64,000 nucleotides of DNA from Bdellovibrionota bacterium (GTDB lineage: Bacteria; Bdellovibrionota_C; UBA2361; JAAYZI01). The DNA lies in the NCBI GenBank assembly GCA_050950765.1, contig JBMNIF010000002.1, forward strand, positions 64,001 to 128,000, read 5' to 3'. The position numbers were made by a program, and so were the translations under genes. Below the pieces are notes generated by a model that searched no databases, had not been told where the DNA came from, and saw nothing but the letters and a program-made list of their open reading frames with translations. Shown piece by piece: positions 1-64,000 of this stretch. Positions within the stretch are counted from its first letter, which is position 1; each line of letters begins with the position of its first letter.

Positions 1-1762
1 GTTGAAACACCTTGTCGTAACGTCGGAATCTTTAAAACTTGTCCGATCCTTAAAGTATCTGATGAGATACCGTTAAGGCGTTTTAAATCAGAGAGAGAGA
101 CTCCGTTCTTAGTCGAAATTGAATAAAGGTATCTCCCTTTTTTACCCGATAAGTCCGAGTAACCACACCTTGCGGAGCTTGAACATTTTTTGATGTTGCT
201 ACATTAGAGTGCGGAAGCGTTATTTTTTGACCGATTATTACAGTAGTAGACTTTAAGTTGTTAGCTTTTTTTATAGCATCAACTGAAACGCCGAACCTCT
301 TAGCAATTCCTGATAACGTATCTCCTTTCCTTACGGTATATGAAGTTACTTTTAAACGAGAAGGAGCTTCTGTCGTCACCTGCTGAGCAGCGCCACCTTT
401 TACTATTAAACGTTGCCCGATTCTCAAGGTATGAGATTTCAAGCCGTTTAACTTCATTAACTGAGACACCGTCGTATTATATTTCCTAGCAAGAGAGATC
501 AATGTATCTCCCTTTCTGACCTTATACGTGATGCCGCCATAAACAGAGCTGGCAGCAGGTGCCATTGGCTCTACCTGCGCTAAGTTAGCAACATATACAC
601 TAGCTTGTGGAGGAATTTTAAGGTTATACCCCCGCGGTAGGCGCGCTCTACCTGACCAGATCGGCGCAAGTAAGCCGTAATTAAGTGGAATCAGATCATG
701 TTTTGAGATATGTAGCTGCCTTGTTAAATATTCAATAGAGGCGGAGTTTTTTAGTTTTAACTCAACAAAGGAAAGGGGACGTTCTATCTTTAGATTCGGG
801 AAATAACTCTCCTTTTTCTCATAAACAGCCAGAGCCTGCTAAAAAATTCAGGGTAAAAATTATTCGAAGCAAAACCTAATAAACGTTGGGTGCGGTGCTC
901 CACTATCTGCGTAATATCTTTTGTACCTAAAGTTTTAACCTTACGCGCCACACCTGTTACACCGTGATTATAAGAAGTTATAGCGAGTGGCCAAGTACCC
1001 AAAACTCCATAAGCGTGTTTCAGATAAGCTGCAGCTGCACGTGAAGCTTCTATCACATCCAGCCTTTCATCAATCATGTTATTTAACCATCATCTTATAC
1101 GATCTGGCAGTGGCAGGCATAAATTGCCAGATACCAGCGGCACCAACCGAGCTACGCACAGAATAATCAAAAGAAGACTCTACAAATGGGAGTCTTGTTA
1201 ACTCTTTCGGCAAGCCAGCTTCTTTAACAAAGATATCTTCAATATGTGAAAGATATAATCCAGAACGCTCTAAAGCTTCTCGATAACGCTCTTTAATCCC
1301 CCTCTGTGAACGGATTAGATCGTTTTTAAAAAGATCCTCGTATTTCTTCGAACCACTCCCCAAAAAAGCCATTCTTCGCGCCATAGTTTTTTCAAGTTCT
1401 GAAACAGGTCGCTCTCCTTTAGCCAGACGTCTAGCCGCCCCTTCAACTATGGCAACATGTTTTTTTATCTCCTCTTTCTTATATTTTTCCAGAGCAACTT
1501 TATTCATTTTTTTAGCTGCAGTGTAAAAATCAAGAACCATAAAAACGACTTGTGGATAAGCACGGTGATGGATTACCTCGTGGTTGTCACCGTAGCGCGT
1601 AAAGATATCTATCCAAAAATTAACACGTGGCTGGAGCCCCTTTGGCACTATAAAAGCGGCGTTACGTGTCTGCACTCTATTTTGAGAATAAAGTGGTAGT
1701 GCTGTAAAAAAAAGTATCATCGATACAAAAACAACAGATAACCTTCTCATCTTTCTCTTCAT
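1..1762 (-). CDS. LysM-domain lytic murein transglycosylase (MltD-like), split by frameshifts, runs off window edge
   Basis: ORF 1079-1762 has SLT motifs (VESSF, AAGIWQFMPATA). ORF 790-1077 continues (AAAAYL, SYNHG). ORF 83-565 has LysM repeats (YKVRKGDTL), and a further LysM continues in another frame to base 1. Confidence 0.85.
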
Positions 1763-3129
1763 TTCACCTGATCTAAAATTACCTTAATAATTTTCTCCTC
1801 TACCTCCCACTTTTTAGAATGTGATAATCCATTGTTTTGCAAAATAGCAAAAGCATATTTTTTATTTATTCCTTTAATATAGCCTGCTAAAGCGCTAACT
1901 CCATCAATCGAGCCAGTTTTAGCTTTTATCACTGCGTGGGGGAACTTTAGTTTTCTTAATTTTAATGTTCCGCTTTCACCTCCTACTGCTAAAGATTTTT
2001 CAAATTCAGTTGAAATATATATATCGCTCCAAGCTTCTTGCAGAAGTCGTGTGATAATCCTCGCAGAGAGGCGATTATTATGACTAAGCCCTGAAGCATC
2101 TACGATATTATATTCAGAGCGCTTACCCAAAGAAGCGGCAAGCCCCCTAAGGCGATTTAATCCTACTTCTCGTTCTTTGGCTTTTATGTGAACGGTATCC
2201 AACGCAACCACAAGTTGTTCTGCCGTGAAGTTATTACTGAACCTGTTCATATCCTCCACGATCTGACTAAGTGGTTTTGAGTACAGCACGAAAAATTGCT
2301 GCGCTTTCGCAGAAACCACTCCACTTCTTGAAACGGACTGCACTTGAATACCTAAATCATTTAAAAAAGCCTTAAAGACAGCCGCAAGATAATCTTCAGG
2401 ACAAGCTAAACTGCGGTAAACATTTTGACAAGTCGTTCCACGCACAATTTGTCCAGAAATGTGATATCTCCCCGCCACTCCACACTGCCCTGTGCCCCGA
2501 TCTGTGATCTTAAAACCGTTCCCCCTATTTGTGGTGGTTTGAATCTCCCCTACTATGTCAGTTCTGTACTCCCACGGATCTTGTCTTACAAAGGCAGGTT
2601 GTCCGAGTGCAGCAGGACAAACCTCAAAGGTAAGAGAATTAAAATTAAACGGCAAGCCGGATCCCCCCGCTTCATAAGCCCTCTCACCACTTCTTTTATT
2701 AACTGTTTTATATACAGAAGAATCCAGTATCAGGTGTTTTATCTGTTTTATACCACGCCGCTTTACAGCTCTGGCGAGTATCCAAAGTTGTTCAGTTGTT
2801 AAAGTCGGATCTCCCGAACCTATTATATAGAGAGAATCCGCAACACCTCCTACCTCTCCTTGAAGAGATAATCTTGTTTGGAAACGATATTCCGACCCCA
2901 AAACTTTTAAAGCAGAATGTGCAGTCAAAAGCTTCATAACGCTGGCAGGTTTAGCAGGTGTCGTCTCATTTAGAGCATAAACACTTTTAGCGTTATCAAG
3001 ATCTACAACGGAGATATAAACCCCGTTAATATCTTTTATAATCTTATTTAAAGTTACAGGAAGAGTCTCTGCCACAACAGGCGCTGCGCTGAACAAGACC
3101 CAGAATAGACCGATAAAAAATACCTTCAT
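1759..3129 (-). CDS. dacB: D-alanyl-D-alanine carboxypeptidase/endopeptidase (PBP4, peptidase S13)
   Basis: PASVMK (SxxK), SNN (SxN), KTGS, GSGDP and DASGLS motifs; signal peptide. Confidence 0.92.
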   Translation of the reverse strand: MKVFFIGLFWVLFSAAPVVAETLPVTLNKIIKDINGVYISVVDLDNAKSVYALNETTPAKPASVMKLLTAHSALKVLGSEYRFQTRLSLQGEVGGVADSLYIIGSGDPTLTTEQLWILARAVKRRGIKQIKHLILDSSVYKTVNKRSGERAYEAGGSGLPFNFNSLTFEVCPAALGQPAFVRQDPWEYRTDIVGEIQTTTNRGNGFKITDRGTGQCGVAGRYHISGQIVRGTTCQNVYRSLACPEDYLAAVFKAFLNDLGIQVQSVSRSGVVSAKAQQFFVLYSKPLSQIVEDMNRFSNNFTAEQLVVALDTVHIKAKEREVGLNRLRGLAASLGKRSEYNIVDASGLSHNNRLSARIITRLLQEAWSDIYISTEFEKSLAVGGESGTLKLRKLKFPHAVIKAKTGSIDGVSALAGYIKGINKKYAFAILQNNGLSHSKKWEVEEKIIKVILDQVK

Positions 3130-3235
3130 GGATCCACCCCCGAAAAACGATTTACCCTCAGGATCGTCAACTTTTTAATAGTTTTTTATCCCTTACACGG
3201 AATTTTTCCGTGCCCACTTTAACTTAACATAACAT

Positions 3236-4479
3236 TTATAAAGTGGAGAGTCCCTCGTTATCACGGTAATCTAGAAAAACCTCTTCTGTGGTGGGGAGAT
3301 CAAAAATACCGTTTGTAGCGGGTGGTAGAAGCTCTTTTAATTTATAGACATTTGCACCGCAGGTATAACAATTACACTTGGAAAAATGATAACAGAGACA
3401 GATCTTATCATTTATCACACCGAGATCTTTCTGCGATGGTACACCGTTTAAAGCGTTCTGATAAGCATCAAGGTACTGACAGGTGCCGTTATCATTCAAG
3501 ACGTATCCGAACAATTCACAGTTCGGTTTAACATTAGAAGCGAGACAGGGGCTATTTTTCAATAATCGAATCGGATAACCTGTTGGTGAAACGTGCGAAA
3601 CCACCACATCTTCCTTTTTAGCGTGCAGATATGCTTGTTTAGCAACATCGGGCAATCCCGACTCCTTTGTAATAGCGAAACGAGTTGCTACCTGCACACC
3701 AGAAGCGCCGAGTTCCATCAGCTTTACGGCATCTTGCCCTCCAAAGACACCCCCTGCCGCCAAAACAGGGATATTGATATCTTTCTCTTTCATATAAGCT
3801 AGCAGCTCTTGTAATAACGTGCACAGATTGTAATCCGCCCAATCATCTCCGAAGCCGAGGTGTCCACCCGCTAAAGGTCCTTCCAAAACGATATAATCAG
3901 GTAATCTACCGGCACGCCCCGCACTCCGTAAAAATATCGCTAAGGCGCGGTAACTTGAGACAACAATCCCTATCTTTACATGTTTTGCTTTCGGGTTAGT
4001 GACAACCATTCCCATGCTGTATTGATGTAATCCAGCAGAAAATGTAATCCCATCGATTCCACCATCTATTGCTGCGTTGATGCGTGCATTTAAAGTTTCT
4101 TTGGGCAGAGGCCATAGTCAACTTTTCCATAATATTGATGAAGATGGCGCCGCTACCCTGTTTTTTATCCATAGCCTTACGCACATGTAATAACTGCGCC
4201 TCCCTAACCTCTTCTGGATTAAATTTAATATTAGTTTTATCGAAAAAAAGATCGTTGATCTATCGGAAAACGGCGTGCCTTATTTACAGAAAATGAAGTG
4301 CCGTATTTATGATCGCAAACATCTCCAACCATAGCATCAGAGATGTGCCCTATTCCTCCAAGTCTACTTGCTTCTGCAGCCATCTCCGGCGTTGAGATAT
4401 TAACTCCCATACCACCTATCATAATGGGAACGAACTCCTGACCTGCAATCTTTAAGGTATAATCAGCTACTTTTTTCAT
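3236..4479 (-). CDS. Nitronate monooxygenase / enoyl-ACP reductase-like flavoprotein, frameshifted into 3 ORF pieces
   Basis: PIMIGGMGVNIS at the N-terminus (4237-4479); EGPLAGGHLG, VLAAGG and GVQVATRF in 3236-4015. Confidence 0.82.
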
Positions 4480-4663
4480 ACTTCTTTATCTCAACTTTTC
4501 TAGATACCCTCGTTACATCGTTGTAATTACCGTTAGCCATCGCAGAAAAACGGTAAGACATCAGGCGTTTATAGGATTTAAAAAATCAAATACACCAACG
4601 TGCACCATTTAGTATCTATTTTGCAACGTTATCCCATAAGAGATCCAGCATCAAAACAACAAT

Positions 4664-4684
4664 AAACCGTACATTGTACGGTTT
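4664..4684. promoter_or_regulatory. Perfect palindrome AAACCGTACA-T-TGTACGGTTT, candidate operator; degenerate copy at 7762-7782
   Basis: 10-bp inverted repeat seen directly; retained upstream of both ATPase-LRR paralogues. Confidence 0.45.
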
Positions 4685-4833
4685 GTTCTTTTCCACCCAA
4701 AACCTTTCCGCACTCTTTTTATCTATTCCCAACTTTCAAGCGTCTTTTATGCTCTTTTTTTCTATTTCAAGTCCCCCTCAAAAAAATATTAGCTTTGTAA
4801 GACCCTTACAATTATTCTCTTACAATTATCTTT

Positions 4834-4863
4834 TTGCTTAACAACCGTTTTCTGCGCTATATT
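4834..4863 (+). promoter_or_regulatory. Putative sigma70 promoter TTGCTT-N18-TATATT, conserved upstream of the second paralogue (~7858-7887)
   Basis: Motif conserved in both duplicated upstream regions. Confidence 0.45.
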
Positions 4864-4937
4864 AGAGACCAGAATTTAAAAAGATTCTGTAACTTCCCGT
4901 TGCTTAATTGTTGTATCTCTTTAATTTGGGAATATTG

Positions 4938-7690
4938 ATGAGAACGTTCTATATCTACGCCGGACGAAATACAGGGAATCCCGTTGCTAACATGATTATC
5001 ACAACGGAATGTCAATTGTGGCCCTGGGAATATTTTCGAGAGATGCTGGACAAGATGGCAGGAGGATTTTCAGGGATCCGTTTTTTCCGGCTCTTTTTTT
5101 ACCCCGCAAAGGGGTTTGCTATATCGCTCTAACAACAGACGATGCCTCAGCAGATCTTTTAGTCCAATCCTTTTATTCAGCCTTAGAGTTTACCTTCCCA
5201 GGTGTGGAGATACATGAAGGTCCAGATTTTATAGATGAGATAACTCCTGATATGGAGCTAGCTTCTACGGAGTTGTATTTCAAGCGTAGCTTTATCTATC
5301 CAACTACGACCGGTAAGACATTAAAGGTCAACCCTCTCGCCCCACTAGCTAACACCATGATAAACTTTCCTCCTGAAGATAGAGTCATCGTGCAAACTAT
5401 CATAACCCCTCTTAAGGATGACGCCTTTTTACAATTCTACATTGCAAGAAGTAGAGCGATCGATCGTTTTACGCATAAATTTGAAGCTAAATACTGGTTT
5501 AAAAGAGATGCTGTGCCATACATTCATGAAAAAATAGAAGAAAAGTGCAAATCCAGAATTTACCAAGTAACTATTCGCTTAGCTGCTTTTAAAGAGTGTG
5601 AACAAACTCCTGCTGCAAAGAAGGAGATGCGTGAATTGTTGAAAAAACGGCTTCATTCAATGATCGGCGCATACGCTATTTTAAATGATTCAGACCTTAA
5701 TACGTACCTCCCGACACCTGTTGTCTACGGTGAACGTGCTTTAAAACCGTTAAAAAACCGCACCTTCGGACGTAAGGTCTTACTCTCTCCGATTGAACTT
5801 GCAGCCGCTTGGCACCCCACAGGGGACTTCTCCAATATGCCAAAGGTATTATCAAGACACTACGCTCCACCGCCAGATATGCCGCAGGAAGAAGGAGATC
5901 CGAATGTCTGTTTTTTTGCTCGCACTAATTACAGAGAAACAAAAGTTCCTTTCGGATTTAGTCGTCCCGATCGTAGAAAACACCTTTATGTACTCGGCAA
6001 ATCTGGAACTGGAAAATCCTGTATGTTGCAACTACTCATTAAGAACGACATGGAGAATGGGCACGGTGTAGGCGTAATAGATCCGCATGGAGATCTGATA
6101 AGTAATCTTTTAAAACTTGTTCCAAAAAACAGGGTTGATGATGTTATTATTTTGGATCCCTCAGACAGAGATTTTCCCGCTAGCTTTAATCCGTTAGCTT
6201 GGGTACCGGAGCCTCTAAGAACGCCTGTCACATTAGGAATCGTCGCTATTTTTAGGAAGTTATTAGGTGAGAGGTGGAACGAACATATAGACTATTTAGT
6301 ACGTGTTACCGTCTTGGCTTTACTCAGTACTCATGATGCTACTTTACTCTCAATCCCGAAGATCCTGACAGATGAAAAGTACAGGGCAACAGTAGCGAGT
6401 GCCGTAAGCGATGACGGCATCAGAAAATTCTGGCTATACGCTTTTGATTCATGGTCAGAGGATCATCAAGCCGATGCCATAATTCCACTTATAGACGTTT
6501 TACGCCACTTCTTATCATCAGACATGATCAGAAATATCGTCGGGCAACCTGTAAATCGCTTTGATTTCAGGTCTATTATGGATGATAAAAAGATCCTACT
6601 TGTTAAAGTTTCAAAAGGGCTGCTCGGAGATGAAAATGCTACCCTCTTCGGCGCTCTCGTTGTTAGCAAGATCTATCAAGCTGCTATGTCAAGAGCTGAC
6701 ATTCCGCAGGAAGAAAGGAAAGATTTTTATTTTTACATCGATGAATTCCAAACTTTTGCAGCTGAAAACGTTAAAGATATGTTGGCAGAATCACGCAAAT
6801 ATCACCTTAACTTAACTTTGGCACATCAATTTTTACAGCAGCTGCCGAGCGATGTTAGCAACACCATCTTCGGTAATGTCGGGAATGTTGTTACATTTTG
6901 CGTCAGTGGAGATGATGCCGATGTTGTTACAAAAGAGTTATTAAACGAGTTTGACCTTGTGTCATTAACAAATCTGCCGCTCCGAGAGTTCTATGTAAAG
7001 ATGTTGGTTAATGATAAATCCACTAAGCCTTTTTCAGGAACAACTTTAACGGTTGAATATCCGGAGGATAGCTGCGCTGATGAGTGTGTTACCGCCTCCA
7101 GAAGTCAATATGCCGTACCTCTAAAACAGGCTGAAGACATGATACTTCGTTGGGAAAAAGGGGATAATTTTATTGTTAGACCTGAGGTATTTGGAGAGCC
7201 TACTCTCGATCTACGTCAACATCTGAGGTATTACGGAACTGTCTTACAACTTTCAGATCTAAATATTACTGATGAACACTTATTGCAATTAAGCCACACT
7301 GCTTTTGATAATGTTAAAAAATTGGTGCTGACTAATACACGCATTACAGATAAGGGATTAACCTCGATAGCTAATTTACGAAACCTTACTCAACTCTTCC
7401 TTGACGGTACTGATATTACTGACAGCGGCTTAAAAGCGATCACAGTTTTGCCACGACTACGCATTCTAAATCTTAGTAGGACAGCAGTTTCAGCGCTAGG
7501 ACTTGCGCCCTTACGAAGTTCCAAGATTAGAAAACTAATTCTACGAGAAACTAAGGTAACCGATAACGGATTAAACTACCTGACTGAATTTAAACGGCTA
7601 TCAGAAGTGGCGTTAGAAAGAACTGCTATTTCTGATAAGGCGCTCGATCAACTCTGTTCGAACTTACCAAATGTTAATATTCACGCCTAA
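4938..7690 (+). CDS. VirD4/TraD-like (DUF87/HerA-like) P-loop ATPase with C-terminal LRR domain, copy 1 (frameshift near 5075-5105)
   Basis: Walker A GKSGTGKS, IDPHGDL, Walker B FYIDEFQ, ESRKY, AHQ; C-terminal ~24-aa LRRs (LTQLFLDGTDITDSGL). Start MRTFYIYAG at 4938 matches copy 2. Confidence 0.85.
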
Positions 7691-7964
7691 GGAGCAGAAC
7701 CGTTAGGGTATTTTTTCGCTATTTAATAAGCTAATAAGAGAGTCATTATAAAAACAATAAAAAAGCGTACATTGTACTGTTTTTCTTTATGAAAACTCTC
7801 CTTCCAAAAAGCATTAATTTTGTAAGATCTTAGGATTGCTCTCTTACAATTAACTTTTTGCTTAAAGACCGTTTTCTGCGCTATATTAAGCACAGGATTT
7901 TTTAAAAAAAAGATTCTGTAACTTCCCATTACTTAACCTGTTATTTCTTATTTTAGGAATATTG

Positions 7965-10713
7965 ATGAGAACGTTCTATATCTACGCCGGAAGAGGTACT
8001 ATGGATCCTGTTGCTGGCATCATTATCACAACAAAATGCGGTTTATGGGCATGGGAATACTTTCGGGAGATGTTAACTGAACTAGCAGATATGTTGTCTG
8101 TTCGTTTTTCCGGTTGCTTTTTTACCCGTGAAGGGATCTGCTACATCGCTTTAACCACAGATGATTCATCAGCAGATCTTTTGGTCAGCACCTTTTACTC
8201 ATCACTCTCATTTATCTTTCCCGATCTAGAGATACATGAAATGCCAGATTTCATAGATGAGATAACTCCTGATATGGAGGTAGCCTCTACGGAATTACGT
8301 TTTAAACGTAATTTCATCTTTCCAACTACTACGGGTGCAGAGTTAAAAGTCGACTCTCTAGCTCCATTAGCTAACGCTATGGTGAACTTCCCTCCTGAAG
8401 ATAGAGTATATCGTACAAACTATTATGCGCCCCCTAAAAGATGATGTTTGGTTACAATTCTACATTGCGATAAACAGGGTCTTGGATCACATCAAGCATA
8501 AATTTGATGTTAAGTACTGGTTTAAAAGAGATGTTGTTGAATACATGTATGAACGGGTAGAGAAAAAGTGTAAAGACAGATTTTACGAAGCAACTATCCG
8601 TTTAGTTGCTTTTAAAAAATGTGAGCAAACTCCTGCTGCAAGAAAGGAGACGCGCGAGATATTAAAAAAGCGACTTTCTTCGATGGTTGGCGCTTATTCT
8701 TTTTTAAATCAGACAGATCTTAATAAGTACGTTCCGACACCTGTTGTGTACGGTGAGCGCGCCTTAAGACCGTTAAAAAGACGCACCTTCGGACATAAGA
8801 TACTAGTGACACCCATCGAGCTTGCTGCCGCTTGGCACCCCACAGGTGATTTCTCCAATATGCCGAGGGTCTTGGCAAAACACTACGCCCCGCCACCAGA
8901 GATGCCACAAGAAGAGGGCGATCCAAATGTCTGCTTCTTTGCCCGTACTAATTTCAGAGAAACTAGGGTTCCTTTCGGATTTAGCCGCCCCGATCGTAGA
9001 AAACACCTTTATGTACTCGGCAAATCAGGAACTGGGAAATCATCCATGTTACAACTACTCATCAAGAGCGACATGGAGAATGGGCACGGTCTAGCTGTAA
9101 TCGATCCACACGGAGATCTGATAAACAATCTTTTAAAGCTTGTTCCGAAAAACAGGGTTGATGATGTTATTATTTTAGATCCTGCCGACAGAGACTTTCC
9201 TGCTAGCTTTAATCCATTAGCTTGGGTGCCGGAACATTTAAGGATGTCGGTAACGTTAGGAATCGTTGCTATTTTCAAGAAGTTGTTAGGCGAGAGGTGG
9301 AATGAGCATGTAGACTATTTAGTGCGTTTTACTGTCTCAGCTTTACTTAGCACTCACGATGCTACCTTGATGTCAATTCCGAAAATTCTAACAGATGTAC
9401 GGTACAGAACAGCTGTGGCAGGTGTTGTAAGCGACAGTGGCATCAGAAAATTCTGGCTGCACGCTTTTGATTCATGGTCAGAAGCTCATCAAGCTGATGC
9501 TATAATTCCACTTATAGACGTTTTACGTCACTTCTTATCATCAGACATGATCAGAAATATCGTCGGGCAACCTGTAAATCGCTTTGATTTCAGGTCTATT
9601 ATGGACAATAAAAAGATCCTACTTGTTAAAGTTTCAAAAGGGCTGCTCGGAGATGAAAATGCCACCCTTTTCGGCTCTCTCGTTGTTAGCAAGATCTATC
9701 AAGCTGCTATGTCAAGAGCTGATATCCCGCAGGAAGAAAGGAAAGATTTTTATTTTTACATCGATGAATTCCAAACTTTTGCATCTGAAAACGTTAAAGA
9801 TATGTTGGCAGAATCGCGCAAATATCACCTTAATTTAACTTTAGCACATCAGTTTTTAAAGCAGCTGCCGAGCGATGTTAGTAACACCATCTTCGGCAAT
9901 GTTGGAAATTTCGTTACATTCTGCGTCAGCGGAGATGATGCAGGCACTGTTTCAAGAGAATTATCAAACGAGTTTGACCTTGTATCATTAACAAGTCTGC
10001 CGTTACGAGAGTTTTATGTAAAGATGTTGGTTAATGACAAACCTACTAAGCCCTTCTCCGGAACAACTTTAACAATTAAATATCCGGATAATAACTGCGC
10101 TGATGAGTGTGTTAACGCTTCTAGAAGTAAATATGCCGTTCCTCTAAAACAGGCTAAAGATATGATTCTCCGTTGGAGGAAAGGTGACACCTCTTTTATC
10201 AAACCTGAAATGTTCGCAGAGCTTAAGATCGATCTACGCCAACACCTGAGACGGCACGAAAGTGTCTTACAACTTTCAGATCTGGATATTACTGATGAGC
10301 ATTTATTGCAATTAAGTCATACCGCTTTTGATAATGTCAGAGAATTGCTCTTAAGTAATACGCACATTACAGACAAGGGCTTGATTTCGATAGCTAACTT
10401 ACGGAATCTTACTCACCTTTTCCTTGACGGCACTGATATTACTGATGACGGCTTAAAAGCGATCATGATGCTACCACGCTTGCAGATCCTAAATCTTAGT
10501 AGGACAGCGGTTTCAGGTGTTGGGCTTGCAACTCTACGAGGATCCGAGATTAGAAAACTAATCCTACGGGAAACTAGGCTGACCGATAGTGGCTTAGATT
10601 GCCTGACTGAATTTAAACAATTAGCAGAAGTGGCTTTAGAGGGAACTGCTATTTCTGACAAAGCCTTCGATATACTTTGCTCGAACTTACCTAATGTTAA
10701 TATTCACGCCTAA
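7965..10713 (+). CDS. VirD4/TraD-like P-loop ATPase with C-terminal LRR domain, copy 2 (frameshift near 8410)
   Basis: ORFs 7962-8444 and 8425-10713 together are colinear with copy 1 along the full length; identical C-terminus LCSNLPNVNIHA. Confidence 0.85.
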
Positions 10714-10809
10714 GGGGCAGATCCATTTAGGTTTTTTAAGTTAGACAATAAAAAACGTAACCTGTTACAGGGTGTATAACCACAAAATACATCCTGTACT
10801 CTTTACGTT

Positions 10810-11602
10810 AAAAATCTGGTGCCACCCTTCTTTTTTGCCGCTTTGGCGGCTTAAGCGATTTGACGCGATAGTTCGGCGAATTTGGTGCCACCCACCAGTT
10901 AAAGTGGGTGTCCTAATTGGGGCAGGGGTCGAAAATTTGGTGCCACCCACCAGTGCTAAAAAACTCTAAAATTGTAATAGCTAATAATATCAGTATGTTA
11001 GCAAAAGTCCTGCATTCGGCGAATTTGGTGCCACCCTTCTTTGTTGCAGGCTGTCGCTGGTGCCACCCACTAGGGACGATTGAACGGGTGGACGAATTTG
11101 GTGCCACCCACCAGTTAAAAGTGGGTGTCCTAATTGGCAGCTAGTAATATCAGTATGCTAGTAAAAGTCCTACATTCGGCGAATTTGGTGCCACCCTTCT
11201 TTTTTGCCGCTTTGACGGCTTTGGTCAAAAATTTGGTGCCACCCTTCAGTTTGAGCGGATCTTAACGGCTTGTCACTGGTGCCACCCACCAGTGTTACAA
11301 GACTCTAAAATCAGGATAGCCAATAATATCAAGATGTTAGCAAAAGCTTAGCATTCGGCGAATTTGGTGCCACCCTTCAGGGACAGCAGGACGGGCTGCA
11401 ACTGCAAAACAGATCGGTTAGGTTTCTACGGAGGTTAAAAATTTGGTGCCACCCTTTAGGGACAATTACCCTCCACCCACTAGGGGCGCTTGAGCGGGCT
11501 GATACAGAAAAGCGAATTAGCCAGATTTTCTACGGAGGTTAAAAATTTGAGCGGGCTACAACTGCAAAACGGATTCGGCTAGGTTTCTACGGAGGTCAAA
11601 AC
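10810..11602 (+). repeat. Modular repeat array 1: 11 copies of core TGGTGCCACCC with re-used spacer modules
   Basis: Cores at about 10817, 10883, 10938, 11026, 11058, 11099, 11186, 11234, 11278, 11365, 11444. Confidence 0.95.
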
Positions 11603-11604
11603 TC

Positions 11605-13053
11605 TTAACCTTGCTTTTTTAAGCTCTCTGCAATTTTTAAAATTTGCTGCGTAGCTTTTTTGACATCATTCAACGTGCCGTTTCCGCCGACACAACCACC
11701 TTCACAACACATCACTTCCACCAAATTACCTTCAGGGCAAACTTTATCTTTGGCAAATTTTCTTAACTTTCTAATTGAGTCTTTATTTAATCCGTCAATT
11801 AAGCACGGCTCAAGTTTAACTTCAGGTTTTAAAGCATTTTTTACGGCTGTAGCAACTCCGTTAGTTATACCGAAATTTTTACCATCAACGGAACTAAAAT
11901 CAGGGAAAGCAGATTCTTCACATTCTAGAATTTCAATATGTTCTGCAACAAACCACGCACCTAATTCTTTATAGTTAATAACATAATCAACATTAGGATT
12001 ATCTCTTCCCTCAACACGCTTAGCAGCACACGGACTAACAAAAACTGTTACGCTTTGCGGATGAAGCCGTTTAACTATCTCTGCCGTATAATAGAGTGGT
12101 GTTTGAGTATCAGAAACAAACTCCAACAGATCTGGGATATGTTTATTTAAAAGTTGTCTATACCCTGCACAACACGAAGTCGTCATAAAAGGTTGCCCCT
12201 GATCCATTCTTTCCGCAAACTCAGCAGCTTCATTAGAGATCGTAACATCAGCACCTTGCGCCACTTCATAAACATCTGAAAATCCCAATTTCAGAGCAGC
12301 ACTACGCAGTTGCCCCATTGTTCCCGGCATCTGCCCTGCAATAGAGGGTGCCAACATGGCGATAACTTCTTTGCCTTGCTTAATATCCCTCAATATATCG
12401 ACGATCTGACTTTTTTCATGCACCGCACCAAACGGACAAGCCGCAATACACTTCCCGCAATTTAAACACATTTCAAAATCTATCTTAGCCAAGCCACCTT
12501 CATCTTTAGAAATGGCACCAACTGGACAAGCATCCTCACACGGCACCGTAATTTTAACGATGGCATTATACGGGCAAGCTGCAATACACATCTTACAGTT
12601 TTTACACTTTTCACGATCAATAAAGGCTTTGCCATTCTGCATATAAATTGCATCAAACTTGCAGATACTTTGACACGGTCGCGCCACACACCCTTGACAC
12701 AGATCAGTCACAAAAACTCTATTAGGAGTACAGCCTTTACACGCCGTATCTAAAACCGTCAAAATATTTCTCTCAGGAGCCTCACGCTTCAACGCTTTTT
12801 TAGCCAAGTCACGCAAAGAGGTACTTTCCTCAACCTCATCAATAGCGAAACCTAAACTTGCAACCACCCGATCTCTGAGAATAGCGCGCTCTTTATATGT
12901 GCAGCACCTGTAAGTGACCTCAGATCCCTTTGGACGCATCTCATAAGGGATGATTCTAACATTTTCTGCAAAATCACCAGAATCAAAAGCCTTAATCAAT
13001 CTGACCAAAACTTCTTTTTTTAAACGTATCGCCTGATCATTATTATTGTTCAT
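11605..13053 (-). CDS. Monomeric [FeFe]-hydrogenase with ferredoxin domains (group B / HfsD-like)
   Basis: H-cluster motifs TSCCA, SPCAAKRVE and EVMCCEGGCVGG; several CxxCxxCxxxC 4Fe-4S motifs. Confidence 0.9.
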   Translation of the reverse strand: MNNNNDQAIRLKKEVLVRLIKAFDSGDFAENVRIIPYEMRPKGSEVTYRCCTYKERAILRDRVVASLGFAIDEVEESTSLRDLAKKALKREAPERNILTVLDTACKGCTPNRVFVTDLCQGCVARPCQSICKFDAIYMQNGKAFIDREKCKNCKMCIAACPYNAIVKITVPCEDACPVGAISKDEGGLAKIDFEMCLNCGKCIAACPFGAVHEKSQIVDILRDIKQGKEVIAMLAPSIAGQMPGTMGQLRSAALKLGFSDVYEVAQGADVTISNEAAEFAERMDQGQPFMTTSCCAGYRQLLNKHIPDLLEFVSDTQTPLYYTAEIVKRLHPQSVTVFVSPCAAKRVEGRDNPNVDYVINYKELGAWFVAEHIEILECEESAFPDFSSVDGKNFGITNGVATAVKNALKPEVKLEPCLIDGLNKDSIRKLRKFAKDKVCPEGNLVEVMCCEGGCVGGNGTLNDVKKATQQILKIAESLKKQG

Positions 13054-13306
13054 CTTCTAACTTCTTATCAATCGCAACCAAAACCTTTTCAATAGTGGCT
13101 TCAGAAATAACTTCATCATCAATCCTAACATACGGGGCTTTAGAATACTCCCAATTGACAGCACATAAGCTGAGACATGGACTCCTCACAACCTCAACCT
13201 TATCGCCATATCTGCTCGGAATAATCTCCATCAACTCTTGCAGATTAGAAGAGCCCATCACAAAACAGGTCGTTCCAAGGCAAACTTTGACTGTTATCTT
13301 TTCCAT
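13043..13306 (-). CDS. Thioredoxin-like [2Fe-2S] ferredoxin (NuoE-like)
   Basis: VCLGTTCFVMG...CLSLC...APYV pattern. Confidence 0.85.
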   Translation of the reverse strand: MEKITVKVCLGTTCFVMGSSNLQELMEIIPSRYGDKVEVVRSPCLSLCAVNWEYSKAPYVRIDDEVISEATIEKVLVAIDKKLEDEQ

Positions 13307-13314
13307 ATTACACC

Positions 13315-14478
13315 TCACATATATTGAATCAAAACCTTTTTAAGGTACTTTTCCTCAAGCAACTTAGCTATCTTTTTTACCACCGTTTTACGCACCTCAA
13401 TCTCCACAGGGAAACGAGGATCGTAATGAGCCTGATTTATTTTGGCACCAACCATAAAATTCACGCAGTCATTATTCAAAAAGAATCTTACTAAGTGCCC
13501 AGCAGCATCGTCTGCTGTTGTCTCATTCTTTTCGAGGTATTCCACCGCCTTAGAAAGGGTCAAGATCCCCTCCGTTACTAGATCAATTCCTTGCATATAT
13601 GAGAGAGCAGGTAAAGACCCGTTATTTAGTGAGAACTTATTTTCTATCGGAATACCCAACTCTCTGGAGATTAAATTAGCAGTCGTCCCACCACATATAG
13701 CCTTATCGCCTTTAAAATTTTTAAATATATTGGCATAAAATCCGTCCTTATCTGCATAGTACGGAGGCCCTGTAAAAACAAGGGCTTCTCGAGGATCTCT
13801 GCAATAAACAGAGACTGCCGAAATATCATCATGTGCCTGTTGTTCTACTTCAATTTGTAAGGCATACCTCACAACTTGCTGTGCCAACTCTCGACTTGAT
13901 ATTAAAGGATCGTGCGCAATCTCCTTTAAAACAAGATCAATTAAACCACTTCTTCTTAAACCTAGTTTAAATTGTGGATTCCCCAACCCCGCTTGCGTCA
14001 CACCGTCAGAACAAAAGAGCAAGCGATCAAACTTTTCCAAAGAGATCTTATAAATACGCATATGTCGATTAGGAAAAGCTTTTGATGTAATTACCGTAGA
14101 ATCCGGCTGTAAAACGTAGCCTTCTCTGATCCAAACAAATTGAGGATTCCCCTCTTCAACAATAGTAACTTCACCATCATCACTACAATCAAAAACTGAA
14201 AAGGTAGAATAACTGATCTTCCGCACCTTACAAACAGGCAAGGCGTTCATAATAATTTCACACGATTTACCGATATCAGAGTCAGCCTTAACAAATTTCA
14301 GCAACATTGTCGCCGTCATTGTAGCTAAAATATTCGCTTTTACTCCACTGCCAAGCCCATCAGAAAGAACAGCAATTAACCTGCCGAAATCTTGATACCG
14401 TCTAGAAATAAAGAAATCGCCATAAGTATGCTGCTTATGTTTTTTTTCTTGGCTACAATCAATGTCTATAAACATCAA
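13315..14478 (-). CDS. SpoIIE/PP2C-like Ser/Thr phosphatase (HfsC-like)
   Basis: LSDGLGSGVKANI, SDGVTQAG, DDIS and ICGGTTA motifs; position in a hydS operon. Confidence 0.88.
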   Translation of the reverse strand: MMFIDIDCSQEKKHKQHTYGDFFISRRYQDFGRLIAVLSDGLGSGVKANILATMTATMLLKFVKADSDIGKSCEIIMNALPVCKVRKISYSTFSVFDCSDDGEVTIVEEGNPQFVWIREGYVLQPDSTVITSKAFPNRHMRIYKISLEKFDRLLFCSDGVTQAGLGNPQFKLGLRRSGLIDLVLKEIAHDPLISSRELAQQVVRYALQIEVEQQAHDDISAVSVYCRDPREALVFTGPPYYADKDGFYANIFKNFKGDKAICGGTTANLISRELGIPIENKFSLNNGSLPALSYMQGIDLVTEGILTLSKAVEYLEKNETTADDAAGHLVRFFLNNDCVNFMVGAKINQAHYDPRFPVEIEVRKTVVKKIAKLLEEKYLKKVLIQYM

Positions 14479-16196
14479 TCAATATCCTCATCTTTATCGA
14501 GATTAAAGTTTTCTGCAATGGAGGCGAGCAGCAGCTCTGTGTCAACCATATGTTCCCCCAAGAGGCAGGCGATCTCTTGCACCACAGAAATGTTTTTCGA
14601 AATTACAGCTCGAGCTTTTCTCGCAATCTTTTCTCTATCGCTCTCCGATTGAGTCACATCAGAGATAACGGCTCCAACAATAGTATGCGGCTCTATCGTA
14701 AAAGCTGTAATGTCATAAAGACGACCATTAAGGGGATAATGCTCTTTATGTAGATCCTTTCCTGATTTTAAAGCACTTTTCATAATAGGAGAGAGTTTAA
14801 CAACCTTATCAAGCTCAGCATTCGCCAAACCCTCTGGCAAAGCGGCATAAAGATCATAAGAATCTCCGCAAAACATACGCATAAAAGCATCATTAGCTTC
14901 AGTAATATTTAATTTATCATCAACCATCACAATAGCAGCTGGCATAGAGCGTAACATCGCTGCCGCTTTTCTCGTGGCAATTTTTCTCATATAGGAAACG
15001 CACATCGAAGATTCTGCCTCTCCTGCTAACATAGCACACGCCAAATCTCTACAAGTTTGGTAACCACAACCACCACAATTTAATTCATCATCTTCATTGT
15101 ATTTTCCGATCTTCTGCATGGCAGCAACGATCTCATTTAAGGTGAAATTAGCCTCCTTTATCGGTTGCGCCTGATATTCTTCAGCAAGTACGAGAGCGGG
15201 CTCTTGCGGAATTTTTTCTCTTTCTTTAACTCGCGATAAAATATTTGAATTGATAGTAATCGTTGCTTTTGAAGTTGAGATAGACGGACCATTTATGCAG
15301 CCGCCATCGCACGCCAACGCTTCAACAAAGATCTTTTTATCGATACTACTTTCTGTTAAACCGTGTAATGATTTCTGAAAAGATTGCAAAGAACTGACGG
15401 TCATAAGTTGGACATCTTGTGGAATTCCGATTTTTTTTATCGTTTCATTCATGCCACCTTCAATGGGATACAACCCTCCCTCATGAGCATGATCTGGCAC
15501 AAAGATATCTTGATCTGTAATTTCAAGATCATCAGAATCTGCCTGCGATTCTTTAATCCAGAACTTTAAGCCTTCAAAAGTTAACGCCGCAGCGAGCAGA
15601 TCGGGATGACGCGCAGCTTCATTTTTTTTGCCGATACACGGCCCAATAAAAACTACAATACAATCCTGCCCAAAATACTCTTTTAACATCTTAGCATGAG
15701 TTAAAGCTGGAGAAGCGATGGGAGTAATATTTTTTACATATTCCGCATCATAACACCGTACATAGTCAACTATTACAGGGCAGGCGCTGGAGATATACAA
15801 ACCGTTAGGGGCATCTTTTAACATTTTAGCAGTTTGAATCGAAACCTGCTGTGCTCCCAAAGCCGTTTCGCTAACATAGTGAAAGCCTAACCTTTTAAGA
15901 ATGGCTATCATTTTAGAAGGTGAATAATCAAAGACGCCCGCCCAACTTGGTGCTAAAGAAGCTATAACTTTTTTACCTGTGGCAAAGATCTCTGGCATTC
16001 TATCGTTATCACGACGTACTCTTTTAGCATTACTCGGACAAATTCTAACGCAATGCCCGCAAGCTATGCACTTATCGTTGATAACAGAGGCGTGGTTATC
16101 TTTGATCTTGATGGCCTTAACAAGACACTCCCTTACACATCTGTAACAGTCATGACATTCGTTCTGCAATGTATATACAGGACATAGATCATCCAT
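14475..16196 (-). CDS. Sensory [FeFe]-hydrogenase HydS (group C, HfsB-like) with C-terminal FeS and PAS domains
   Basis: N-terminal 2x[4Fe-4S]; ISSACP, GPCIGKKNE and LACDGGCING motifs; LNCGGCGYQTC FeS domain; PAS-like C-terminus. Confidence 0.9.
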   Translation of the reverse strand: MDDLCPVYTLQNECHDCYRCVRECLVKAIKIKDNHASVINDKCIACGHCVRICPSNAKRVRRDNDRMPEIFATGKKVIASLAPSWAGVFDYSPSKMIAILKRLGFHYVSETALGAQQVSIQTAKMLKDAPNGLYISSACPVIVDYVRCYDAEYVKNITPIASPALTHAKMLKEYFGQDCIVVFIGPCIGKKNEAARHPDLLAAALTFEGLKFWIKESQADSDDLEITDQDIFVPDHAHEGGLYPIEGGMNETIKKIGIPQDVQLMTVSSLQSFQKSLHGLTESSIDKKIFVEALACDGGCINGPSISTSKATITINSNILSRVKEREKIPQEPALVLAEEYQAQPIKEANFTLNEIVAAMQKIGKYNEDDELNCGGCGYQTCRDLACAMLAGEAESSMCVSYMRKIATRKAAAMLRSMPAAIVMVDDKLNITEANDAFMRMFCGDSYDLYAALPEGLANAELDKVVKLSPIMKSALKSGKDLHKEHYPLNGRLYDITAFTIEPHTIVGAVISDVTQSESDREKIARKARAVISKNISVVQEIACLLGEHMVDTELLLASIAENFNLDKDEDID

Positions 16197-16440
16197 CCTT
16201 TAACCCTTTTAAAATTTCTTGCAACTTCTCTTGAGTTACTTGCGTATAAGAAACACCGTTCACCTTTAAATTAGGACCATCCTGACACTTCCCCTCACAA
16301 CCGAGACCCACAAGATCTATTTTAGCATCTAAGCCATTGTCACTGATATATCGTTCTATAAGTTCTAAATTTCTATCATTCCCCCTCGCAAAACAGGCAC
16401 TGCCCATACATATTTTTACTTCAACCTTCATTCTTTCCAT
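16189..16440 (-). CDS. Thioredoxin-like [2Fe-2S] ferredoxin (HfsA-like)
   Basis: ICMGSACFARGN...CEGKCQDGPN. Confidence 0.87.
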   Translation of the reverse strand: MERMKVEVKICMGSACFARGNDRNLELIERYISDNGLDAKIDLVGLGCEGKCQDGPNLKVNGVSYTQVTQEKLQEILKGLKDG

Positions 16441-17068
16441 CCTTGTAATGCACGGTAAAGCGCAAAAAATTACCGATTAAATTTTCGTTCCAGACCTGTA
16501 CGGTATCCGGCACCGTTAATACCGTCGGAGAAAAATTCCAGATCAATTTTATCCCTGCCGACACTAAAATTTCAGCCACCTCCTGAGCAACTTGTCGAGG
16601 AACTGTTAGAATTGCTATTTCAACATTTAATCTCTGCACCAGATTTTGCAGTTTGCTGATATGAAAGATCTCTTTACCGTTTACTGTTGCTCCGATTCGC
16701 AACGGATCATTATCAAATAACGCCAAAATATTTAGTCCATAGTCCGTAAAGTTATCGTACTTCGCCAGAGCAAACCCTAGATTACCGGCGCCAACAATAA
16801 AAGCATCCTTAGGCTCCTCAAAGCCTAATGTTTTTTCGATAGAAGCTCTTAGTTCCGCCATATCATACCCAACTTTACACCGCCCAGAGTTGTTGAGTAA
16901 TCTTAAGTCTTTTCTAACTTGTGAATCGTCTATCTTTAACAGTTCAGCAATACGAGGGCTAGAGATGGTGACCTCCCCCTTTTCCAAACGGTCTATCAGT
17001 ATACAGTGATAGAGCGTTAAACGTTCGATCACCTTTTGAGATAGTTGCTTTGACATTTTTTTGCTCAA
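16421..17068 (-). CDS. rex: Redox-sensing transcriptional repressor Rex
   Basis: RLTLY, winged helix SQVRKDL, GY motif, Rossmann VGAGNLG, IWNFSP. Confidence 0.95.
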   Translation of the reverse strand: MSKKMSKQLSQKVIERLTLYHCILIDRLEKGEVTISSPRIAELLKIDDSQVRKDLRLLNNSGRCKVGYDMAELRASIEKTLGFEEPKDAFIVGAGNLGFALAKYDNFTDYGLNILALFDNDPLRIGATVNGKEIFHISKLQNLVQRLNVEIAILTVPRQVAQEVAEILVSAGIKLIWNFSPTVLTVPDTVQVWNENLIGNFLRFTVHYKDGKNEG

Positions 17069-19695
17069 ACTCCTTCAAAAGCCTGTACAAAAATTTCTCT
17101 TATCTCACTCATTAGTGGATAAGCAGGATTAGCACCCGTACACTGATCATCAAAGGCCAACTCTACGAGGGTATCCAGTTTTTCGTAGAAGTCAGATTCT
17201 GACACACCAGCAGCACGTATTGATAGTGGAATATTAAGTTCCTTTTTTAATTCTGTTATAGCACAAATCAAAGACTCAACTTTTTCTTGATCGGTCTCCC
17301 CCGCCAGTCCCAACTCATCTGCTATCTGTGCATAACGCGCTCTTCCGTTTGGAAAACGATACTGCGGAAAGGTAGCTTGTTTTGTTGGGCAATCATTGGA
17401 ATTAAAGCGGATAACCTGATTAATAATCAACGCATTAGCGATTCCGTGCGGCAAATTAAAAGCTGCTCCAAGCTTGTGCGCCATAGAGTGACACAATCCA
17501 AGAAAGGCATTAGCAAAGGCCATCCCAGCTAAGGTTGAAGCATAGTGCATTTTTTCTCTAGCAATCGGATCGTTTTTCCCATTTTTATAAGAACGGGGTA
17601 AATAACGGAAGATTAACTTTATCGCTTCCAAAGCAGGAGAATTGGTAAAATTAGTCGCCAACACTGAAGCATAAGCTTCTAAAGAATGTGTTAAAGAATC
17701 AATTCCTGAAGCAGCACACAGCCCCTGCGGCATGGAATCAACAAAATTAGGATCGATAATCGCCATATTTGGTGTTAAGGCATAATCTGCGATCGGATAT
17801 TTGATATGTGTCTCATCATCAGTAATAACGGCAAACGGCGTTACTTCTGAACCTGTACCGGAAGTAGTCGGGATAGCTACCATTAGAGCTTTTTTACCAA
17901 GTTCTGGCACCTGACAGATACGCTTCCTGATATCCATAAAACGCATAGCGATATTATCAAAAGAGATCTCAGGTTGTTCATACATCAACCATAATATTTT
18001 AGCTGCATCTATCGGAGATCCGCCACCTAAAGCGATAATAACATCGGGCTCATAAGTTTTTAGCATAACCAGAGCTTCATTTATCGTCGAAGTGGAAGGA
18101 TCAGGTTTGACATCAAAATAGATCTGATAATCGATCCCAACTTCTGCTAAAACACTCGTAACTCGATCTACCATATTTGAATTAAACAGATACCGATCTG
18201 TCACAATAAAGGCGCGTTTTCTACCTACTAACTCCCTTAAGGCCAGATCGGTAGCACCACGCTTAAAATAAATTTTCGGTGGAACCTTAAACCACAACAT
18301 ATTCTCCCTCCTCTCTGCCACAGTCTTATAATTTAAAAGATGCTTTACTCCGACATTTTCACTTACAGAATTACCACCCCAAGATCCGCAGCCTAAAGTT
18401 AAGGATGGTTCAAGTCTGAAATTATAAAGATCACCGATTCCACCTTGAGAAGATGGTGTGTTAATTAAGATCCTCCCCGTATTTAGCTTAGCAGCAAAGG
18501 CAGCTATGCGATCTTTTTTTCTATCATCCGTATACAATACTGAAGTATGTCCAGCTCCGCCCAACTGCACCAAGTGATAAGCTTTTTCAAGCGCCTCTTT
18601 AAAATCTTCCGCTTGATACAATGCGATAACAGGCGATAATTTTTCATAAGAGAACTCCTCCTCTAACGATATCTCCGTCACCTCGCCGACTAGAATCTTA
18701 GTCCATTGCGGCACACTTATCCCAGCAAGTTGTGCAATCTTACAAGCAGGTTGTCCAACAATTGCTGCATTAACCTGTCCATTAATAATTACCGTTTTAG
18801 CGACTGCTGCTTTCTCTTCCTCATTAAGGATATATGCTCCGCGCCGCTGCAACTCTGCCACGACCGCCGCATAAACCTCTTTTAAGACGATGATTGATTG
18901 TTCAGAAGCGCAAATCATGCCGTTATCAAAGGTTTTTGACATAATAATTGATGAAACAGCCATCTGAATATCTGCCGTTTCATCTATCACGGCGGGAGTG
19001 TTTCCTGCACCAACTCCAAGTGCAGGCTTGCCTGAAGAATAGGCAGCCTTCACCATGCCAGGACCACCCGTTGCCAAGATTGTTGCGATATCTTTATGTG
19101 ACAAAAGATGATTAGTTAATTCCAAGGACGGCGTATCGATCCAACCGATAATATCAGCTGGTGCACCTGCTTTAACTGCCGCATCTAAAACGATCTTAGC
19201 AGCAGCGATCGTTGATTTTTTTGCACGTGGATGCGGAGAAAAAATTATCGCATTCCTCGTTTTAAGTGAGATTAAAGACTTAAAGATAGCGGTTGATGAC
19301 GGATTTGTCGTCGGTACAATACCGGCGATAATTCCTAACGGTTCCGCCACAATCTTTATCCCGTTAGCTTCATCTTCCTGAATCACACCGCAAGTTTTTG
19401 CATTTTTATGCTTATTGTATACGTACTCAGAGGCAAAATGATTTTTTATCACCTTGTCCTCCAATACCCCCATCCCCGTCTCTTCGACAGCCATCCGCGC
19501 CAATTCAATACGGGCAACATTAGCTGCAATAGCACCTGCCTTAAAAATCCTATCAACTTGATCTTGTGAATATTTAGCGTAGATTTCTTGTGATTTTTTT
19601 ACCCTATTGATTAGATTATCTAACTTTTCAATATTATCGACTAACATACTTGATTCATTATCTATCTCTTTATTTTCTAGTGATTTTTGAGCCAT
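17065..19695 (-). CDS. adhE: Bifunctional acetaldehyde-CoA/alcohol dehydrogenase
   Basis: 876 aa; ATGGPGMV, FDNGMICASEQ, LGCGSWGGNS, GGGSPIDAAK, TTSGTGSE, CHSMAHKLG. Confidence 0.97.
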   Translation of the reverse strand: MAQKSLENKEIDNESSMLVDNIEKLDNLINRVKKSQEIYAKYSQDQVDRIFKAGAIAANVARIELARMAVEETGMGVLEDKVIKNHFASEYVYNKHKNAKTCGVIQEDEANGIKIVAEPLGIIAGIVPTTNPSSTAIFKSLISLKTRNAIIFSPHPRAKKSTIAAAKIVLDAAVKAGAPADIIGWIDTPSLELTNHLLSHKDIATILATGGPGMVKAAYSSGKPALGVGAGNTPAVIDETADIQMAVSSIIMSKTFDNGMICASEQSIIVLKEVYAAVVAELQRRGAYILNEEEKAAVAKTVIINGQVNAAIVGQPACKIAQLAGISVPQWTKILVGEVTEISLEEEFSYEKLSPVIALYQAEDFKEALEKAYHLVQLGGAGHTSVLYTDDRKKDRIAAFAAKLNTGRILINTPSSQGGIGDLYNFRLEPSLTLGCGSWGGNSVSENVGVKHLLNYKTVAERRENMLWFKVPPKIYFKRGATDLALRELVGRKRAFIVTDRYLFNSNMVDRVTSVLAEVGIDYQIYFDVKPDPSTSTINEALVMLKTYEPDVIIALGGGSPIDAAKILWLMYEQPEISFDNIAMRFMDIRKRICQVPELGKKALMVAIPTTSGTGSEVTPFAVITDDETHIKYPIADYALTPNMAIIDPNFVDSMPQGLCAASGIDSLTHSLEAYASVLATNFTNSPALEAIKLIFRYLPRSYKNGKNDPIAREKMHYASTLAGMAFANAFLGLCHSMAHKLGAAFNLPHGIANALIINQVIRFNSNDCPTKQATFPQYRFPNGRARYAQIADELGLAGETDQEKVESLICAITELKKELNIPLSIRAAGVSESDFYEKLDTLVELAFDDQCTGANPAYPLMSEIREIFVQAFEGV

Positions 19696-19720
19696 TTTCT
19701 CTTCCTAAAAGCATTTTTAA

Positions 19721-19771
19721 TCGTGATTTATTTCACTATTTAACAATAAACCACCTCCACCCCCTCGTCAA
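19721..19771 (-). promoter_or_regulatory. adhE operon promoter (TTGACG-N17-TATTGT) with Rex operator TAGTGAAATAAATCACGA at 19721-19738
   Basis: 11 of 14 defined positions match the Rex consensus TTGTGAAnnnnTTCACAA; the site overlaps the predicted +1. Confidence 0.75.
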
Positions 19772-19785
19772 GTCAATTTTGAATA

Positions 19786-20732
19786 AAATTTGGTGCCACC
19801 CTTCTTTTTTACCGCTTTGACGGCTTAAGCGACTGGATGAATTTGGTGCCACCCACCACTTTAAAGAGATCTGGCTAGGCTTGGATCTGGTGCCACCCTT
19901 CAGGGACGATCGAACGGGCTGTGACTACAAAACGAATCGGTTAGGTTTTCACGAAGGTTAAAAATTGGTGCCACCCTTCTTTTTTGCCGTTTTGACAGCT
20001 TAAGCGACTGGATGAATTTGGTGCCACCCTTCAGGGACGATCGAACGGGCTGCAACTAAAAACGGATCAGTTAGGTTTCTACGGAGGTTAAAAATTTGGT
20101 GCCACCCTTCAGGGACGACTGGACGGGCTGATACTACAAAACGAATCGGTTAGGTTTCTACGGAGGTCAAAAATTTGGTGCCACCCTTCAGTTAAAGGTG
20201 GGTGTCCTAATTGGAAAGCTTCAGGGACGATCGAACGGGCTGCAACTAAAAACTGATCAGCTAGATGTTTACGGGGGTCAAAATTTGGTGCCACCCTTCA
20301 GGGACGACTGGACGGGCTGATACTACAAAACGAATCGGTTAGGTTTCTACGAAGGTCAAAAATTTGGTGCCACCCACCAGTGCTAAAAGACTCTAAAATT
20401 ACGATAGATAATAATATCAAGATGTTAGCAAAAGCTTAGTATTCGGCGAATTTGGTGCCACCCTTCAGGGACGATCGAACGGGCTGTGACTACAAAACGA
20501 ATCGGTTAGGTTTTCACGAAGGTTAAAAATTTGGTGCCACCCTTCAGTAGGGCTTGGATCTGGTGCCACCCTTCAGTAAAAAGTGGGTGTCCTAATTGGT
20601 AGCTAATAATATCAGTATGTTAGTAAAAGTCCTGCATTCGGCAGTTTTGGTGCCACCCACTAGTTAAAGGTGGGTGTCCTAATTGGAAAGCTTCAGGGAC
20701 GATTGAGCGGGCTGCAACTCCTTTAGGGACGG
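19786..20732 (+). repeat. Modular repeat array 2: 13 copies of core TGGTGCCACCC
   Basis: Cores from 19791 to 20648, with the same module set as array 1. Confidence 0.95.
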
Positions 20733-20805
20733 TTTATTCTAAGTGGTATTAAAAACAGTAAAAAAATGGTAGTTATGCACCTAATTGAAGATAAGAGGTG
20801 TGTTT

Positions 20806-21549
20806 ATGGGAATAACTTATAAAGAAGCAAGGATCATCTCGAATGATCGGGTGATTGATAATATTTTTAAAATGACCTGTGAAGATAGCAACTCCGTTAT
20901 TCCAGGGCAGTTCTATATGCTCAAGGCTAAAGGAGAAACTTTTTTAGCACGTCCCATCAGTGTCTACGAAAAAAGTCCTAATTCCGTTACATTTTTATAT
21001 GCCGTAGTTGGTAAGGGCACAGCAGAGTTTTCTGCTCTTAAAGTGGGAGACACCATCAACTTAACTGGTCCCGTAGGTAACGGCTTCGACGTAAAAAGCT
21101 TATGTGGCAAGATCGCCTTAGTTGCGGGTGGAATCGGCATTGCTCCATTCCTTGAAGTTGCAAAGGCTTTACATCAGCACGATTTAGTTACAACTCTTGA
21201 TCTTTATGCTGGCTTTAGAGACACCCCTTATCTTATTTCTGATTTTAAGCCTTATGTTTCTGCAGCACACCTTGCTTCAGAGACGGGGAAGGAAGGATAT
21301 AAAGGGTTTATAACTGATATTTTAAACCCTGCTGACTATGACTGCATCCTTTGTTGTGGACCTACCATAATGATGCAAAAAGTTGTCGCATTATGTCTGG
21401 AAAAGCAGGTTAAAGTTTTCGTTTCAATGGAAAAAAAGATGGCGTGTGGAGTTGGCGCTTGCTTAGGCTGCACCTGTCGAACGCAAGACGGGATAAAAAG
21501 AACGTGTGTAGATGGCCCTGTTTTTGATGGCACCCTTATACAATTCTAA
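20806..21549 (+). CDS. pyrK: Dihydroorotate dehydrogenase B electron transfer subunit
   Basis: RPISV, GGIGIAP, CGP and MACGVGACLGC...CVDGPVF. Confidence 0.93.
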   Translation: MGITYKEARIISNDRVIDNIFKMTCEDSNSVIPGQFYMLKAKGETFLARPISVYEKSPNSVTFLYAVVGKGTAEFSALKVGDTINLTGPVGNGFDVKSLCGKIALVAGGIGIAPFLEVAKALHQHDLVTTLDLYAGFRDTPYLISDFKPYVSAAHLASETGKEGYKGFITDILNPADYDCILCCGPTIMMQKVVALCLEKQVKVFVSMEKKMACGVGACLGCTCRTQDGIKRTCVDGPVFDGTLIQF

Positions 21550-21571
21550 ATGAACGGAGAAAATAATAACC

Positions 21572-22468
21572 ATGTTAAAAGTAAATATTAACGGTCTTGA
21601 ATTTAAAAATCCCGTTATTGCGGCATCTGGAACGTTCGGCTTTGGATCTGAATATAACGATTTTTACGATGTCGGAATTTTGGGTGGAATATCTTCAAAA
21701 GGATTAACTATAAACCCTAAAGAGGGGAATGATGGCTGCCGTATTTTTGAAACATCTTCCGGCATGATGAACTCGATCGGACTAACTAATCCAGGTATCG
21801 ACAAATTTATCGAGTGTGAGCTTCCGAAGATGGAAGCTTTTGGCACCAATATAATAGCCAATGTCGGCGGTGGTTCTTTTGAAGATTATGCTGCTGCCAT
21901 AGAAAAACTTAATTACACTTCGATAGATATGATCGAGCTAAATATCTCCTGCCCGAATGTTAAATGTGGCGGCATGGCATACGGCATTAAGGGAGGGATC
22001 GCATACGACTTTGTTAAAGAGATCCGCCCGCTCTGCAAAAAACCGTTAATGGTGAAACTTTCTCCGAATGCTGAAAATATCGTTGAAATGGCGCAAAAAT
22101 GTGAAGCAGCTGGTGCTGACTCTATCAGCCTCATCAACACCCTAAAAGGTATGGCGATAGATATAAAAAAGCGCAAACCAGTATTTAATAACGTTTACGC
22201 TGGACTTTCCGGCCCTGCCATTAAACCTGTAGCTCTACGCATGGTTCATGAAGTATCAAAAGCAGTTAAGATTCCAGTTATCGGCTTAGGTGGTATCTGT
22301 AATGCTACTGATGTGATCGAGTTTATGATGGCAGGCGCTAGGGCGTGTCAGATCGGAACGGTTAATTTTATAAACCCTCTGGCGGGGAAAGAGATAATTG
22401 AAGGGCTTAAACTTTTTTGTGAAGAAGAAGGGATTAAAGACATAAACGATATCGTCGGCGTTATCTAA
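21572..22468 (+). CDS. pyrD: Dihydroorotate dehydrogenase B catalytic subunit
   Basis: [35 protein letters not shown]. Confidence 0.95.
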
Positions 22469-22588
22469 AATGTGTTATTTGTGCCGCATATTGTTTTTTA
22501 CCTGATAAGTTGACAGTAAAAGCTACCTTGTAACACTTCTAACAATAGTATCTGGCAGAAAACTGAAACAACACATATTCTGAGACGC

Positions 22589-23986
22589 ATGGAAGAGAAT
22601 GATATAAGAAAAATAATTGAAGAGTTTGGTGCCTCTATCTATTTTGATAAAGAGATGGCACATGAAGATATTATGGGCAGCCTCGCTCAAGTAGCGATGC
22701 TTAATAAGATTTCAGTTCTTACTGATGAAGAAGCTGCCACCCTCAAGCGGGGCTTATCTGATTTAGCAAAACAGGTCGAAGAGGGTTCATTTATCTTTGA
22801 TCCGACCTATGAAGATATTCATATGAATATTGAAAAGGCGCTTTTTGCCGTTGTCGGAGAGGTGGCGGGGAAACTTCATACAGGACGCAGCCGTAACGAT
22901 CAAGTTGCGCTTGATATGCGTCTTTATTTACGCAATCAAGTACTCAAGGTCATCACTGGATTGATTAAATTGCAAAAAGCGCTCCTCGAGCAAGCAAAGA
23001 AACACTTTAATACTATCTTACCTGGATATACACATCTACAACGTGCGCAGCCTGTTCTTTTGGCTCATCACTTGATGGCTTACGCTTGGATGTTTAATCG
23101 CGATAGTAATAGATTGATTGATGCGTGGAAACGTCTCAACACCCTTCCTTTAGGATCGGGGGCTTTAGCGGGTAGCACCTTTCCATTGGATCGAGAGTAT
23201 GTCGCGGATCTATTAGCTTTTGATAGCATCTGCGAGAACAGTATGGACGGTGTTAGTGACAGAGATTTTATCTTGGAGTTCCTCGCCTGTGCCTCTATCT
23301 TTATGGTACACATCTCACGGATTAGCGAAGAGTTTATATTGTGGAGCAGTGCCGAATTCGGTTTTCTTGATTTAGACAGACGTTTTTGCAGTGGCAGTAG
23401 TATTATGCCTCAAAAGATAAACCCTGATATGGCAGAATTAAGTCGTGGCAAAGCCGGACGTGTCTTTGGAAACTTAATGGGGATGTTAACTGTCATAAAG
23501 GGGCTTCCCCTCGCCTACAACAAAGACTTACAAGAAGACAAGGAGGGGATGTTTGATACTGTGAAAACTATAAATCAGGTTCTTAAAGTTTTCACTCCCA
23601 TGATCGCCACAGCTACCTTTAACACTGAAAGGATGCGTCAAGCTGCCGACTTGAGTTATGCTAATGCTACTGATTTAGCGGACTATTTAGCAAGGAAAGG
23701 GATCCCGTTTCGTGAGGCACACGGTATTGTTAAAAAGCTTGTGATCTCTGCACACGAATCAGGGCGTGCCTTAGAAGACCTCCCTCTTTCAGAACTGCAA
23801 GAGTTCTCTCCTGTTATAGCAGATGATGTTTACCAAATTTTAAAAACGGAGGTAGTAGTTGCCGCAAGGGACACTCGTGGAGGAACTGCTCCCACACAAG
23901 TCAAACTACAAGCAGAGCGTCTAGCAGCTGCAATCACCGAACTTGAAGATTGGTTAAACACAACTTCAGCTACATTAAAAGTTTAG
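22589..23986 (+). CDS. argH: Argininosuccinate lyase
   Basis: HTGRSRNDQ, PGYTHLQRAQP, GSSIMPQKINPD, YNKDLQEDKE. Confidence 0.96.
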   Translation: MEENDIRKIIEEFGASIYFDKEMAHEDIMGSLAQVAMLNKISVLTDEEAATLKRGLSDLAKQVEEGSFIFDPTYEDIHMNIEKALFAVVGEVAGKLHTGRSRNDQVALDMRLYLRNQVLKVITGLIKLQKALLEQAKKHFNTILPGYTHLQRAQPVLLAHHLMAYAWMFNRDSNRLIDAWKRLNTLPLGSGALAGSTFPLDREYVADLLAFDSICENSMDGVSDRDFILEFLACASIFMVHISRISEEFILWSSAEFGFLDLDRRFCSGSSIMPQKINPDMAELSRGKAGRVFGNLMGMLTVIKGLPLAYNKDLQEDKEGMFDTVKTINQVLKVFTPMIATATFNTERMRQAADLSYANATDLADYLARKGIPFREAHGIVKKLVISAHESGRALEDLPLSELQEFSPVIADDVYQILKTEVVVAARDTRGGTAPTQVKLQAERLAAAITELEDWLNTTSATLKV

Positions 23987-23988
23987 CC

Positions 23989-24070
23989 GAATTTAGTAAC
24001 ACCCTTTAGGGACGATTGAACGGGCTGATACTAAAAAATGAACTGGCTAGATCTGTACGGAGGTTAAAAA
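23989..24070 (+). repeat. Solo unit of the modular repeat (degenerate core plus module B)
   Basis: GAATTTAGTAACACCC-TTTAGGGACGATTGAACGGGCTGATAC...ACGGAGGTTAAAAA fills the gap between two convergent genes. Confidence 0.9.
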
Positions 24071-25353
24071 CCTTTTAGTGCTGCGGTGCAAAGTGCATCG
24101 TGAAATTTTTGATTATTTTGGTAGTGAGCTCCAAAAAGGGCATCCCATATCTCGGGCTTTTCCATACAGAGATAGATAAAGACCTTTTTATGCCACGCTT
24201 CTAAGGCAGAGTATAGGCATTTAAAGAGCTTCAATTTTATCTCATCTGTATAAGTAAGTTTACCGAGTGGATCTGACGAGAAGTTCATCTGTAAAATTTT
24301 AGTTATCCCGCCGCGCCGTCTGATCTCCTGTATAACGGGCTTGATAAAAGTTACAGACCCCATACTGATGAAACTTATCTGCGCAGGAACAAAAGTTTTT
24401 AATAGCCTTTCAATTATTGCAGGATATTCACTATCCCAACCTTTGTAGTAGATCATAGGATGAAAATGAAACGCTACCTTAACGCCTCTAGCGGCAACAA
24501 CTTCAGCAGCAGAGATACGGTCATTAAGAGAAGATGTAAAGTGTTCTTCGTTTCTGATAATGGCTTCACTGTTTAACGTCCATGAACAGACTACGTTTTT
24601 AGGGATTGTATGATTTTTAAAGTAATCAACGTTAGCTGATTTTGTTTTAAACTCCAGTAAGACATTAGGATGATCTGCTGCAAACTCGCATAAGTTATCC
24701 AGTATTCCAAAAGAGTTTCCCCACATTAAAGAATCTGAGGACTGCCCCGTACCAAAATGATAAAATCTATTCGGATCGACCTCTATCGAACGCAACTTCT
24801 CTTTTAAATCACCATCAAATAAAATTTTTCTGTGGTCACCGTAAAAAGTTTGAATCGTGCAATAACTGCAAGCAAATCCGCAATTTTGTACAGCATCAAT
24901 CGTTTTTAATCCGCAACAAAGTGTTTTATCGGAATAAACTGGACAATCCCCGAAAATTTTTTTTGACGAAACCTCCTCTACAAGATCTAAACGTGGAGAA
25001 GGTGGAGCTTTTGCAAAACCTTCACCGTACGACTTCTCTTCTGCGCATAACGCCTCTCGCTTTTTATTCAAGAGTGATAATAGCCGTTTTTTTCGTTGTT
25101 GCAGCTGCTCTGCAGCATTGAGTGAAGTTTCAGATTCTACGAGGCTCCATAATTCAGAGAGCGTTTGACCTCCCCACATCGCAAGATCTCGAGCAAGATC
25201 TGAAACAATTTTCAGATCTTGAAAAGAGAAACGATACTTAAATGCGATCTCTTTAATAAAAGCACGATCTGCTTCGCATAAAAGCGGATAAAGAGTTTGC
25301 TGGTGCATCCGCTCAAATTTATCAAGATATGGATCAAGCACAAAAAACCTCAC
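24064..25353 (-). CDS. Spore photoproduct lyase-like radical SAM protein
   Basis: CGFACSYC motif, GTGQSSDSL, LEFKTKS, AFHFHP, YLCME. Confidence 0.8.
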   Translation of the reverse strand: MRFFVLDPYLDKFERMHQQTLYPLLCEADRAFIKEIAFKYRFSFQDLKIVSDLARDLAMWGGQTLSELWSLVESETSLNAAEQLQQRKKRLLSLLNKKREALCAEEKSYGEGFAKAPPSPRLDLVEEVSSKKIFGDCPVYSDKTLCCGLKTIDAVQNCGFACSYCTIQTFYGDHRKILFDGDLKEKLRSIEVDPNRFYHFGTGQSSDSLMWGNSFGILDNLCEFAADHPNVLLEFKTKSANVDYFKNHTIPKNVVCSWTLNSEAIIRNEEHFTSSLNDRISAAEVVAARGVKVAFHFHPMIYYKGWDSEYPAIIERLLKTFVPAQISFISMGSVTFIKPVIQEIRRRGGITKILQMNFSSDPLGKLTYTDEIKLKLFKCLYSALEAWHKKVFIYLCMEKPEIWDALFGAHYQNNQKFHDALCTAALKGF

Positions 25354-25370
25354 CTGTAAGCGTTAAATGT

Positions 25371-25904
25371 TTAACGCCTCTTTTTACCATTTTTACGGTG
25401 ATTTTCATCTTTTTTTCTATTTTCATCTCTTTTTCTATTTTTTTCTGGTTTGCGTGGTTCGTTCTTCTTATCTCTTTTAGGTTTTTTTACAGCAGGATCG
25501 CGCACACCACCCCGATCTCGATCTTTTACACGTTTGTCAGGACGTGGTTTCTTACGAACATCTGGCTTATTCCTACGACTCGGTTTTTTCGGCTTCGGTG
25601 GTTCTACCCTCCTCTCGGCAGGCGGTTTTCTTATATCAGATCCGGCAGGACGATGCGGAGCAGGCGGTCTCCGATAATCAGGGCGTGGTGGTTTCCCTGG
25701 TGGTGGTCGATACCCCCTAGCGTGGTCAGGCGGTGGATATCTTACATCACCACGCCGTGGCGGTCTTCTGTAATCATCTCGGTAGTAGTCATCATCATCA
25801 TAATAGTAATAATAGCTATCACCACTATGATACGGATCATCAAAATCATTAACACATCCGAAAAAACAGAAAAGCGGTATTAGTAATAAAATAGTTCGTA
25901 ACAT
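25371..25904 (-). CDS. Low-complexity lipoprotein (Tyr/Asp, then Pro/Arg, then Lys-rich)
   Basis: Signal peptide with lipobox FFGC; disordered composition. Confidence 0.65.
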   Translation of the reverse strand: MLRTILLLIPLFCFFGCVNDFDDPYHSGDSYYYYYDDDDYYRDDYRRPPRRGDVRYPPPDHARGYRPPPGKPPRPDYRRPPAPHRPAGSDIRKPPAERRVEPPKPKKPSRRNKPDVRKKPRPDKRVKDRDRGGVRDPAVKKPKRDKKNEPRKPEKNRKRDENRKKDENHRKNGKKRR

Positions 25905-26003
25905 TCAGCACCACCACATTCGATACTTATCGAGACAAAAAAATGATTTAAGCAGATAAAGAAGTTCAATATCTACTTAATACAAAACACTTTGCCTTAC
26001 TGA

Positions 26004-26228
26004 CTAATAATGATGAGGTCCTCCATGATGATGCCCCCCGTGATGCGGGCCACCGTGATGAGGTCTTGGATGATGATGCCCCCCATGGTGCGGACCGCCG
26101 TGGTGGGGTCCTCTGTGATACTCTCCGTGATATGGACCGTTATGTCTTCCATGATGATGGTGATGGTGATGATCGTGACAAGCTGAAGTTGCTAATACTA
26201 ATAAAAGACACAATAAGGTTCTTAACAT
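26004..26228 (-). CDS. Small histidine-rich lipoprotein
   Basis: GGAGGT RBS, MLRTLLCLLLVLATSA-C lipobox, poly-His tract and (G)GPHH repeats. Confidence 0.75.
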   Translation of the reverse strand: MLRTLLCLLLVLATSACHDHHHHHHHGRHNGPYHGEYHRGPHHGGPHHGGHHHPRPHHGGPHHGGHHHGGPHHY

Positions 26229-26365
26229 TGAGATACCTCCTAAATAAGTAGGGTGCCGCAACACCCCTACCAACAATTCTATATCGTAAAAAATCTGTGA
26301 TCAGAGCACAACACAAAAATTCGGTAAAAATAACCACAAAAAGATAAGATCAAAAACTATTTTCT

Positions 26366-26463
26366 CACCCTAGTGTTGTCTTCTTTTACCTAATATCCGA
26401 GCCTAGACACTTTTTAAAAGGTTCGCTTTTTAAAAAAATTCCCACCCTAGTGTTGTCTTCTTT
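26366..26463 (+). repeat. 21-bp direct repeat CACCCTAGTGTTGTCTTCTTT (26366, 26443) enclosing a fragment related to the 167-bp repeat near 61.8 kb
   Basis: Seen directly. Confidence 0.8.
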
Positions 26464-26488
26464 CATTTCGATCTATAACTTCTAGATT

Positions 26489-27904
26489 ATGCTACTAAAA
26501 GACTCCGAACAGATAAAGTTTCTTTCATCTCGCTACGCGGAGAGTGTCCCGCGCTACACCAGTTATCCAACAGCTTTAGAGCTGAAGCCGTGTTCAGATA
26601 AAAGTAAAATTATAACGGAGCTATCCTCACTTCAAGAACCGTACTCCCTTTACGTGCATATACCGTATTGTAAAACTATCTGCGCTTTTTGTGCATGTAA
26701 TAGAAGTGTCAGCACCGATCCTACAAGAGATAAAGCTTCTTACCTCAAGGCGTTAGAAGCAGAAGCAGTGCAACTTAATAAGGTTCTTTTACACAATCCT
26801 CAACTTACTTCCCTTCACATAGGCGGCGGCTCACCAAGCTTTTTAACAAGCGCTGAGCTAAAAGAACTGGATCGGATCTTACATTCAAACTTTAACTTTC
26901 AAGGTATTTTAAAGTGTGAACAAAGTATTGAACTTGATCCACGTACCATGACAGAAGAAAAGGCGGAGTTACTTAGCGCACAAGGCTATACCAGAGCCAG
27001 CTTAGGTGTCCAAGACTTTACTCCAGAAGTGCAGAAAGCCATCGGTCGTATTCAGCCCTACACTATGACAAAAGAAACGGTGAGATATTTAAGATCCGCA
27101 GGCTTTAAATCTATCAACATTGATCTTATTTATGGACTACCACAACAAAAAATAGAACCTTTCTCAATCAATATAGATCAAGTTCTAACTTTAGAGCCCG
27201 ACAGGATCGCACTTTATGGCTATGCCAATGTTCCTTGGAAAGCTACAAATCAACAACGACTAAAGGGGTATGCGCTTCCAACACCACAAGAACGTTTGCA
27301 ACTATTTTTAATGGCGTTGCAACGTTTTTCGGAGGCAGGTTATGAATATATCGGGCTTGATCACTTTGCATTGCCTAACGATTCATTAGTTAAAGCTAGA
27401 GCAGAGAACTCCTTACACCGTAATTTTATGGGATATTCAAGTATCAACACACAACACGTTTTAGCTATCGGTTCTTCTGCTATTTCTAATATCCATACCA
27501 TCTTGTATCAGAACTTTAGTGATATTACCGAGTATAAGAGAGCTATTAGCACTAATACATTACCGATCAATAAGGTGTGTTTTAAAGATAATGACGATAT
27601 CTTACGCGCCTCTCTAATAGAAGAGATTATGTGCAATGATAAGATCTCAAGAGGTGCTTTTTGCAAAAAAGCAGAGAAGCTTATCCCCTCAGAAAACACG
27701 CACCGTATTGCAGAAGAACTTTTTTCAGAAACTCTGCAACGCCTTGAGCGTTATCAAGGTGATAATTTAGTGCAGCTCCAACCTGATTTAATTCAGATTA
27801 CTCCGATAGGACGGTTATTTGTACGAACGTTAGCTTCTGTGGTAGATCGCTATCTGCCACAATATAAAGGAACTCGAGGAAAAGTTTTTTCACAAGGCTC
27901 GTGA
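26489..27904 (+). CDS. hemN: Oxygen-independent coproporphyrinogen III oxidase
   Basis: PRYTSYPTA, YVHIPYCKTICAFCAC, GGGSP, YIGLDHFA, HRNFMGY. Confidence 0.93.
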   Translation: MLLKDSEQIKFLSSRYAESVPRYTSYPTALELKPCSDKSKIITELSSLQEPYSLYVHIPYCKTICAFCACNRSVSTDPTRDKASYLKALEAEAVQLNKVLLHNPQLTSLHIGGGSPSFLTSAELKELDRILHSNFNFQGILKCEQSIELDPRTMTEEKAELLSAQGYTRASLGVQDFTPEVQKAIGRIQPYTMTKETVRYLRSAGFKSINIDLIYGLPQQKIEPFSINIDQVLTLEPDRIALYGYANVPWKATNQQRLKGYALPTPQERLQLFLMALQRFSEAGYEYIGLDHFALPNDSLVKARAENSLHRNFMGYSSINTQHVLAIGSSAISNIHTILYQNFSDITEYKRAISTNTLPINKVCFKDNDDILRASLIEEIMCNDKISRGAFCKKAEKLIPSENTHRIAEELFSETLQRLERYQGDNLVQLQPDLIQITPIGRLFVRTLASVVDRYLPQYKGTRGKVFSQGS

Positions 27905-28053
27905 TAGAGTCTAAAGATCTAGTGCTGCCCAGCAGTCAGAGCTCGATACCTTTGTGAATCTACTTAGGCAAGAAGGTTCATAATAGAACGATCTTGAAAT
28001 AGGTATCTTTTAATTTTAATCTTTAACGCATTAAACCTCAACAAAAAAACATT

Positions 28054-28467
28054 ATGGAAGACATATTAGAACTTACACGACAACACTTTTCGCGCGATAA
28101 CTTCGTAAATCTACTTGGAGCAGAATTACTTGAGATAAAAAGAGGTTACGCCAAAGCAAAATTAGTTTTACACGATAAACATCTAAATGCACACGGAGTT
28201 GTGCACGGTGGTGTGATTTTTAGCCTAGCCGACTTTACTCTCGGAGTGGCAGGAGCTTCATATGGCACAACTGTTTTAGCTGTTCAAGCCAGTATCAATT
28301 TTTTACACCCTGCTAAAACAGGCGCACTCTTTGCCGAAGCTCGTGAACTTTCAAAGGGTAGAAAAATCGCAAACTACCAAGTCACGGTACATGACGATAA
28401 CGGAACTTTGATCGCCTCTTTTATCGGAGTCACCTACGATAAGGAGCTTCCGCTTCAAGGCAACTAA
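28054..28467 (+). CDS. PaaI-family hotdog thioesterase
   Basis: HLNAHGVVHGGVIFSLAD. Confidence 0.9.
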   Translation: MEDILELTRQHFSRDNFVNLLGAELLEIKRGYAKAKLVLHDKHLNAHGVVHGGVIFSLADFTLGVAGASYGTTVLAVQASINFLHPAKTGALFAEARELSKGRKIANYQVTVHDDNGTLIASFIGVTYDKELPLQGN

Positions 28468-28500
28468 GGTGGCAGTGGAGTCGGTCGTAATTAAATCGTA

Positions 28501-29895
28501 TTAAAACTTTGCAAACCCTGGATAACGAGGGAACGGAATTACATCTCTAATATTACACATCCCCGTGATGTACATCAGGAACCGTTCAAAGCCCAACCCA
28601 AATCCGGCATGAGGTACAGATCCGTAACGACGCAAATCAAGATACCACTGATAATCATCCACAGGCAAAGCTAACTTATTCATCTTATCGATTAAGACAT
28701 CCAAACGTTCTTCACGTTGAGAGCCCCCAATAATCTCTCCCAACTGCGGGACTAAAAGATCCATAGCTTTAACCGTTTTACCATCTTCGTTACGACGCAT
28801 ATAAAAAGCTTTTATCTCTTCTGGATAATCGATCACAAAAAGAGGGCCTTTTACATATTCATCAGTGAGATATTTCTCATGTTCCGATTGCAGATCAATC
28901 CCCCACTTAACAGGATACTCAAACGATTTAGCGCTTTTCTCTAAAACTTGAATAGCTTCAGTATAGGTCAGCACTTTGAATTGCGACTGTACTACACTCC
29001 GTAAAGTGCCGAGTAGATCGTGTGTTACCCACTCTCTTTTTGCCAAAAAATCGAGGTCGTCTTCGCACGCATCCAAAACATCTTTTATAATAGTGACGAT
29101 AAAATCCTGTGCGATCTTCATGTCTCCTTCGAGATCGCAAAACGCCATCTCTGGCTCAACCATCCAGAACTCAGCCAAATGACGCGTTGTATTAGAATTC
29201 TCTGCGCGGAAAGTTGGACCAAAGGTATAAACATTACTGAGTGCGCAAGCAAATGTTTCAGCTTCTAATTGACCAGAAACTGTGAGGCTGGCCTCGCTAC
29301 CGAAAAAATCTTGCTTAAAATCAATCTTCCCTTCCTTCTGCGGCAAGTTATTTAGATCCAAAGTTGTTACACGAAACATATCCCCCGCCCCTTCACAATC
29401 AGAAGTGGTAATAATCGGAGTAGTTAGATAGACAAAGTTTCTATCTTGGAAAAACTTATGAATGGCGAAAGCTGCTGCCGAACGAATACGAAAGACACCT
29501 CCAAAGGTATTAGATCTGGCACGAAGATGGAGATGCTCCCTTAAAAATTCCAGTGAATGCCCTTTTTTTTGTAAAGCATAATCTTCAGCGCTACATTCAC
29601 CGACTAAAGTAATATCAGAAACTTGCATTTCAAAAGCTTGCCCCTTAGCAGGTGAAGGCTGCAATACTCCCTTTACTACAATAGCTGCTCCCGTAGTAAA
29701 GGAAGCTTCCTTACCTTTATAAGACTCCAACTCTGGATCTATAACCAACTGCACTCCCTTTACGCTGGAGCCGTCAGAAAGTTCGATAAACGAGATTTTT
29801 TTAGATTGTCGATGTGTCCTAATCCAACCTTCTATCTGATATTCCCCTGCTTCTATAAGCCCCTTATTAATATCCCGTACAGAAATCTTATTCAT
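28501..29895 (-). CDS. asnS: Asparagine--tRNA ligase
   Basis: SDCEGAG, LTVSGQL, FRAENSNTTRHLAEFWMVEPE, GFGLGFER. Confidence 0.97.
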   Translation of the reverse strand: MNKISVRDINKGLIEAGEYQIEGWIRTHRQSKKISFIELSDGSSVKGVQLVIDPELESYKGKEASFTTGAAIVVKGVLQPSPAKGQAFEMQVSDITLVGECSAEDYALQKKGHSLEFLREHLHLRARSNTFGGVFRIRSAAAFAIHKFFQDRNFVYLTTPIITTSDCEGAGDMFRVTTLDLNNLPQKEGKIDFKQDFFGSEASLTVSGQLEAETFACALSNVYTFGPTFRAENSNTTRHLAEFWMVEPEMAFCDLEGDMKIAQDFIVTIIKDVLDACEDDLDFLAKREWVTHDLLGTLRSVVQSQFKVLTYTEAIQVLEKSAKSFEYPVKWGIDLQSEHEKYLTDEYVKGPLFVIDYPEEIKAFYMRRNEDGKTVKAMDLLVPQLGEIIGGSQREERLDVLIDKMNKLALPVDDYQWYLDLRRYGSVPHAGFGLGFERFLMYITGMCNIRDVIPFPRYPGFAKF

Positions 29896-30067
29896 AAAGA
29901 ACGTCCCCCCTCCCGATAGTATTTAAGTTTTTTCTATACATTAGTACCTCAATTTGAATATTTGCAAGCCAAAATATCCATAAAAAACACCTTCAAGCCT
30001 TCCCATTAAACTTACTTTAAGCTAATATCCAGCCCCGTGGTTAGCTATTTTAAGCAGCCGTAAAAAT

Positions 30068-30145
<78 letters not shown>

Positions 30146-30281
30146 CTTTTATAACGACACCATCATCCGCAGTTTTGTTGTGAACGCATTATAGAATCCT
30201 AAATATCTGGATGATTCTAATCTTTTATGCTATTTACTTGAAGTAATCTTTTCATTCTCTATAAATCTCTAAAGGTTCGAC

Positions 30282-31079
30282 ATGGCAAGAAGGAAGAAGC
30301 AGTCATTTTTAAAGAAGCTTTTGATTATCGCTGGTATTTTACTCGTTGCACAAATTGTGTTTTCACTTACCCTTACAAAAAGAAACACTTCGAAAACTTG
30401 GAAAGAATCAGCGAAGAACGCCATCGCTGCCAATCCTGAACTTACAGCGGAACAACAACCTGCTGTAATGATAAGGCTAGCTCTTCTAGATTATAGGAAC
30501 AAGAACGGCAGTTGCCCTGAAAACTTATCAAAGCTTGTTCCCGAATATCTTAGTTCTGTTCCGTTAGATCCAACAACGAAGGCACCGTTTCAATACGTAG
30601 TAAACGGTAAAAAATGCACCTTAGTTCTTTCTAAATCCAAAACAGATAGAGATAGTAAAGGTAGTGAGGATAACGTGGCATCAGAAACTCTCTCGGAATC
30701 TGATCAGGCTGAGATGCTTGACTCTCTTAATAAAAAAGATTTGGCTTCAGAGTATATTTACACCTCAGAAGGGAAAAAAGATCCTTTTCGATCTTATGAT
30801 TTCACCCCACATCGGGTAATTCAAAACAAAGACAATCCACTTGAATCTTACACCTATGACGAGTTGAAACTAACAGCGGTCTTAGGTGGGATCGGCCAAC
30901 CGACTGCGATTATAGAAAATCCTGAAGGGAAAGGGTTTACGGTAAGGGTCGGTACAAAGATCGGCAATCACGGCGGAGAGGTGGTTAAGATTGAACCTGG
31001 CAAGATAACTATCGTTGAAAGTACAGTTGAGTTCACAGGTGAAACCAAGAACAGAACGATAGATATGTTTTTAAGATAA
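30282..31079 (+). CDS. PilP-domain protein with N-terminal TM helix and pseudopilin-like domain
   Basis: C-terminus Y..EGKKDPF...PLESYTYDELKLTAV...G.KIG.HGGEV is PilP-like; N-terminal YRNKNGSCPENLSKLVPEYLSSVPLDP resembles GspG/pilin-like domains. Confidence 0.7.
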   Translation: MARRKKQSFLKKLLIIAGILLVAQIVFSLTLTKRNTSKTWKESAKNAIAANPELTAEQQPAVMIRLALLDYRNKNGSCPENLSKLVPEYLSSVPLDPTTKAPFQYVVNGKKCTLVLSKSKTDRDSKGSEDNVASETLSESDQAEMLDSLNKKDLASEYIYTSEGKKDPFRSYDFTPHRVIQNKDNPLESYTYDELKLTAVLGGIGQPTAIIENPEGKGFTVRVGTKIGNHGGEVVKIEPGKITIVESTVEFTGETKNRTIDMFLR

Positions 31080-31087
31080 AATTTATT

Positions 31088-33165
31088 ACCACCCACTAGG
31101 GACAATAGGGCGGGCTGCAATTGCAGAGCGAATCGGTTAGGTTTCTACGAAGGTTAAAAATTTGGTGCCACCCTTCTTTTTTGCCGCTTTGACGGCTTGG
31201 GCGACTGGATAAATCTGGTGCCACCCTTTAGGGACCGCAGGACGGGCGCGATTGCAGAATGGGATCGGCTAGGTCTGTACGGAGGTTAAAAATTTGGTGC
31301 CACCCTTCAGAAGCTCCCCCACCTTTTAGGGACGATTAAGCGGGCTGATACTAAAAAACGAAGTAGCTAGACCTAGACGGGGGTAAAAAGTGGGTGTCCT
31401 AATTGGCAGCTAATAATATCAGTATGTTAGTAAAAGCCCTGCATTCGGCAGTTTTGGTGCCACCCTTCAGGGACGATCGAACGGGCTGTGACTACAAAAC
31501 GAATCGGTTAGGTTTTCACGGAGGTTAAAAATTTGGTGCCACCCTTCTTTTTTGCCGCTTTGACGGCTTAAGCGACTGGACGAATTTAGTGCCACCCTTC
31601 TTTTTTGCCGCTTTGACGGCTTGGGCGACTGGATAAATTTGGTGCCACCCTTTAGGGACCGCAGGACGGGCGCGATTGCAGAATGGGATCGGCTAGGTCT
31701 GTACGAAGGTTAAAAATTTGGTGCCACCCTTCAGAAGCTCCCCCACCTTTTAGGGACGATTAAGCGGGCTGATACTAAAAAACGAAGTAGCTAGACCTAG
31801 ACGGGGGTAAAAAGTGGGTGTCCTAATTGGCAGCTAATAATATCAGGATGTTAGCAGAAGCTTAGGATTCGACGGTTTTGGTGCCACCCTTTAGGGATCG
31901 CAGGACGGGCGCGATTGCAGAATGGGATCGGCTAGGTCTGTACGGAGGTTAAAAATTTGGTGCCACCCACCAGTACCGATCGCCCACTAGGGACCGCTGA
32001 ACGGGCTGATACTGCAAAACGAGTCAGCTAGATTTTGACGGAGGTTAAAAATTTGGTGCCACCCTTCAGAAGCTCCCCCACCTTTTAGGGACGATTAAGC
32101 GGGCTGATACTAAAAAACGAAGTAGCTAGACCTAGACGGGGGTAAAAAGTGGGTGTCCTAATTGGCAGCTAATAATATCAGTATGTTAGTAAAAGCCCTG
32201 CATTCGGCAGTTTTGGTGCCACCCTTCAGGGACGTTAAAAAACTGGTGCCACCCTTCTTTTTTGCCGCTTTGACGGCTTGGGCGACTGGATAAATTTGGT
32301 GCCACCCTTTAGGGACCGCAGGACGGGCGCGATTGCAGAATGGGATCGGCTAGGTCTGTACGGAGGTTAAAAATTTGGTGCCACCCTTCAGAAGCTCCCC
32401 CACCTTTTAGGGACGATTAAGCGGGCTGATACTAAAAAACGAAGTAGCTAGACCTAGACGGGGGTAAAAAGTGGGTGTCCTAATTGGCAGCTAATAATAT
32501 CAGTATGTTAGTAAAAGCCCTGCATTCGGCAGTTTTGGTGCCACCCTTCAGGGACGATCGAACGGGCTGTGACTACAAAACGAATCGGTTAGGTTTTCAC
32601 GGAGGTTAAAAATTTGGTGCCACCCTTCTTTTTTGCCGCTTTGACGGCTTAAGCGACTGGACGTGGCAGTTTTGGTGCCACCCAACAGGGACGATAGAAC
32701 GGGCTAAAACTACAAGACGAAGCAGCTAGATCTCTACGGGGGTCAAAAATCTGGTGCCACCCTTCAGGGACAGCAGAGCGGGCTGTAACTACAAAACGAA
32801 TCGGTTAGGTCTGTACGGAGGTTAAAAATTTGGTGCCACCCTTCAGAAGCTCCCCCACCTTTTAGGGACGATTAAGCGGGCTGATACTAAAAAACGAAGT
32901 AGCTAGACCTAGACGGGGGTAAAAAGTGGGTGTCCTAATTGGCAGCTAATAATATCAGGATGTTAGCAGAAGCTTAGGATTCGACGGTTTTGGTGCCACC
33001 CTTTAGGGACGGCTGAACGGGCTGCAACTGCAAAACGAATCGGTTAGATCTGGACGGGATGAATTTACCACCACCTACTAGAGACGCTTGAGCGGGCTGA
33101 TATTAAAAAGCAAGTTGGTTAGATTTTGACGGAGGTTAAAAATTTGGTGCCACCCTTCAGTGACA
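31088..33165 (+). repeat. Modular repeat array 3: 21 exact cores plus 1 variant, with higher-order repeats
   Basis: Cores from 31163 to 33145; a ~420-bp block at 31163 recurs almost identically at 32244. Confidence 0.96.
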
Positions 33166-33174
33166 CCACTAAGG

Positions 33175-34767
33175 TTATCTTACATTTTTAAAATATACGT
33201 GAGCTTCTTGAACATCACTTAGTCTTCTGTATCTTCCACTCCATTCAGGATCTTTCCAGCTAATCTTGCTATCAACGATCATCACATCGTAGCTATTCTT
33301 CCTTTTTTCAGGTTCCTTAGTGTGCTCATATCCCAACACACTGTAATGCCTAAGGTAATACGGAAGGGGCCAATAGCTGCCAACTCCGATCAATATGCGT
33401 GGATTCGGCACCTTCTTTCGATAATTATCAATCATCTCCACAATATCAATCATTCCTTGCGAAGTATGGGTATAAGAGTACGGATTTTTATCCCCATACG
33501 GATATTTAAAGTTATATTTCCACGTTAGAAAGATTGAAATTAAAATAGCGGGGATAATGCAAAGACTCCCAATCGCAACTCCTTTAACTTTGACAACTTG
33601 TGCCAACAACCAAGCCAAAGCTATTATCAAGGGATAGGTGATATTTATCACAAGCCACGGTGTCTTGTAGTCAACATAAGAATAGACAAGGAGCGCTGAC
33701 AAGCCCCACACCAAACAAAACCTAAAAAATGAAGTATCACCCAAAGGACACCTATCAGAAGTAGAGCTTCTGATCGTTGTAAATTTTGCAAAAACACGTC
33801 TCCCATATTTTAACAGAAATCCGATAAGGGGAATAATCACGATCAACACCAACTGGAATTCAGTCCTAGTTACAGTCTTAAGATGTATTTTTTCACCGAG
33901 ATCTAGATCAAAAAGATTCGCCATCAACTCTCGCGGCTCAGGACCGAAAAGCATCTCACAGTAATACCAAAACGATTTAAAGTGTCCGACATCACTGGTA
34001 TTACGTCCAACCCACTGCGGAACCGCTAAAAACATCTCTCGCAATCCACCCATCCAACGGAATCCGCCCGTAAAGATTAAAACTATTATAAAAGACATCA
34101 ATAAAAGAGAGGCTAAGATGTGTTGCCACTGCTGCTGCATCTTATAAAAAGACTTTCGATAACCACCTAGCGACAAAAAAGCCAAACCCACACAGAAAAG
34201 TGTTATAATAAAAGTTTCTTTTGTCGCAATAAGTAACGCCGCAGCCATCCCTATCTGATAGATAGTGCTAACCTTCCCAGAACGCCACCACCCATATAAA
34301 CTAAAAGCTAACCAAGCCCCCGCCACTAAAAATAACGTTTCGTGAATAGCGTACCGTGAATAAAAAACTAAACTACTTGAAAACGCCACTAATGTTGCTG
34401 CTAAAAGAACAAAGCACTTCCCCTCATAACGCCTTAACGGAATCAGGAGTAAGATTAAAAAGATCCCCGCTATAATTGCAGAAGAGCGCACTCCCAACTC
34501 CGAATCACCGAAAACATTGGGACCTGTTAAAAAGGTTGAGAGATAAAAATAGCTCGGACCGTGATAATTTTCATGGGAATACTTATAGTAACCTTCACTT
34601 CGGACGTCTTTAAAGAAAAAGTAATTTACACCTTCATCGTTATGCAGTGGGCGCAGATCAATATGATAAACCCTAATCGCTAACGCTGCGCAGATAATAC
34701 CCCCCAGAACGATCCAAAACAGATGCGGTTTTAGTTTATAAAAAAAATCTCTCATCGTGAAATCCAA
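33175..34767 (-). CDS. GT-C fold membrane glycosyltransferase (PMT/ArnT-like, TIGR03663-like)
   Basis: RPLHNDEG, YHGP, YSRYAIHE, KE, YKTPW and YWPLPYYLR motifs; many TM segments. Confidence 0.8.
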   Translation of the reverse strand: MDFTMRDFFYKLKPHLFWIVLGGIICAALAIRVYHIDLRPLHNDEGVNYFFFKDVRSEGYYKYSHENYHGPSYFYLSTFLTGPNVFGDSELGVRSSAIIAGIFLILLLIPLRRYEGKCFVLLAATLVAFSSSLVFYSRYAIHETLFLVAGAWLAFSLYGWWRSGKVSTIYQIGMAAALLIATKETFIITLFCVGLAFLSLGGYRKSFYKMQQQWQHILASLLLMSFIIVLIFTGGFRWMGGLREMFLAVPQWVGRNTSDVGHFKSFWYYCEMLFGPEPRELMANLFDLDLGEKIHLKTVTRTEFQLVLIVIIPLIGFLLKYGRRVFAKFTTIRSSTSDRCPLGDTSFFRFCLVWGLSALLVYSYVDYKTPWLVINITYPLIIALAWLLAQVVKVKGVAIGSLCIIPAILISIFLTWKYNFKYPYGDKNPYSYTHTSQGMIDIVEMIDNYRKKVPNPRILIGVGSYWPLPYYLRHYSVLGYEHTKEPEKRKNSYDVMIVDSKISWKDPEWSGRYRRLSDVQEAHVYFKNVR

Positions 34768-35045
34768 AACAAGTTAACCGCCACAGATGGTAACTGTTGA
34801 AGCATCATTCAGACAAGAGATTCTTTTCCGATCAGAATGGAACGGGGAGTATTGATCACTTACATTTTTATTAAGTAATATCGGCAAAAAAAAGACACCT
34901 AAACCTAACTTCTGAACTTAGACAATCCCCCTTCTTAATATTTCAAAAAGGTAAGTTTTTATAATGGAGAAGTTTACTCGGAGGTCAGGCACCTAAATAA
35001 AGATACCTCTACTTATAAAAACTAAATACTTATAAAAGCCAAAAG

Positions 35046-35780
35046 TTAAAAAACGCCATTCAATAACTGCGCCGCCTCACTACACAAGAACCACGTCACA
35101 CGATCATTTGCACCTTTATATAACGTTGCAGGAAGCTCTTGGGCTGTGTCTTCACCACTTAAAACTCGTTGCACGATTTCGGCTTTATCCCGTCCTTTAA
35201 CTAAAATTAAGATACGTCTACCGTTAAATAAGACGTGCGGTGTTAATGTGATTCGGTCGATACCTTCATGCTCCACAGCACACGCAATAGATTCTCGATC
35301 ATGCACAACGGTTGAATCAGGAAACGCCGACGCAATATGTCCATCCGATCCAACGCCGAGTAAAACAACATCAAAAACCGGCGTATCACCATCTTTCAAC
35401 TGAAAAAAATCTTTAATGTCTTGCGTATATGTAGCAGCTGCCGCTTGTGGATTCGCTACCGTTGTATCTATACGGTGTATATTGGCTTCCGGACACCTTT
35501 TATGAACCAACAACGTTTCACTCACCATCCTGAAATTTGTATTATCCCACTTATCATCACCGATAAATAGATGTACTTTATCCCACGGAATATCCTGCTC
35601 ATGCGGTGGTCGTGCTAACAATCGATAAACTGCACTCGGAGTACTCCCCCCAGAAAGCACTAAAGAACATTGACCGCGCTCCTCAACACTTTCAAGAATC
35701 GAAGCAACTATTTCATCAGCAACTACACCGGCAAAGGTACCAGGCTCTACAGTTTCTATTTTAGCATTAGCATTTGCCAT
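35046..35780 (-). CDS. pgl: 6-phosphogluconolactonase
   Basis: LSGGSTP, LLGVGSDGHIASAFP, RITLT. Confidence 0.9.
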   Translation of the reverse strand: MANANAKIETVEPGTFAGVVADEIVASILESVEERGQCSLVLSGGSTPSAVYRLLARPPHEQDIPWDKVHLFIGDDKWDNTNFRMVSETLLVHKRCPEANIHRIDTTVANPQAAAATYTQDIKDFFQLKDGDTPVFDVVLLGVGSDGHIASAFPDSTVVHDRESIACAVEHEGIDRITLTPHVLFNGRRILILVKGRDKAEIVQRVLSGEDTAQELPATLYKGANDRVTWFLCSEAAQLLNGVF

Positions 35781-35919
35781 CGTAACAATTCCAAAAATGA
35801 TCCAACACCAAAAGTGACAGATACCGCGTACTTCCCTACTTCTAGATAACTATACCTAATATACTTTTTATTTGATAGACTTATTTATTTTGTCATCATT
35901 ATAACTGATATGCAGCTAA

Positions 35920-36738
35920 CTATTTATTTTCAGAAGATATTTTCGGAACATCAGTCGATCCTGGATATGTAAAAATCCCACGTTTTCTATTCCGATAATA
36001 TTTATACGTCGTAGTAATGCAGTGCCAAGCGTACGCCATCCCATTTACATGGCATATTTCATCGCCATAATAGGTCGGGATCGGTTTTTCAACTATGCGC
36101 ATCCCCCGCTCTGCTAAAGCCAAAATAATCTGCGTATCAAAATGCCAAGTATTGGTAAAAGACTGGAATGGGATCTTCTTCAAAGCTGCGGTGCTATAAA
36201 GACGGTAGCCAGAATGATATTCAGAGAGCTTCTGCCCCGAAAACTTATTTTGTATCCCCGTTAAGATCTTATTCCCAACATATTTATAAAGCGGCATGCC
36301 TCCTGATAAAGCCCTATTTGGAACAGACATACGAGATCCAAAAACCATATCAGCTTCATCATCAATCAACGGCTGCAAGAGATCCCCTAAAATTTCAGGG
36401 GCATACTGTCCATCTCCATGTAATAAAGCAACGATATCAAAACCTTTATCGATCGCATATTGGTATCCAACTTTCTGATTGCCGCCATACCCTTGATTCT
36501 TTTCATTTACATGAACCGTCAGTTTTTCAATATTCTTTTCGTGCTTGTATCCCAACGCTGCATAGTAAGAGTTATCAGTGCTGCAATCATCAATCACAAA
36601 GATCTCTTCTACCTTATCATAAACATCAGCGGGAATACGCTCTATGGTTTTGGTCAGAAGATTAACAGCGTTATAATTTATAACGAAAATACCGATGCGC
36701 GGGGTTGCTTTTTTTACTGTTCCTTCAACATTACTCAT
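35920..36738 (-). CDS. GT2 glycosyltransferase (polyprenol-phosphate glycosyltransferase-like)
   Basis: IDDCSTD, NQGYGGNQK, HGDGQY, GSR. Confidence 0.9.
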   Translation of the reverse strand: MSNVEGTVKKATPRIGIFVINYNAVNLLTKTIERIPADVYDKVEEIFVIDDCSTDNSYYAALGYKHEKNIEKLTVHVNEKNQGYGGNQKVGYQYAIDKGFDIVALLHGDGQYAPEILGDLLQPLIDDEADMVFGSRMSVPNRALSGGMPLYKYVGNKILTGIQNKFSGQKLSEYHSGYRLYSTAALKKIPFQSFTNTWHFDTQIILALAERGMRIVEKPIPTYYGDEICHVNGMAYAWHCITTTYKYYRNRKRGIFTYPGSTDVPKISSENK

Positions 36739-38135
36739 AAGACTCTCCTAATTTTTGCCAGCAGATCATAACCCGCGGCAGCAGTAATTTCAACACTAAC
36801 GAACGATCCTGCACGAACTTTCGTTATATCAATCTCAGAATCGTTAATAATAACTGATCCATCGACCTCAGGCGCTTGAAAACGTGTCCGCCCGACAAGT
36901 AATAGATCAGTCTCCTCATGCGTGCCATCAATTAAAACATCGAATTCTTTACCTATCAAGTCAGCATACTTACGTTTTAACACTTTCTGCTGGGCTAACA
37001 TAAGCCGTTTTCTGCGTGCTGTCTTGATCTTTTTAGGCACTTGATCAGAAAACTTCGCAGCAGGCACCCCTTCTTCTGCAGAAAATGCAAACACCCCCAC
37101 ACTGTCAAAATGTCCTTCACTAACGAATTCCTCCAACTCTGCAAAATCACTCTCTGTTTCTCCTGGAAAACCAACAATAAACGTTGTTCTAAGGTGAATT
37201 TGCGGATATTTCGCTCTGACCCATTCAACCAGTTTGCGTGGGGCGTACTTCCCGACAGGTCTATTCATATGCTTAAGTACACTTTCACTGGCGTGTTGTA
37301 AAGGCACATCAAAATATTCGCAAATTGATGGCAAGCCAGCTACAACATCCAACAACTCTTCAGTAACTCCGACAGGATACGCATAAAGTAAGCGCACCCA
37401 CGGCACAGATCCGCCAGCATCAATCTTACGCAACAGCTCCGCCAATGAAATTTCGTTATTATCCACCCCATAGGCAGTTAAATCCTGCCCAATTAAATTA
37501 ATCTCTTTTACACCCTGCGCTCCCAACGCTTCAATTTCAGAGAGTAACGAACTTGAAGATCGGCTCCTAATCGTCCCCTTAATGGCAGGTATCATACAAA
37601 AAGCACACGGTCTGTTGCAGCCATCAGCGATCTTTACATAAGCCGTATGATTACCAGATGAAAGGATTCTCGGCATAGTGTGGTCATATAAAAAAGGTGC
37701 TTCTGCTTTTTCATAACTTAACCCCGCTAAAACCTCCGGCAATTTTAAAACTTCATCAGTAGAGAGAAAGGCATCCGCTTCCGGAAGTAACTCCTGTAAT
37801 TTTTCAGCTCCGTAACGGGAAACCATACACCCTGCTACAACAAGTTTTTTTAATCTCCCTTCCTGCTTAAAATCAGCAGCATCCAAAACCGCATCGATGC
37901 TCTCTTTAATGGCATCTTCCAAAAAACCGCAGGTATTAACCACGATATAATCAGCCTTTGAGGGGTCTGAAACACCTTCATAACCAGCATTAACAACACA
38001 ACCTAGAAAGACTTCTGAATCAACCTGATTCTTAGCACACCCCAACGTTACGCAAGCAACTTTCCCGCGACTTTTTCCTGAGGACGGCTTAACATTAAAA
38101 GCGATCGGATTTTCTGATACTATATTTAAAGACAT
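36735..38135 (-). CDS. rimO: Ribosomal protein S12 methylthiotransferase
   Basis: LGCAKNQVDSE, NTCGF, GCNRPCAFC, TRAM domain with APEVDG. Confidence 0.95.
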   Translation of the reverse strand: MSLNIVSENPIAFNVKPSSGKSRGKVACVTLGCAKNQVDSEVFLGCVVNAGYEGVSDPSKADYIVVNTCGFLEDAIKESIDAVLDAADFKQEGRLKKLVVAGCMVSRYGAEKLQELLPEADAFLSTDEVLKLPEVLAGLSYEKAEAPFLYDHTMPRILSSGNHTAYVKIADGCNRPCAFCMIPAIKGTIRSRSSSSLLSEIEALGAQGVKEINLIGQDLTAYGVDNNEISLAELLRKIDAGGSVPWVRLLYAYPVGVTEELLDVVAGLPSICEYFDVPLQHASESVLKHMNRPVGKYAPRKLVEWVRAKYPQIHLRTTFIVGFPGETESDFAELEEFVSEGHFDSVGVFAFSAEEGVPAAKFSDQVPKKIKTARRKRLMLAQQKVLKRKYADLIGKEFDVLIDGTHEETDLLLVGRTRFQAPEVDGSVIINDSEIDITKVRAGSFVSVEITAAAGYDLLAKIRRVL

Positions 38136-38216
38136 AAGAAGCCTTCTATTTATAAACTACACTCTACTCTCGAATACTATTACAAGGTGACAGAACAAGC
38201 AAAGAGTGGTGTTAAA

Positions 38217-39248
38217 TTACTCCACTATAACGCGCCTACCTTTTTGAAAAATCGTCGCATAAGCGCCATCCAACTTCCACTTAAAAGAGTGCATAGAATC
38301 TCCATACCCGATCGGCATACGGGGTAACGCCGTTAACGCCGTTAAATGCTCCTTATGAACGTGCCCCAACCTAGTAGTACAAGCTAAATTAAAGCCTGCT
38401 GCCTCTACGGCTTTAAACTCTCTTTGCGTAGCGTGTGCACGGTTTCCAAAAGGGTATGAAAAATACTTTAAAGTTTTACCTATTTTATCTTCCAGAAAGG
38501 TCTTCGCCTGAGATATCTCTTTTTCCAACTCTGCATCAGAACAGAGCGAGAGGTTCTGATGGGTCTCTGTATGCGCCCCCACCGTAATTAAGGGAGAGCT
38601 TGAAAGTTTCTTGACCTCCTCCCATGTCAACGGCTTAGCCTCACTCGCCGCCATTTCAGGCATCTCTTCTGCAAGAATTTTAAGTATCTCCAAGCGCTCT
38701 TTGGGGGTTGATCCCTTGATCATGGAATTTAATTTATTATAAGCAAGGTGTTTCTCATGAATTGAAGCTAAAGGAAATTTATAATCTATCCCCTGCCTAA
38801 AAAATTGTAGCTCGTTAGCAACTTTTATACGTCCTTCCACCTCATACCACCACATCAACCTCTGCTGCTCAACGGATGAAATAGTTAAAAAAATCGTTGC
38901 AGGGATACGATATTTTTCAAGTAACGGAAGCATCAACTCCAAGTTATCACGATAGCCATCATCAAAGGTAATTAAAACTGCATTTTCAGGAACCCTTCTT
39001 TCTAAAAAAGAGTGATAAAAATCATCCATTGCAAGGCAATTATAATTTTCCGCTAAAAACTTAAGTTGATCCTCAAAATTATCAACAGAAACCGCCAAAG
39101 GAAGATTAGGACAGAACTCCCCCTCTCTCGGTTTAAAATCCGTCAACCTATGATACATCAAAATGGTCGCTTCACCTCGATAGTACCGTCTAATCCTCAA
39201 CGGGACAGCAGAGAATACCCCCCTTTTCACAATACTTTTTAGGCTCAC
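38217..39248 (-). CDS. Polysaccharide deacetylase (CE4)
   Basis: LMYHR, ITFDDGY, GAHTETH, FSYPFG. Confidence 0.92.
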   Translation of the reverse strand: MSLKSIVKRGVFSAVPLRIRRYYRGEATILMYHRLTDFKPREGEFCPNLPLAVSVDNFEDQLKFLAENYNCLAMDDFYHSFLERRVPENAVLITFDDGYRDNLELMLPLLEKYRIPATIFLTISSVEQQRLMWWYEVEGRIKVANELQFFRQGIDYKFPLASIHEKHLAYNKLNSMIKGSTPKERLEILKILAEEMPEMAASEAKPLTWEEVKKLSSSPLITVGAHTETHQNLSLCSDAELEKEISQAKTFLEDKIGKTLKYFSYPFGNRAHATQREFKAVEAAGFNLACTTRLGHVHKEHLTALTALPRMPIGYGDSMHSFKWKLDGAYATIFQKGRRVIVE

Positions 39249-39261
39249 AATTATTTATCCC

Positions 39262-40533
39262 CTACTTTTTTTGAAGCTCTTCTAAAAAAATACAAAACTT
39301 ATCAGCTGCACGGTGCAGATCAAACCTCTCACGCAATTTATAAAAAGCACATTCACCGATCTTTACTACATCACCACAATTAAAGCTAAGCAAAAACTCA
39401 ACCCACTCCTCTCTACTCTCTACACAACAGAAGCTCTCTTTATCTTTCAGATCTAAACCTGCCGCCACCCCCAAAGCCGTCCCGATACAGGCGCGTCCGT
39501 AACTCGCTGCCTCAATCACTTTAACACGAGTACCTGAACCGTAAAAAACGGGCACAATCACACCACAACTCTCTTCATATAAAACGGTGAGATCGTCAAC
39601 TCTTCCAAGAAAATCAATCTCAGGTAGATATGAAAACCGTTTTAACCAAGCGCCATCTCCACTACCAACTATCTTTAAATGCAAATCAGTACGCTCTTCT
39701 GAAACTTCTCCCCAAACATTTTCAAGAAACCAACTTAACCCTTCCTTATTAGGTAACCAATCAAGCCGTCCCACAAAGAGTAAATTAACCTTAGCTTTAT
39801 AAGTAAAGGGGAGGATCTTGGAGAAATTACGTCCGATCGGCACAACTACACTTCGTGAACACGGTGCGATCTTTTTAAAAGATGAGATATCTTCTGCACT
39901 AACAGCCGCAACACCATCAAAACACTCCAGAACACTTCTTTCAAAACGTTTCACAAGTAACGCCTGAAAAAAGAGAAAAGCTTTCAAGAGAGGATTTTTT
40001 TCCTGTTTAAATCTCTGTATCCAGAGATCGCTTTCACAATTTTGTGCTCGATAAATCAAACGGATATCTTCCTTTAAATATCTGCGATAACCCCCATTTT
40101 TTATGGAATATGCGGCTGCGTGTAAACCCTCATGCACAATAGTATTCCAAGAGAAGTTCTGATCCTGCATTGAAGATTCAATTTTTTCAGGAAGGTTACC
40201 CTCGTTTAAAAGCACCTTTGTAGAAAGTGAGATATCTGGTGCACCATATTTTGCAAAAGTAATCGGCAAAAAAGGAGTTTTTAAAAATGTCTTTAAAAGT
40301 GCACGTTTTGAGGGCAAAGTAGCCTCTCGTCTTATCACAAAAATATTGCGTAGACCTAATTTATCTCTAGCTTCTTCAAGATCTATTTTTTCATCAGATC
40401 CTGCAAAAGCCAAGAGATCCACAACCACATTTTTTTTCGTCACCCCTTCTAGTAAAGCGCAAGTAGCCACACGGGAGCCGTCCTGCATCGGTAAAGGCCA
40501 TTTTGGAACTATCCATAATATTCTATCTTGCAT
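39262..40533 (-). CDS. GT4 glycosyltransferase
   Basis: FVGRLDWLPN, GSGTRVKVIEA. Confidence 0.88.
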   Translation of the reverse strand: MQDRILWIVPKWPLPMQDGSRVATCALLEGVTKKNVVVDLLAFAGSDEKIDLEEARDKLGLRNIFVIRREATLPSKRALLKTFLKTPFLPITFAKYGAPDISLSTKVLLNEGNLPEKIESSMQDQNFSWNTIVHEGLHAAAYSIKNGGYRRYLKEDIRLIYRAQNCESDLWIQRFKQEKNPLLKAFLFFQALLVKRFERSVLECFDGVAAVSAEDISSFKKIAPCSRSVVVPIGRNFSKILPFTYKAKVNLLFVGRLDWLPNKEGLSWFLENVWGEVSEERTDLHLKIVGSGDGAWLKRFSYLPEIDFLGRVDDLTVLYEESCGVIVPVFYGSGTRVKVIEAASYGRACIGTALGVAAGLDLKDKESFCCVESREEWVEFLLSFNCGDVVKIGECAFYKLRERFDLHRAADKFCIFLEELQKK

Positions 40534-40576
40534 CTTTTTAAGAATTTATAAATCAACAATACGCTTTTAATTTATC

Positions 40577-42037
40577 TCAAAAAGCCATCCTACGCCTTCT
40601 CTGTTTAGGACGATACTTCACACCTTGAGCCTCCGAAATAGAGAAAATTCTATACCCCACTAAAACTAAAGCAAATAAGATATACGGCAAGAAGAGATAG
40701 GTATGAGATAAAAAGCTCATCATAATTCCATAACCAACCATAGCTAAAAAGAACGCTGCTCGAGCGTGACGCATCCTCCACGCCTTTCCTAGTACGGAGA
40801 AGAAGAACGCTAAAAAGAGCACCAAACCTGGTAAACCTGCCTCTGCCATAACTAAAACCCAACTGGAATGAGCAGTTCTCTCTCCGTATTCACTAAAGTC
40901 AGAGGTGAACTCTTCGTAACGCTTCGGATAATTACCCAACCCCACTCCCCAGACAGGATTAGACTTTAACATCTTCAAACCGGTAATCGCATAATTGATC
41001 CTAGAAAAACTTGAACCCCTCAGATCTGATGCTGAACGAGATGTCATCATCAAAGTAAGGAGCAACACTACAACTAGCACCCCTCCTAAGATAAGACGTG
41101 TTAACGTTATCCTATAAGTGATTAAGAAATGAACTCCCACCATCGCTGCTAAAGCCAACTTGGCAGAACGAGAATCAGCTAAAATAATCCCGTAAAGAAG
41201 GAAGATCAACGTCACCAGAATCGGTATCCACGTATAGGTAAACCTTTTTTGTAACGGGAAGAAGAGAAAAGGTAACACCATCACAATAGTTGCTGCTAAA
41301 TCATTAGCATTTCCGAAGAGCTTGCCACCCATTAAACGCTCTCCCGTTAAAAGCGCCTTCGTATAAACTTCAGCAGAGATGACCATCCCCAGCACCGCGA
41401 TAATCAGCGACACCTCGACTAGCCTTAAGTCTGAACGATCGTGTACGGAGTTGAAGATTAAGAAGAACAGTACAAATATGGGGATAAATCTCTCAAGAAA
41501 AAATCGAGTTCCTTCCTGAACGCCGCCTCCTAAAATAGCAGCGATAAACGCCCACCCTAAAAAGAGCATAAACAGTAGACAAGATCCGTTCCATATAATT
41601 TTAAATTTACCAACCCTAAAGTTGAAAATTAACCACGACACAAAACAGAGCGCAGCTAAGCCCTTAGGTAAAATTGTTATGATTGCCGTATCAGGCAGAT
41701 ACTCCCACGGTCTTAAAATAAGATTTAATAAGAAAAAAGAGACAGAGATAACGGGATGAACCAAAGAAACAACCACCCCACAACCTAAACTCATCGCTAA
41801 GATTAACTTATCAAAACTCCCTACTTTCATCAGCACGATAAAAGCCACACAAGATACGATCGTTAAAAGCGATAAAAAAACGAAGGGTACCGTTCGGAAT
41901 CTCCCCCATTTATGAGAAACTACAATCCGTTCCCATATAAAAAAATAAAAATTGCAGACCCCCAACAACATAAAAAGCGCCATCAAAAGCACTCCCCACG
42001 GAGCATCTACCATACTGAGATTCTGCACGTCTTCCAT
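40577..42037 (-). CDS. O-antigen ligase / Wzy-like polymerase
   Basis: Multi-TM; GNANDLA, SRS, GVGLGNY and AHSSWVLVMAEAG motifs. Confidence 0.85.
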   Translation of the reverse strand: MEDVQNLSMVDAPWGVLLMALFMLLGVCNFYFFIWERIVVSHKWGRFRTVPFVFLSLLTIVSCVAFIVLMKVGSFDKLILAMSLGCGVVVSLVHPVISVSFFLLNLILRPWEYLPDTAIITILPKGLAALCFVSWLIFNFRVGKFKIIWNGSCLLFMLFLGWAFIAAILGGGVQEGTRFFLERFIPIFVLFFLIFNSVHDRSDLRLVEVSLIIAVLGMVISAEVYTKALLTGERLMGGKLFGNANDLAATIVMVLPFLFFPLQKRFTYTWIPILVTLIFLLYGIILADSRSAKLALAAMVGVHFLITYRITLTRLILGGVLVVVLLLTLMMTSRSASDLRGSSFSRINYAITGLKMLKSNPVWGVGLGNYPKRYEEFTSDFSEYGERTAHSSWVLVMAEAGLPGLVLFLAFFFSVLGKAWRMRHARAAFFLAMVGYGIMMSFLSHTYLFLPYILFALVLVGYRIFSISEAQGVKYRPKQRRRRMAF

Positions 42038-42116
42038 TACTTTAACTATCTTTTGTATTCGAGATATTCAATAATTTATTTCAACAACTACTTCTGAAGA
42101 ACAGGAGTCAATGCTC

Positions 42117-43316
42117 TTAATTACCATCTGACGACTCAAAAGTATCAGACGGTTTCGGCAATAATTTTCTCCCCCTTCTTGTATCGACACTATCCAATAA
42201 GATCAACTCCTGAGCGATAACAGGATCGTATGGGAGCTCTCCCAAGAGCGGCATATCAAGTTGATCAGAGATATAGTACGGCGATATAAATGTCCCTCGT
42301 TTAAACTCCAAGAACGCCACAACTATCGCAGATAAGAGCATTCCAACCATTGCGCCAAACGCTATAAAGATTAATTTATTAGGGAATACTGGACTAGCAG
42401 GTAAAGCTGGTTGTTCTGTAATTGAAAAATACGAGACATTACCCCTATTTTTTTCAATATCAAGCACAATATCGATATTAGTAATCTTTTTAAGTAATTC
42501 ATCATATACTTCGCGCACAGGTTTTTGAGCAGAGTCTGCTAAAAACATCGCCGCAGTTGTGTTATCTTTTGCAACTTCCTGTGGCTGAGGCAGCGCCTGA
42601 TAACGCTCCCTTAATATCTTCGCCTTAGCACGTAGCCTCTGAACCTCCGGATGCTTGTCCGTAAAGTGTTGCAGTAATAGCGCGATATCACCCTCTATCT
42701 TTTCTAACTCTTTTTTTACCTTAACTACATTACGAGAGGGTCCACTTTCTTCAGAATCTGCCAACACCTTTCCCAGCCGTATGATATGATTTTCAATAGC
42801 TGCACGGGTAGAAAGCAATGTGTCATTACGTTGCTTTATAACCACCTTTTCCATCTGCTTTATAACAGCTTTTGTCATATCCAAAGCTTTCTGCCTATCA
42901 CCTGCTACAACGGAAACTTGAAAGGCATTCGCTCCAATTCCAAAAAGATCGATCCTCTTAAGCAACTTCTCTCGCTCAAGAGCGTGCTGCTCTCTCGAGA
43001 CTCCACCGGAGAACTCTCCAAAATCTTTACCAAAATCATCAATAAACTCTAAGGTTAAGGCCTGCTGTAAGAGAGCTTGTCTTTGCCCCTTTAATTCACT
43101 TGGATCATAGACATCGGTAATTAAACTATTTACTAACGGATTCTGAAAATAACTAGCTTGAATGCTGATAACACCTTTAGACTTATACCGCTTCGGCAGA
43201 ACATAAGTTAAAGCCGTTGCGATGCCGATACAAAATCCGGAGATCAAGAAGATAGTCCAGAAATTTCTCAACAGGAGTGCAAATATGTCGCGAAAATCTA
43301 TTGTCTGCTCGTCCAT
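42117..43316 (-). CDS. Polysaccharide co-polymerase (Wzz/GumC-like)
   Basis: Two TM helices flanking a coiled coil; FTDKHPEV; PALPASPVFPN. Confidence 0.85.
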   Translation of the reverse strand: MDEQTIDFRDIFALLLRNFWTIFLISGFCIGIATALTYVLPKRYKSKGVISIQASYFQNPLVNSLITDVYDPSELKGQRQALLQQALTLEFIDDFGKDFGEFSGGVSREQHALEREKLLKRIDLFGIGANAFQVSVVAGDRQKALDMTKAVIKQMEKVVIKQRNDTLLSTRAAIENHIIRLGKVLADSEESGPSRNVVKVKKELEKIEGDIALLLQHFTDKHPEVQRLRAKAKILRERYQALPQPQEVAKDNTTAAMFLADSAQKPVREVYDELLKKITNIDIVLDIEKNRGNVSYFSITEQPALPASPVFPNKLIFIAFGAMVGMLLSAIVVAFLEFKRGTFISPYYISDQLDMPLLGELPYDPVIAQELILLDSVDTRRGRKLLPKPSDTFESSDGN

Positions 43317-43972
43317 CCGCCCATCACTCCTGCATTATAAACAGCACCTAAGGGACGGATCCCGTATCGGTGCAATTTACCGGTTACTCTTCTGACCGAA
43401 GATCTATCCAAGGACTTGGGAGATGTAATTAAAATTGAAGCATCAACATGTTGAGCCACAATAACCGGATCCACCAAATCATCATTCAGATCCGACATCG
43501 CACAAGTATCAACGAACACAATATCGTAACTATCTGCGAACTTATCAATATAAGAGGAGATCTGAAAATCCGGACTAATTGCACGCCGATCCATTAAATC
43601 AGACCTCGCTGTAATCAGATCAATACGGCACGACTCTCCAAGCTCATATTTATTAAGCCTAACGGGTAAGTGAATCCCAATAATAGATTTTAATAAGGTA
43701 TTACCACTTTTTGATTGAGGAACTGTGTTTACAACAAGAACCCTCCCCGGTAAAAAACGCGCATAAGCTAACGCCAAAGCCGCCGTAAAAAAAGTTTTTC
43801 CCTCCTTCGGATACTCACTTAAAATAGCCAAACTCCGAAAATTTCTACTAGCTTGAGCAGTTAAAATCTGATTAATCAATCGTTTTATCTCGGTACGTTT
43901 GATAAAAGAATTCAAGGATTCAATGATCCCTTTATTCTCATCATCAACAATTCCGACATCAAATCTTTTCAT
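43298..43972 (-). CDS. Stand-alone BY-kinase-like ATPase (CpsD/CapB, Wzc C-terminal-like)
   Basis: Walker A-like PKEGKT, DIVFVDT, GAVYN. Confidence 0.75.
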   Translation of the reverse strand: MKRFDVGIVDDENKGIIESLNSFIKRTEIKRLINQILTAQASRNFRSLAILSEYPKEGKTFFTAALALAYARFLPGRVLVVNTVPQSKSGNTLLKSIIGIHLPVRLNKYELGESCRIDLITARSDLMDRRAISPDFQISSYIDKFADSYDIVFVDTCAMSDLNDDLVDPVIVAQHVDASILITSPKSLDRSSVRRVTGKLHRYGIRPLGAVYNAGVMGGWTSRQ

Positions 43973-43984
43973 CAGATTTCCTTT

Positions 43985-45025
43985 CTACAATGCCGCTCCC
44001 GCAATCACGCTGGTCGCCAGAGCGCCAACCACGGATGTGAAGTTTGAAATCAAGTTCTTCGGCTTTTCCACATGTACTACTATAATATCACCACCGTAAA
44101 TGGGAGGAATCTTATTGACATCTTTCATCTTAAAAAAGATTGATTCTCTTCCGTTTGCAGTAACCCTGATAATCTCTAAATTATTAAGGTCGGCGTTGTC
44201 TTTCGGGCCACCAGCTTTGGAAAGATAAAAGAAGAAATCAGAATCATTTTCATAGATATACTCACCAGGGGAGCCGACCTGCCCAAGGATCTGCACATAA
44301 TTTTTCCCAGCAGCACTTGCAGAAGTTGCATCAGCACCCTCACTCTGGAAAAAGACTTTATCACCACCACGCCAAGCAGGAATTAGCCCTTGAGCTCCCG
44401 CATAATATTCTGAAAGGCGCACCAAACGAGAAGAGCCTTCCTGATTAATGTTAATATATTTTGCAGCATACTCTCCTGTATTGCCCTGCATTAAAACTAA
44501 ACCTCCCGCACTTGCAATCAATTCGTCGATCGTACTGTTATCTTTCATCAAAAAACGCCCTGGTTTAACTACTAAACCACCAACCTCTACATAACGATCT
44601 CTTTCTGCTATGGAGATCGTCAGATCGGGAGTTCCTACAAAATAAGGGCGATAGGCATCAGTAATCCTCTTCTTCAACTCAGGAAAAGAGATCCCTCCAG
44701 CATTAACCGTAACATCATAAGGAAGTTCTAAGCGACCATCAAAATCAACGCGATATTTTCCCTTTAAACTCTTATCATCTTCTGTGCTGATCTTAATCAA
44801 GAATCCAGGGGCGATCTCATCCTTTAAGCGCTGAGCAGGCAAGGCAGCTACGGGTGTCTTGCTTGCAGCGTTATTAACTCGCTGCGTATTTCTGGCGATA
44901 GCGCGTTCCACCTCTAAATCACTTTGAGTTGATTCTTTATTTAAAGAACACGCCGAAAAGGAAAAAACCACCAATATAAAAAGAGCACATGTGGTGCACT
45001 TCTTTATCGTTTTTGCTATCTTCAT
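43985..45025 (-). CDS. Polysaccharide export lipoprotein Wza-like (Poly_export plus SLBB domains)
   Basis: Lipobox FSAC; GLVVKPG, GQVGSPG and AGG SLBB motifs. Confidence 0.85.
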   Translation of the reverse strand: MKIAKTIKKCTTCALFILVVFSFSACSLNKESTQSDLEVERAIARNTQRVNNAASKTPVAALPAQRLKDEIAPGFLIKISTEDDKSLKGKYRVDFDGRLELPYDVTVNAGGISFPELKKRITDAYRPYFVGTPDLTISIAERDRYVEVGGLVVKPGRFLMKDNSTIDELIASAGGLVLMQGNTGEYAAKYININQEGSSRLVRLSEYYAGAQGLIPAWRGGDKVFFQSEGADATSASAAGKNYVQILGQVGSPGEYIYENDSDFFFYLSKAGGPKDNADLNNLEIIRVTANGRESIFFKMKDVNKIPPIYGGDIIVVHVEKPKNLISNFTSVVGALATSVIAGAAL

Positions 45026-45273
45026 TATCCCCCTCTGAAAGTTACGCAAAAAAGTAATCAGTTCCAAAAAAACATAATATTATCTACAAAATAACAACTT
45101 CGCCGCACACATCGTCGACGTTTTTTTCCTCCTTCTGTTTTTTAAACTCAACTATAAAATATCAAACGTTCTATAAATTTTATAATTGTATTACTTTTTC
45201 GTCTGAAACCAATCAAAGCTAAATAATCTTTTGCTTCACAACTTAATGGAGAACTTAATAATATAGTTATTAA

Positions 45274-46425
45274 TTACGATATTTTACTATATATTGTAGT
45301 CAAATTTCTTAGCCATTGTACACCACTGAAGGTATCTTTGACCCGTTCTTGAAATTTAATAGCAAACTGTTCTCTAAAATGCGGATCAGAGATCATCTTT
45401 GCTAATCGTTTTGCCATCTTATTCTCAGGATCAGTAGGAGAAACTAAAGCCGTCTCTTCATCCCAATTAATCAGATCACAAATCCCATCAACTGCCGTAC
45501 AAAAAACAGGAGTCCCTGCCCAAGCAGCTTCAAGTAAATTAATAGGCAATCCCTCCGCATCCGACATCGAAAAAAGGAGATCGAAGCCCGCCATTTCAGA
45601 ACCGAGTTTCTGTCGATACCCCATCCACCGTAAATGCTTTGCAATTCCGAGATCGTTAGCTAACTGTTTTAAGGGATATTCGTAGTTACCCTTTCCGAAA
45701 ATAAGCAGAACCCACTCGGGCACGCCCTCTATCTCCATCAGTGATTTTAGCACCTTAAAAATACGATCCAGCCCCTTCTCAGAAGAAATTCGTCCAGCAT
45801 ATCCTAGAATAAGTGTACCTTCTTTTATTCCAAGATTAGTTATCCCCCATTTTTCACGAACTTCAGTAGCCGCACCCTCTCTCTCTTCAGGTCTAATTAA
45901 AGCTCTATCTACCCCGTTAAGGTGCAAGAATACCTTCTCTTCAGGCAAGCCCCGTTTTATCAATAACTCTCTATCACTACTACAAACCGCAAGCACACCA
46001 TCGTATTGCGGTAAAATACAGTGCACATAAAACTGCTCCAGTAATTTGATCTTCCAGCCACGTCGCGCACGCACACCGTGGTGCGTTGAAACAAGTTTCG
46101 GCGCACAATCTTTTAATTTTTTTACCGCCCAAAGGGTATAGGCAGAAGCTTTAACATCGTGCGCATGAAGTATCTGCGGTTTTATCTCTTCTAAAAGATC
46201 CCTTAACGTCTTAATAGCACCCCTATCAAAACGACTTCTTACAATAATCTCATGTACCGTTAATCCGAACTGACGTGCATATTCAACAGGGGCACGTCCC
46301 TCCTCTCCCTTCCTCGCTTCAGTTAATATGATTACTTGAACTGGCTGCCCTAACTTAGGAAGCGCTGGAATGACCAACGTTTCTGGACCACTTACAATAG
46401 ATGAATTAAAAACATGAACTATCAT
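45274..46425 (-). CDS. GT4 glycosyltransferase
   Basis: GRISSEKG, EGLPINLLEA. Confidence 0.9.
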   Translation of the reverse strand: MIVHVFNSSIVSGPETLVIPALPKLGQPVQVIILTEARKGEEGRAPVEYARQFGLTVHEIIVRSRFDRGAIKTLRDLLEEIKPQILHAHDVKASAYTLWAVKKLKDCAPKLVSTHHGVRARRGWKIKLLEQFYVHCILPQYDGVLAVCSSDRELLIKRGLPEEKVFLHLNGVDRALIRPEEREGAATEVREKWGITNLGIKEGTLILGYAGRISSEKGLDRIFKVLKSLMEIEGVPEWVLLIFGKGNYEYPLKQLANDLGIAKHLRWMGYRQKLGSEMAGFDLLFSMSDAEGLPINLLEAAWAGTPVFCTAVDGICDLINWDEETALVSPTDPENKMAKRLAKMISDPHFREQFAIKFQERVKDTFSGVQWLRNLTTIYSKIS

Positions 46426-46518
46426 TAACTATCTATAACTAAAGTTCTTACAATTGAACAACAACTTTTTACGTTTAAAAACGTTCCGTAAACACAAAGG
46501 TAAAATTACGTCCAACGC

Positions 46519-47271
46519 TTAAAGGTGCTCCGTTAATATAAAGGTAAAATTACGTCCAACGCTTTTCTGATCCCGTCGGTATGAATTATAGTGCGGATCT
46601 TCTACCGTACAGATCCCGCAATTGTGTAAGGTAGCCTCTCTCGTAACGTCGTATACTTGTGTTGTAATAGCTTTAAACATATCTACATAATAGTGTTTGT
46701 CATCATTACCAGCACAGGAAAACTCAACACCGATAGCTGATCTAACATCATCCATAACTTCAAAACACTTTGCACAGATATGCGGCCCAACCACAACCTG
46801 CACTGCTTTATCGGCGCTCTCTTTTAAAACTGCCTCAACTGCCTTTTTTACAATCCCAGATGCCACACCACGCCACCCTGCATGCACAAGTGCTAAACGG
46901 GAACTCCCCTTTATAATTACAGGTAAACAATCTGCTGTACGAATGATCGCTAAAAACGGTACCTGCTGTTTTTGATTAAAGACAAAGGCATCGCCGTTAA
47001 GTTTCTTTCCTGATAAAACACCTTGTCTGATCTTTTCTATCCCGCACTTATCAACATCTATCACATCAGAGCTATGAATTTGATTAAGCTCCAAAGAGAT
47101 ATCTGTTTTAAAGATGGCGCTAAGATCCTCACGCAGAGTAGCATCTTCCGCACCTCCCTGATAACGCCCTAAAAAACCGTGTACAACCCCACTCTCTACT
47201 AAAGGTTGTGAAAAGTAATGGGGGATCCCCTTTTTTAAAAAAGTATCAGCAACAATTTTAATATCGATCAT
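46519..47271 (-). CDS. pgeF: Peptidoglycan editing factor / purine nucleoside phosphorylase (YfiH/PgeF family)
   Basis: QIHS, TADCLPV, HAGWRG, SYRR; downstream of rluD. Confidence 0.88.
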   Translation of the reverse strand: MIDIKIVADTFLKKGIPHYFSQPLVESGVVHGFLGRYQGGAEDATLREDLSAIFKTDISLELNQIHSSDVIDVDKCGIEKIRQGVLSGKKLNGDAFVFNQKQQVPFLAIIRTADCLPVIIKGSSRLALVHAGWRGVASGIVKKAVEAVLKESADKAVQVVVGPHICAKCFEVMDDVRSAIGVEFSCAGNDDKHYYVDMFKAITTQVYDVTREATLHNCGICTVEDPHYNSYRRDQKSVGRNFTFILTEHL

Positions 47272-47296
47272 CTAACTCTCTTACATTTATAAAAAG

Positions 47297-48274
47297 CTAC
47301 GGAGAAAAGCTCCTAAAAGTCGTCAATAAATCTTCAAAATCAGTAGGGAGTTGAGCCTCTATCAGTAACGGTTTATGAGTTAACGGATGTTCAAACTCAA
47401 CTTTTTTAGCATGTAACGCCTGCCTACCGAAACGATCCGCTGCCCTTTTTAATTCTAGCGGTAGACCACTAGTATCTCCATACAAACGGTCTCCTATTAA
47501 CGGCGAGTTAAGATAATCCATATGGACACGGATCTGATGGGTACGCCCTGTTTTTAAAACAACATCCAGTAGAGTAGCATAGGCTAAACTTTCTAACCTC
47601 TGCCAAGAAGTGATCGCCTCCTTTCCACCATCAGGCAAGACCGCCATCTTACGCCAATTCTTAGGATGTCGTCCCATCCTAGTTATAACCTCACCAGAAT
47701 CTTCGATCTGAACTGGACGCTTAGCTCGTGGAGTTGTAAAAACCAACGCTGCATAAGTCTTTTTTATCCTTCTTTCAGCAAATAACGCCACCAGCGCTGT
47801 TTGCATTTCAACATTTTTAGCTACAAGGACAACCCCTGTCGTATCTTTATCGAGTCGATGCACAATTCCAGAGCGCGGCGGAAGGTGCCTACCTTGAAAA
47901 TAGTGACACAATCCATTTAAAAGAGTCGGTACTTGTGGACCCGCCCCTGGGTGCATACTTAATCCCGCCTGCTTATTAATTGCTAAGAGATCATCATCTT
48001 CATATAAGATATCAAGGGGGATCGCTAGCGGTTTAGGCTCCGATAAATTCATCACTGGAACGTTTATCGTTACCACCTGATTATCTTTTAGAATAGTTCC
48101 CGCTTTTAAAACTTTTTTCTGATCAAGTGTCACACGTCCGGCTTCTATCCAATTTTTTAATTGAGAACGTGACAACGAAGAGAGCTCCGTTTCATCACTA
48201 AAATAATCCAACAACGCTAAATCCAGACGCTCTCCACCGACAGTGACATTAAAAGATCGAAATTCATCACTCAT
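47297..48274 (-). CDS. rluD: 23S rRNA pseudouridine synthase RluD
   Basis: S4 domain, HRLDKDTTG, TGRTHQIRVH, QALHA. Confidence 0.9.
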   Translation of the reverse strand: MSDEFRSFNVTVGGERLDLALLDYFSDETELSSLSRSQLKNWIEAGRVTLDQKKVLKAGTILKDNQVVTINVPVMNLSEPKPLAIPLDILYEDDDLLAINKQAGLSMHPGAGPQVPTLLNGLCHYFQGRHLPPRSGIVHRLDKDTTGVVLVAKNVEMQTALVALFAERRIKKTYAALVFTTPRAKRPVQIEDSGEVITRMGRHPKNWRKMAVLPDGGKEAITSWQRLESLAYATLLDVVLKTGRTHQIRVHMDYLNSPLIGDRLYGDTSGLPLELKRAADRFGRQALHAKKVEFEHPLTHKPLLIEAQLPTDFEDLLTTFRSFSP

Positions 48275-48285
48275 ATCTCTTTTAT

Positions 48286-49242
48286 TTATCTTGCTAAGAA
48301 AAACTTTTTTGCTCTTTCTAGGTCAATCTTGATCTGCCTTTTTAACTCTTCCTGATCTGCAAAAGCCACTTCATCTCTAAGCCGATCTAAAAATTCAACC
48401 TGAATTCTTTTAGAATACAGATTAAGTACCTTATCTGTCAAAAAGTGTGTCTCAACACTCCTTAACTCTCTTTTAAAAGTTGGGCAAAATCCGATGTTAG
48501 TAATTGAATCATACGTTTCGCCAAGAAAGTGACTTTGCGTTAAATAAACACCATCACGTGGAACGATCTGTTCATTCTCTTTTAAATTAGCTGTTGGGAA
48601 ACCTATTTTCTGCCCGACCTGCTCTCCACTAACTACATACGAATCAAGTATAAAGTTCCTTCCAAGTAACGGCTTAACATCTTTTACAGCACCTGTCCTA
48701 AGTAAACCACGTATCCTCTCTGAACTGATACGCATATCATCTACCAAGATCTGCGAGACAACACTTAAAGAGCGTCCTAATTCCGCAAATTTTTTACTAA
48801 GAAAAGGCACATCTCCTTCTCTGCCATAACCAAAGGCAGCATCCTCCCCTACCACCAAAGTTTCAACATTTAACTCATTGATTAAAACTTTATTAATAAA
48901 ATCAAGAGCAGTACAACGACTAAATGCCGGTGTAAAATGCACCATATATAGGATATCTATCCCATATTCAGACAAGATCTCTAAACGTTGCCTCAAGGAA
49001 GTGATAAGTTTTAAATGTGGATTTTTTCCCAGCACGACAGCTGGATGAGGATGAAAACTGATAGCTATCGAGGTTGCTTTTTCCCCAGCATCACAATACT
49101 TATTTTTGATCTCTAATACTCTGGACAACAACGCTAAGTGCCCTAAGTGTAAACCATCAAAGCTACCTATCGTTGCCACAACGGGCGTACCTATTTGAGG
49201 TAATCTGGTTGTTCCTCTGACTACTAACGTTTGTACCATCAA
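48286..49242 (-). CDS. ribF: Riboflavin kinase/FAD synthetase
   Basis: GSFDGLHLGH, ISSERIR, GFPTAN, ETH. Confidence 0.95.
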   Translation of the reverse strand: MMVQTLVVRGTTRLPQIGTPVVATIGSFDGLHLGHLALLSRVLEIKNKYCDAGEKATSIAISFHPHPAVVLGKNPHLKLITSLRQRLEILSEYGIDILYMVHFTPAFSRCTALDFINKVLINELNVETLVVGEDAAFGYGREGDVPFLSKKFAELGRSLSVVSQILVDDMRISSERIRGLLRTGAVKDVKPLLGRNFILDSYVVSGEQVGQKIGFPTANLKENEQIVPRDGVYLTQSHFLGETYDSITNIGFCPTFKRELRSVETHFLTDKVLNLYSKRIQVEFLDRLRDEVAFADQEELKRQIKIDLERAKKFFLAR

Positions 49243-49252
49243 TCAAAGCGCA

Positions 49253-49969
49253 CTAACGCAGATCTGCTAACCTTTGTTTAGCCTGCTCTGCCTCAACTGA
49301 CTGAGGATAATCATTGATTAATTTTCTAAAGGTTAGATCTGCTGTTCTCGAATCGCCCATTCTAATAAAAACAGATCCTTGACGTAACAGAGCAAGAGCC
49401 TTGCGTGTTTGCCCTGTTGGCATTGCAACTATCGCTCCGTAAGTCTCAAGCGCTCTTCTATTATCACCCAACCCTTCAAGAGCAACACCACGCCAGAAAA
49501 GCAGGTGTACAGAACCTTCTGCGCTACCGTTTCTGTCATAAGCTTCTTGTAAAAGCGGCAAAGCATCTTGGAAACGACCGTCTCTAATAAGTTGCAGAGC
49601 TGACATAAAGGTCTTCCCTACCTCTGTATTAGGAAGGGTGGCGGCGTAAGCCTCATCCTCATTTAACGTCGCAACAGGAACTATTGCAGGGGGGTCTTTT
49701 TTAATTAGACTATTAACATTATCAGTTAACGCTGTCGGGCTTCCGCCTAGCTGGGCACGTTGAAGATACTCTAAGTTCTCAACACGCCCAACCAGACCCC
49801 GTAATTCATTACGAATTGACTCCAATTCACTCGTTTGCTCAGCTTGAAACGTACGAACATCAGACATAGATCTCTGCACCCGATTTAAATCGTTCTTAAC
49901 GTCACGCCCAGAATTTGTGCAAGACGAAAGAGGTAACAATAAGATGAGAAGAAAACTATACTTTTTCAT
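49253..49969 (-). CDS. cpoB: Tol-Pal associated coiled-coil/TPR protein CpoB (YbgF)
   Basis: Lipobox, coiled coil, TPRs ending LINDYPQS; follows pal. Confidence 0.8.
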   Translation of the reverse strand: MKKYSFLLILLLPLSSCTNSGRDVKNDLNRVQRSMSDVRTFQAEQTSELESIRNELRGLVGRVENLEYLQRAQLGGSPTALTDNVNSLIKKDPPAIVPVATLNEDEAYAATLPNTEVGKTFMSALQLIRDGRFQDALPLLQEAYDRNGSAEGSVHLLFWRGVALEGLGDNRRALETYGAIVAMPTGQTRKALALLRQGSVFIRMGDSRTADLTFRKLINDYPQSVEAEQAKQRLADLR

Positions 49970-50004
49970 ACAAGCTAAGATCCCGATGACTTTAAAATCA
50001 ACTC

Positions 50005-50448
50005 TTACTTAACTACGAAGTGATCTCTTCTATTCTTTGCCCATGCTTCTTCAGTGTGTGCAGGATCAAGAGGAAGATCTTCACCATAACTAATTGTGCT
50101 CATACGAGAAGCATCAACTCCAAGAGAGATGAGATACTCCATCGCGGAATTGGCACGACGAGATCCAAGTGCCATGTTGTACTCATTGGTTCCACGCTCA
50201 TCGCAATGTCCCTCAATGGTAACACTCGCTTCCGGATTAGCCTTTAACCACTCGGCATGAGCTTGTAAGGTCTCTTTTGATTTATCACACAAAGAATATG
50301 AGTCAAAAGCAAAGAAGATATCTTCCAAAACAGATTCTTCACCAGCTACTGGAATAGCAGCATCATCAGCAATTTCACGAGTACGGCATGAGCAGCCAGA
50401 TACGGCGAACAAGCACAATACGATGAAAACAAATTTTAACGTACGCAT
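50005..50448 (-). CDS. pal: Peptidoglycan-associated lipoprotein
   Basis: IEGHCDERGTNEYNMALGSRRA, SYGE, KNRR. Confidence 0.95.
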   Translation of the reverse strand: MRTLKFVFIVLCLFAVSGCSCRTREIADDAAIPVAGEESVLEDIFFAFDSYSLCDKSKETLQAHAEWLKANPEASVTIEGHCDERGTNEYNMALGSRRANSAMEYLISLGVDASRMSTISYGEDLPLDPAHTEEAWAKNRRDHFVVK

Positions 50449-50712
50449 AACAATTCTCCTAATGCTAAAAAGCCCGGTGTGGCGATCTTTCTCGTCACAT
50501 CGGAGCCAAAAATCTCTCACCGATAGCCACTTAGATCTACCTTCTAAAAAACTAAGGTTTAACTAACAAGATCTTGAGCGACTCAGGTAAACGGGGAAAC
50601 AATCCTTCTAACTTTCTAATACTTTAGATTTGCATAAGAATCAACAACTCTTATGAAATTTTATTATCTTTTTACGTTTTTTTTATGACGAAGAAGGAAC
50701 TTCTCTCGTAAA

Positions 50713-52011
50713 TCAACGCACCACAGGTCCCCAAGCCGGTTCTGTATCACTACCATGCCCATGCGTGAGTTGGGTGATATTACCACCGTCATTACGCATC
50801 ATAGCGATGTTAAAGCCTGCCTTACGTCCAAAAGTCGAAGCAAAAACTAGATACCTCCCATCGGGAGACCAGTCCGGATCTTCATTATCACCATATGAAG
50901 TAAGTTGCAAAGCGTTCATCCCTGTTACATCAGAGACAAACACCTGAAACGCCCCATCAGCTCTACACACATACGCTATCTTATCTCCTTTTGGCGACCA
51001 AGCAGGAGAAGTGCAATAAGATGAGGTCACGTAACTGATACGCTTAACGTTAGATCCATCACTATTCATAATATATATCTGCGGACTACCAGCTCTATCA
51101 GAACAGAAAGTAATTTTAGAACCATCAGGGGAGTAATCGGGAGAAACATCGATAGCACGCGACCCACTTGTTAACTTTCTCAAGATACTTCCGCTACGAT
51201 TCATCATAACGATATCAGATTCTCTTCCCACAGAACGTGAAAGTAAGATATTCCTTCCATCTGGAGTATACACAGCACCGATCTCTAAGGCGCTCCCCCT
51301 CGTCAACCTCTGAATACGACGATTTGCTGGATTTAAAGCGTATACCTCCGGCACCCTATCTCTATAAGTCGTGTAAAGCAGCTCCGTTCCAAATTGATTC
51401 CACGATGCAGAGATCGCCAGCCCCTTATCATTTGTAAGTTGTCTGACATTACTCCCATCCATATCCATTACGAACAGCTCTTTAAAACGTCCGACTTTAC
51501 CAGAAAACACGATCTGACTTCCAAAAACCCCCTCTTCTCCAGTGAAAAACTTCAGAATTTCATTAGCAAATTTATGAGCCATGCTTCGTATCTGAGCAGG
51601 CTCTCCAACATACTCCTTCCCGAGCACTACACGTTGCCTCTGCACATCATGCAAAAAGAGGGAGACTCGAACATTAGCATTAGCCACCTCAACAACGCCC
51701 TTCACCAACCCTTCAACCCCGATCACGCTCCAATCAGAATAGGCAAATCCTTCCGGCCCATCACACTTACCAGGTGTCTCAATAAAAGAATTAGGATTTA
51801 AGATCTCAAAATATCCGGAGAGCTTAAGGTCTTTCGCTATAACTTGTGGAATTTCCTTAGCAGCGGGGCTATCGCCACCTTTTAAACATAACTGTGGCAA
51901 CGCGATCGGATACAATCGTCCAGCTCCCTGCACATTCAATCTAGTCTGCGCAAAAGCAGAAACAGGGAAGATAAAGCACACCAAAAAAACCAAAGATAAT
52001 AACTTTTTCAT
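50713..52011 (-). CDS. tolB: Tol-Pal beta-propeller protein
   Basis: TolB_N domain plus PD40 repeats (SPDG). Confidence 0.93.
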   Translation of the reverse strand: MKKLLSLVFLVCFIFPVSAFAQTRLNVQGAGRLYPIALPQLCLKGGDSPAAKEIPQVIAKDLKLSGYFEILNPNSFIETPGKCDGPEGFAYSDWSVIGVEGLVKGVVEVANANVRVSLFLHDVQRQRVVLGKEYVGEPAQIRSMAHKFANEILKFFTGEEGVFGSQIVFSGKVGRFKELFVMDMDGSNVRQLTNDKGLAISASWNQFGTELLYTTYRDRVPEVYALNPANRRIQRLTRGSALEIGAVYTPDGRNILLSRSVGRESDIVMMNRSGSILRKLTSGSRAIDVSPDYSPDGSKITFCSDRAGSPQIYIMNSDGSNVKRISYVTSSYCTSPAWSPKGDKIAYVCRADGAFQVFVSDVTGMNALQLTSYGDNEDPDWSPDGRYLVFASTFGRKAGFNIAMMRNDGGNITQLTHGHGSDTEPAWGPVVR

Positions 52012-52103
52012 AATCTTTTATTCCGTACTTAAAAAAGAGACCTTACGGCAAAACCCTCTCTCATTTGTATCAAGATGAAAGATGCGAGGAAAGAGATTAA
52101 CCG

Positions 52104-53144
52104 CTATGAAGCTGGGTTAAAATCTATCTCTACATATTTAAAATCATCATAAAACTGCTGCGGAGGTATCGGCACAGGGCTGGCCTTACTCACAGCACGC
52201 ACTACCGACTGATCAAAAAGCGCATTTCCAGAAGAAGCAGACATCTTAATATCGCTTATGACACCGCTGGGGCTTATCCTAAACTTAACAACAGCCTGTA
52301 ACTGAGAAGCAGGTTGATGCCACTTCCACCCTTTCCTAACGTGCGTTTCTAGCTGCTCTTTGTATATAAACCACTCCGGCGGACGCAACACACCGCCCCC
52401 CATACCACTTCCACCACGACCATCGCCACCAAAGCCGTAACCTCCTGCATCAGTCGATGGTCCAAGATAACGTTGCATCGCCTGTTGATAGCCACGATCT
52501 ATATCGGCAGAGCTCATCCCTCTACCAGATCCTCCTCCGCCGCCACCACCAGTACCACTGGTAGAGCCCGCTGTTTTATTACCCCCTGTCGTCTTCCCTT
52601 GAGCCCCTTTTGTAGGCTTTTCCTCTGTTTTTTTAGGTGGCGCAGCTACTGCCTGCTTCTTTTCCGCCTCTTTTGGAGGCTCTTTTTTAGGCTCAACTTT
52701 TTTTTCTCCCTTTTTTTCTTCCTTTTTGTTTTTATCCGCTAAGGAAACTTCAGCATCCTCGTCTGCCACCTCCGGCTTTTTAGTCTCAACTTTAGGAGCT
52801 TCTTTTTTTGTAGGTTCAGCTGGCTTTTCAACTTTTACAGGTTCAGCACCTTTTTCTCCGCCCCCTTCCCCTTTCGATCCTTTTGACCCTCCCGCACTTG
52901 TTTTTTTAGGAGGAGCGATAGGAGTTTTTTGATTACCGATGGGGATCTGGTTAATCCCCCCTAACAGATTACTGCTCTCCATCGTAACCGAATAAATAAT
53001 TCGCGGAGATTCCTTTTCTTCTGAAAGATGAACCCCAAAGATCATCACATAAAACAGTAATCCGTGCAAAGTCAAAGATATGACGAACGCTATTTTTGTG
53101 AAATCATCATTTCTGGCGGCAGTAACTACCATCTTTATACTCAA
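52104..53144 (-). CDS. tolA: TolA/TonB-family energy transducer
   Basis: SLTLH TM motif, K/E/P-rich linker, C-terminal SSGNALFDQSV; operon context. Confidence 0.82.
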   Translation of the reverse strand: MSIKMVVTAARNDDFTKIAFVISLTLHGLLFYVMIFGVHLSEEKESPRIIYSVTMESSNLLGGINQIPIGNQKTPIAPPKKTSAGGSKGSKGEGGGEKGAEPVKVEKPAEPTKKEAPKVETKKPEVADEDAEVSLADKNKKEEKKGEKKVEPKKEPPKEAEKKQAVAAPPKKTEEKPTKGAQGKTTGGNKTAGSTSGTGGGGGGGSGRGMSSADIDRGYQQAMQRYLGPSTDAGGYGFGGDGRGGSGMGGGVLRPPEWFIYKEQLETHVRKGWKWHQPASQLQAVVKFRISPSGVISDIKMSASSGNALFDQSVVRAVSKASPVPIPPQQFYDDFKYVEIDFNPAS

Positions 53145-53150
53145 CCAAAA

Positions 53151-53621
53151 CTATTTTTTAGTATTAACACCCTTTTTATCATCTTTTTCGGATCGTTTGG
53201 CTGAACTAACAGGTGCCGAAACCAATCCAATCTGAGTCACACCACCTTGGTGCAGCTCCCCCATCACCTCCATAACTCGACCGTACTGCAGATCAGTATC
53301 AGCTTTAATATAAACTTTCCTTTCAGCAGCTGGTCTCGCCTTTAATATCGCATTAATCTTCTCTGATATGGCTGACAGCTCGATCTTATTTCCACTTCCG
53401 ATATAGACATCACCGGCAACATCAATAGACACTACGACCTGCTCGTCCGTCCCTTGCAAAGCTGCGGTAGTTGCTTTCGGTAAATTAACATCAACCCCCT
53501 GTTGCAACATCGGAGCAGTCACCATAAAGATCACCAACAACACCAACATTACATCAACTAACGGTGTCACATTAATATTAGCAACAGGCCCACTTTGAGA
53601 GTTATGTTTAGATCCTGCCAT
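53151..53621 (-). CDS. tolR: TolR
   Basis: INVTPLVDVMLVLLVIFMVTAP. Confidence 0.93.
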   Translation of the reverse strand: MAGSKHNSQSGPVANINVTPLVDVMLVLLVIFMVTAPMLQQGVDVNLPKATTAALQGTDEQVVVSIDVAGDVYIGSGNKIELSAISEKINAILKARPAAERKVYIKADTDLQYGRVMEVMGELHQGGVTQIGLVSAPVSSAKRSEKDDKKGVNTKK

Positions 53622-53670
53622 CTTCTTATCACCTTAAAAGATACGAAAAACCAATTTCAAGAGGGATAAA

Positions 53671-54381
53671 TTATACAAAAAAGCGCGCTGCGATACTGAT
53701 AAATTCAGAGCTAAAACTCGTCATTAAATCTTTAAAATTCTTCACCTCTACAACGAAGAAATTATACGCAATAGCAGCAGGGATAGCCGCAGCCAAACCG
53801 ATAGCAGTAGCAATTAAAGCTTCCGAGATACCAGGTGCGACCGCTTCAAGAGTTGTAGCAACTCCGCCCTTACCAAGTCCAAGAAAAGCATCCATAATTC
53901 CCCAAACGGTTCCGAACAACCCGATAAACGGTGCAGCACTCGCCACAGTCGCTAAGAAGGTAACCCCTTTTTCAAGACGCACACCCTCTTCAATCTCAGC
54001 TCTATTAAGCGACATCTGTAAAATATCGATCTCTCCAAAACGAGCACTCCCCGCCTCTCTCTCCTCTCTCTCTTCTCTCTCTTTGATTAGGTCACCCAAC
54101 GTTTTATAGCCACTATTAAAAACGTGCGACAACGGTGTTGATAAGAGGCGTCTAGTGGCACCATCTATCTGAGAGAGATTACGACTCTCCCAAAAGATCT
54201 GACTAAAAGCTTCAGTTTCTTTCTTTGCCTTTCTGAACTGCAAAAGTTTCGCTATCGTGATAGTCCAACTCCATAAAGATAACAAAACTAAGATAATCAG
54301 AACCGCAGTAACAACGGGTCCTGAATTCGCAACCATATCAAGGATGCCTTCTTCTTGTACTATAGCTATAGTTTCGTCCAT
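53671..54381 (-). CDS. tolQ: TolQ
   Basis: APFIGLFGTVWGIM, VAPGISEALIATAIGL. Confidence 0.93.
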   Translation of the reverse strand: MDETIAIVQEEGILDMVANSGPVVTAVLIILVLLSLWSWTITIAKLLQFRKAKKETEAFSQIFWESRNLSQIDGATRRLLSTPLSHVFNSGYKTLGDLIKEREEREEREAGSARFGEIDILQMSLNRAEIEEGVRLEKGVTFLATVASAAPFIGLFGTVWGIMDAFLGLGKGGVATTLEAVAPGISEALIATAIGLAAAIPAAIAYNFFVVEVKNFKDLMTSFSSEFISIAARFFV

Positions 54382-54874
54382 TGCCTCACCATGACACAAC
54401 TGCATAACCATTCAATATTCAACACACAATTCAACACACAGAAACAGAAGGAATTTGAGGAAAAACTCATTGAACAGATATACAAAATTAAAAAACAAAA
54501 AAAGCATCTAACTGCGCTCTCTTTTAAAAAGCTTTTAAAACGAACTTTTAAAACGCTTCCAACACAAAGCATCAGCAGTTGACACTTATGTAATAATATT
54601 ACACACCAACAAAAACAGCACCAGATCTAAGAGGAAGATTATGTGAAAAAATCTACTATTTTAAAAGCTTGACGACAGAGATAGTGTCAAGCACAATCCA
54701 CCCTGTGCGTAACCATTCAAGTCTCTTTTAACAATCCAAGTCATTGGGAGAAGTAAAGCACAGGATAAAACACGGCGTTTTAAGGCATCACTTATCAGAT
54801 ATAAGTGAACTTTCAGATAAAATGCTCCGTTTTTCCAAAGAGTGGAGATAATCTTAAAATTAACGAGGTAAAAC

Positions 54875-55630
54875 ATGAACAGTAAGAAATTAGTAGTTGG
54901 AAATTGGAAAATGAATCTTGTTCCCAAAGAAGCCAAAGAGTTAGTTACTCAGATTGCCAATGCATACAACAACAATCTAAAAAAGGCGGAAGTTTGGGTA
55001 ACTCCTCCTGCGCTTGATATTCCAGCCGTAGCAGAAGTTTTAAACGGAACAACTATCAGGTACGGCTCTCAAAACGCATATTTTGAAGATAGTGGCGCTT
55101 TTACTGGGGAACTTTCTATCCCGATGCTTTCAGAATTAGGCGCAAGCTTCGCCATCGTAGGACATTCAGAGCGTCGTCACATCTTCGGAGAATCTAACGA
55201 ACAGGTAGCACAACGCGCCGTCGGACTTCTTAAGAAGAGCTTTACTACCATCCTCTGTGTTGGAGAGATGCTTCCAGATCGTGAAGCAGGACGAACCAAC
55301 GCCGTACTGGAAGCGCAACTGACCCCTGTTTTAAATAACATTGACGCTTCTTCGTTAACAAACTTGGTTATCGCTTACGAACCTGTTTGGGCTATCGGAA
55401 CTGGCAAGGTGGCAACGATCAAAGAGATCGAAGATGCTCACGCCTTTATCGATCAAACGTGTCGCAAAGCACTTAAAGAGTGTCCGCCGATCCTGTATGG
55501 CGGAAGTGTTAAGCCTAACAATTTTGCAGAGATTATCGCAGTACCACGTGTTAGTGGTGCTTTAGTTGGTGGAGCTAGCCTCTCTTTTGAGTCCTTCAAG
55601 GCTTTAATAGATATCGCCGAGCAACACTAA
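54875..55630 (+). CDS. tpiA: Triosephosphate isomerase
   Basis: GNWKMN, GHSERR, AYEPVWAIGTG, YGGSV, LVGGASL. Confidence 0.97.
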   Translation: MNSKKLVVGNWKMNLVPKEAKELVTQIANAYNNNLKKAEVWVTPPALDIPAVAEVLNGTTIRYGSQNAYFEDSGAFTGELSIPMLSELGASFAIVGHSERRHIFGESNEQVAQRAVGLLKKSFTTILCVGEMLPDREAGRTNAVLEAQLTPVLNNIDASSLTNLVIAYEPVWAIGTGKVATIKEIEDAHAFIDQTCRKALKECPPILYGGSVKPNNFAEIIAVPRVSGALVGGASLSFESFKALIDIAEQH

Positions 55631-55645
55631 AATATTATATATAGC

Positions 55646-55679
55646 GCCCGTTATTATCATCTCAAGATAAATAACGGGC
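55646..55679. terminator. Hairpin GCCCGTTATT...AATAACGGGC between convergent genes
   Basis: 10-bp inverted repeat after the tpiA stop. Confidence 0.6.
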
Positions 55680-55712
55680 ACTATTAGACACGACAACAGC
55701 AGAGACTTAATT

Positions 55713-57029
55713 TTAATACTCAACGAATCCGGAGTTATCTCCGCTAGTAATAAACCCTCCGGAACTTTTCTTCTCTAACGAATCTTCAGAGACTTTAAAG
55801 AGTGTATCAACGCGATGTTTGGAGCTTTTAGTTGCTGCTATCCAGAACACGAATTGACTTCTATTAGCGTCGTATCTCCACCGTCTAAGATTGTAGGCAT
55901 GTGAGAAACGGTATAACTTTGTGGCAACATCACCATTTTTATTTTCTACCCTTAAGGTATAAAGCCCCTCAACAGGTCCCTTCCTCAATTCAAAGTTAAA
56001 AGCTGTTTTTTCCTTATTAAGTGGCTTTAACGACAGGTCACGCAAAAGCACACCATTGTGATAAACAGAGATCCTTACAATATCCTTACCTTCCAAGACA
56101 CCTTTAAAACGTAACGCCGCCTTCTCTTTAGCTCCTCTTCTCCCACTTTGTTGATTGCGTCGTGATTGTCTGACATTAGCAGGCACCAAGATCTCTACAC
56201 TTCTTAATTCCAGCGGCGGTTGATATTGTGGTCTAGCAGCAAGTTTAAACCGCTCTGCAGCACTACGCCCCAATATCGGAGTGATCGATATCTCTGCCCA
56301 TTCACTAAATCTCTCTCTACCGACACGTTCTCTTATAAAAGCACGCGTTACCTCCATATCCAGATATTCAAGGTACAAGACAGCATCCAACGCCGATAAA
56401 TTTTTCTTCCCACCACTCAAAATAACATCGATACCACCGATAAAATTGTACAACGAATACTTTGAAGCAACGTATCTCGCAGAAAGTGAGTTTGCTAAAT
56501 CACGCGCAGCTACACGAGCATTCCCGAGAATTTCGGCGACATCCTCACCTTTTAAAAGCTCCCACGAAACACTCTCCATCGGAATGAGGGGTTGCAACCC
56601 CCTTCTAGCTTTAGCTGAATCTTTTGCAGTAGACTTACCTGACTGTTTTAATTTTTTTTCAGATTGTTCAGTAGCGGTTTCTTCTACGTGACCGGAATCA
56701 ATTAAGTAAGAATATTGTGTCAATTTCTTATCGGAAGAGATCGAGCCATCAGTGATAGGTAATTGATCCACGACACCAACTACACCACCCTTAGCCTCCT
56801 TCTCTTTTTTCTTAGTCTTTACTTTTTTTGTCTTCCGCAGATCTTCTTTAGTTTCAGACAAACCATCCAAAGTTATAACCTGTTCACCGAGATCACTATC
56901 AAAATCCCCCGCTTCATCAATGTCTGAACCGATAAAATCAGGCACAAAAATAATCGCAAGAACAATAACGATAACGACAACAGGTAAAAACCAGTTATTA
57001 CTTTTAAAATCGACGAGATCCAGAGCCAT
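55713..57029 (-). CDS. Hypothetical protein with N-terminal membrane anchor
   Basis: 438-aa ORF with a hydrophobic N-terminal helix; no recognised motif. Confidence 0.7.
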   Translation of the reverse strand: MALDLVDFKSNNWFLPVVVIVIVLAIIFVPDFIGSDIDEAGDFDSDLGEQVITLDGLSETKEDLRKTKKVKTKKKEKEAKGGVVGVVDQLPITDGSISSDKKLTQYSYLIDSGHVEETATEQSEKKLKQSGKSTAKDSAKARRGLQPLIPMESVSWELLKGEDVAEILGNARVAARDLANSLSARYVASKYSLYNFIGGIDVILSGGKKNLSALDAVLYLEYLDMEVTRAFIRERVGRERFSEWAEISITPILGRSAAERFKLAARPQYQPPLELRSVEILVPANVRQSRRNQQSGRRGAKEKAALRFKGVLEGKDIVRISVYHNGVLLRDLSLKPLNKEKTAFNFELRKGPVEGLYTLRVENKNGDVATKLYRFSHAYNLRRWRYDANRSQFVFWIAATKSSKHRVDTLFKVSEDSLEKKSSGGFITSGDNSGFVEY

Positions 57030-57217
57030 ATCCTTTACACCCTAAATAGAAACAGAAACTCAAAGAAAAATAAGGTATCCTCCAGCTTCGATTGTAACAA
57101 GATTTCGAAAGATAATCATTCTATGTTATTAAGATTTAACCTCCGAATGATATCTTAGAATAAAAATTATCAGATATTTCCTGCTGAAACACCCCTCTAA
57201 AAAGCAATCTATTGATT

Positions 57218-58204
57218 TTATTGCTTAAAAATACGCTTCAGATCTTCACTATCACCTAAATATCGAGCTCCTTTATGCATAATAATCTCTTTTGACATTC
57301 TGGCAGCCCGCATTCCTGACTCTTTCGGAGTATAACCGTGTGAAACTCCGTATAAATAACTACCGGCAAAAGCATCTCCCGCCCCTGTTAAATCGACGGG
57401 CGTGCAAGGAAACGCCGGAATCAACAACTGTGCGCCGTCACAACAGATATAAGCTCCTTCAGCACCGACTGTAACTACCGTATTCGGGACGATATCAGCC
57501 ATAAAATCAACAGCTTGCTGCACGGAATCAACTCCTGCGTAAGCTTGTGCTTCCGCTTCATTAGCAAATACCAGTTCGGATCTGGTGAGAACCTCTCCTA
57601 ATGCAGCGTGGTGATTTTCAACGATCGGCACGGCAGAGGTCGTGACGGCGACTTTCGTACCGTTTTTTTTCGCAATATCTAAAGCTTTTTCGATGGCAGC
57701 AACTGCAACTTCGCCACCTGAAAAAAGATATCCCTCTATAAATAACCACTCGGAAGCAGCGATACACTCCTCTTTAATATGCGTAACGTTAAATTCTTCC
57801 GCCGCTCCTAAACAGATCCTCATTGTACGCTCAGCGTCAGGAGAAATTAACGAGATACAACACCCTGTTGATAGTGGTGAGGTAACATCAGCCCCCAACA
57901 CCACACCATAACTTTTAAAATCATTTGCAAAGTGTTTTCCTAATTTATCATCTCCAAGACTCGCCAAGAAAACACCTTTCCCCCCTAATTGCGCAAAGAT
58001 CAGTAAGGAATTAGCTACGGAACCTCCACTTACTAAAACCTGATCTCTATCGGCAAATTTCTTTGTTACCGCTTCGACTTCATCTTGATTTATAACTCCC
58101 CAACTCCCTTTAGCCCAACCCAAGTCGGCAAGCTCTGCATCAGAAACCTCTATCAAGATATCAACAACACCGTTCCCCATAGCACAAAGATCAAGCCTTT
58201 TCAC
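57218..58204 (-). CDS. PfkB-family carbohydrate kinase (adenosine kinase-like)
   Basis: GGSVANS, ERTM, FANEAEA, DLTGAGDAFAG. Confidence 0.9.
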   Translation of the reverse strand: MKRLDLCAMGNGVVDILIEVSDAELADLGWAKGSWGVINQDEVEAVTKKFADRDQVLVSGGSVANSLLIFAQLGGKGVFLASLGDDKLGKHFANDFKSYGVVLGADVTSPLSTGCCISLISPDAERTMRICLGAAEEFNVTHIKEECIAASEWLFIEGYLFSGGEVAVAAIEKALDIAKKNGTKVAVTTSAVPIVENHHAALGEVLTRSELVFANEAEAQAYAGVDSVQQAVDFMADIVPNTVVTVGAEGAYICCDGAQLLIPAFPCTPVDLTGAGDAFAGSYLYGVSHGYTPKESGMRAARMSKEIIMHKGARYLGDSEDLKRIFKQ

Positions 58205-58305
58205 TGCAATTCTCCCTTCAATTAGTCATTTATTATAACAGCCACCTATTTTTTTAGACCTTAAAAAACCAAACACCTCACTCGGTCACACCATACTATA
58301 TATAT

Positions 58306-58686
58306 TTAATTCTTCTCTTCAGAGCTACCGTCAGTTACTATATGAAATTTAAAGGTATGAACCTCATGCTCCTCACCTCGCCATGGAATAAAAACCCCCT
58401 CTTCATACTTCAAACTTAACGTAACATCATCACCATAGCGCCGAATTACAAGGTCATTTTCAGTGGCAGGAATATCACCGTTCCTTAAATGAGTCCTCAA
58501 TTTACTCCTAATCTCTCGATCAGAAAAATTACTTCCAACCCTTGCTAACTGCTCCATCTGATTTGCCAACTCAAGATGATAGTACCAGATCGGCACCACT
58601 TGATTCGCTATAAATAACGTTGCAGCGATAATCACGCCAAATACAAGAAGGGTCAATTTCCCAATACCAGAGTCATTTCTTAACAT
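58306..58686 (-). CDS. Small pilin-like membrane protein (DUF4845-like)
   Basis: Short leader then G followed by a hydrophobic helix; 126 aa. Confidence 0.55.
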   Translation of the reverse strand: MLRNDSGIGKLTLLVFGVIIAATLFIANQVVPIWYYHLELANQMEQLARVGSNFSDREIRSKLRTHLRNGDIPATENDLVIRRYGDDVTLSLKYEEGVFIPWRGEEHEVHTFKFHIVTDGSSEEKN

Positions 58687-58784
58687 AAGGATAACCTTTA
58701 ATTTTATAACACCTGAATATTATGTTACCGCATTCATGTCACCCAACGGTATAAAAATCAAGTTTTTTCCTCCTTTAACATTCT

Positions 58785-59025
58785 CCCTTCTTTCATAGAA
58801 CGGATCCTCATCTAAATATTACCACTTACTTTGAAATCTCTTCCCCTTTTTCCTCCCCTAACTCCATCCCTTCTTTCATAACACGGATCCTCATCTAAAT
58901 ATTACCACTTACTCTAAAACCTCTTCCCCTTTTTCCTCCTCTATACTCCATCCCTTCTTTCATAACACGGACAATTACCTATGTTACCACTTGCTCTAAA
59001 ACCCCTTCCTCTTCCATAGCACGGA
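58785..59025 (+). repeat. Pyrimidine-rich tandem repeat, ~83-84 bp x ~3
   Basis: CCCTTCTTTCATA..ACGGA at 58785, 58868 and 58952. Confidence 0.85.
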
Positions 59026-59138
59026 TGATAATTTATCCTTATTACTATATCGAAACGGAAAGAACGGCTTTTAAAGGGGAGCGATCTCGTCTATTCTTCA
59101 TCGATAGAAAGGGCATTGATAGGAAAGGAGAACAAGTT

Positions 59139-59576
59139 ATGTTCAACTACATAAAGAACTTATATCTAAGGATCTCAAAAACATTACTCCCCGACGATCT
59201 ACCCCTTCTATTACGTCGCAAAGTACGCTCTCAACTTATTGTAGCTCTCGGTTTTACACTCCTCGGGATCGGCAACATCACCTTTGGGCATATAAAATGT
59301 ACTCAATACAAAGATATCTTAGCTCAAACCACACTTGAGCTTACTCCGCCAACAGAAACACCTAAAAAATTTAATTCCTTAATTTTTTCAACCTCAGTTG
59401 ATGTCACAAAACAGAATAAATATCTTAATCGGATCCATAGTCGTATCGATTTTTATACGATCGTAGTCCAAGCCGGAGCAACATTTATTATCATCGCTAT
59501 CACCCTCTTGATCTTAGCTCGTATAAATGTCCACTCTTTTTCTCAAGACACCCTTAAATCTGAGAACGTATCATGA
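59139..59576 (+). CDS. Hypothetical two-TM membrane protein
   Basis: AGGAG RBS before ATG 59139; two hydrophobic segments; overlaps the next start (ATGA). Confidence 0.6.
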   Translation: MFNYIKNLYLRISKTLLPDDLPLLLRRKVRSQLIVALGFTLLGIGNITFGHIKCTQYKDILAQTTLELTPPTETPKKFNSLIFSTSVDVTKQNKYLNRIHSRIDFYTIVVQAGATFIIIAITLLILARINVHSFSQDTLKSENVS

Positions 59577-60322
59577 CAAGATCAATTACACAGAAAAGTG
59601 CTTCTTTACTTTTGCTTCCTTTCCAGATGATTCAGGCACTTTTTAAAATTTTTACCACCCCCCGTCTTCTTCTCCCCCTACTGGTTCCATACCTAATCGG
59701 AGCCGCTACTTTTATAACCACTCTGTGGCTAGGGGTTGATTATAGGAACGATTTGGCGGCACTAATTGTTTCTCCAGAATCTTGGTGGTATCAGATCTTA
59801 AGTTGGCTTGCTGTCGTCATATCTTTTTTTATCAGCACCCTTATCTCCATCGTCGTTATTTTACTGATTGCAGAAACTTTCATAGAGTTTTTCCTTACAA
59901 AAGCCTTCCCCCTATACGGCTTTACCTTTCCAGATACCCCCTTTTCATTAAAGGCTCTCACCACTTCAACGTTAGCTGCTTTAGGCAATGATTTTAAACG
60001 TATCATAATGATTATTATTCTAACTGTGATAACCATTATCTGTAGCTTCATACCTATTTTATTATTTATACCCCCTATAATAACAGCTTTTTTAGCAGGT
60101 TTTGATCTATTCAACCTCTCACTTAACATCTTAGAAATGCCCTTTAAAGAGCGCCGCCGTTTAATCAGAACTCACCTAATTGAAGTGATCTCACTCGGTG
60201 CCACCCTACTACTTTTTTTATTGATTCCGTTAGGGGGTATCCTGTTTTTCCCAGCAGCGTACCTAGTCGCCTTAAAACGACTTTCTGTTTGGGAAGAGAT
60301 GCAGCCTTACAAAAACTCTTAG
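59573..60322 (+). CDS. EI24/CysZ-like membrane protein
   Basis: Multi-TM pattern typical of CysZ/EI24; motif support is weak. Confidence 0.6.
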   Translation: MTRSITQKSASLLLLPFQMIQALFKIFTTPRLLLPLLVPYLIGAATFITTLWLGVDYRNDLAALIVSPESWWYQILSWLAVVISFFISTLISIVVILLIAETFIEFFLTKAFPLYGFTFPDTPFSLKALTTSTLAALGNDFKRIIMIIILTVITIICSFIPILLFIPPIITAFLAGFDLFNLSLNILEMPFKERRRLIRTHLIEVISLGATLLLFLLIPLGGILFFPAAYLVALKRLSVWEEMQPYKNS

Positions 60323-60400
60323 TTTTTTCGGTATTTAATTCAAAGATAAATAAGATATAACTAAAAGTTGTTTTGGTATTTAATTCAAAATAAATCTTTA

Positions 60401-60596
60401 GTTACATTTTAGATAAAAGATGTTAGCTTTTTTAAGTTGTAGAAGCTCTGTTTGAAGAAGAAAAGCTTATTTATGATCTGTTACATCTTAGGTAAAAGGT
60501 GTTAGCTTTTTTAAAGTTGTATAAGCTACGTTTGCAGAAGAAAAGCCTATTTATGATCTGTTACATCTTAGGTAAAAGGTGTTAACTTTTTTAAGT
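60401..60596 (+). repeat. Tandem repeat ~79-80 bp x 2.5 upstream of leuB
   Basis: GTTACAT(C/T)TTAG(G/A)TAAAAG at 60401, 60480 and 60560. Confidence 0.85.
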
Positions 60597-60650
60597 GTGA
60601 ATGATGGAGCTGTATAAATCAGCTTTTTACTGATTGTTTAAGGGAGTTAT

Positions 60651-61706
60651 ATGAATAGTTATAAGATTGCCGTACTTCCAGGGGATGGTACCGGCCCTGA
60701 AGTTATAGAAGAAGCTATAAAGGTATTAGAAGCCGCCGAAAAAAAGTTCGGATTTAAATGTGATAAACAGTATTACGATTTCGGTGGAGAACGTTATCTG
60801 AAAAGTGGTCATATCTTGGATGATAGTGACGTTGAGGATCTACGTGGATATTCAGCGATCTTACTAGGTGCCATCGGACATCCAGAAGTTAAACCAGGGA
60901 TCCTTGAAAAAGGTATCTTATTAAAATTGCGCTTTGCGCTTGATCAATACATCAACTTGCGTCCGATTAAACTTTATAAGGCAGATTTCTGTCCATTAAA
61001 AGACAAAACTCCTGATGATATTGATTTTGTTGTAGTACGAGAGAATTCGGAAGGGCTATATACCGGCATGGGTGAGTTTAGAGATAAAGGAACGGCTAAT
61101 GAGGTTGCCATCCAGACTTCATACAACACCCGTAAGGGGGTGGAGCGTTGTTTACGTTACGCCTTTGAGTTTTGTCGTAAGCGCAATAAGAGAAAAACCT
61201 TAACCCTTTGTGGAAAGACAAACGTCTTAACTTACGCTTTTGATCTTTGGAAGAGAGTTTTTGACGAGCTTGCCGCAGAATATTCGGATATCAAAACTGA
61301 TTATATGCATGTTGATGCTGCAACGATGTGGTTCGTTAAGAATCCTGAGTGGTTTGATGTAATTGTTACTGACAATATGTTCGGCGACATCATCACCGAT
61401 CTCGGTGCAATGATTCAGGGCGGTATGGGCATTGCCGCTGGTGGCAATATCAATCCGCAAGGCGTTTCAATGTTTGAACCGATCGGTGGTAGCGCTCCTA
61501 AATATACAGGTCAGAACGTGATCAATCCGTTAGCAGCTATCTCTGCCGTTAGTATGATGTTAGAGACACTTGGAGAGGGTGAAGCAGCAGCAGCCATAGA
61601 AAAATCAGTTATCGATCTTGTAAACACCAAAGTTAAATCCCTTAGCGCTGGTAAGATGGGGTATGGGACTAAAGAGATCGGCGATCTAGTCGTTAAAGGT
61701 CTATAA
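60651..61706 (+). CDS. leuB: 3-isopropylmalate dehydrogenase
   Basis: [38 protein letters not shown]. Confidence 0.88.
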
Positions 61707-61720
61707 ACCTTTAACTAAAA

Positions 61721-61754
61721 CAGCTGCACGCTCTTCAATAAAAACGTGCAGCTG
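61721..61754 (+). terminator. Hairpin CAGCTGCACG...CGTGCAGCTG after leuB
   Basis: 10-bp inverted repeat; no strong U-tract. Confidence 0.5.
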
Positions 61755-61948
61755 TACAGACGCTACTATTTCTTTTCTATAATATCAGCTAGCTCGAGCC
61801 GCGCCTTTTCTGACTTCCTAGCCTGGACAGTTTTTTAAAGCTTCGCTTTTAAAAAACTTCCCCACTACATAATAAATAAAAACCGATATCCCAACACTCT
61901 TAGGGTCGACAGACTTCGGAAGTCAGACGCTACTATTTCTTTTCTATA

Positions 61949-63779
61949 ACCTAAATTCCGCAATTTTTATCTTTTCTCCATTCCAGAAATAAGCCACCGT
62001 ATTTTTTATTGATATTTTAGTTAGTTATATATTTTTCTATATTGACATTTCCTGTTTGTATGGTATGATTGCCCTATACATATTAGGGAGGTTTTTTATG
62101 AAAAAAAATAACTAAAAAAGTTGACTTACCAGATAGGCAAATTGCTCGTAAGAAAAACAAAAATGGGACTACTTATATCTATTACAGGATGAACTTTCGT
62201 CGTGAAAACGGAGAGCCTACGTTTGATGAAATAGGTATAGGGAAGCTAGATGAAAGCGGTAAGAAATTAATTCCTAATAGAAATTACTATGATTTGTTTC
62301 CAGATGATTCTAATAGATATGTTATTAGCAATAAATCTTTTGGTCTTACTTATGTTTTAAATAAGATTGTAAAAGATTTAAGGTTAGACAAGACATTGCT
62401 TTCAATTTTTGGAAATGACACATACGAGATTTTAACTTTAGCGTTTTATATTCTAGCAAATGGAAATGTAGTATCACATGCTTCAAGTTGGATAGATGAT
62501 AGTGTCTTACCATATGAAATTTCTGAATTAACAAGTCAAAAAATAAGTCGTCTTTTTGAACGTATTGACTACGAGAAAAGACTTAATTTTTTTAAGAAAT
62601 GGACGAAGCGATATTTAGCTCAAGAATGTTGGTATTATGACGTAACTTCCATATCTTCTTATAGTAAAAAAATAAGCATATTGGAGTTTGGCTATAATAG
62701 GGATATGGATAAATTGCCGCAAATAAATATAGGTATGTGCTACGGCTCTACAACGAAGCTTCCTTTATTCTATCAAGTTTATAATGGCAGCATTACAGAT
62801 AAGACATATTTTAGTTTTCTTTTAAGAGACTTTCCATTTATTAGTCTTAATAATCGTATTAACCTTGTTACGGATCAAGGTTTTGTGACGCAAGATAATT
62901 TAGCGGAAGTAGCAAATGAAGAAGGGCAAAAGTTTGGACTACTTTGTCCTTTGCCACTATATTGGAATGACGCTAAAAGAATATTAGAAAATCACACTGC
63001 ACTTATTAAGCAAGATGCTAATTATATAAAAGGAACCTCTACTTTTGGTTGTTCTGTAATAGATACTGTTATGGGACAACCTGTAAAGATTTATGTTTAT
63101 TACAATATGGGAAAGGCGCCATATGAGATAGTTCAATTTTACGAGAAAATTTCTAGAATGGAAGAAGAGTTAGAAGAACTGAAAAAATTAAAATACTCTT
63201 TGCTGGATCGTAAAAAATATAGGAAATATTTTGATATTAAAATAAATGAAGATGGTTTCACTTATGAAAAAAAATCAGAAGCTATAGATGAATACTTGAG
63301 AAATTGTGGCTTCTTAATTTTGATTGGTATTGGTTGTGATTCAAATCCGAGTGAAGCACTTTTTCGTTATCGTCAAAAAGATGTAATTGAAAAACAATTT
63401 TTCCAGCTAAAAAATGAAATTGATTTTAGAAGACTTAAAACACATAATCTTCAAACCACAGAAGGAAAACTTTTTGTTGGATTTTTAGCTCTTATACTTA
63501 GAAGTTATATTCTTAATTTACTTAAAAATGATACAAGGCAAAAAAAGTTTAATATACCTGATGTCATTAAAGAGCTTCAAAAAATTAAAGTTATAGAAAC
63601 TAAAAATGGCAGTAAATTAATGGTTCCGTTAACAAAAAAACAAAAGGATATTTTGAAAATTTTCAATATTGAAGAAGATGACTTTCTAAAAAGTATTTTT
63701 AAGAAAAAGTAAGATTATACCGCTCGAAAGCTACCTTTAAAAACACGTTTGTATGGTATAATTTCGCGGGAATTCAGGT
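61949..63779 (+). mobile_element. IS1634-family insertion sequence
   Basis: Imperfect terminal IRs ACCTAAATTCCGC / GCGGGAATTCAGGT; TATA duplicated on both sides; very AT-rich; encodes a DDE transposase. Confidence 0.85.
62098..63712 (+). CDS. IS1634-family DDE transposase (extra A in an A8 run just after the ATG)
   Basis: YDVTSISSYS, FGYNRD..LPQIN, DQGF, YRQKDVIEKQF..LKN; GGGAGG RBS before ATG 62098. Confidence 0.85.
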
Positions 63780-64000
63780 TATAATATCAGCTAGCTCGAG
63801 TCGCGCCTTTTCTGACTTCCTAGCCTGGACAGTTTTTTAAAGCTTCGCTTTTAAAAAACTTCCCCACTACACAATAAATAAAAACCGATATCCCAACACT
63901 CTTAGGGTCGACAGACTTCGGAAGTCAGACGCTACTATTTCTTTTCTATAATATCAGCTAGCTCGAGTCGCGCCTTTTCTGACTTCCTAGCCTGGACAGT

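Follow-up and report, generated by a model that had tools for sequence, protein, structure and literature searches.

Repeats linked to tyrosine transposases have been described in several forms, here summarized from the relevant parts of the cited papers. TIRs are called long and their families moderately abundant, many carrying a GGGGWSAS motif that others lack (Di Nocera et al., 2013, PMC3733652); the passages of that paper considered here give no cut site for TIRYT, and TIR-associated subclasses have been described as lacking known substrates. No REP-like sequences were found near TnpA_Y1 genes of subclasses 2.1 or 2.3, and the copies of subclass 2.1 show a mean identity of 49% (Quentin et al., 2018, PMC6006769). 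Among group 1 RAYTs, 6.3% of the members have a duplicate (Bertels et al., 2017, 10.1101/119735), and RAYTs are described as not self-replicating (Bertels and Rainey, 2011, PMC3116915; 10.1101/2021.07.10.451892). Nick-primed, rolling-circle-like amplification has been proposed for REP/BIME (Ton-Hoang et al., 2012, PMC3333891; Corneloup et al., 2021, PMC8266576), while the creation and amplification of RAYT-type repeats are still argued from models. For the NIME arrays of Neisseria, with more than 100 families of 50-150-bp spacers, a site-specific recombinase has been hypothesised (Bentley et al., 2007, PMC1797815).

The arrays analysed here probably derive from the ends of a HUH (Y1) transposon with six copies, as non-autonomous offspring built by its transposase. 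As TIRtrons constitute a described class, the system is a variant of TIRtron/BIME-like systems and not a new kind.

Core arrays and their modules

In the window, i.e., the whole 64-kb stretch of DNA that was analysed, the core TGGTGCCACCC occurs in 45 exact copies and one copy with a single mismatch (31587), all on the + strand and distributed over three arrays of 11, 13 and 22 cores (Table 1); 0.22 per window are expected by chance. These 46 cores bear out an earlier reading made from the letters alone (the sequence-only reading), which had counted about 45 co-oriented cores in three arrays. The single orientation that it noted is a local property, because the genome contains 421 cores on the + and 522 on the - strand. 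An isolated match with one mismatch lies at 60196. Unit lengths of 48-66 (mostly 53) bp for module A, 78-79 for B, 87-88 for C/D and 160 for E match those claimed (about 161 for E). In array 3, an A-B-E-B block forms, for the most part, a higher-order repeat that has decayed, and array 2 is bordered by an AdhE-like gene and the gene for a dihydroorotate dehydrogenase B subunit. The proposed solo unit at 24.0 kb does contain module B, but its core is decayed, and the hairpin of module A exists but is disrupted in 20 of 48 genome copies.

Table 1. Coordinates of arrays, cores and transposase genes (plain numbers are window positions; G000 marks genome positions)
Feature	Position	Strand	Remarks
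Array 1	10810..11600	+	11 co-oriented cores and decayed B modules; flanked by two convergent genes
Array 2	19786..20720	+	13 co-oriented cores; divergent intergenic region
Solo module B	23990..24072	+	Decayed core (3 mismatches) ahead; convergent genes either side
Array 3	31085..33160	+	22 cores, 21 exact; convergent genes either side
Example core TGGTGCCACCC	10817..10827	+	Terminal repeat of six-copy Y1 element
Second core example AGGACACCC	10906..10914	-	Terminal repeat of second Y1 gene
Second-core copies in window	10906, 11123, 20200, 20585, 20672, 31392, 31816, 32151, 32473, 32928		
Element copy 1	G000 C2:7540-8894		
Element copy 2	G000 C2:891971-893326		
Element copy 3	G000 C2:1186466-1187821		
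Element copy 4	G000 C3:210568-211923		
Element copy 5	G000 C5:7819-9173		
Element copy 6	G000 C1:184052-185407		
Second Y1 gene	G000 C1:418176-419291		Single-copy, divergent
900-bp duplication	G000 C3:397.6-399.3 kb		Neighbouring promoters/gene starts

Genome-wide, 937 of the 943 exact cores are located outside long open reading frames. Adjacent cores are co-oriented in 878 of 906 pairs and inverted in 28, and 23 inverted pairs face inward. The spacers measure 10-230 bp and are re-used, one family comprising 186 units across 72 arrays, and 704 of 802 core-to-core units have distinct sequences. The earlier exclusion of CRISPR holds: CRISPR repeats measure about 24-48 bp and their spacers are unique and regular in length, unlike a core of 11 bp with re-used spacers, and an Rfam search of the window gave no CRISPR match. 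A REP-type hairpin does not apply to the core, whose region folds at -2.9/-3.1 kcal/mol (vs. -2.3 for shuffled sequences; 200 of 943 cores sampled) and which is immediately preceded by GTAG in only 12 of 943 cases.

A six-copy Y1 element ends in the core

A 1.4-kb element that codes for a TnpA_REP/TIRYT-like HUH/Y1 transposase of 322 aa has the core as its terminal repeat. An HUH/RAYT-type enzyme encoded outside the window and flanked by the core had been suspected from the outset, and this element is present in six copies, all outside the window and 97.9-99.6% identical on the DNA level, unlike a domesticated RAYT, which is single-copy and does not duplicate. All six copies have the same layout (core, 35-36 bp, inverted core, gene, inverted core) with inverted repeats unrelated to GTAG REPs on both sides of the gene, and there is no second transposase within the 1.4-kb unit. 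Variable codons comprise 15 synonymous vs. 3 non-synonymous ones. The protein scores above the cut-off for PF01797, contains the motifs NHFH, YIYINP and SS, with H61-F62-H63 and Y121, and has its closest match by sequence as well as by fold in E. coli TnpA_REP (4ER8), whereas its score for NF047646 (NCBIfam RAYT; 67.4 bits, E 1.2e-18) lies below the curated cut-off of 80 bits. The transposase is predicted to be active. None of 15 members matched an HTH family at E 0.05, the C-terminal tail is without significant fold match, and a single-protein scan of the genome contigs gave no match.

Several features link the arrays to this element. Nested truncations of its right end occur as array units, arrays begin with its own end tags, and one of these tags is found at 678 of 943 cores exactly (background 0.6%) and at 887 with at most one mismatch (background 7%). 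Other core clusters lie within 10 kb of an element copy in 18 of 113 cases, with 3.7 expected under a uniform and 8.0 under an array-anchored model (p 0.007). All six copies retain the left dimer, and therefore simple excision between the two co-oriented cores does not explain movement of the whole element. Among the 15 of 89 joints shown, there was neither an empty site or new insertion nor a cassette-skipping joint, and excised circles were not observed; in the comparison of public runs the population looks nearly clonal.

A second core, AGGACACCC, lies within modules (10 copies in the window) and is the terminal repeat of a single-copy, divergent Y1 gene that encodes 350 aa, with the motifs YVDLNP and TS and a long insertion between HUH and Y. 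It matches GGGGWSAS at 6 of 8 positions.

Breakpoints, module exchange and core spacing

Short duplications beside the core, termed outer stutters, are present at 39 of 943 cores and end at position +3 in 25 cases, at +4 in 8, at +5 in 4 and at +2 in 2. By manual count, 20 of the 25 ending at +3 are without microhomology. Their shared endpoint, YTGG^TGCC, is likely the cut site, which would put the breakpoint of the example core in Table 1 after its third base (10819/10820). The second core shows one stutter in 194.

Mutual information amounts to 0.013 across the core vs. 0.10-0.14 within its sides, and variants at core positions 0-1 are mainly linked to the upstream module. In chimeric units of at least 45 nt, 12 of 19 junctions (4 expected) are found on the outer side of the next core, at a distance of at most 17 nt, and 4 of 19 on the inner side. 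Modules are exchanged at the core, as had been proposed, and the exchange maps to its interior, although ordinary recombination or slippage would likewise break linkage there, since unlike modules have no homology but the core. No IS608-like guide-target covariation across the core was seen. Of the proposed unit-wise growth, the growth itself stands, but it proceeds mainly by local block duplication and not by insertion of free modules, the nearest-neighbour unit residing in the same array for 366 of 554 units.

Two further candidates were rejected: general capture of local flanks into units was found in only 6 of 59 arrays and is unsupported, and a 1.6-kb segment between arrays (3x depth), considered as cargo, is an unrelated insertion sequence that had entered a module at TTTAAA. 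Apart from the element and one local duplication, no repeat of at least 300 bp is bounded by cores as cargo would be.

Core spacing is quantised in steps of about 11 bp, roughly one turn of the DNA helix. Phase is evident at 49-70 bp (R 0.39) as well as at 71-115 bp (R 0.35) and is lost upon simulated random stutter accretion (R 0.05 and 0.02, respectively), with the reservation that such statistics overstate independence, since module clusters share descent. A-tract periodicity at 11 bp was not evident in the arrays, and we found no published description of 11-bp phasing for arrays of such kind.

Homologs in related genomes

In 40 relatives the core is not expanded, with at most five copies each. 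Relatives often have short inverted repeats beginning with YTGG on either side of the homologous gene, in some cases with small arrays of co-oriented repeats or with a three-core layout like that of the element. A relative's own core reaches 15 copies in G046; five genomes tested with another core contain 3-14 copies, near control levels, counts to be read in light of fragmented assemblies that may hide arrays. Stutters in relatives looked sharp by eye but scattered when scripted (15 of 55 cores, 18 loci), with ends from 0 to 7 and only 3 at +3. Near-identical gene copies are limited to one 100% pair (G027), with 69-93% identity otherwise in seven genomes.

Construction of the arrays

If the arrays were built by the transposase, its nick in single-stranded DNA would always fall at the same core position, GGGTGGCA^CCAR, with the outward-reading strand as the one cut (a choice argued indirectly), and the enzyme would remain attached to 5'-CCAR via Tyr121. 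The freed 3'-OH would be extended by host polymerase and then re-joined to the bound end, in a rolling-circle-like scheme as proposed for BIMEs. Extension stopping after about 11 nt would leave a stutter, extension stopping at the cut site of a later core an exact duplication of one or several units, and core-to-core units could thereby be duplicated, deleted and swapped locally. Phasing would follow if cores reacted with one another when they share a face of the duplex.

It is less likely, yet conceivable, that the transposase only seeds ends and dimers and that arrays grow passively, through replication slippage and through unequal exchange of the RecA type, for which cores (11-16 bp) as well as like modules would serve. 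The local nearest neighbours and the higher-order tandem repeat of array 3 agree with passive growth, as do the higher identity of module B within arrays (82%) than between them (74%) and the six-fold amplification, in one array, of a variant without TTT before the core. It does not account well for stutters that end at one base without microhomology or for one-sided chimeric junctions, and the core is far better conserved than the longer modules (divergence 0.8% vs. 18.5% for module B, core sites being defined by their flanks), although the latter would suit slippage better.

We consider it improbable that the host retains former transposon ends as binding sites, in phase with the helix, for a protein that organises the chromosome or is related to transcription, the 11-bp phase being maintained by selection and not by reaction geometry. 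Persistence of phase over both spacing ranges and its loss in the simulation would fit such sites, and so would positions in module B that are invariant amid variable ones. Array positions are biased, 35 of 99 lying between convergent genes and 72 of 99 on the sense strand of the upstream gene, but promoter avoidance explains this bias too; moreover, the core is unexpanded in relatives, and clusters near transposase copies suggest recent local spread. Replication-strand bias was not found (43 vs. 53 arrays, 3 undetermined, p 0.36). With regard to host function, the default assumption is selfish growth that is tolerated between genes.

The sequence-only reading also envisaged a multi-unit structured RNA processed at the core. 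While the sense-strand bias makes read-through transcription plausible, such an RNA is very unlikely: Rfam identifies only a tRNA in the window, the consensus of the 10 window copies of module B folds at -2.14 kcal/mol (covariation term -0.02), the column pairs that co-vary most among 102 distinct B units form no stem, the stem of module A is frequently broken, and terminator-like sites in array 3 occur at chance level (3 vs. 2.7). An assembly artefact is next to inconceivable: public contigs never span a whole array, so that internal unit order rests on this assembly, but contigs from four public runs of four studies (one of which could be the source sample) cross the junctions between unique DNA and array ends with 0 differences (e.g., X2 contigs bridging 9786-10845, 11435-19814 and 20674-25500), read depth rises about 30-50-fold over the arrays, and most units are distinct.

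Tentatively, the transposase may represent an undomesticated, self-copying, RAYT-like HUH branch that is widespread in one bacterial order, with an 11-bp non-hairpin duplex site, one fixed cut and a local duplication engine acting on the same helical face. If true, this engine would build NIME-like mosaics from nothing and could duplicate neighbouring promoters and gene starts, as in the 900-bp case of Table 1; it would bridge the gap between IS200-type transposons and REP/BIME systems and provide a compact tool for site-specific tandem duplication. The genome offers an intact, recently multiplied enzyme, about 1000 products and a cut site predicted to the nucleotide. With all of these in one genome, the cut can be tested by a one-oligonucleotide assay, and a little-studied enzyme group would gain a precise, testable cut site.

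Comparison with known systems

The following comparisons refer to the parts of the cited sources considered here. As in TIRtrons, a tyrosine transposase gene is located between inverted repeats unrelated to GTAG REPs, and the repeats are dispersed as singles, dimers and groups (PMC3733652). Unlike in TIRtrons, the repeat is only 11-16 bp long, is present in about 1000 copies without GGGGWSAS and forms co-oriented kilobase arrays with a module library. Compared with Table 1 of Quentin et al. (2018), not with the authors' profiles, the transposase resembles TnpA_Y1 subclass 2.1 in its NH[YF]H, Y---NP and SS motifs and the absence of a 55-aa insertion, and subclass 2.3 in its length; the C-terminal HTH-like domain of subclass 2.1 was not detected. 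The second Y1 gene resembles subclass 2.3 in its motifs and long insertion (PMC6006769). In contrast to subclass 2.1 and RAYT group 1, the six copies are 98-99.6% identical, which is at odds with the general statement in the literature that RAYT-like genes do not self-copy.

The suggested resemblance to BIME mosaics is well founded, the arrays being intergenic, locally tandem-similar and Y1-linked. As in E. coli REP/BIME with TnpA_REP, they are intergenic mosaics with locally conserved tandem copies and receive insertion sequences (PMC3333891; PMC8266576). They differ in predominant co-orientation, in lacking a hairpin and the REP hallmark GT[AG]G at its foot, and in that the gene itself has multiplied. 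With REPINs they share short, RAYT-linked repeats, clusters adjoining the RAYT gene and the occurrence of inverted dimers, but the REPIN unit is an inverted doublet (PMC3116915; 10.1101/2021.07.10.451892), whereas here it runs directly from core to core. The NIME repeat dRS3 is a 20-bp inverted repeat with variable centre (ATTCCC-N8-GGGAAT), while the present core is fixed, asymmetric and co-oriented; the NIME passages considered do not mention helically phased spacing (PMC1797815). With a short conserved core between spacers in long dynamic arrays, NIME nevertheless provides the closest architecture, and an architecture of this type exists outside Neisseria.

Core Arrays in the Window and the Genome

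The array system is a genuine feature that extends throughout the genome, and its origin leads back to an enzyme class already known; it is nevertheless an unusual variant, and its predicted cut site can be tested directly. In the window, 45 exact copies of the 11-bp core TGGTGCCACCC and one copy with a single mismatch were found, all on the plus strand, compared to 0.22 expected by chance. They form arrays of 11, 13 and 22 cores, in agreement with the sequence-only reading, which had described some 45 co-oriented cores in three arrays and whose module lengths match the measured core-to-core distances (units). At the solo unit proposed at 24.0 kb, module B, one of the re-used unit types A to E, is present behind a decayed core. 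Public contigs from four studies bridge the transitions from unique DNA into the array ends without differences, none of them spanning a whole array, and sequencing depth in public runs is 30–50-fold higher across the arrays. As for their origin, the runs that contain it carry the labels bioreactor, digester, wastewater, landfill or simply metagenome for the whole window.

Features in the window, elsewhere in its genome (G000, with contigs C1 to C3 and locus L048) and in a relative (genome G015, locus L033)
Location	Strand	Feature
Window 5009-7690 and 8425-10713	+	Two paralogues with TraD/VirD4-like coupling ATPase domain and C-terminal leucine-rich repeats, directly upstream of array 1
Window 10810..11600	+	Array 1
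Window 11605-19695	-	Between arrays 1 and 2: two FeFe-hydrogenase-type genes, SpoIIE-type phosphatase, Rex-like regulator, AdhE
Window 19786..20720	+	Array 2
Window 31085..33160	+	Array 3
Window 61936-63784 (G000 C2:125936-127784)		Insertion-sequence-like repeat (1.84 kb) from a family of ten near-identical copies, of which two others lie within core arrays
G000 C1:385498		Gene-less free copy of the left-end dimer of the Y1 element, with its array; possibly a footprint of cassette loss
G000 C1:412900-424100		350-aa Y1 gene with its own terminal repeat and small arrays of its own close by
G000 C3:397600-399260		Tandem duplication (~900 bp) of array units, promoter and gene start; junction 5 nt outside a core, chimeric-type event
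L048:7584-9172 (G000 C2:1182083-1183671)		1.59-kb insertion sequence (478-aa ORF, short inverted ends) inserted at TTTAAA within module D; of its five copies, four are found no more than ~100 bp from a core
L033:1646-1840 (G015)		Eleven short TGGTGCC-containing units, spaced 15–25 bp, at the end of a homologous element

The 2.64-Mb genome contains 943 exact cores in 123 clusters that cover 64 kb (2.4%), and 878 of 906 adjacent core pairs are co-oriented. Six of the 943 cores lie within long ORFs, four of which look like over-extended starts. Arrays favour convergent gene pairs (35/99 vs. 203/1054), avoid divergent ones (12/99) and have the same sense as the gene upstream in 72/99 cases, while no replication-strand bias of the arrays was found (43 vs. 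53). The 865 units fall into 212 clusters including 115 singletons. Module B, with 186 units across 72 arrays, consists of almost invariant sub-motifs interspersed with highly variable positions, and stem-like covariation was not seen in it genome-wide. One 13-mer is present in 529 copies here vs. at most five in each of forty relatives.

A Six-Copy Y1 Element Ends in the Core

A gene for a 322-aa Y1 protein occurs in six copies, all outside the window; the closest one precedes the window by about 55 kb. The copies are 97.9–99.6% identical, five of the proteins are identical, and the variable codons comprise 15 synonymous and three non-synonymous ones. The protein carries NHFH, YIYINP and SS motifs, scores 67 bits with the RAYT model (cut-off 80) and finds its best sequence and fold match in E. 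coli TnpA_REP 4ER8 (model pLDDT 88.5), while fold and family comparison of its C-terminal half yielded no known match. In every copy of the 1.4-kb element, the order is core, 35–36 bp, inverted core, gene and inverted core; the left dimer is kept in every full copy, and arrays often lie on both flanks, pointing toward the gene. The tags following the three cores of the element (TTCTT, TTYAG and ACCAG) are shared exactly by 678 and within one mismatch by 887 of the 943 genome cores, compared to 0.6 and 7% of random sites, respectively. Units by the right end of the element are nested truncations of that end (413, 248, 151 and 79 bp), and 18 of the 113 other core clusters are located within 10 kb of an element copy vs. 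3.7 or 8.0 expected.

Among 91 genomes of the order, 83 encode homologues of the 322-aa protein, and 340 cluster representatives reach E 1e-30 or better. The titles of homologue-carrying records name Bdellovibrionales, Bdellovibrionota, Oligoflexia, Deltaproteobacteria or Proteobacteria. Many homologues are flanked by short inverted repeats beginning with YTGG, and some have small co-oriented arrays or the three-core layout of the element.

A second core, AGGACACCC, occurs in modules C and E (194 copies, mostly inverted relative to the main core) and serves as terminal repeat to another Y1 gene, present in a single copy; 26 of the 194 core copies lie within 10 kb of this gene. The encoded 350-aa protein has NHLH and YVDLNP motifs and resembles subclass 2.3.

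How Arrays Change

The nearest close neighbour resides in the same array for 366 of 554 units (of 849) vs. 8 expected, mostly two to seven units apart, and this excess indicates that blocks are copied locally. Linkage across the core amounts to 0.013 bits vs. 0.10–0.14 bits within either side; in pairs with one module in common and the other unlike, the switch point falls within the core, and core variants at positions 0 and 1 travel mostly with the upstream module. At flank-defined sites the core is exact in 136 of 146 cases with a per-site divergence of 0.8% (144 alignable sites), compared to 18.5% deviation for module B.

Short tandem duplications on the outer side (stutters) were found on 39 cores, ending after the third core base (+3) in 25, at +4 in eight, at +5 in four and at +2 in two, as would be expected if the end were fixed at +3 and sometimes extended by chance. 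Microhomology is absent in 20 of the 25 stutters at +3 (manual count). The inner side of cores exhibits ten scattered duplications, and two control motifs gave 0 and 1. Two findings speak against this interpretation: stutter ends scored by script in relatives are scattered (15/55 cores, three at +3), and the second core has stutters on 1/194 copies. Chimeric units combine a long prefix with a short piece from just outside the next core, the junction lying at most 17 nt outside that core in 12/19 vs. 4 expected and on the inner side in 4/19; for the far breakpoint, an end in GG is possible in 10/19 (4.2 expected; two are stutters).

Core-to-core distances cluster near multiples of 11 bp. The best period is 11.1 when each cluster contributes a single length (n = 215, R 0.36), while singletons give 11.0 (n = 119, R 0.28). 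The observed R was reached by 0 of 500 jittered sets, with p-values that are too small as clusters are related by descent. The phase holds at 49–70 bp (R 0.39) and 71–115 bp (R 0.35) and is not significant above 115 bp (R 0.17). In simulated stutter accretion (mean 11.0 nt) it is gone by 49 bp.

Proposed Mechanism

Observed features are the anatomy, the tags held in common, the copying of blocks nearby, exchange centred on the core, a single fixed endpoint and the phasing. According to passages in two sources, HUH cleavage generates a 5′-phosphotyrosine and a free 3′-OH, and nick-primed extension with re-ligation has been proposed for unit gain in BIMEs (PMC8266576, PMC3333891). The variable stutter end lacks a common dinucleotide (by eye) and the fixed one is invariably ^CCAR, so that the simplest placement of the cut would be GGGTGGCA^CCAR, on the strand that reads outward; Tyr121, assigned by motif, would be the probable nucleophile. 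Short extension would then produce stutters, and extension as far as another core would add whole units.

Comparison With Known Systems

The arrays are neither CRISPR nor REP or REPIN sequences; they differ from BIMEs in orientation and from the Neisseria NIME array, which looks similar, in the core. With a Y1 gene between non-REP inverted repeats the element corresponds to the basic definition of a TIRtron but not to the long TIRs and motifs described for TIRtrons. It is also at odds with the description of Y1 subclasses 2.1 and 2.3 as being without nearby repeats (PMC6006769) and, given six gene copies, with the statement that self-replication does not occur in RAYTs (10.1101/2021.07.10.451892); duplicates are mentioned for 6.3% of RAYT group 1 members (10.1101/119735). 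In the portions of the literature covered by our search, neither the element nor helical phasing of such arrays was described. Terminal repeats of a similar kind could be contained in Figure 9 and the additional files that accompany PMC3733652 and PMC6006769. In its way of working, the array system resembles a BIME/REPtron system.
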